From Candidatus Auribacterota bacterium (GTDB lineage Bacteria > Auribacterota > UBA6266), in assembly GCA_023136205.1 (NCBI GenBank), contig JAGLRQ010000026.1, forward strand, positions 1 through 17,532: DNA of 17,532 nt, in the 5' to 3' direction. Under the pieces are notes generated by a model. That model saw only the letters and a list, made by a program, of their open reading frames with translations, did not search any database and had not been told where the DNA came from. Both the position numbers and the translations under genes were made by a program. Positions 1 to 17,532 of this stretch are shown here, piece after piece; within the stretch, counting starts at the first letter, position 1, and each line of letters opens with the position of its first letter.

Positions 1-138
1 CGTATTATCAGTTGAGCCATCGTCAATAACGATAATTTCGTGTGCTTTATAATCTTGATTCAGGACACTTTCAATCGCATCTGATATAAATGGTTCCCCG
101 TTATACGCAGGAATTAGTACACTTATTTTTGGATTCAT
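1..138 (-). CDS. Glycosyltransferase family 2, N-terminal fragment (gene continues beyond the left edge)
   Basis: Absent from the supplied ORF track (too short). My translation of the minus strand from ATG at 138 is [46 protein letters not shown]. This is a canonical GT2 N-terminus (SVLIPxYN plus DDGSTD nucleotide-sugar-binding motifs). GGAG (ctcc 147-150 on +) lies 8 nt upstream of the ATG. The gene overlaps the 3' end of the preceding gene by 38 nt in another frame. Confidence 0.8.
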
Positions 139-1528
139 AGTGTTTTCTCCACTCATTAGAAAAGAAACCGACATAATCTGAAAAGGTATTGCCCTGACTT
201 ACATTCTTCCAGAGTTCTCGTGATGCAAAACCTTCCGAAATAAATGGTACATCACTAATCTCTTTTAATAAATTTCTGAGAACTCTTTTGCCTTTACTAT
301 AACCAACGTTATATTTTGCCGGAAGAAACATTGCCGTCTTTATAATAGAAAAGTGATGATGCGGTGAGATAAATTTGACATTTAGCGCGTTTGCAGTCGC
401 TTTAATCCTTTCCATGCCTTCGTTTGAAGACCACAGGAAAAATCGTATGAGACCATAAAATTTTGACCTATCTATCTTCAAGGCGTTATTATAGACATGA
501 TAAACATTTAATATCTCATCCTTGTGTTCTTCCGGCAAATTAAAATGCTCTGTATATACATCGTAAAAGCGAGTTTTGGTCGATTTTATGTAATCCAGCG
601 CCTTGCCTATGATAGTATCTGTACCTACCTTCTTATTGAGATTTATACCGACTCTCTTATTGAGCAATATCTTCTCAAGCAACCACTCCTTGCAATACTC
701 CCTTCCGTTCTGAAAATGAGTGTCTGCCCCATAGCCATCTAACATATAAAATCCCGATATATCCCCCGTGCATTTTACCATTTTTTTAATCATTAAATAT
801 TCAGCTAATCCCGTCACGCAAAAACACGGATCATCGAGACTATCGAAATACGCATTGATATCGGCTGCGTCTACTTTATCCGTTCCATATAAAGTGTTCC
901 ACGGTATATCTTTTAAATGCCCGCCTAATCTTTTTTGCAACCTTTTCTCATCCTCCTGAGTCTCAGCGTAATGGCAAATCTTAACAATATGGTCTTTGAA
1001 TAATTCATATAATAAGAGGGAATCGCATCCACCACTTAACGAAAGTATCGCATTTTTGTTAAAAGAAGATTTTATTTCTGCAATTGCTTTTAAAAAAGCT
1101 CTCCTAAAATCTTCGATATCGTATTTTATGGTGTCGTTAAAATAGCTTTTTAGCTTATCCGTATTATAATTATAAGACCACCTTGATTCCTCTTGCCTCG
1201 AGATCTCCAGACCGATACCCGGCAAGGTTTTTCTTACGCCTTTTAATATCGTAAAAGGATAGGGTACATACCCTCTTTTCAGTTGAATTGGCCAAAGAGC
1301 ATCGTCAATGGAATAATCATAAAAATCCTTCAACTTATTTGAAATGACAATATTTTCGCCTTCGGTTACATAATATAATTTGTCAATTCCGAATAAATCC
1401 GGAGTTAAAATTACCTTGTTGCCAAACACTTCTACTGTGGACCCTATTCTATCCGTAACTATATTCGCTGTTTTATAAACGGTTGTATTGCCGTTCCTAC
1501 CATAGACACCCTTTAATACTACATTCAT
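101..1528 (-). CDS. Asparagine synthetase B-like ATP-dependent amidotransferase/amidoligase (PP-loop), lacking the glutaminase nucleophile
   Basis: 475-aa ORF. It has the PP-loop ATP-pyrophosphatase motif [14 protein letters not shown] at about aa 160-175, as in the AsnB synthetase domain. The N-terminal region is short (about 150 aa) and begins MNVVLKG, so there is no Cys2 Ntn nucleophile. ATG 1528 lies 4 nt after the flippase stop, with GGAGG upstream. Confidence 0.72.
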
Positions 1529-1532
1529 CTAT

Positions 1533-3095
1533 CTACCTACCTCCTCGTTTTCTAAGAAACGCCGGGGTTTTTATCTTTTCTAATCTTGAGTAAAATTTAA
1601 AAAGAAATTCTCGTACAAGTGATTTTTCCCGCATGTCAAATATCAAACTATAGCTTAAAATAAAATAAAAAATCGCGCAAACTAACATTGTCAAAAGCAT
1701 GATTAAAATTGACGCCTTTGTAACAAATTTAAGGTAGTAAAAGAAAAGGCCAAAAGCTGCACATAGTACTAACGGCTTTACAAAGGAATTGATATAAAAT
1801 TTTAAATAAGGAATGCCGGCAATCCTGCAGGTATAGTAAGGAGAAAAAACAAGTGTCTGGAAAAATATAGCAATCGCAGCTCCCAGAGCAAAACCGGCCA
1901 ATCCCATTTTAAAATGAAGCGCGAATAAAAGACTTAGTATAATATTTAAGACAGAGCAAAAGAGCGTAACAATGCTGGGAATTTTAACCTTAGAAAAAGC
2001 TAAAGTAACCCCCCCTGAACACGCAAATACCAAACTGGGAAGCAAACCAACAATATGTATATACATAGGAACTATAGCGTCCTTAAACTTTTCCCCGACC
2101 CACAAAAAGACCAGTTCCTTCCCATAAAGGACGAGCAGTATACAAGCAGGTATTGATATTAGAGCGGAGACTTTGGTAAGAGAGGAATAGATTCGCCCAA
2201 CTCGTTTAAAGTCTTTTTTGGCCACCAATTCCGTAAAAGTCGGGGTTAATCCCCAGAAGGAGCGAGAAATCAACCGCTTCAACATATTCACGAACTTTAG
2301 GCTTATGGCGTATATACCATTAAAGGCCGGGCCCAAAAATCGATTAATCAAAATCATGTCAGTACGCGCGTAAAGCATATGGCCCAGAGAACCAATCGTT
2401 TGGAAGGACATGAAAGAAAAGAGTTCTTTTATTTTCGCGAGAGAGGCATCTTTGATTCTTATTTTTAAATTAGGAAAGAGCTTCTTGGCACCTCTTAAAA
2501 TTAAAACTTGCTCCACCATGACAGCAGCCAAATAGATCCAACCATAGTAATAAAGCTTCGGTGGGAATAGCCCGTATATCAAAAAACAAAGCAAAAAACG
2601 CGTTACATTCCTAAACCCTATATAAATATTAACAAGATCAAAACGCTGCTTGGAGTAGATAACTGCCCAGGCAGGTGTAAATCGGAATCGCAGCAAATAT
2701 GAAACAATCAGAAGAATAAATAATACTCGCATCCCCTGGGCAAATTCTACGGGGACAGTAAAAAGTCTTGTAAAAAATACCCAGATTATAAACCCTATGG
2801 CTGATGCAATTGCTATAATTCCAAATAAAATAACTTCTCCGGATGCAATGTAAGCGTTACTTTCCTCGTGCTTATTTTGCATAAGATAAAACCCCACATA
2901 CCGTCCAAGCGCCAGCCTAAAGCCATTAAATGCCATATCAAAAAACTCAATCAACGATTCCGCCAAGATAATAAGCCCAAAACCCTGCAGACCCAAACTC
3001 CTTATTAAAAACGGGACAAGTGCCAGGCCCAGAATCATTTCAAAAACACGTCCCACATTATTACTAAATATATTTATAAAAATCCGCTTTTTCAC
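1533..3095 (-). CDS. Wzx-type oligosaccharide/polysaccharide flippase (MOP superfamily polysaccharide biosynthesis protein)
   Basis: 520-aa ORF made almost entirely of hydrophobic helices (roughly 12-14) separated by short K/R-rich loops. The N-terminus ...NNVGRVFEMILGLALVPFLIRSLGLQGFG is typical of Wzx/RfbX-like proteins. GTG start at 3095 lies 3 nt after the GT9 stop. The family call is by pattern recognition, not search. Confidence 0.75.
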   Translation of the reverse strand: MKKRIFINIFSNNVGRVFEMILGLALVPFLIRSLGLQGFGLIILAESLIEFFDMAFNGFRLALGRYVGFYLMQNKHEESNAYIASGEVILFGIIAIASAIGFIIWVFFTRLFTVPVEFAQGMRVLFILLIVSYLLRFRFTPAWAVIYSKQRFDLVNIYIGFRNVTRFLLCFLIYGLFPPKLYYYGWIYLAAVMVEQVLILRGAKKLFPNLKIRIKDASLAKIKELFSFMSFQTIGSLGHMLYARTDMILINRFLGPAFNGIYAISLKFVNMLKRLISRSFWGLTPTFTELVAKKDFKRVGRIYSSLTKVSALISIPACILLVLYGKELVFLWVGEKFKDAIVPMYIHIVGLLPSLVFACSGGVTLAFSKVKIPSIVTLFCSVLNIILSLLFALHFKMGLAGFALGAAIAIFFQTLVFSPYYTCRIAGIPYLKFYINSFVKPLVLCAAFGLFFYYLKFVTKASILIMLLTMLVCAIFYFILSYSLIFDMREKSLVREFLFKFYSRLEKIKTPAFLRKRGGR

Positions 3096-3098
3096 CTT

Positions 3099-4223
3099 TT
3101 ACGGCCTCTCGATCTTTTTATTACTACCTATGATTTCTTTTACCTTCTCTAAAACAAATTCAGGGGTTATTAAATCCATACAATCAGATACGGGGCATCG
3201 GCCGTCAAATCTCTGTTTAAAGCAACACAAGCAATCCAAGTCGGGCTGAAGAATCACACCTTTTTCATATAAGTAAAATTCATTTTTATTAAAAATATTA
3301 TTAAGCAGGATAACATTTCTTTTTAAACCAATTGCAATATGCAGGGCCATAGTAACTTGTGTAACAACTACATCGCACTGATCAATTAAATCGACGAATT
3401 CAGAAAGTTCAAAAAATCCTGGATATTTCGCAGAAGTTTCAGTTGAAATGCGCAAGTTTTTCTTGTGCTCTTGAGGGCCGCCAAGAAGCAAGACTTCCAA
3501 ATTTAATTTCTTCAATCCATTTATTAAGTCAATCCAATGCTTGTCTTTCCAGAGCCGCGTTGTCCAGCGCGCACCGCAACCGGTGTTTAATCCTATAACG
3601 GTTTTACGCTTTTCTATATTATCCCAGGATTGATTTACACTCTTTTCCAAAATATATTCCTCACCTTTAAATTCAAAACCACAAATTTCAAAAATTTCCT
3701 GCATGTAATTTTTTGTACCGGCTTTATTCAAGTCATCCCACACCCCTGTGAGCCATTTGCGGGTAGTACTCCCTGTGCTAAGTGGTTTACATTTTCCGAA
3801 AGAATCCATACCAAAACCCGTCTTCTTTTGTGCTTCAATTTCCGATGATAGTGCAATGGCATTGTCATCTTTATCTAAATTAATCAGCCGGGAAAATTCC
3901 TGCGCCTTGAGCCATGTTATATCTTTAAGGTTGAACGAAAGTATTTTATCTACCCACTTAATTGGAACAAAAATTGGATAGTAAGTAAGCCAGACGATTT
4001 CCGCGTGTGGGTAGATACTCCTTAACTTTCTTAATAGAGGTGTCGTCCGGATCACATCACCTGCCGCTCCAAGTTTGATAATTAAAATTCGTTCTTTTAA
4101 CGGTTCATAGAGATTACAACCTTCGCAAAGGCATCCGGTTTTCTTGTGCGGTTTGCATGGGATATGTCCGCGATACCATCTACAATCGGTTTTGGTTATT
4201 CTTGATTTCCGCGGGTTTTTCAT
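3099..4223 (-). CDS. Glycosyltransferase family 9 (heptosyltransferase-like, GT-B) with Cys-rich N- and C-terminal segments
   Basis: 374-aa ORF. RILIIKLGAAGDVIRTTPLLRKLRSIYPHAEIVWLT is the hallmark GT9 N-terminal motif (K-x-x-x-GD, then P-x-L-x-x-L). The second Rossmann half follows (VIGLNTGCGARW..K.W, LLLGGPQE). AAGGAG SD overlaps the stop of the upstream BNR gene. There are five Cys in aa 14-36 and five more in the last 50 aa. Confidence 0.85.
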   Translation of the reverse strand: MKNPRKSRITKTDCRWYRGHIPCKPHKKTGCLCEGCNLYEPLKERILIIKLGAAGDVIRTTPLLRKLRSIYPHAEIVWLTYYPIFVPIKWVDKILSFNLKDITWLKAQEFSRLINLDKDDNAIALSSEIEAQKKTGFGMDSFGKCKPLSTGSTTRKWLTGVWDDLNKAGTKNYMQEIFEICGFEFKGEEYILEKSVNQSWDNIEKRKTVIGLNTGCGARWTTRLWKDKHWIDLINGLKKLNLEVLLLGGPQEHKKNLRISTETSAKYPGFFELSEFVDLIDQCDVVVTQVTMALHIAIGLKRNVILLNNIFNKNEFYLYEKGVILQPDLDCLCCFKQRFDGRCPVSDCMDLITPEFVLEKVKEIIGSNKKIERP

Positions 4224-4236
4224 TTATCGCTTCTCC

Positions 4237-6357
4237 TTACAATTTTGTTTTGTATACTGATCCGGCATAACGCGTAATATAGATATGGAAATCCTTTGGA
4301 TTATAAGCCATGGCGGCGACACCTCTGCCATAGGGTATATCCCCTGTAATTTCCGACCAAGTATGGCCTTTATTATTACTCCAATAAATTTTCCCACCTG
4401 TCTTTCCGTGCCATTGGACAGTGCTGACACCTATCCTATCCGGGTTTTCGGGATGTATAAACATAGCATCCACTGTGCCTTCTCCTGGAAACCTTGTTAG
4501 AAGCAACCAACTCTTTCCATGGTCTTTAGATACAAAAACTACGGGGCCGTTTAAACTACCTGTGACATAAATCCAGCCTTCCGGATTAACTGCCATGTCT
4601 AATACCTTTGTTGTTTTTTTAAACACGCGTTTCCAGGATTTTCCTCTATTCTCCGAGACGTAAACGCCGCCCCTCTTTCCATACGCACCCCAGAATAACC
4701 TATCTGAATTTGTCGGATCAACTGCCAACGCGTTATAAATCCTTTTTGACCCCGGCTGGCCTTCTGAATATTCCCAGTGCCAGCCACCGTCACGCGAAAC
4801 ATAAAGGCCGCCCCCATCATCTCCATCAATACCAAGGTAAACAATGTTGGGCTCTTTTGGGTCCAAAGCTAACGCCCTGGGATAGCCTTCCTTCCACATT
4901 GTATTAATTTTAGGACGCCTTTTCGGCAGCCCGTCTCGAACGGCAATAAAATTCATGCCCGCGTCTCGGCTTATAATAACCTGGTTGAAATCTACACCCC
5001 AGGGAGAGGAGGTCGCGATAATGTGTTTCGGATTTTTCGGGTTTGTAACCACACGCCAGACATGGCCGTTAACACTCTTTCTATAGCCTTTTTGGGGGAA
5101 AACCGGCTTATAGTTCTTGCCTCCGTCGGTGCTTTTTAGCAGGCCATTATCCATAGCAGCTACATAAATTTCGCCAAGAGCTGTGATATGAATATCCGAA
5201 CCCACGGTATTTGGCGAACCGTTAATTTTTTCACTCCATGTCTCCCCCTTATCATCGGAGCGCCATACACCCCATCCATCGCTAAAATAAAGTGTTTCCG
5301 GATCAAATACATCAAATGCTACTGAATTAGACTTGCTGAAATCCTTCTTCCATACACGCGTAGGATTAAGATTTTTATCATGTTTCAAATTCCTCTCAAT
5401 ATCTTTCCATGTCTCTCCGTTATCAGAACTTAGGAACACCCCACCATGCCAGCCTTTTTTCCACCCGGCTAATAATTCAATGTTACCGGAATTATCCTCC
5501 CTAACCGCCAACCTGATTACCTCACCGCGAGGGACGGCACTGGTAAACTGCCATGTTTTACCTTGATCAACACTATAAGCAACCTGTTTACCGGCAGTAA
5601 CATACAAGGCTTCCCTTTGCGCCATAGATACCATATCCCACACTTTTTCGCGCCCGATTTCACTCTTTATCCACTTCTTTCTTTGAAAATCATAATATCT
5701 AAGGCCTAATTCGGACGCTGCAAAGAGTTTCCCTCCGTCACGCGTAAGATGCAGGGCAGTGATCGGAACCCTCTTCCCGAAAGGATATTTGTTCCATCCC
5801 AGAAACCTCCATACTCCCCCGAAATATCGCCATATTTTTCCACCGTTTTGGGAAAAAAGTACTGTCCCGCGGTTTGTTCCTACATATAACTTATTATAAT
5901 CGTGTGGATCTACTACAATAGAACGGTAATTCCCGGGCCTCAAAAAGTTAATTTTGCCCCTCATCGACTCCAAATAACGCCATGTCTTTCCGCCATTATT
6001 CGATCTCATAATTCCGTCTTTTGTCCCTATATAAATCACATTGGAATTAGAAGGCGCTATAGCCAAAACCGCTATATGCAGGTTTATTAATCCCTGGTTG
6101 ATAAAATACCATTTCTCTCCCTTGTCATCGCTTCGCCACAACCCAGTTACATCACTCAAAAGATACACTCTACCTTTAATATTGAGATCTGGCACAACAG
6201 CCGGGTAAGCTCCTCCTCCATACCACCCTGCAAATTCCCAGCCATAGTTCTGCTGTTTTGCCTCGACAGCATCCACACCATGGCAGTATGACAATGCTAA
6301 AAAGAAACCAGCACAATAAAGCAAAAGATTTATTATTTTAATATTCCGTTTCCTCAT
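4237..6357 (-). CDS. Exported BNR/Asp-box repeat protein, probable tandem beta-propeller (GH74 / sortilin-Vps10-like architecture; possible glycan hydrolase or binding protein)
   Basis: 706-aa ORF with a signal-peptide-like N-terminus, MRKRNIKIINLLLYCAGFFLALSYCHGVDAVEA. I count 13 Asp-box or near-Asp-box motifs spaced about 45-60 aa apart: SDDKGEKW, SNNGGKTW, SQNGGKIW, TRDGGKLF, SVDQGKTW, SSDNGETW, SDDKGETW, STDGGKNY, SRDAGMNF, SRDGGWHW, SENRGKSW, SKDHGKSW, SNNKGHTW. Confidence 0.85.
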   Translation of the reverse strand: MRKRNIKIINLLLYCAGFFLALSYCHGVDAVEAKQQNYGWEFAGWYGGGAYPAVVPDLNIKGRVYLLSDVTGLWRSDDKGEKWYFINQGLINLHIAVLAIAPSNSNVIYIGTKDGIMRSNNGGKTWRYLESMRGKINFLRPGNYRSIVVDPHDYNKLYVGTNRGTVLFSQNGGKIWRYFGGVWRFLGWNKYPFGKRVPITALHLTRDGGKLFAASELGLRYYDFQRKKWIKSEIGREKVWDMVSMAQREALYVTAGKQVAYSVDQGKTWQFTSAVPRGEVIRLAVREDNSGNIELLAGWKKGWHGGVFLSSDNGETWKDIERNLKHDKNLNPTRVWKKDFSKSNSVAFDVFDPETLYFSDGWGVWRSDDKGETWSEKINGSPNTVGSDIHITALGEIYVAAMDNGLLKSTDGGKNYKPVFPQKGYRKSVNGHVWRVVTNPKNPKHIIATSSPWGVDFNQVIISRDAGMNFIAVRDGLPKRRPKINTMWKEGYPRALALDPKEPNIVYLGIDGDDGGGLYVSRDGGWHWEYSEGQPGSKRIYNALAVDPTNSDRLFWGAYGKRGGVYVSENRGKSWKRVFKKTTKVLDMAVNPEGWIYVTGSLNGPVVFVSKDHGKSWLLLTRFPGEGTVDAMFIHPENPDRIGVSTVQWHGKTGGKIYWSNNKGHTWSEITGDIPYGRGVAAMAYNPKDFHIYITRYAGSVYKTKL

Positions 6358-6447
6358 TTAGATATTTCCATAGTTAAGAAAAATATGCTTACTCGCAGTT
6401 CAACAAGTACTAATTAATTCAGGTGACTCTTTTCAAAAAAACTTTAA

Positions 6448-7851
6448 TTAGAACCCATCTAAATGAATCATATCTTTAAAACTTTCTTTTTCTCGTACAA
6501 CCCAATGTTTGCCTTCTGAAACCATAACTACAGCAGGACGTGTAAAAGAAAAGTTGTTAGAAAAAGATATACAGTAAGCGCCTGAATCCATAATCGCTAT
6601 AATATCTCCCACTTCTAATGATGGTAATTTCTTACTCCTGTATAATATATCTATAGGTGTACAGATAGGGCCAGCTATCTTATAAAACTCACTGCAATTA
6701 GAGTTCATCTTATTTGCAACAAAAATTTCGTGATATTCCCAAGAAACCGGAGAAGCAATATTTATACCTGCATCAATAATTGCAATTTTAAGCTCACTAT
6801 TTTCTTTTTTTAAATCACAGACTTTTGCAAGTAACATTTGAACATTACTAGTAATTACTCTCCCTGGCTCAAATAACAAAACTGGTAATTTTAGTTTATA
6901 CCTCTCACATTCTTTACAGACCGTACTTACAATTTTTTTTGCAAATACTCTCATAGAGGGAGTATCTTCAATATTTGGCGGCAGATATGGTTTATTAAAA
7001 CTATGATGCAATTTAGATTCAGTTTTGCTAAAACTTTTTACAGTTGACACACCAAACCCTCCACCTAAGTCAAGATATTTAATATAAACACCTAGTTTAT
7101 CTTTTATCTCATTAACAAATCCGAAAATCTCTCCCATTGCCTTTTCATACATAGAAGTGCTTTTTATATCGGTCCCAAGATGAATATGTATAGCTTCTAT
7201 CTCCAGACACCTCATTTTGCCTAATTTTTCAAATGCGTTAAATGCTTCCCCTGATTTTATTTTAAATCCAAACTGACTTCCCCATCCAATACTTGTGCAT
7301 ATCCTCACCCCAACTTTTGGACGTATTCCTAGACTTTCTGCAATTTTTTTGATTTTTTCAATTTCATTAAAAGAATTAATGTTGATAAGCTTAATTCTAT
7401 TTTTAATAGCTACTTTTAAACTTTCATCCGATTTATTAGGCCCGTTATAAATAATTAAATCCGGACTTACTCCTAATTTGAACGCAAGCCATAATTCATA
7501 AGGTGATATAACTTCTGCTCCTGCTCCACTTTCATGAAGAACCTTTAAAATTGCCGGTATAGGATTTGTTTTATATGAATAGTAAATTCCGAAATTAATA
7601 TTATTAGATTTAAAACTTTCATAAAATTCATTGTAATTTTTTTTTAATAGATCTCTGTCCACGACATGGATAGGCGTACCGTATTTTTCGGCTAGTCCAA
7701 CACAATTACAGCCCCCAATTACTAAACGGCCTCTTTTATTTACCTCCAATCCCCATAATGAATAATCCAGGTTAGTGGTTTTTCTTCTTTCAAATCTGCA
7801 TATTACATACTTAATAAACAGTAACAATATTTTTTTTATTAGTTTTTTCAT
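6448..7851 (-). CDS. PLP-dependent decarboxylase, alanine-racemase fold (fold III; diaminopimelate/ornithine/carboxynorspermidine decarboxylase family), substrate unknown
   Basis: 467-aa ORF with the family motifs: PLP-lysine YYSYKTNP, HIHLGTD, glycine loop LDLGGGFGV, EPGR, active-site Cys GPICTPIDIL, and MDSGAY. The core starts ...AEKYGTPIHVVD as in LysA/ODC. A roughly 35-aa extension with a hydrophobic helix (KKILLLFIKYVICRF) precedes it. There is no SD before ATG 7851. The gene is very A+T-rich. Confidence 0.85.
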   Translation of the reverse strand: MKKLIKKILLLFIKYVICRFERRKTTNLDYSLWGLEVNKRGRLVIGGCNCVGLAEKYGTPIHVVDRDLLKKNYNEFYESFKSNNINFGIYYSYKTNPIPAILKVLHESGAGAEVISPYELWLAFKLGVSPDLIIYNGPNKSDESLKVAIKNRIKLININSFNEIEKIKKIAESLGIRPKVGVRICTSIGWGSQFGFKIKSGEAFNAFEKLGKMRCLEIEAIHIHLGTDIKSTSMYEKAMGEIFGFVNEIKDKLGVYIKYLDLGGGFGVSTVKSFSKTESKLHHSFNKPYLPPNIEDTPSMRVFAKKIVSTVCKECERYKLKLPVLLFEPGRVITSNVQMLLAKVCDLKKENSELKIAIIDAGINIASPVSWEYHEIFVANKMNSNCSEFYKIAGPICTPIDILYRSKKLPSLEVGDIIAIMDSGAYCISFSNNFSFTRPAVVMVSEGKHWVVREKESFKDMIHLDGF

Positions 7852-7863
7852 TATTTATAAGAT

Positions 7864-8598
7864 TTATAAGGATTTCATAAAGACATTCCAAAACTTAGAA
7901 TTTTGTATAAATATCTTTCTTTTGCGTTTCTTATTTCCTAAAGATTCCACTATATATAACTTAAAACCTATTATTTTAAAATATTTAACATACTGATAAG
8001 AAATATAACCAGTGGAGCGAATTATTCCGTTGGAAGCAACATTAGTCGGCGAAGTAACTGCAAATATTCTGTCAACCGTTGTGTTGTTGAATAAATATTT
8101 TTCAATAAATTTCAAAGATCGTTTTGATAGAAGTCGTCCACGATATTGCCAAGGCACATACATTCCTGTTATATAGCCAATATTTGATGGAATATTCAAA
8201 TTTTCTATTCCAAGCCATGGAATGCTAATATTTAAGAATTCATTCCACCCATAAAAAGTATTTTCACCTTTATCTCTATCTTTCGCTAGAAACAACATAT
8301 ACCCTTTGCTCAACCTCTCTAATGCTTGTTTTTTTGTATACCAAATATCGTTATATTCTTCATCTATATCTTCTTCCGATGCTCTGTTAATATTTAAATT
8401 ATCAGTGAAATTCAAGCTGGAAGCTGTTAGTTGTTTCTGATACATAATTGCCTTTCTATATACAAATATAAAAGATCCTGACAAATACCAGATTCTCTTT
8501 ATAAAACTTATCAGGCCTTTCTCGTTATAATGATTAATTGCTTTTCTTATATATTTAGTCCATAATTTAACCCCAATATCTCTTAATATTATGTTCAT
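7864..8598 (-). CDS. GNAT-family N-acetyltransferase-like protein with hydrophobic N-terminal extension
   Basis: GNAT-like core with beta4-alphaA-type segment YITGMYVPWQYRGRLLSKRSLKFIEKYLF, followed by RIFAVTSPTNVASNGIIRSTGY (motif B-like). The N-terminal roughly 70 aa contain the hydrophobic helix LISFIKRIWYLSGSFIFVY. My preferred start is ATG 8598 (MNIILRD...). It has GAGG 7 nt upstream and an ATGA overlap with the stop of the upstream GT2. The track start at 8622 is 8 codons further upstream. Confidence 0.6.
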   Translation of the reverse strand: MNIILRDIGVKLWTKYIRKAINHYNEKGLISFIKRIWYLSGSFIFVYRKAIMYQKQLTASSLNFTDNLNINRASEEDIDEEYNDIWYTKKQALERLSKGYMLFLAKDRDKGENTFYGWNEFLNISIPWLGIENLNIPSNIGYITGMYVPWQYRGRLLSKRSLKFIEKYLFNNTTVDRIFAVTSPTNVASNGIIRSTGYISYQYVKYFKIIGFKLYIVESLGNKKRKRKIFIQNSKFWNVFMKSL

Positions 8599-9515
8599 TG
8601 ATGTTCCTCGCTTAAATAACATGGAAACCTCTTTTCCTTGTTACGCTTCGATATAATTTGCGGTAATAAAAAAACACATGATTTCTGTCTCTTCATGAAT
8701 CTTAATAGTTGTTTAAAACCTTCAAGAGGCCCTGCGGAGCAAATTTCTTTGCGCAGCAGATTTGTGTAATAAACGAACAAATTATAGATTATGTGATGGC
8801 GCGGGTCCTTTAATGCCTCTATCAATTGGTTTTTATCAAAAAGAGCCCGGCTCTTTGGATTATTGCTTCGTATCAGATGGTCCCAATGAAAGATTACCCC
8901 CCTCAGGGAAAATACTGTCTTGAAGCCGTGGTAATATGCTCTTCTAACTAGATCATTTTCTTCCGCGTACATAAAATATAGAGGGTCAAATAGTCCGACT
9001 TTCTCAATGAATCCTTTTTGTAGAAACATTCCCGCTCCGATAATTTTTTCCGTTCGAACATAATCAATTGACCTGTCCTTATCTTTAGCGGCGTCCACAA
9101 ATTTCTTATATGTTGGGGATAACTCTTCTGTTTTTTTATAATCGTATTGAGCCGGAACAATTATTCCAAGTGATTCATCCCGCTCAGCCAGTTTCACAAG
9201 TTCTGTAATACACCCTTTAGCTATATATGTATCCTGATTTAACAAGAGAATGAATTTTGCTCCCTTTTTCAGGGCATATCGGCATCCGATATTGTTGCCT
9301 TCGGCAGTACCGCAATTCTTACTGTTTCGCATAAGATCCACGCCAGTAAAATTTTTCTTAACGTAGTCGTAGCTGTCATCGCTGGAAGCATTATCTACTA
9401 CAAGAAGACGAAAGTTCTGATAATCGGAAGACAAAATTGAGCCTAAGCATTTATCCATCCATTTTTTCCCGTTGTAAAGCAAAACTACTACATATACCAA
9501 AGGACTTTTTTGCAT
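8595..9515 (-). CDS. Glycosyltransferase family 2 (rhamnosyltransferase-like subgroup)
   Basis: LVYVVVLLYNGKKWMDKCLGSILSSDYQNFRLLVVDNASSDDS (GT2 N-terminal and DxD-region motifs), NCGTAEGNNIG, and YAEENDLVRRA (acidic catalytic region). The track start is ATG 9527, immediately after the upstream stop (TAGATG). I prefer ATG 9515 (MQKSPLVY...), which has GGAG 6 nt upstream. Confidence 0.85.
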   Translation of the reverse strand: MQKSPLVYVVVLLYNGKKWMDKCLGSILSSDYQNFRLLVVDNASSDDSYDYVKKNFTGVDLMRNSKNCGTAEGNNIGCRYALKKGAKFILLLNQDTYIAKGCITELVKLAERDESLGIIVPAQYDYKKTEELSPTYKKFVDAAKDKDRSIDYVRTEKIIGAGMFLQKGFIEKVGLFDPLYFMYAEENDLVRRAYYHGFKTVFSLRGVIFHWDHLIRSNNPKSRALFDKNQLIEALKDPRHHIIYNLFVYYTNLLRKEICSAGPLEGFKQLLRFMKRQKSCVFLLPQIISKRNKEKRFPCYLSEEHQ

Positions 9516-9527
9516 AATAATCTCCAT

Positions 9528-10847
9528 CTACTTATTTTCAGCACATGAATTATCCTGCGTATTGTCTTTCGTAACAATTTGCATCTCTTTTTTTCTAAGT
9601 TGAAGAGCAACATTGTCTTCCGGAAATTCCACCATATCATACGCAATAGGCGCATCTCTGGTTACATTCTTCTTCAATATGGCAAATTCCGTCAACCCTA
9701 TCGGAACCAGATTCTCCTTGCGAACGGTTTCCGCACGGTCTATTAATCCATAAACGGTAAAACCGCCTATCCCGTCCAGACGCACTCCTGCCCCAATGTT
9801 TTTCTTTGCCACAGCAAGAACATCGGCAACCTTTCTCTTGTGCGGCAAGGTAGCAATATTAAATAAAGCCGCTTCAACTACCGACTTGGCCGCCGCAAAG
9901 TAACAAAGATGATGATCCTTAAAAAACAAATAATAGGGCCCCTTACCCTTTTTCAGGTAATCCAGATCTTCAGCTACGAATTTATCTTTTCTTTTACCCA
10001 CAACAAAAACACCAGCTGCCTGGTTAATGCCCTTAATTCCCATCACGTAATCAACAACCCCTTCCTGTTTAATTATCTTAAGGAAATCTTCCACAAGATT
10101 AACTTTAGTAGTTGTTGGACCGTGCATACCTCTCTTATCAGGAACAAGCTCTGTTCCATTGGCCAATACGGCCATCTCCAACCCCTGTTTTGTTCCGTCA
10201 GCGAAAGAAGATATCATTCGTGGATTATGCCCGGGACGAACCCATGGTAAAACCCCTTCGGGATTCTGGTAAACATCTATAAAATTCTTGGAACTTCCAG
10301 CAATAACTATATCAAATCCATATAACTTAACCTCGTCAATCATCTGGGATATTACACACGGCTGGTCACCGTCAGTGGTAGAATATACAACGTTCTTTTC
10401 CTTAGCAAGTTGGTGGACAGCAAAGCCCAGTGTGCTGTCCATTTCGATGTTAGCTGTAACAAAATGGATTCCCTGCTGAATGGTGCTCACAGCACATTCG
10501 GCACCTACTTTTATATCACCGGTTGTTTCAAAAACGACATCAATCCCCGTAAGGTTTTGTAATATTTCCAGTTCCGCGCTTACAATATATTTGTTTTTTG
10601 AATTAGCTGCTTTATATTCTTTGTCAGAGGTAACTACTTCTATGTCGGAAGGCGATACCCCCGCGTATTTTAAAGATTTTACAGCACGTTCTATTGTACG
10701 CGTCACGATCAATCGGGGAACTATACCAGGCCAATGGTAGAATTCACGAATTACGCCACTCCCAAACCATCCAGAGCCTACAACACAAACGGAAATTAAC
10801 TCATTTCGTTTTTGTCGCTCAAGTAAAATCTCCCTGAAAATTCTCAT
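9528..10847 (-). CDS. NAD(P)-binding oxidoreductase, homoserine-dehydrogenase-like N-domain with C-terminal SAF-like domain (COG4091-type architecture, function unknown)
   Basis: 439-aa ORF with Rossmann motif VCVVGSGWFGSG. IDVVFETTGD..GAECAVSTIQQGIHFVTANIE..GDQPCV resembles a homoserine-dehydrogenase-type NAD-binding domain. The C-terminal AKKNIGAGVRLDGIGGFTVYGLI resembles a SAF beta-clip. The family is recalled from memory, not searched. AGGAG lies 6 nt upstream of ATG 10847. This is the first gene after the 523-bp intergenic region. Confidence 0.62.
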   Translation of the reverse strand: MRIFREILLERQKRNELISVCVVGSGWFGSGVIREFYHWPGIVPRLIVTRTIERAVKSLKYAGVSPSDIEVVTSDKEYKAANSKNKYIVSAELEILQNLTGIDVVFETTGDIKVGAECAVSTIQQGIHFVTANIEMDSTLGFAVHQLAKEKNVVYSTTDGDQPCVISQMIDEVKLYGFDIVIAGSSKNFIDVYQNPEGVLPWVRPGHNPRMISSFADGTKQGLEMAVLANGTELVPDKRGMHGPTTTKVNLVEDFLKIIKQEGVVDYVMGIKGINQAAGVFVVGKRKDKFVAEDLDYLKKGKGPYYLFFKDHHLCYFAAAKSVVEAALFNIATLPHKRKVADVLAVAKKNIGAGVRLDGIGGFTVYGLIDRAETVRKENLVPIGLTEFAILKKNVTRDAPIAYDMVEFPEDNVALQLRKKEMQIVTKDNTQDNSCAENK

Positions 10848-10982
10848 GTTTAACTCCTATCATTTTTCTCTTAGGATTAATAGTTTCTGCCAAGAATTAA
10901 AAAAAATTGCAGATAGCTTTTGCATCAGTAACATCTTTTGCAGTTAAGGTCGGATTCATATACTGGAGAGAGAAATACAGTT

Positions 10983-11052
10983 GAAAGGATCCTTCCCTTT
11001 ATAGATACCAATTGACCACCCAAATTCCTTTTTTCCAAAAGGGAAACCTTTC
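10983..11052. repeat. Interrupted inverted repeat (6+8 bp arms, 37-nt spacer) in the putative leader of the minus-strand operon
   Basis: GAAAGG(10983-10988)-ATCC-TTCCCTTT(10993-11000) is complementary to AAAGGGAA(11038-11045)-A-CCTTTC(11047-11052). That gives 14 Watson-Crick pairs. A competing small hairpin, CCTTTT-TTCC-AAAAGG (11027-11042), shares the 3' arm. Confidence 0.4.
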
Positions 11053-11157
11053 GATTTGCCAAAATATACCCCAGCTATAAAACTGCACATAATACATATA
11101 GATAGCATAAATATGTTAAGTCAATTTAATTCCGATTTAATACGGCCTGACTTTGCT

Positions 11158-11179
11158 TGTTATTGTTATAACAATAACA
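11158..11179. promoter_or_regulatory. 22-bp perfect palindrome, candidate operator for a dimeric DNA-binding protein
   Basis: TGTTATTGTTA|TAACAATAACA. All 11 pairs were verified by hand, and symmetry breaks at 11157/11180. Each half is a tandem TGTTA pentamer. The site lies in the divergent intergenic region, about 35 bp upstream of a TTGACT hexamer on the minus strand (11124-11119) and about 150 bp upstream of the plus-strand -10 candidate. Confidence 0.5.
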
Positions 11180-11322
11180 GAAATATAGAGAATATTTTAA
11201 CATAAAAAGTCTATAAAAGCCAATTAACTTTTTTAATTTAACATTTCTATAATACGACTTAAATTTTTTCCCACAAATTCCCAAAACAAAGAGTGTACGG
11301 AGTTTTGTTTCTTGTAAAAATG

Positions 11323-11331
11323 TGATAGAAT
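11323..11331 (+). promoter_or_regulatory. Candidate extended -10 promoter element (TGnTAGAAT) for the plus-strand sulfotransferase
   Basis: TGATAGAAT at 11323-11331, 40 nt upstream of ATG 11371. GGAG SD sits at 11360-11363. The -35 is poor (TTTTGT). The context is A+T-rich, so a chance match is plausible. Confidence 0.3.
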
Positions 11332-11370
11332 AAAACAACATAACACAAGTATCTTTATCGGAGAGTAAAA

Positions 11371-12126
11371 ATGCCTATCTTTCATAAATATAAGTGTATA
11401 TTTATTCATATACCTAAAAGTGCCGGTACCAGCATAAATGCCGCGCTGGGTATCGGAAGGGAAGGTATACAGAGCCTATTTGGGAAGATAAGCGAAGAGG
11501 AAAAAGCAAAATACGGATTAACTCATACGTATTGGCATCATTGTCCCATCTCTTTGATAAAACCGTTTATACCTGAAGGCACTTTTAATAAATACTTTAA
11601 ATTCACTTTTCTAAGAAACCCCTGGGACAGGCTTGTTTCCCTCTATCTTTATTACAAACGGATTAATCGCCTGGATAATATAGACGCGTTTAACCAGTGG
11701 ATATTATCTAAAAAAATTCCTAGCTACCTTTTGATTCCGCAACTCGATTATATCACTGACAATAAGGGAAATATTATCGTAGATTTTATCGGCCGCTTCG
11801 AGAACATGGATAAAGACTGGAAATATATTACCAAAAAAACAGGCGCAAACACCAAGCTGCTGCCGGTAAATATATCTAATCGTAAACATTATAGCTTTTA
11901 CTATACTGAAGAAACCATTCGGGTTGTCGGAGAACTTTTTAGAAAAGACATTGAGACATTCGGCTATAGATTTGAAAAGGCCGGTTTTTTTAAAAACAGG
12001 GTGTATGATGTAAAACATCTGGCTTTATTCAGCGGAGAACGCACTATATTAAAAATAAAGACACTCTTAAAAGAGACATTTCCCAAGTTATATTTGAAAC
12101 TTAAAAAATTTAAACAAAAATTGTGA
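11371..12126 (+). CDS. Sulfotransferase (Sulfotransfer_2-like, carbohydrate-sulfotransferase-type motifs)
   Basis: 251-aa ORF. IFIHIPKSAGTSI (5'-phosphosulfate-binding loop) lies near the N-terminus, and FTFLRNPWDRLVSLY (3'-phosphate-binding motif) lies about 65 aa later. GGAG is 7 nt upstream of the ATG. This is the only plus-strand gene. Confidence 0.8.
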   Translation: MPIFHKYKCIFIHIPKSAGTSINAALGIGREGIQSLFGKISEEEKAKYGLTHTYWHHCPISLIKPFIPEGTFNKYFKFTFLRNPWDRLVSLYLYYKRINRLDNIDAFNQWILSKKIPSYLLIPQLDYITDNKGNIIVDFIGRFENMDKDWKYITKKTGANTKLLPVNISNRKHYSFYYTEETIRVVGELFRKDIETFGYRFEKAGFFKNRVYDVKHLALFSGERTILKIKTLLKETFPKLYLKLKKFKQKL

Positions 12127-12186
12127 TACCCTCAGGTTATAATTTAAGTAAACACCGGCCGTATTCTATACTTTTTGAAAATAAAA

Positions 12187-13503
12187 TCAATTGTGTTTTT
12201 TTGAGAAAATAATTATATTTTCCCATTTACTATAGTACCTTTTTGACAGCGGAAACGCAATTTTCAGTTTCCATAATAAATTACAATATAAGAACTTAAA
12301 TAAAGGAAATTTAAAAATTATAACAAAAAATAAACATAAAAACTTACCCCTTGTGGCCCATTTCATATTTTTGGTTATTTCTTCAACATAAACGCGATAT
12401 TCATGTAAAGCTTCTCTATTTTTGTGATATCTTAGAAACATCGCAGTCCTTATTTTTTTATTGGCAATAACTTTCGCATGATAAAATTCTGCTTTCTCGG
12501 TATAAAGATGACCCGCTGTTTTAAACTTTTCTAACATAATTTCACCTATTTGTGTTCTTGCCAGCACAAGATTCAAGTCGCCGTGTTTATCCCAAGTATC
12601 GCCTATTGCTATATCAGCAAATTCATTAGTATGATTTATGCATAGTTGGCATCTTAAGGGAGAATAATAGGGTGACAAGAGGATGTGGGGGCGCTGCCCC
12701 CAGAGTTCATTGATTTGTTTCACCCGACCATCTGCCAAAATAATTTTTGTTTGATACCCATTAATCTTATCTCTATTAGAATATTTTTTTATCGTAGCTT
12801 TGTTGATCTTCTGTTCACGTAATAGCTTTTCTGTAACTGTCTGTTTTACATTAATCCCGCAAAAAATTCCCAAGGTCAAAAGGATTTTTTGTCTAAAAAT
12901 ACTACTTATATCTTGAAGTTTTCTTACACTTTCTATCGCACAGGGAACACCGATAACCGCGTATTTACCTTCAAGTGTTTTGATTTTTTTTAGTAACGAA
13001 TTAACAGGTATGCATACATATTTCGACCCTGAGTTTTTAATTATATCTTCGCCATTAAAAACAAGTTTACCTTCAGGTACCCATGGCTTCTGTTCAGAAT
13101 ATCCCGCAAGGATTACTCCTTTGACTATTTTTTCATCCAAGAGAAATTTAGCCAATCCACTTGTAACACCGCCGCTGGCACAACTATCTATATTAATATT
13201 TTTTGCCTTGGCATAAAAACATTTCCGGTATATCCCATAATGCTGCCTGGTTTCTAACATGCTTCCAAAAACCGTTTTATAAAGATTTGGGTAATCAATA
13301 TTATAGCCGGGGCAAACTTTTAAGCACAAACCACAATTATTACATTTATCATTAACTTTAATTGGCTCTAAGGTATGGTTATTAATCCCTAAACAGTTTA
13401 AGGGGCAGATCCCGATACAAGTGCCGCAAATAGAACAAAGCCCTTTTTTAATAACATCGGAGCTAAGCACATCAACATTTTGTTTATTATCAAGTATTTT
13501 CAT
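12187..13503 (-). CDS. 2x[4Fe-4S] ferredoxin domain fused to coenzyme F420 hydrogenase/dehydrogenase beta-subunit (FrhB)-like domain
   Basis: 438-aa ORF with two CxxCxxCxxxCP motifs (CSICGTCIGICP, CNNCGLCLKVCP). FrhB-type signatures follow (SGGVTSGLAKFLLDEKIVKGVI; VIGVPCAIESVRKLQ). The C-terminal tail is hydrophobic (FLCLFFVIIFKFPLFKFLYCNLLW). The gene is A+T-rich and has no obvious SD. Confidence 0.78.
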   Translation of the reverse strand: MKILDNKQNVDVLSSDVIKKGLCSICGTCIGICPLNCLGINNHTLEPIKVNDKCNNCGLCLKVCPGYNIDYPNLYKTVFGSMLETRQHYGIYRKCFYAKAKNINIDSCASGGVTSGLAKFLLDEKIVKGVILAGYSEQKPWVPEGKLVFNGEDIIKNSGSKYVCIPVNSLLKKIKTLEGKYAVIGVPCAIESVRKLQDISSIFRQKILLTLGIFCGINVKQTVTEKLLREQKINKATIKKYSNRDKINGYQTKIILADGRVKQINELWGQRPHILLSPYYSPLRCQLCINHTNEFADIAIGDTWDKHGDLNLVLARTQIGEIMLEKFKTAGHLYTEKAEFYHAKVIANKKIRTAMFLRYHKNREALHEYRVYVEEITKNMKWATRGKFLCLFFVIIFKFPLFKFLYCNLLWKLKIAFPLSKRYYSKWENIIIFSKKHN

Positions 13504-13540
13504 CAGAAAAGTTTATTTTTTGATTAGTCACTTCTCTCCC

Positions 13541-14569
13541 CTACAGTGGCAGATCCGGCCAGAACTTTTTCAAAGGTGAATCCTTTATGACCAAGGCAAT
13601 ATCTCTCTTCTCCTCATCAGAAAGCTGAGTCTTCCACTTATTCATACTCTTCCTGGGATCTTTGAATATACTGTAATAGGACTTGAGTGTTGATCTATGT
13701 ATTTTCTTTTCCGTAGTCGTCTTCTTGATATAATCTTTGGTAAATTCCGTCATTTCCCATCCTGCAAAGTCAAAGATCCTTTTTGATACTCCAAGCGGAT
13801 CCCTGCACATATCCTCATATACTATCAATAACCCGTTATCATAATTCTCTATAAATTCGACCATAGGTTCTACGTGAATTCGCCACGCGACTGCACCAAA
13901 AGTCTGTAGATTCATTTTTTCAAGGCCATCTGAGTATTTCAAAAACGACTTGTTGCCGGATTGAACAATTTCCTCGCGAAGAAGTCCATTTATTTTCGCA
14001 CGTAAGCTTTTAGCTTTTCCTTTTTCCAAATCCGGCTGAGGAGATTTTGGACGCACTCCTTTGAATAAATGTCCTTTTACTCCGACTAAGTGCGAAGCAA
14101 CATTCGCAAAAGGATTTCTAACCAGGCCAACTATCTTCGGCTTAAGAATGCGGCAGAAATCGGGAAGCTTTTCGCTTGGAAAATTAACCTGTTTAATCAA
14201 GACTGAAATTTCGTGCTTAGCATGGTTAAGTCGCGGCTTACCGTAATATTCATAAAGGCCTTTACACCGTTTCACCCTATTAGCCAGGGCATATAGCGCA
14301 TGAAGTAGAATTGGGTTTTGCGGCCGGAAAGACTTTGGTAAGAACGGGGGCATATCGACTCCATGATGACATTGCAGGCATAGCTTTTCAAATTGAGCAC
14401 GAAGTTTTTCCGCATCCGGCTTATTTAAACTGTCAAACCAGCCGCGATACGGAATCTTGAGGTATGGCTCGTACTTATAAACGCAGTGATAGTAGGTGTT
14501 CATAATACCAGCCATCCAGCTTGTACCCGAACGGCCCCTGCCAATAAGCACTACATATTCCTTTATCAT
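13541..14569 (-). CDS. Sulfotransferase (P-loop GxxRSGTS type, distinct family from the 251-aa enzyme)
   Basis: 342-aa ORF. VVLIGRGRSGTSW (5'-PSB) lies at the N-terminus, and GLVRNPFANVASH (3'-PB) about 150 aa later. AGGAG is 5 nt upstream of ATG 14569. The gene follows cysC after a 94-nt gap. Confidence 0.8.
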   Translation of the reverse strand: MIKEYVVLIGRGRSGTSWMAGIMNTYYHCVYKYEPYLKIPYRGWFDSLNKPDAEKLRAQFEKLCLQCHHGVDMPPFLPKSFRPQNPILLHALYALANRVKRCKGLYEYYGKPRLNHAKHEISVLIKQVNFPSEKLPDFCRILKPKIVGLVRNPFANVASHLVGVKGHLFKGVRPKSPQPDLEKGKAKSLRAKINGLLREEIVQSGNKSFLKYSDGLEKMNLQTFGAVAWRIHVEPMVEFIENYDNGLLIVYEDMCRDPLGVSKRIFDFAGWEMTEFTKDYIKKTTTEKKIHRSTLKSYYSIFKDPRKSMNKWKTQLSDEEKRDIALVIKDSPLKKFWPDLPL

Positions 14570-14663
14570 AAAAACTCCTGACGGATTACAAGAATAAATT
14601 TAATCTATTGTTCGCGGCTTTTAAATAATTCTATCTTCTTCATTCGAATATTCTTTCAACTTC

Positions 14664-15263
14664 TTATGACAAAATCTTCACCAGTGTTAATTCTAAAACC
14701 TTTCGCGCTGACTCTTTAAGCGTAAGCCGTGTTGTATCTATGATTAAATCCGGATCTTCCGGTTCTTCATATGGTGAAGTAACGCCGGTAAAATTATCGA
14801 TTTCGCCTTGCGCGGCTTTTTTATATAGGCCTTTGGGGTCTCTTTGCGCGCATGTTTCAGGACTTGCTTTTATGTACACTTCTATGAAGCCGTCCTTTTC
14901 GGCCTTTGTTTTCGCGAACTCCCGCATTTTTCTATAAGGTGAAATAAATGATACGAGAGTGATCAATCCCGCGTCTTTAAATAATGCCGCGGCTTCAGCT
15001 ATCCTCCGGATATTTTCGTTTCTATCTTCTTCGGAAAAGCCAAGATCAGAGTTTAGGCCATGTCTGATATTGTCTCCATCCAGTCTGTAAACAGCTTTTC
15101 CTCTCGCGTTCAATTCTTTTTCCAGCTCCACAGCTATTGTTGACTTGCCCGAACCGGAAAGCCCGGTGAACCAAACCACCAGGCCTTTCTGATTAAGCAA
15201 GCGGCAGCGCTCATTATAAGTAACTTTGCCTTTGTGCCATTTAAGGTTTGAGTTGTTGTTCAT
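14664..15263 (-). CDS. cysC: Adenylylsulfate (APS) kinase
   Basis: Near-canonical motifs: P-loop VVWFTGLSGSGKSTIA, LDGDNIRHGLNSDLGFSEEDRNENIRR, FISPYR, and lid KGLYKKAAQGEIDNFTGVTSPYE. I prefer ATG 15263 (MNNNSNLKWHKG...), which has GGAG 4 nt upstream. The track's GTG at 15281 would overlap cysN by 7 nt. Confidence 0.95.
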   Translation of the reverse strand: MNNNSNLKWHKGKVTYNERCRLLNQKGLVVWFTGLSGSGKSTIAVELEKELNARGKAVYRLDGDNIRHGLNSDLGFSEEDRNENIRRIAEAAALFKDAGLITLVSFISPYRKMREFAKTKAEKDGFIEVYIKASPETCAQRDPKGLYKKAAQGEIDNFTGVTSPYEEPEDPDLIIDTTRLTLKESARKVLELTLVKILS

Positions 15264-15274
15264 GTTTCTCCGGA

Positions 15275-17050
15275 TCACCACGGACTAAATATCAATCCCC
15301 TGCGCCGCAGCATTTCTTTAATGGTATCCGCAGCTTTTTCCTCCGACTCAAGAAAAGGTATATGCAAATCATACGCGATATCCGTTGATACGTCCTCGCC
15401 AAGCCATACCGTCTCTATCATATCAGGGTTAACCGTTGTTTTGATAATCTCCAGGTCGTCCTGCCCCAGGCCTATTGCTGTTACAATCAGTATGGTCCCC
15501 GCGTCAAGCAGAATATGCGATACCTCGGCAAGCCTTCTCAAATGTTCTTCCCTATTATTCTGACTGCCTTTTATATCAGCGTCCACACCATACAGAACAT
15601 TGCCTATGCCGAGAAAATAGACAAACCTTCCGTCATTAAACAGTTTTTGTTCCAATGCTTTTGCCAGCCTTTTCTTCCCTGTGTCTTTCTGCCCGGTTAT
15701 AAGAATAAGCGTAGGTTTCTGGTTATATCTTTCCGCTCTTCTTCCAGGCGGGATAGTTGTGCTTTCCCATTTATAATTACGGAGCATCACTTTCTCGCGG
15801 ATCCGGCTCTGTTTATCTTCCAGTGCCTCCCGGATAATTCCGCCGCCTGCTATTTCATAATTGTCTACGATAACAAAACGGCTTGTGCCGGAAAATTCAT
15901 GGACAAGATCAAATGCAATGGCTCTATTGGCCTTTAATACGCATTCGGCAACATCATGCCTTTCTATCCGTTCTTTTACCGCATTGCCGAGGTTTGACGC
16001 GTCAATGATATTCGCTATCCCTTCCAGTTTTACCTCTACCTTTGCCGTACCCACTTTTAAATAATATGTTTTCTTCTTTTCCATTGGATCCCTGCTTAAC
16101 CAGAATAAATCAGCCTTTATCCTTGAGGTAACCGCCGGTTTTCTCTGGGATTCAAGAGAAGCCATTTCTCCCCTGCTAATATATATCTGTTCCTCCAGTG
16201 TGAACCCGGCCGCGTATCCCGCGTTTATGGAACCAGAGGCTTCCCTGTTAAAAAGTTCTATTGATTTGACCGTACTTTTCTTCCCTGACGGGTAAAATAC
16301 TACTTTATCCCCGGCGCTTATCTTTCCTGACTCGATGGTTCCCGCCACAATTCTTCTGTCATCGCCGTCTCTGGTGAATTTATAAACATCCTGTACAGGC
16401 ATCCGAAACGGTTTATCTTTCGGCTGTTCCTCTGTCTCAAACGAATCTAATATATCCAGCACTGTCTTTCCCTTATACCATTTCATATTGTCTGAATTCG
16501 CGGCAATGGTATCGCCTGTTACTCCGCTTACCGGTATAAACGCGTGGGGGGTGATGTTTATTTTCTTTAAAAAGCGGGTATATTCCAACACAATCGCGTT
16601 AAATACTTTTTCATCATAGCCGACCAGATCCATCTTATTTACCAGTATTGCTACCTGTTCAACGCCGAGCATTGACAACATATACCCGTGCCGGCGGGAA
16701 TTCTCCCGTACACCCTCATTGGCGTCGATCACCAGCAATGCCGCTTCGGCTCTTGAAGCACCGGTTACCATGTTTTTCAGAAATTCTATATGCCCGGGCG
16801 CGTCAATGATGATGTAATCCCTTTTGCGGGTTTTAAAGAAGCAGCGCGCCGCATCAATCGTGATTCCCTGTAACTGCTCGTCTTTGAGCGCGTCAAGGAG
16901 AAACGCGTACTCAAAAGGCCTGGAATTACGCCGGCACTTCTCTTTTACCTGTTCTAATTTTCCCTCAGGCAATGAGTGTGTGTCCGCCAAAAGCCTTCCG
17001 ATGATGGTACTTTTACCGTGATCAACATGGCCTACTATTACAATATTCAT
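15275..17050 (-). CDS. cysN: Sulfate adenylyltransferase subunit 1 (GTPase) fused to a degenerate APS-kinase-like C-terminal domain
   Basis: GTPase motifs G1 [10 protein letters not shown]3 DAPGH and G4 [25 protein letters not shown] matches the CysN switch region. The gene starts 12 nt after the cysD stop. The last 147 aa are homologous to CysC but lack its catalytic motifs (see findings). Confidence 0.92.
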
Positions 17051-17062
17051 AATTTTTTCAAC

Positions 17063-17532
17063 TCACATATATCCGTCTTTTCGCAAATCCTCAAGCCCGC
17101 CGCCGTCTTCTTTATCCTGCGATCTTCCGGAGCGTTCAGCTATATTCGCGAACTTTCCCGTTTTCAATTCTTCAATAATCTCTTTTACGTTTTTTGCCGT
17201 AGATTCCACGGGATCGGTGCAAGGCTCACAGCCAAGGGAACGATACCTTTTGCCTTCCCCCTGATCAAAATACAAGGACACCACAGGGATGTTTTCTCTA
17301 TTGATATATTCCCAGATATTCAGCTCTGTCCAGTCAAGCAAAGGGTGTATCCTTACGTGTGTCCCCGGGGCAAAATCCGTTTTATACTGATTCCAGAATT
17401 CCGGCGGCTGATCGCCTAAATTCCAATCATTATTTCCGTCTCTCGGGGAGAAATACCGTTCTTTTGAGCGGCTTCCCTCTTCGTCCGCCCTTACACCAAC
17501 AATCACCCCGGTGTACGGCTCAGTGCTCTTGT
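17063..17532 (-). CDS. cysD: Sulfate adenylyltransferase subunit 2, C-terminal part (5' end beyond the right edge)
   Basis: The reading frame stays open to the window edge: ...[80 protein letters not shown]. This matches the conserved C-terminal two thirds of CysD. The track's M at 17506 is an internal GTG. Confidence 0.93.

Follow-up and report, generated by a model that had tools for sequence, protein, structure and literature searches.

The stretch of DNA analyzed here (the window, 17,532 nt) originates from an uncultured deep-sea cold-seep bacterium of the candidate phylum Auribacterota and probably represents a self-supplied glycan-sulfation locus, i.e., a module that is dedicated to sulfation and modifies a glycan flipped by Wzx. 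A sulfated polysaccharide is the expected product, since the PAPS genes share an operon with a sulfotransferase gene and are located beside a second sulfotransferase gene and an operon for sugar-chain assembly. Over 12,258 nt the window shows 100% identity to ENA scaffold_552, which belongs to a cold-seep metagenome of the South China Sea. Genes were called from a list of open reading frames combined with Pfam and NCBIfam HMM searches, and family cut-offs are quoted beside the bit scores. All 15 genes named in a preliminary description of this DNA were recovered at their places by these searches.

PAPS supply genes and sulfotransferases

CysD, CysN and CysC each score above the curated NCBIfam family cut-off. 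The C-terminal 155 codons of cysD (17063..17532, minus strand) lie within the window, and the gene runs past its right edge; the fragment gives 202 bits against PRK05253 (cut-off 195), and the full 293-aa protein from the source scaffold gives 349 bits. Assignment of this protein as cysH/APS-reductase was rejected, its weaker matches being explained by the common PAPS_reduct fold alone. CysN (591 aa; 15275..17050, minus strand; TIGR02034, 344.6 vs. 336.1) ends in a truncated APS-kinase-like domain (the APS_kinase Pfam model covers residues 446–541 only) with a degenerate P-loop, GQKDTGKK instead of GxxGxGKS/T. The separate cysC gene (14664..15281, minus strand; TIGR00455, 246.7 vs. 138.7; PF01583, 225.9 bits) encodes a canonical APS kinase with an intact Walker A/P-loop (GLSGSGKST). 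The truncated and degenerate state of the CysN domain supports the earlier proposal that the kinase proper is encoded by the separate cysC. Translation of cysC probably begins at the ATG at 15263, as in the gene call on the source scaffold, which gives a protein of 199 aa.

cysD and cysN are separated by 12 nt, cysN and cysC overlap or are 11 nt apart, and cysC is followed after 94 nt by the co-oriented sulfotransferase gene ST1 (13541..14569, minus strand), a gap that the ORF map reproduces exactly. The operon is headed by a tylF-like methyltransferase gene just outside the window. Its last gene (12187..13503, minus strand), 37 nt past ST1 and left unnamed in the preliminary description, encodes an FrhB/FdhB-like 2x[4Fe-4S] flavoprotein (PF04432, 103 bits; PF04422, 55 bits) with two N-terminal [4Fe-4S] ferredoxin motifs (CSICGTCIGICP and CNNCGLCLKVCP) and a hydrophobic C-terminal tail; its PDB relatives are 8RIU_B/8RJA_E and the N-terminal half of Fsr. 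The second sulfotransferase gene, ST2 (11371..12126, plus strand), does lie next door and is convergent with the cys-ST1-frhB operon.

Both sulfotransferases keep their PAPS-binding motifs and are predicted from sequence to be PAPS-dependent. ST1 is a Sulfotransfer_1/3 protein (PF00685, 43.3 vs. 22) with a 5'-PSB motif (GRGRSGTSW) and a 3'-PB motif (RNPFANVAS) that both show conservation in a set of 27 homologues. Its AF2 model (pLDDT 87) is predicted to have a PAPS-sulfotransferase fold, all Foldseek matches in the PDB being PAP/PAPS sulfotransferases (probability 1.0). ST2 belongs to the Sulfotransfer_2 family (PF03567, 56.2 vs. 22; profile positions 6–251 of 252 are covered); its motifs HIPKSAGTS and FLRNPWDRLVS, read by eye, fit PKxxGT(S/T) and RxPxxRxxS. 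The single-sequence AF2 model of ST2 (pLDDT 42) is too low for use, and a phmmer search of ST2 against the PDB gave no match. ST2 is 27–30% identical to family-2 sulfotransferases within polysaccharide loci of Tritonibacter and Sinorhizobium, the Tritonibacter relative being placed in a plasmid EPS cluster. The intact motifs in both proteins and, for ST1, the modeled fold are in line with PAPS binding.

Glycan operon and the exosortase/PEP-CTERM cassette

The adjacent operon, read from the minus strand, was matched by HMMs to the content reported for it: GT2 and GT9 glycosyltransferases, a GT2 fragment, Wzx, tailoring enzymes and a BNR protein. Its first gene (9528..10847) encodes a DRL-type NAD(P) oxidoreductase, homoserine-dehydrogenase-like (PF21135, 134 bits; PDB match to the 3UPL/3UPY oxidoreductase, E 1.7e-49). 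It is followed by a GT2 glycosyltransferase (8595..9527; PF00535, 69.1 bits) and a weakly matching GNAT-like acyltransferase (7864..8622; PF00583, 21.8 vs. 20.7; no match in NCBIfam). The next gene (6448..7851) encodes a fold-III PLP decarboxylase (PF02784, 125 bits; PF00278, 56 bits), a DAP-decarboxylase-like LysA paralogue, which scores 274.3 against TIGR01048 lysA, under the cut-off of 297.9, and has 1TWI DAP decarboxylase as its best PDB match (2.9e-57).

The BNR/Asp-box (Sortilin-Vps10-type) beta-propeller protein (706 aa; 4237..6357; PF15902, 126 bits; BNR, 54.5 bits) has an N-terminus, MRKRNIKIINLLLYCAGFFLALSYCHGVDA, that appears signal-peptide-like by eye, and it scores 153.8 against the F510_1955 glycosylhydrolase family, under 175; it is a candidate secreted glycan-processing enzyme. 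The GT9 glycosyltransferase (3099..4223; PF01075, 38.4 vs. 22) has Cys-rich N- and C-termini. The Wzx/MOP-family flippase (1533..3095; PF13440, 49.7; PF01943, 33.9; MatE, 34.7 bits) also matches the MOP flippase NF007773 (E 4e-15). The AsnB-like PP-loop ATP-pyrophosphatase (101..1528; TIGR01536, 3e-11, well under the cut-off) is without the glutaminase domain, and SGGxDS is invariant in its family alignment; its relatives exceed the Pfam Asn_synthase cut-off, and the family is rare (26 representative clusters at E<1e-10 among 1.84 billion). This enzyme could be an amidoligase. The first 46 codons of a further GT2 gene (1..138; the translation includes VIDDGSTD) extend past the left edge; on flanking sequence the protein has its full 325 aa and is followed by another GT2.

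The divergent ST2 gene and DRL-led operon are separated by an AT-rich intergenic region of 523 nt (10848..11370), presumed to be a divergent promoter region. The count of promoter-like matches in it is no higher than in shuffled sequence, and no Rfam family matches it.

Of the components of a Wzx/Wzy pathway, Wzx is present; Wzy, a priming phosphoglycosyltransferase and PCP/OPX export genes were found neither in the window nor in about 1.7 kb past its left edge and 9.1 kb upstream of cysD. As the contigs end there, these genes may be located elsewhere. Nucleotide-sugar genes were likewise absent from the 17.5 kb window and its readable flanks.

Besides the TylF-like methyltransferase, the 9.1 kb upstream of cysD encode an exosortase, EpsI and small PEP-CTERM proteins, six in number. 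This exosortase/PEP-CTERM cassette occupies a stretch of about 8.4 kb (source scaffold 734..8039) outside the window, whose near end is about 1 kb from cysD; genes of opposite orientation lie between it and the cys operon. The exosortase scores 163.8 against 8TM_EpsH (cut-off 105.55) and EpsI 53.8 against EpsI_fam (42.8). One protein matches PEP_CTERM (18 vs. 16), and five more tails with (T/A)PEP, a hydrophobic stretch and a basic cluster were recognized by eye. In these proteins many Tyr residues stand next to Asp/Glu, e.g., WTYEYDETPW and EYEFSDYYNEEWERD. Exosortase/PEP-CTERM (EpsH) cassettes are usually tied to EPS loci, and the exosortase, EpsI and PEP-CTERM proteins near this locus resemble such EPS-associated systems. 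No published link of PEP-CTERM/exosortase (EpsH/EpsI) systems to sulfotransferases was found in the literature. The position of the cassette immediately upstream of a putative sulfation locus is new, and functional coupling of the two is putative.

The glycan could also be LPS (core or O-antigen), sulfated as by the LpsS of Sinorhizobium; GT9 would then act on the core and Wzx would flip O-units. Heptosyltransferases form the GT9 family, Wzx is common to O-antigen and EPS pathways, and no Wzc/Wza-type export genes were seen in the window and left flank. However, the GT9 protein falls far under every heptosyltransferase equivalog cut-off, heptose, Kdo, WaaL and lipid A genes are absent nearby, and the adjoining cassette is of the type found at EPS loci. 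This assignment is unlikely; it is a sub-case of the glycan-sulfation reading and does not contradict it.

Probable dedication of the module and nature of the acceptor

A sister genome (about 91% nucleotide identity) has the same gene order with one addition: cysC and ST1 flank a PiT-family gene, for which the CysP sulfate permease is the top family in NCBIfam (214 bits, short of the cut-off of 400). Of the retrieved loci with an ST1 homologue, that of this genome is the only one in which cysDNC stands beside ST1, so the support from synteny for the cys-ST1 link is shallow. The FrhB-like gene is kept beside ST1, ST2 and DRL in the sister genome and, rearranged, in a more distant relative, where the DRL copy is 68% identical and lies near the ST1, ST2 and FrhB homologues. 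This lasting association of an FrhB-like Fe-S flavoprotein with ST1 and ST2 beyond the sister genome is a new observation. ST1 homologues of 60–63% identity have Wzx, GT4 and ST2 as neighbors, and those of 43–47% identity belong to cyanobacterial clusters with 4–6 sulfotransferases, GT2/GT4, Wzx, Wzc-like and rml genes.

The closest CysN relatives (71–73% identity) are found in the contexts manC-gmd-epimerase-cysD-cysN-cysC-TauE and ugd-cysQ-cysD-cysN-cysC, without cysH. The absence of cysH and sulfite reductase noted for the window holds also for the 9.1 kb past cysD on the source scaffold, for the sister-genome locus and for the two CysN-relative loci examined. The cysH/cysIJ genes whose presence just beyond the right edge was named as a possible refutation were not found in that stretch, and the linkage of cysH and sulfite reductase to cysDN that marks an assimilatory operon is missing from the window and its readable flanks.

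The cysDNC genes could nevertheless be a general assimilatory sulfate-activation operon placed by chance beside a glycan locus, with the sulfotransferases drawing on a common PAPS pool. CysDN and CysC are identical in kind to assimilation enzymes, CysN relatives of about 600 aa with the same layout are widespread in free-living anaerobes (e.g., Halanaerobium, Clostridium, Marinitoga), and the cys-ST1 linkage is confined to a close relative. This explanation is improbable, as it must account for the lack of reductive genes in the window and the 9.1 kb upstream of cysD, a tight operon that also takes in ST1 and the frhB-like gene, the CysP-like permease of the sister genome, and nearest CysN relatives that adjoin cysQ and nucleotide-sugar genes. 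The habitat is sulfidic as well, and the host phylum is described as comprising sulfide-producing anaerobic fermenters, assimilatory sulfate reduction being listed in the same study only for other phyla. A module dedicated to sulfation and feeding the two sulfotransferases of the glycan locus, as proposed in the preliminary description, is the best-supported reading because of the absence of nearby cysH, the CysP-like permease, and the cysQ/nucleotide-sugar and polysaccharide neighbors, together with the intact motifs.

An acceptor other than a polysaccharide, either PEP-CTERM tyrosines (in the manner of RaxST/RaxPQ) or a lipid or small molecule (in the manner of BT_0416), has a similarly low probability for ST1 and/or ST2. 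The top structural neighbors of ST1 are tyrosylprotein sulfotransferases, human TPST1/2 (E 1.5e-6, TM 0.47–0.58), the neighboring PEP-CTERM proteins are rich in acid-flanked Tyr, and an operon of importer, PAPS genes and sulfotransferase in Bacteroides serves cholesterol (PMC9417993). However, the Foldseek ranking of ST1 is nearly flat among TPST, CurM-ST, Stf9 and SULTs (12–16% identity) and is therefore uninformative on the acceptor. ST1 and ST2 homologues consistently occur among glycosyltransferases and flippases, ST2 falls into the carbohydrate-type Sulfotransfer_2 family, and oppositely oriented genes split the PEP-CTERM cassette from the cys operon.

Related systems and proposed route of sulfation

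Dedicated CysDN/CysC paralogues feed PAPS to a pathway-specific sulfotransferase in the rhizobial NodPQ/NodH and Xanthomonas RaxPQ/RaxST systems. The acceptor of the NodH type is a lipo-chitooligosaccharide and that of the RaxST type a secreted peptide, and gene sets and taxa differ from this locus.

The earlier novelty claim, that this gene combination corresponds to none of the recognized cases of bacterial glycan sulfation, is outdated, as Vibrio sp. KMM 8419, Actinoplanes missouriensis wps-1 and Bacteroides BT_0411-0416 precede it. The wiring of PAPS genes to sulfotransferases has been described before in a small number of bacteria, and its novelty was overstated; the host phylum, Candidatus Auribacterota, is new for this design. 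In Vibrio sp. KMM 8419 (2024), a second cysNDC copy and sulfotransferases lie in a CPS cluster whose sulfated structure has been solved, and the authors regard cysN/cysD/cysC with sulfotransferases and glycosyltransferases as a hallmark of sulfated polysaccharide synthesis (PMC11641403). Both loci place PAPS genes within a polysaccharide cluster with several sulfotransferases and glycosyltransferases. The Vibrio cluster, however, comprises 80 genes with ABC-transporter (Kps) export and a chemically solved product, whereas the present locus is Wzx-type and known from genes alone, has its PAPS genes in one operon with a sulfotransferase, carries FrhB-like and amine-tailoring genes, and belongs to another phylum.

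The wps-1 cluster (2026) is of the Wzx/Wzy type and encodes, besides a methyltransferase and a glycoside hydrolase, two sulfotransferases that belong to different families; the phenotype depends on a neighboring gene for sulfate adenylyltransferase/APS kinase (PMC13390465). The Wzx dependence, the two sulfotransferase families and the neighboring PAPS gene are shared, and sulfation is putative in both. Unlike the present locus, wps-1 belongs to an actinomycete, includes Wzy and Wzz, and is without the FrhB-like protein, the PLP decarboxylase and AsnB-like genes.

The synechan xss cluster of Synechocystis PCC 6803 (PMC8205485) similarly combines two sulfotransferases of distinct subfamilies with a Wzx/Wzy EPS cluster; PAPS, cysN or sulfate adenylyltransferase are not mentioned in that paper, and the XssQRS regulators are absent here. 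Within xss, a protein is annotated in RefSeq as cyanoexosortase A system-associated, which echoes the exosortase cassette beside this locus. Only a remote relationship links ST1 to XssE (BLASTP E 0.001 over 93 aa; hhalign probability 77%); its BLASTP comparison with XssA is not significant (hhalign probability 23%), and tblastn of ST1 against plasmids including pSYSM gave no match. Orthology of ST1 with XssA/XssE is not supported by these comparisons. For Bacteroides thetaiotaomicron BT_0411-BT_0416, an operon of sulfate importer, PAPS genes and sulfotransferase has been demonstrated with cholesterol as the acceptor (PMC9417993). Private PAPS genes immediately beside the sulfotransferase are common to both, and the sister genome has the same permease-containing layout, but the Bacteroides acceptor is not a glycan, and glycosyltransferases or a flippase do not adjoin.

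From the gene content, the following route could be proposed. CysDN, encoded in the operon tylF-like-cysD-cysN-cysC-ST1-frhB-like, would convert sulfate to APS, which CysC would phosphorylate to PAPS. PAPS could then be consumed on the spot by ST1 and the convergently encoded ST2. The acceptor would most likely be a lipid-linked oligosaccharide repeat unit, assembled at the cytoplasmic membrane face by the GT2, GT9 and further GT2 enzymes of the adjacent operon. A substituent derived from an amino acid is probably attached as well; candidates for this step are the PLP decarboxylase, the GNAT protein, the DRL-type dehydrogenase and the AsnB-like PP-loop amidoligase. The unit would be turned outward by Wzx, and trimming or processing of the polymer may fall to the presumably secreted BNR propeller protein. 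We infer in the same way the glycan nature of the acceptor, the number and position of the sulfates, the kind of amine decoration, the part played by the FrhB-like protein and where the product ends up (EPS, capsule or LPS). The most likely product of this bacterium is a sulfated polysaccharide that is either exposed on the cell surface or secreted.

Source and gene organization of the locus

The window corresponds to ENA scaffold_552 of sample SAMN18200497 (100% identity over 12,258 nt), a metagenome of the Site-F cold seep in the South China Sea (PMC9357000). The FrhB-like protein encoded here has the same sequence as a protein of an NCBI MAG that bears the label Candidatus Aureabacteria, now Candidatus Auribacterota of the PVC group. 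This phylum has been studied in detail only once: its members are described as anaerobes that ferment and release H2 and sulfide, assimilatory sulfate reduction is listed solely for other phyla, and sulfotransferases are nowhere mentioned (PMC9324843).

Genes were called by six-frame ORF listing and HMM scans against Pfam and NCBIfam, which bore out every gene named in the preliminary description. All window genes except one, ST2, lie on the minus strand. The first operon begins with cysD (17532..17063), which is truncated at the edge of the window; on the scaffold, its complete product of 293 aa scores 349 bits (CysD cut-off 195). It is followed by cysN (17050..15275; TIGR02034, 344.6 against a cut-off of 336.1), cysC (15281..14664; TIGR00455, 246.7 against 138.7) and the sulfotransferase gene ST1 (14569..13541; Sulfotransfer_1, 43.3 against 22). 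The operon is closed by the gene for an FrhB/FdhB-like protein (13503..12187) with two complete CxxCxxCxxxCP motifs and a hydrophobic C-terminal tail. The cysD-cysN spacing is 12 nt, cysN and cysC overlap (11 nt with an alternative start), the 94-nt gap reported earlier between cysC and ST1 is exact, and ST1 is separated from the FrhB-like gene by 37 nt.

The second sulfotransferase gene, ST2 (11371..12126, plus strand; Sulfotransfer_2, 56.2 against 22), is convergent with this operon, and a 523-nt AT-rich spacer divides it from a second minus-strand operon. The latter encodes, in order, a DRL-type oxidoreductase, a GT2, a weak GNAT match, a LysA-paralogous PLP decarboxylase, a BNR/Sortilin protein, a GT9, a Wzx/MOP flippase, an AsnB-like PP-loop enzyme and the first 46 codons of a further GT2. 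No RNA family was matched in the window (Rfam). Promoter and terminator pattern counts in the window were not above those of shuffles, so operon boundaries are taken from gene spacing only.

Sulfotransferases, acceptor and glycan assembly

ST1 retains the 5'-phosphosulfate loop GRGRSGT[ST]W and the 3'-phosphate motif RNPFAN..S in an alignment of 27 homologues. The AlphaFold model built from this alignment (pLDDT 87) matched in the PDB only PAP/PAPS-bound sulfotransferases, namely TPST1/2, CurM-ST, Stf9 and SULTs (probability 1.0, TM 0.4-0.58). ST2 spans nearly the whole Sulfotransfer_2 profile, with IPKSAGTS and LRNPWDRLVS where expected; its single-sequence AlphaFold model (pLDDT 42) was too poor for use, and phmmer against the PDB returned nothing meaningful. 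Judged by their sequences, both sulfotransferases would bind PAPS, as the preliminary description supposed. A tblastn search of 72,556 plasmids with ST1 gave no match, so a close relationship to the synechan enzymes of Synechocystis pSYSM is excluded. Direct and profile comparisons agree, and orthology to the synechan sulfotransferases XssA/XssE was rejected.

The acceptor is most likely a glycan, as indicated by gene context, the sole basis for this assignment. ST1 homologues at 60-63% adjoin genes of Wzx, GT4, B12-radical-SAM enzymes and further sulfotransferases. Those at 43-47% are cyanobacterial and belong to clusters with 4-6 sulfotransferases, GT2/GT4, Wzx, Wzc-like ATPases and rhamnose genes. 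ST2 relatives (27-30%) are found in an EPS cluster on a Tritonibacter plasmid and in a capsule-like region of Sinorhizobium pSymB. Within the glycan model, a product that is LPS rather than EPS forms an unlikely sub-case. It is very unlikely that the acceptor is something other than a glycan. Sulfation of tyrosines in the PEP-CTERM proteins encoded upstream of cysD would fit the TPST-like top structural matches of ST1 and the composition of these neighbouring proteins, which are rich in Tyr and Trp with Asp/Glu flanks; a lipid or small-molecule acceptor has a parallel in the Bacteroides case. The homologue contexts listed here point to a glycan instead.

On the glycan side, the earlier designation of a Wzx-type locus holds for the flippase only. 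Other genes of that pathway (Wzy, priming transferase, chain-length and export genes) are visible neither in the window nor in the readable flanks, where about 1.7 kb past the left edge carries the remainder of the GT2 begun in the window and one more GT2. The GT9 (3099-4223, minus strand) has Cys-rich termini (N-terminal CRWYRGHIPCKPHKKTGCLCEGC, C-terminal CLCCFKQRFDGRCPVSDC), which suggest metal-binding motifs atypical of LPS heptosyltransferases. The BNR/Sortilin propeller protein (706 aa, signal-peptide-like N-terminus) scores just under the cut-off of the F510_1955 glycosylhydrolase family and may process the polymer.

The AsnB-like protein (101-1528, minus strand) has the invariant PP-loop SGGxDS and is devoid of the N-terminal glutaminase domain. 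Its family is very small (26 representative clusters at E<1e-10 among 1.84 billion), and some members pass the Pfam Asn_synthase threshold. A single-sequence PDB search with this protein gave no match; the family profile gave a marginal match only, to E. coli AsnB (E 9e-4). Among the relatives, P0204 (935 aa) carries an unannotated N-terminal extension of ~480 aa. By analogy, we infer that the AsnB-like enzyme, the LysA-like decarboxylase, the DRL-type dehydrogenase and the GNAT would jointly synthesize an amine derived from an amino acid and couple it to the product, possibly through an amide bond to a uronic acid; no uronic-acid genes are in view at the locus.

Sulfate activation genes and their upstream flank

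The C-terminal tail of CysN (15275-15760, minus strand; residues ~430-591) is a truncated APS-kinase-like domain with a degenerate P-loop, GQKDTGKK, whereas the P-loop of CysC is canonical (GLSGSGKST). It is thus the separate cysC that encodes the working kinase, in agreement with its earlier description as genuine. The ~600-aa CysN layout is common to thousands of homologues from anaerobes (Halanaerobiales, Clostridium, Marinitoga, Calditrichaceae), and the APS-kinase-like domain of CysN may serve as a regulatory or scaffolding domain.

Neither cysH nor sulfite reductase genes occur in the window, and no reductive genes were found in the 9.1 kb upstream of cysD on the scaffold, so the absence noted in the preliminary description holds over this longer stretch. 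The first gene upstream of cysD encodes a TylF-like O-methyltransferase (scaffold positions 8222-9028), co-oriented with cysD and 79 nt from it. It is followed by genes for six small secreted proteins with PEP-CTERM tails (two divergent, then four co-oriented), a toxin-antitoxin-like pair of overlapping small genes (106 and 98 aa; 6020-6633), and then genes for EpsI, a PDDEXK_3 protein and an exosortase (8TM_EpsH). The exosortase/PEP-CTERM stretch (scaffold positions 734-8039) lies outside the window and its end is ~1 kb upstream of cysD. All six PEP-CTERM proteins have signal peptides and sorting tails (e.g., ...TPEPVNSALFLLGGAVLAFGCRWKTKRRQKA); two are near-identical paralogues.

The locus of a sister MAG, CBDURG01 (~91% nucleotide identity), preserves the gene order, HTH-tylF-cysD-cysN-cysC-ST1-frhB-ST2-DRL-GT2-GNAT. 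Since the TylF-like gene is co-oriented and kept in both genomes (536-1354 in the sister locus), the sulfation operon probably starts with it, and O-methylation of the product may occur as well. The cysC-ST1 interval of the sister locus, where the window has the 94-nt spacer, holds an extra gene for a 338-aa PHO4/PiT-family permease (4824-5840). In NCBIfam this permease matches the CysP sulfate permease best, though short of the cut-off (214 bits against 400). The sister operon would combine uptake, activation and transfer, the same logic as in Bacteroides BT_0411-0416 (PMC9417993). The two closest CysN relatives outside the genus (71-73%) both occur without cysH, one in the context manC-gmd-epimerase-cysD-cysN-cysC-Rrf2-TauE and the other in ugd-cysQ-cysD-cysN-cysC.

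The absence of reductive genes nearby, the sister permease and the contexts of the CysN relatives favour a putative sulfation role for cysDNC. PAPS could serve both sulfation and assimilation; general assimilatory use of cysDNC is very unlikely in the light of the same three observations.

FrhB-like partner and relation to known systems

The FrhB-like protein resembles flavin Fe-S modules of the F420/ferredoxin type. JGI contig Ga0063293_10018265 (L041) encodes an FrhB-like protein (positions 5-607; 82%), ST1 (63%), ST2 (69%, opposite strand) and DRL (68%), the FrhB-like protein being the most conserved of the four. The gene order in this contig differs from that of the window and extra genes are inserted; recurrence of the set despite such rearrangement indicates selection to keep the four genes linked. 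The proposal that the broad FrhB-like family is sulfation-specific was rejected, since the contexts of more distant homologues are mixed: one is a polysaccharide locus without sulfotransferases, another is unrelated. Likeness to the N-terminal half of Fsr raised the role of a sulfite-reductase electron module, which was rejected as there is no siroheme domain. A search of JGI metagenome contigs for the loci of FrhB-like relatives gave one weak 1.5-kb match only. B12-binding radical SAM enzymes, absent from the window, recur in two loci of ST1 homologues (L041:2823-4421 and L042:3047-4393) and in one FrhB-like homologue locus (L035:6382-7929).

The function proposed in the preliminary description, a sulfated-polysaccharide system, is plausible and is the best available reading of the sequence. 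The novelty of the gene combination was overstated, the principle having been published, among others, for Vibrio sp. KMM 8419 and Actinoplanes missouriensis. In the former, a second cysNDC copy and three sulfotransferases occur in a CPS cluster whose sulfated structure has been solved, and the authors call the combination a "hallmark" (PMC11641403). The wps-1 cluster of the latter joins Wzx/Wzy to two sulfotransferases from different families and also has a methyltransferase and a glycoside hydrolase; the phenotype depends on a sulfate adenylyltransferase/APS kinase gene next to the cluster (PMC13390465). Sulfated glycosaminoglycan-like exopolymers and a putative biosynthetic cluster are reported for Pontiella (PMC7356697). 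Synechan synthesis involves two sulfotransferases within a Wzx/Wzy cluster (PMC8205485). This xss cluster also encodes a RefSeq 'cyanoexosortase A system-associated protein' (Synechocystis pSYSM, L045:22553-22993), which parallels the exosortase cassette beside the present locus. No papers tying exosortase/PEP-CTERM systems to sulfotransferases were found in the literature searched.

The features that set the present locus apart are the phylum and habitat of its host, the placement of PAPS synthesis and ST1 in one operon, an FrhB-like partner that is conserved, an AsnB-like enzyme of a rare family and the exosortase/PEP-CTERM cassette nearby. Sulfated polysaccharides are valued biomaterials and, at sea, constitute recalcitrant carbon that shapes which microbes feed on what. 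To our knowledge, their bacterial producers were until recently thought to be essentially cyanobacteria. With this locus, an uncultured anaerobic phylum of the PVC group, here from a deep-sea cold seep, joins the candidate producers. As the general principle is already published, the locus widens the known range and leaves the concept unchanged. The module is compact and portable (the sister genome has a single operon for the sulfate permease, PAPS synthesis and a sulfotransferase) and could be amenable to heterologous expression.

Two candidate associations are flagged for a sulfation locus, one with an FrhB-like redox enzyme and the other with an exosortase/PEP-CTERM cassette. It is possible, if rather unlikely, that the sulfated glycan is coupled to this cassette and that its synthesis includes a hitherto unrecognised redox tailoring step of the ferredoxin type, carried out by the FrhB-like protein; the six PEP-CTERM proteins may, for example, have the glycan as their matrix or as a partner in modification. 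If true, FrhB-like proteins in bacterial polysaccharide loci would for the first time have a functional context, and exosortase systems would for the first time be linked to sulfation outside cyanobacteria.

Follow-up and report, generated by a model that had tools for sequence, protein, structure and literature searches.

In an uncultured Auribacterota bacterium, two A+T-rich genes lying within a polysaccharide operon encode a PLP-dependent decarboxylase and a GNAT-fold acyltransferase. The two proteins probably act together to equip a sulfated sugar polymer with a side group that contains an amine. The whole 17.5-kb stretch of DNA that was analysed (17,532 nt) is called the window here. The operon was recognised from ORF calls and from Pfam and NCBIfam matches; its eight genes are separated by gaps of 0-90 nt and run in the order DRL-like oxidoreductase, GT2, GNAT, decarboxylase, BNR/sortilin-like protein, GT9, Wzx-type flippase and AsnB-like enzyme. 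An identical eight-gene order is found on a contig of another Ca. Auribacterota MAG. Both ORFs of the pair, reported in a first-pass annotation of this DNA, are real. The main features of the locus are:

101..10847, minus strand: polysaccharide operon of eight genes
101..1528, minus strand: AsnB-like adenylating enzyme with no glutaminase nucleophile
6448..7851, minus strand: decarboxylase ORF (467 aa), predicted alanine-racemase-fold (fold III) PLP-dependent enzyme of a glycan-locus clade in the DAPDC-like branch
7852..7863, minus strand: 12-nt spacer from the GNAT stop to the decarboxylase start
7864..8622, minus strand: longest GNAT ORF (252 aa)
7864..8598, minus strand: predicted GNAT-fold acyl-CoA N-acyltransferase, 244 aa from Met9
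8595..9527, minus strand: GT2 glycosyltransferase (Pfam), directly upstream of the GNAT
8595..8598, minus strand: ATGA, where the GT2 stop overlaps the GNAT Met9 start (translational coupling)

The check upstream of the decarboxylase ATG agreed with the earlier description in finding no Shine-Dalgarno motif in the spacer. The true start of the GNAT is probably Met9, giving a protein of 244 rather than 252 aa: the ATG at 8598 has GAGGA 6 nt upstream and the ATGA overlap, homologues begin at or after this point, and the gene caller applied to the syntenic MAG gives 244 aa.

The 467-aa protein matches the Pfam families Orn_Arg_deC_N (PF02784, E 3e-36) and Orn_DAP_Arg_deC (PF00278, E 5e-15). Its best solved relative is the M. 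jannaschii meso-diaminopimelate decarboxylase (MjDAPDC; PDB 1TWI), with 30% identity and a TM score of 0.81-0.87; identity is 24-27% to DokD and FigC and 23% to BtrK, and DokD is among the nearest structures. The AlphaFold2 model has a pLDDT of 91.7. Residues K94, H224, G263-G264, E328, C397, D401 and Y426 are invariant in 81 relatives, and R331 is kept in 78 of the 81, bearing out the first reading that the catalytic motifs are intact. These residues and matches identify the protein, by prediction, as an alanine-racemase-fold PLP decarboxylase with a complete catalytic set, within the branch that holds DAPDC, D-ODC, FigC and BtrK. The sites that set it apart within this branch are listed together with its catalytic lysine:

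7747..7851, minus strand: N-terminal extension of about 35 aa (the alignment to 1TWI starts at residue 39)
7570..7572, minus strand: codon of Lys94, predicted PLP Schiff-base lysine (YSYKTNP motif), invariant in 81/81 and aligned with the MjDAPDC and FigC lysines
6970..7032, minus strand: 21-residue insertion, aa 274-294, after the GGGFG phosphate loop (a gap in the 1TWI alignment)
6730..6762, minus strand: specificity-helix region, aa 364-374 (NIASPVSWEYH), with Ser367 for DAPDC Arg343 and Trp371 for Tyr347
6649..6663, minus strand: catalytic-Cys loop, aa 397-401 (CTPID), with Thr-Pro instead of the DAPDC Glu-Ser

The simplest alternative is that this gene is a housekeeping lysA trapped in the locus, encoding meso-diaminopimelate decarboxylase, a concern already raised in the first-pass annotation. 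DAPDCs are the best solved matches and lysA (TIGR01048) is the top-scoring NCBIfam model, but the score of 274.3 bits falls below the curated cut-off of 297.9. Arg343 and the acidic residue beside the catalytic Cys have been assigned to substrate recognition in DAPDC, and both are lost in FigC (PMC7857480); here the equivalents of Arg343, Tyr347 and the Glu are all replaced. Across the clade, the Arg343 position is occupied by M, E, F or R (Arg in only 7/81), and the residue after the catalytic Cys is H, T or S, never D or E, with Pro399 in 75/81. The protein lacks the side chains with which DAPDC holds the far end of meso-diaminopimelate, its distal carboxylate and amine. The insertion is found throughout the clade, which is monophyletic apart from MjDAPDC and has glycan-type neighbourhoods in every case; together with the N-terminal helix and a GC3 atypical for the host, this makes a LysA function extremely unlikely.

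The second gene was harder to place by sequence. Its Pfam match (PF00583) is marginal, at 21.8 bits against a cut-off of 20.7, and no match was found among the NCBIfam models or, by sequence, among solved structures (best E 0.25). The AlphaFold2 model (pLDDT 73.6) nevertheless matches many GNATs in Foldseek with probability 1.0, WecD being at rank 23, and the GNAT fold proposed for the 252-aa ORF is therefore confirmed at the level of structure prediction. The loop that we take to be motif A, the acyl-CoA pyrophosphate-binding loop, is retained:

8479..8595, minus strand: predicted two-helix extension, aa 2-40 of the 244-aa form (AlphaFold2 model)
8131..8148, minus strand: putative motif A (Q151-Y-R-G154-R-L), before helix 155-172, with R153 invariant and G154 conserved in at least 90%

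The family comprises 283 representatives at E<=1e-3, some of them fused to ATP-grasp, Acetyltransf_6, Wzy_C or radical SAM domains.

Both proteins carry N-terminal extensions, which had been described as hydrophobic helices. The extensions are indeed helical in the models and conserved in most relatives, but their hydrophobicity is not of transmembrane grade. In the decarboxylase, residues 2-21 are modelled as a basic amphipathic helix (pLDDT 70-75) that is absent from solved DAPDCs and kept in most of 32 relatives; in the GNAT, helices 2-27 and 29-40 (pLDDT 38-66) are covered by most family members. The maximal Kyte-Doolittle mean over 19 residues is 1.08 for the decarboxylase N-terminus, which has nine Lys/Arg in residues 1-24, and 1.28 for the GNAT, compared with 2.75 for the flippase used as a control. 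Both extensions are therefore predicted to be basic amphipathic helices, not transmembrane segments.

The pair also stands out by composition, as had been noted from a few hand-counted lines. Overall G+C is 0.316 for the decarboxylase and 0.288 for the GNAT, as compared with 0.33-0.47 in the other genes, and GC3 is 0.224 and 0.261, respectively, as compared with 0.29-0.49 (mean 0.40, s.d. 0.054 for the 12 other genes; z about -3.3 and -2.6). Between the two MAGs, nucleotide identity is 98.5% and 96.9% for the pair and 89-95% for its flanks, and adjacent decarboxylase-GNAT pairs recur in other phyla. All three observations are compatible with the suggestion that the pair was acquired as a cassette.

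The decarboxylase belongs to a large, uncharacterised clade with at least 533 genome loci, whose neighbours are glycosyltransferases, ATP-grasp or CapK-like ligases and GNAT-fold transferases; targeted literature searches found nothing on the clade or its partner genes. Members are 381-493 aa long, with no fusions seen among them. Among 83 locus entries, ATP-grasp genes occur in 59, AsnB in 22 and CapK-like genes in 17, alongside GT4 and GT2 clusters. A GT2 gene lies directly upstream of clade members in nine loci, Myxococcus among them, and homologues of the window GT2 itself were found in seven related loci.

Co-occurrence with the GNAT, which had been proposed as a check on the pairing, holds in part. 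The two genes are adjacent in five lineages (the window, L001, L003, L017 and L085), in both gene orders; four of these decarboxylases group together as a clade, with L017 apart, and the similarity ranks of the two proteins agree (L085 > L001 > L003 > L017). The nearest decarboxylase relatives are flanked by a GNAT-fold partner, either a 244-aa GNAT or a 410-aa FemAB/Acetyltransf_6-like protein (seven loci). Most decarboxylase loci, however, have no GNAT, and the closest GNAT homologues (61-64% identity) lie in loci that lack a decarboxylase and read GNAT, CapK-like, Wzx, as is also the case in L084. The pairing is thus facultative, each gene being found also without the other.

The AsnB-like gene had been put forward as the ligase that attaches the amine. 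The protein begins MNVV and has no Cys2, its SGGCDS PP-loop is intact, and its TIGR01536 match covers only model positions 134-504. A search of 86 related loci gave no homologue at E<1e-5; the protein is therefore not a conserved partner, and the proposed ligase link is unsupported; the enzyme is possibly a ligase at this locus only.

We propose that the pair forms a mobile module for tailoring side groups, lodged in a polysaccharide operon of the Wzx type. Like FigC, SbnH, AcsE, MccE and BtrK, the decarboxylase would act on an amino-acid unit that already bears an acyl group or conjugate at its distal end; loss of the alpha-carboxylate would leave an amine-bearing (aminoalkyl or omega-aminoacyl) substituent for the glycan. 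The GNAT may act first and N-acetylate the distal amine, in keeping with the gene order here (GNAT, then decarboxylase), or may cap the amine after decarboxylation. The amide to the glycan would be formed by an adenylate-forming or ATP-grasp ligase, elsewhere the ATP-grasp or CapK-like enzyme and here possibly the AsnB-like protein without glutaminase. The basic amphipathic helices could hold both enzymes at the inner membrane face, where lipid-linked repeat units are assembled. In the published phylogeny, DAPDC, D-ODC, FigC, SbnH, AcsE, MccE and BtrK form one clade; except for DAPDC and D-ODC, all of them use conjugated substrates, and enzymes acting on free basic substrates have acidic residues beside the catalytic Cys and in the specificity helix (PMC7857480). 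The window enzyme has no such acidic residues, which makes a conjugated substrate the likelier one, although the loss of the DAP-binding residues indicates what the substrate is not rather than that it is conjugated. Against the proposal stand the facultative pairing, the AsnB-like gene not being a conserved partner, and the gene content of the 17.5-kb window, in which neither an ATP-grasp or CapK-like gene nor any gene for making uronic acids or amino sugars is visible. By analogy with FigC, SbnH and BtrK we tentatively lean towards this reading, with the GNAT in the same pathway, and give it a little under an even chance.

On a reading developed from the first-pass annotation, the amine is made free and attached afterwards: ornithine, lysine, Dab or a D-amino acid (as for DokD) would be decarboxylated to a free amine or diamine, mono-acetylated by the GNAT in the manner of SpeG, and joined by the ligase to a glycan carboxylate. 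The adjoining GNAT, DokD among the nearest structures and an adenylating enzyme without its glutaminase nucleophile in the operon all fit, and there is a precedent in the C. jejuni capsule, where Cj1436 makes the amine first and the ATP-dependent ligase Cj1438C then amidates GlcA (PMC11800397). Against this route, the acidic positions are Thr398 and Ser367/Trp371 here (roles from PMC7857480), with D or E never following the Cys in the clade, the clade and the AsnB-like gene do not occur together, and Foldseek gives the GNAT no specific similarity to polyamine acetyltransferases; we consider it unlikely. We are similarly doubtful that the two genes are independent neighbours, the GNAT being a WecD/PseH-type amino-sugar N-acyltransferase (using acetyl-CoA or another acyl-CoA) and the decarboxylase serving a different step of the same glycan. 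The WecD match and the many loci where either gene stands without the other speak for it, as does locus L089, in which a thiolase and a 3-hydroxyacyl-CoA dehydrogenase directly upstream suggest a 3-hydroxybutyryl-CoA donor. Against it stand the repeated adjacency with congruent similarity ranks, the sister clades whose adjacent gene is another GNAT-fold protein, and the odd composition and high inter-MAG identity that the pair shares. Moreover, Pfam and NCBIfam revealed no amino-sugar aminotransferase in the window.

A further possibility is a route like that of BtrJ and BtrK, in which an acidic amino acid (Glu or Asp) is first activated at its side-chain carboxylate, to give a thioester or adenylate, the unit is decarboxylated to an omega-aminoacyl group (GABA or beta-alanyl), and the GNAT transfers this to a glycan amine. 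BtrK is a clade-2 relative (PMC7857480), ATP-grasp or CapK-like (PaaK-type, CoA-ligase-like) genes accompany most clade members, and several loci show the GNAT closely coupled to a CapK-like gene. The window, however, has no ATP-grasp or CapK-like gene and no carrier protein was seen in it, a free omega-aminoacyl thioester would cyclise, and the sequence gives no pointer to an acidic substrate, all of which makes this route quite improbable.

Several known systems resemble parts of the side-group module proposed here. The M. jannaschii LysA shares the fold and the dimer-type active-site residues (Lys, His, Gly loop, EPGR, Cys, Tyr), but serves the lysine pathway whereas the window enzyme lies in a glycan operon. 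WecD, MshD and GLYAT combine a GNAT core with extra N-terminal elements and match the GNAT structurally at probability 1.0, although identity is only 9-19% and TM about 0.36-0.47. The Cj1436 decarboxylase of C. jejuni is of a different PLP fold type. In the C. jejuni HS:2 capsule it was shown experimentally that a PLP decarboxylase supplies an amine with which an ATP-dependent ligase amidates a uronic acid already in the chain, the genes being Cj1436 (decarboxylase), Cj1438C (ligase) and Cj1435 (phosphatase) (PMC11800397). That route, unlike the one proposed here, uses free L-serine phosphate and has no GNAT, and the window locus has no phosphatase.

The TIGR03099/TIGR03019/TIGR03098 set (XrtA/PEP-CTERM-associated) places a DAPDC-like decarboxylase, a GNAT-fold FemAB-like protein and an adenylating acyl-CoA ligase in EPS loci, and the sister clades carry the same trio, their 410-aa partner weakly matching TIGR03019. 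The window decarboxylase scores 151 bits against the TIGR03099 cut-off of 478, its partner is a single-domain GNAT, and no exosortase was seen. No function has been characterised for the set itself ('hypoth_equivalog'). MccE of microcin C fuses a clade-2 decarboxylase of this fold to a RimL-type GNAT, the latter serving immunity. In the window the two functions are likewise combined, but as separate genes; the fusions of the GNAT family involve other domains, the MccE GNAT is not among the top structural matches, and the locus has no MccD-like transferase. The MccE decarboxylase acts on a 3-amino-3-carboxypropyl group already on a larger molecule (PMC7857480).

BtrK, with BtrJ and BtrI, shows how an ATP-grasp ligase and a decarboxylase of this fold build an omega-aminoacyl chain that is later moved to a sugar amine; ATP-grasp is also the commonest neighbour of the window clade, whereas the window itself has neither this ligase nor a carrier protein, and its acyltransferase is a GNAT and not BtrH. 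FigC/FslC, SbnH and AcsE differ from the window enzyme in identity (21-27%; 175 bits against the FslC model cut-off of 500) and in their partners, which are NIS synthetases and transporters rather than glycosyltransferases, and their citrate-binding residues cannot be inferred in it. They nevertheless belong to the same clade-2 branch and likewise lack both the Arg and the acidic residue (PMC7857480), FigC aligns through the insertion region, and these enzymes come into play once the amino acid has been acylated at its distal group by a ligase, the same logic that we propose for the window pair.

The decarboxylase gene and its GNAT-like neighbour are separated by 12 nt within a tight eight-gene minus-strand operon that runs from 10847 to 101, in the order DRL-like oxidoreductase, GT2, GNAT, decarboxylase, BNR/sortilin-like protein, GT9, Wzx-type flippase and AsnB-like protein. 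Beyond the operon the window carries two sulfotransferases, an FrhB-like Fe-S protein and cysD/cysN/cysC:

3099-4223, minus strand: GT9 (heptosyltransferase-like)
4237-6357, minus strand: BNR/sortilin-like protein, 706 aa
6448-7851, minus strand: decarboxylase, 467 aa
7864-8622, minus strand: GNAT, longest ORF, 252 aa
9528-10847, minus strand: first operon gene, a DRL_cat/homoserine-dehydrogenase-like NAD oxidoreductase, 439 aa
10848-11370: divergent intergenic region, 523 nt, ~0.28 G+C
11371-12126, plus strand: sulfotransferase (Sulfotransfer_2)
12187-13503, minus strand: FrhB/FdhB-like Fe-S protein, 438 aa
13541-14569, minus strand: sulfotransferase (Sulfotransfer_1)
14664-17506, minus strand: cysD, cysN and cysC

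Because the two sulfotransferases lie beside cysD, cysN and cysC, the product of the locus is probably a sulfated polysaccharide. The intergenic region between the operon and the plus-strand sulfotransferase is probably a shared promoter region; the promoter scan there was at chance level, and promoter-like and terminator-like sites were no more frequent than in shuffled sequence.

The decarboxylase is complete with all of its catalytic motifs intact, as the first-pass annotation had claimed. Both Pfam domains of alanine-racemase-fold (fold III) decarboxylases are present (PF02784, 125.4 bits against a cut-off of 23.4; PF00278, 56 bits against 23), and K94, H224, G263-265, E328/R331, C397 and Y426 align with FigC and with MjDAPDC, the diaminopimelate (DAP) decarboxylase of M. 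jannaschii (PDB 1TWI). Across 81 relatives the catalytic set, scored as the Schiff-base Lys, the HxH His, the Gly-rich phosphate loop, EPGR, the catalytic Cys and the C-terminal Tyr, is invariant except for R331 (78 of 81) and G265 (57 Gly, 24 Ser).

One rival reading is that this gene is simply a LysA trapped in a glycan locus. The best solved relative is MjDAPDC, at 30% identity, followed by DokD, FigC, BtrK and SbnH at 21-27%, and in databases these proteins go under 'diaminopimelate decarboxylase' or 'family protein'. Nevertheless, the lysA equivalog model TIGR01048 gives 274.3 bits, split over two stretches and under its cut-off of 297.9. The alignment to 1TWI replaces Arg343 by Ser367, Tyr347 by Trp371 and the Cys-Glu-Ser loop by Cys-Thr-Pro, and the window protein further has a 21-residue insertion and a ~35-residue N-terminal extension. 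In DAP decarboxylase R343 binds the DAP carboxylate, and the acidic residue beside the catalytic Cys binds the side-chain amine (PMC7857480). Only 7 of 81 clade members have Arg at the R343 position, and in the 81 relatives taken from genome loci the residue after the catalytic Cys is His, Thr or Ser, never Asp or Glu, followed by Pro in 75. A neighbour-joining tree with MjDAPDC and FigC as its two references places the whole family apart from both. The score, the substituted residues and the separate placement together make LysA very unlikely. The name 'diaminopimelate decarboxylase' is misleading for this clade, since its members lack the DAP-binding residues and sit in glycan loci across many phyla.

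The loss of these residues has a precedent. DAPDC, D-ODC, FigC, SbnH, AcsE, MccE and BtrK form one clade (clade 2), in which the members other than DAPDC and D-ODC use amino acids already joined to a larger molecule, and FigC has lost both the R343 equivalent and the acidic residue beside the Cys (Li et al., PMC7857480). Scores against three other family models were all far below their cut-offs: NF041039 (FslC/FigC N-citrylornithine decarboxylase), 175.1 bits against 500; NF052544 (DokD D-ornithine/D-lysine decarboxylase), 174.4 against 700, with 24-25% identity to structures; and TIGR03099 (exosortase-A-associated decarboxylase), 151.2 against 478.45. In its probable mode of action the window decarboxylase is most like the clade-2 decarboxylases that act on conjugated substrates, yet belongs to no named equivalog family tested.

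The clade is large. A word-indexed search with the decarboxylase returned 1796 matches, and a genome scan found at least 533 clade loci, including those of Myxococcus xanthus, Corallococcus coralloides and Cognatazoarcus. We clustered the genes within 7 kb of the decarboxylase. The commonest partner is a 413-aa ATP-grasp protein, usually directly adjacent (clustering gives 53 of 78 loci, and an HMM search 59 of 83 entries), followed by GT4 (30 loci), full-length AsnB (20-22), CapK/PaaK-like ligases (14-17) and GT2. The Myxococcus unit consists of GT2, the decarboxylase, a convergent ATP-grasp gene and GT4, amid housekeeping genes. In Myxococcus eversor (L077, 5494-13073), and similarly in two further Myxococcota loci (L076, L082), this islet sits among genes for GlnRS, arginyl-tRNA-protein transferase and HisRS and is not a Wzx/Wzy locus. 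Literature searches on the clade and on its ATP-grasp, CapK-like, FemAB-like or exosortase partners gave no relevant paper.

The second protein was proposed to have a GNAT fold, and the structural evidence supports this. Its PF00583 score is marginal (21.8 bits against a gathering cut-off of 20.7), relatives scoring higher, and it matches no solved structure by sequence. Foldseek, however, aligns its AlphaFold2 model (pLDDT 73.6) with over 40 GNAT structures at probability 1.0; these include MshD, glycine N-acyltransferase, VipF and WecD, and none is a specific match. In the motif A region, the putative acyl-CoA loop Q151-Y-R-G154-R-L156, the Q and G of the Q/R-x-x-G-x-G/A consensus are kept and the last position is Leu; all family members share R153, and at least 90% share G154. 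A word-indexed search added no members to those known, and an exhaustive profile search was required: it gave 283 representatives, 101 of them at E<=1e-10, mostly of 215-260 aa and with the N-terminal helices covered. A few relatives carry an ATP-grasp, Acetyltransf_6, Wzy_C or radical-SAM domain in the same polypeptide.

Do the two genes form a unit? The GNAT adjoins the decarboxylase in five lineages: that of the window and its related MAG, an Omnitrophota genome (L001), 'Vecturithrix' (L003), a Desulfobacterales MAG (L017) and a metagenome contig (L085). In the last four the decarboxylase comes before the GNAT, opposite to the order in the window. The decarboxylases of the window, L085, L001 and L003 fall in one clade of the neighbour-joining tree, and across the GNAT-adjacent loci the similarity ranks of the two proteins are concordant. 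The rival view, that the two genes have independent functions, draws on the fact that most decarboxylase loci lack the GNAT, and that the GNAT homologues closest in sequence (61-64% identity) are followed by a CapK-like gene and then Wzx, without a decarboxylase. We consider the pair to be a unit in part. The single-domain GNAT is a rarer partner of clade decarboxylases, and sister clades have instead a 410-aa neighbour with weak FemAB, Acetyltransf_6 and TIGR03019 matches. This neighbour is another GNAT-fold transferase, with a CapK-like ligase 1-2.5 kb away; its profile has no solved relative. The idea that this 410-aa FemAB-like protein is related in sequence to the 244-aa GNAT was rejected (hhalign probability 0.2%).

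A wider trio of decarboxylase, GNAT and AsnB-like protein, suggested in the first-pass annotation, did not hold: the GNAT is adjacent in just those five lineages, and the window's AsnB-like protein, like its DRL-like protein, GT9, flippase and sulfotransferases, has no homologue in the 86 related loci, so that all of these were rejected as conserved partners.

Some neighbouring genes at the related loci deserve mention. At L089 (5136-10091), L086 and L090, the loci of the closest GNAT homologues, the GNAT is translationally coupled to a CapK/PaaK-like ligase, followed by Wzx. Directly upstream, L089 carries a 3-hydroxyacyl-CoA dehydrogenase and a thiolase, which hints that the GNAT family may move acyl groups such as 3-hydroxybutyryl besides acetyl. 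In 'Vecturithrix' a second, different AR-fold decarboxylase (L003, 6443-7684; 413 aa) lies just upstream of the decarboxylase/GNAT pair, beside a hexapeptide acyltransferase and a CapK-like ligase. L085, the closest decarboxylase relative among those with genomic context retrieved, has upstream genes (521-5177) for a TPP enzyme, a GMC oxidoreductase, a Glu/Leu/Phe/Val-type amino-acid dehydrogenase and an ATP-grasp protein; these might supply the decarboxylase with an unusual amino acid.

No Shine-Dalgarno motif was found upstream of the decarboxylase ATG, in line with the earlier observation. The N-terminus is kept at the protein level in relatives of 40-70% identity, and the annotated start is therefore correct. 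For the GNAT, Met9 (8598) is the most likely start: a GAGGA motif precedes it by 6 nt, its ATG forms an ATGA overlap with the stop codon of GT2, homologues start at or downstream of this position, and the gene call in the related MAG is 244 aa long. Both proteins had been credited with hydrophobic N-terminal helices. The extensions are present and helical in predicted models; their hydrophobicity falls short of transmembrane grade. Where a membrane-spanning segment would need a Kyte-Doolittle mean of 1.6 or more over ~19 residues, the decarboxylase N-terminus reaches 1.08 and that of the GNAT 1.28 (flippase control, 2.75), and on this hydropathy transmembrane anchoring of either was rejected. 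The decarboxylase segment has 9 Lys/Arg within 24 residues, and both extensions may be amphipathic, possibly membrane-peripheral helices.

The pair is A+T-rich relative to its neighbours, as first noticed by eye, and this is specific to the pair. Its G+C contents are 0.316 and 0.288, against 0.33-0.47 in the other window genes, and its GC3 values 0.224 and 0.261, against a mean of 0.40 (sd 0.054) in the other 12 genes (z of about -3.3 and -2.6). Among public sequences the nearest is a syntenic 13.8-kb contig (L087) of a Candidatus Aureabacteria MAG (phylum Ca. Auribacterota, PVC group), where the two counterpart proteins share 94% and 98% identity with the decarboxylase/GNAT pair. Between window positions 6448-8598 and 6008-8158 of that contig the DNA identity of the pair is 98.5% and 96.9%, against 89-95% for all flanking genes, which fits a recent exchange or sweep of the cassette, or unusually strong constraint. 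No convincing direct or inverted repeats flank the pair as scars of a mobile element, and a search for other traces of insertion likewise gave none.

Other genes of the window show features of their own. The GT9 carries a Cys-rich N-terminal extension, CRWYRGHIPCKPHKKTGCLCEGC, that looks like a small putative metal-binding module; such a module is atypical for LPS heptosyltransferases. The BNR/sortilin-like protein has a signal-like segment at its N-terminus and scores 153.8 bits against the F510_1955 glycosylhydrolase model, just under the cut-off of 175; a 797-bit homologue lies ~7 kb from the clade decarboxylase of an Omnitrophota single-cell genome (L005). The Fe-S protein has a hydrophobic C-terminal tail and a low GC3, 0.294. 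FrhB/FdhB-like proteins of glycan loci usually accompany a polysaccharide pyruvyl transferase, and none was found in the window. CysN (591 aa) ends in a weak, partial APS-kinase-like domain (50.9 bits, model positions 2-97 of 152), alongside a separate full-length CysC (225.9 bits).

The window thus holds an intact clade-2 decarboxylase without the DAP-binding residues, with a GNAT-fold partner and in a glycan operon, and its clade is recurrently associated with carboxylate-amine ligases and GNAT-fold transferases. We propose that the substrate would be an amino-acid unit with an acyl group neutralising its distal end, this group being either acetyl delivered by the GNAT or the carboxylate of the glycan itself, joined by a ligase; the product would be an amine-bearing side group on the polysaccharide. 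The AsnB-like protein, with its SGGCDS PP-loop intact but no glutaminase Cys, is the only adenylating candidate in the window, a role that co-occurrence does not support. A more specific and rather unlikely version is that the clade uses PLP, at the membrane, to remove the alpha-carboxylate from an amino acid that an amide bond already joins to a lipid-linked or nascent polysaccharide, after which the GNAT N-acetylates the product; for example, side-chain-linked Lys, Orn, Dab or gamma-Glu would give an aminoalkyl or omega-aminoacyl decoration. Decarboxylation of a glycan-amide-linked amino acid is a reaction class so far undemonstrated. If true, it would explain a widespread unannotated family present in 533 or more species genomes, Myxococcus and Corallococcus included, and would predict a new cationic or capped-amine substituent on environmental sulfated polysaccharides.

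Two other routes compete with acylation before decarboxylation. For the C. jejuni capsule a free amine is made first (PMC11800397), and a route of that kind is one rival here; the absence of an acidic residue beside the catalytic Cys speaks against it. A thioester-tethered, BtrK-like route would agree with the ATP-grasp genes that are common beside more distant relatives. The BtrK-type system, however, has a carrier protein and an ATP-grasp ligase alongside, whereas the window has neither: HMM search found no ATP-grasp in it, and no carrier-protein family appeared among the scanned window ORFs.

If the role proposed here is right, the presence of the clade would mark bacterial polysaccharides that bear amine-containing side groups, and the 'ligate first, decarboxylate after' logic of the siderophore and butirosin pathways would reach glycans. 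The misleading annotation of a widespread family is corrected. Although the chemistry of the clade is for now our inference, the cultured hosts Myxococcus, Corallococcus and Cognatazoarcus carry clade relatives together with ATP-grasp and GT2/GT4 genes, and the role is therefore directly testable by genetics and NMR/MS.

Among known systems, decarboxylation with an acylated distal group likens the window enzyme, in its proposed role, to FigC, SbnH, BtrK and MccE. MccE fuses decarboxylase and GNAT, whereas the window ORFs are separate, and no such fusion was found among the relatives. The nearest database concept is the XrtA/PEP-CTERM-associated set of a decarboxylase (TIGR03099), a FemAB-like protein (TIGR03019) and an acyl-CoA ligase (TIGR03098), itself uncharacterised, of which the window clade looks like a parallel version.
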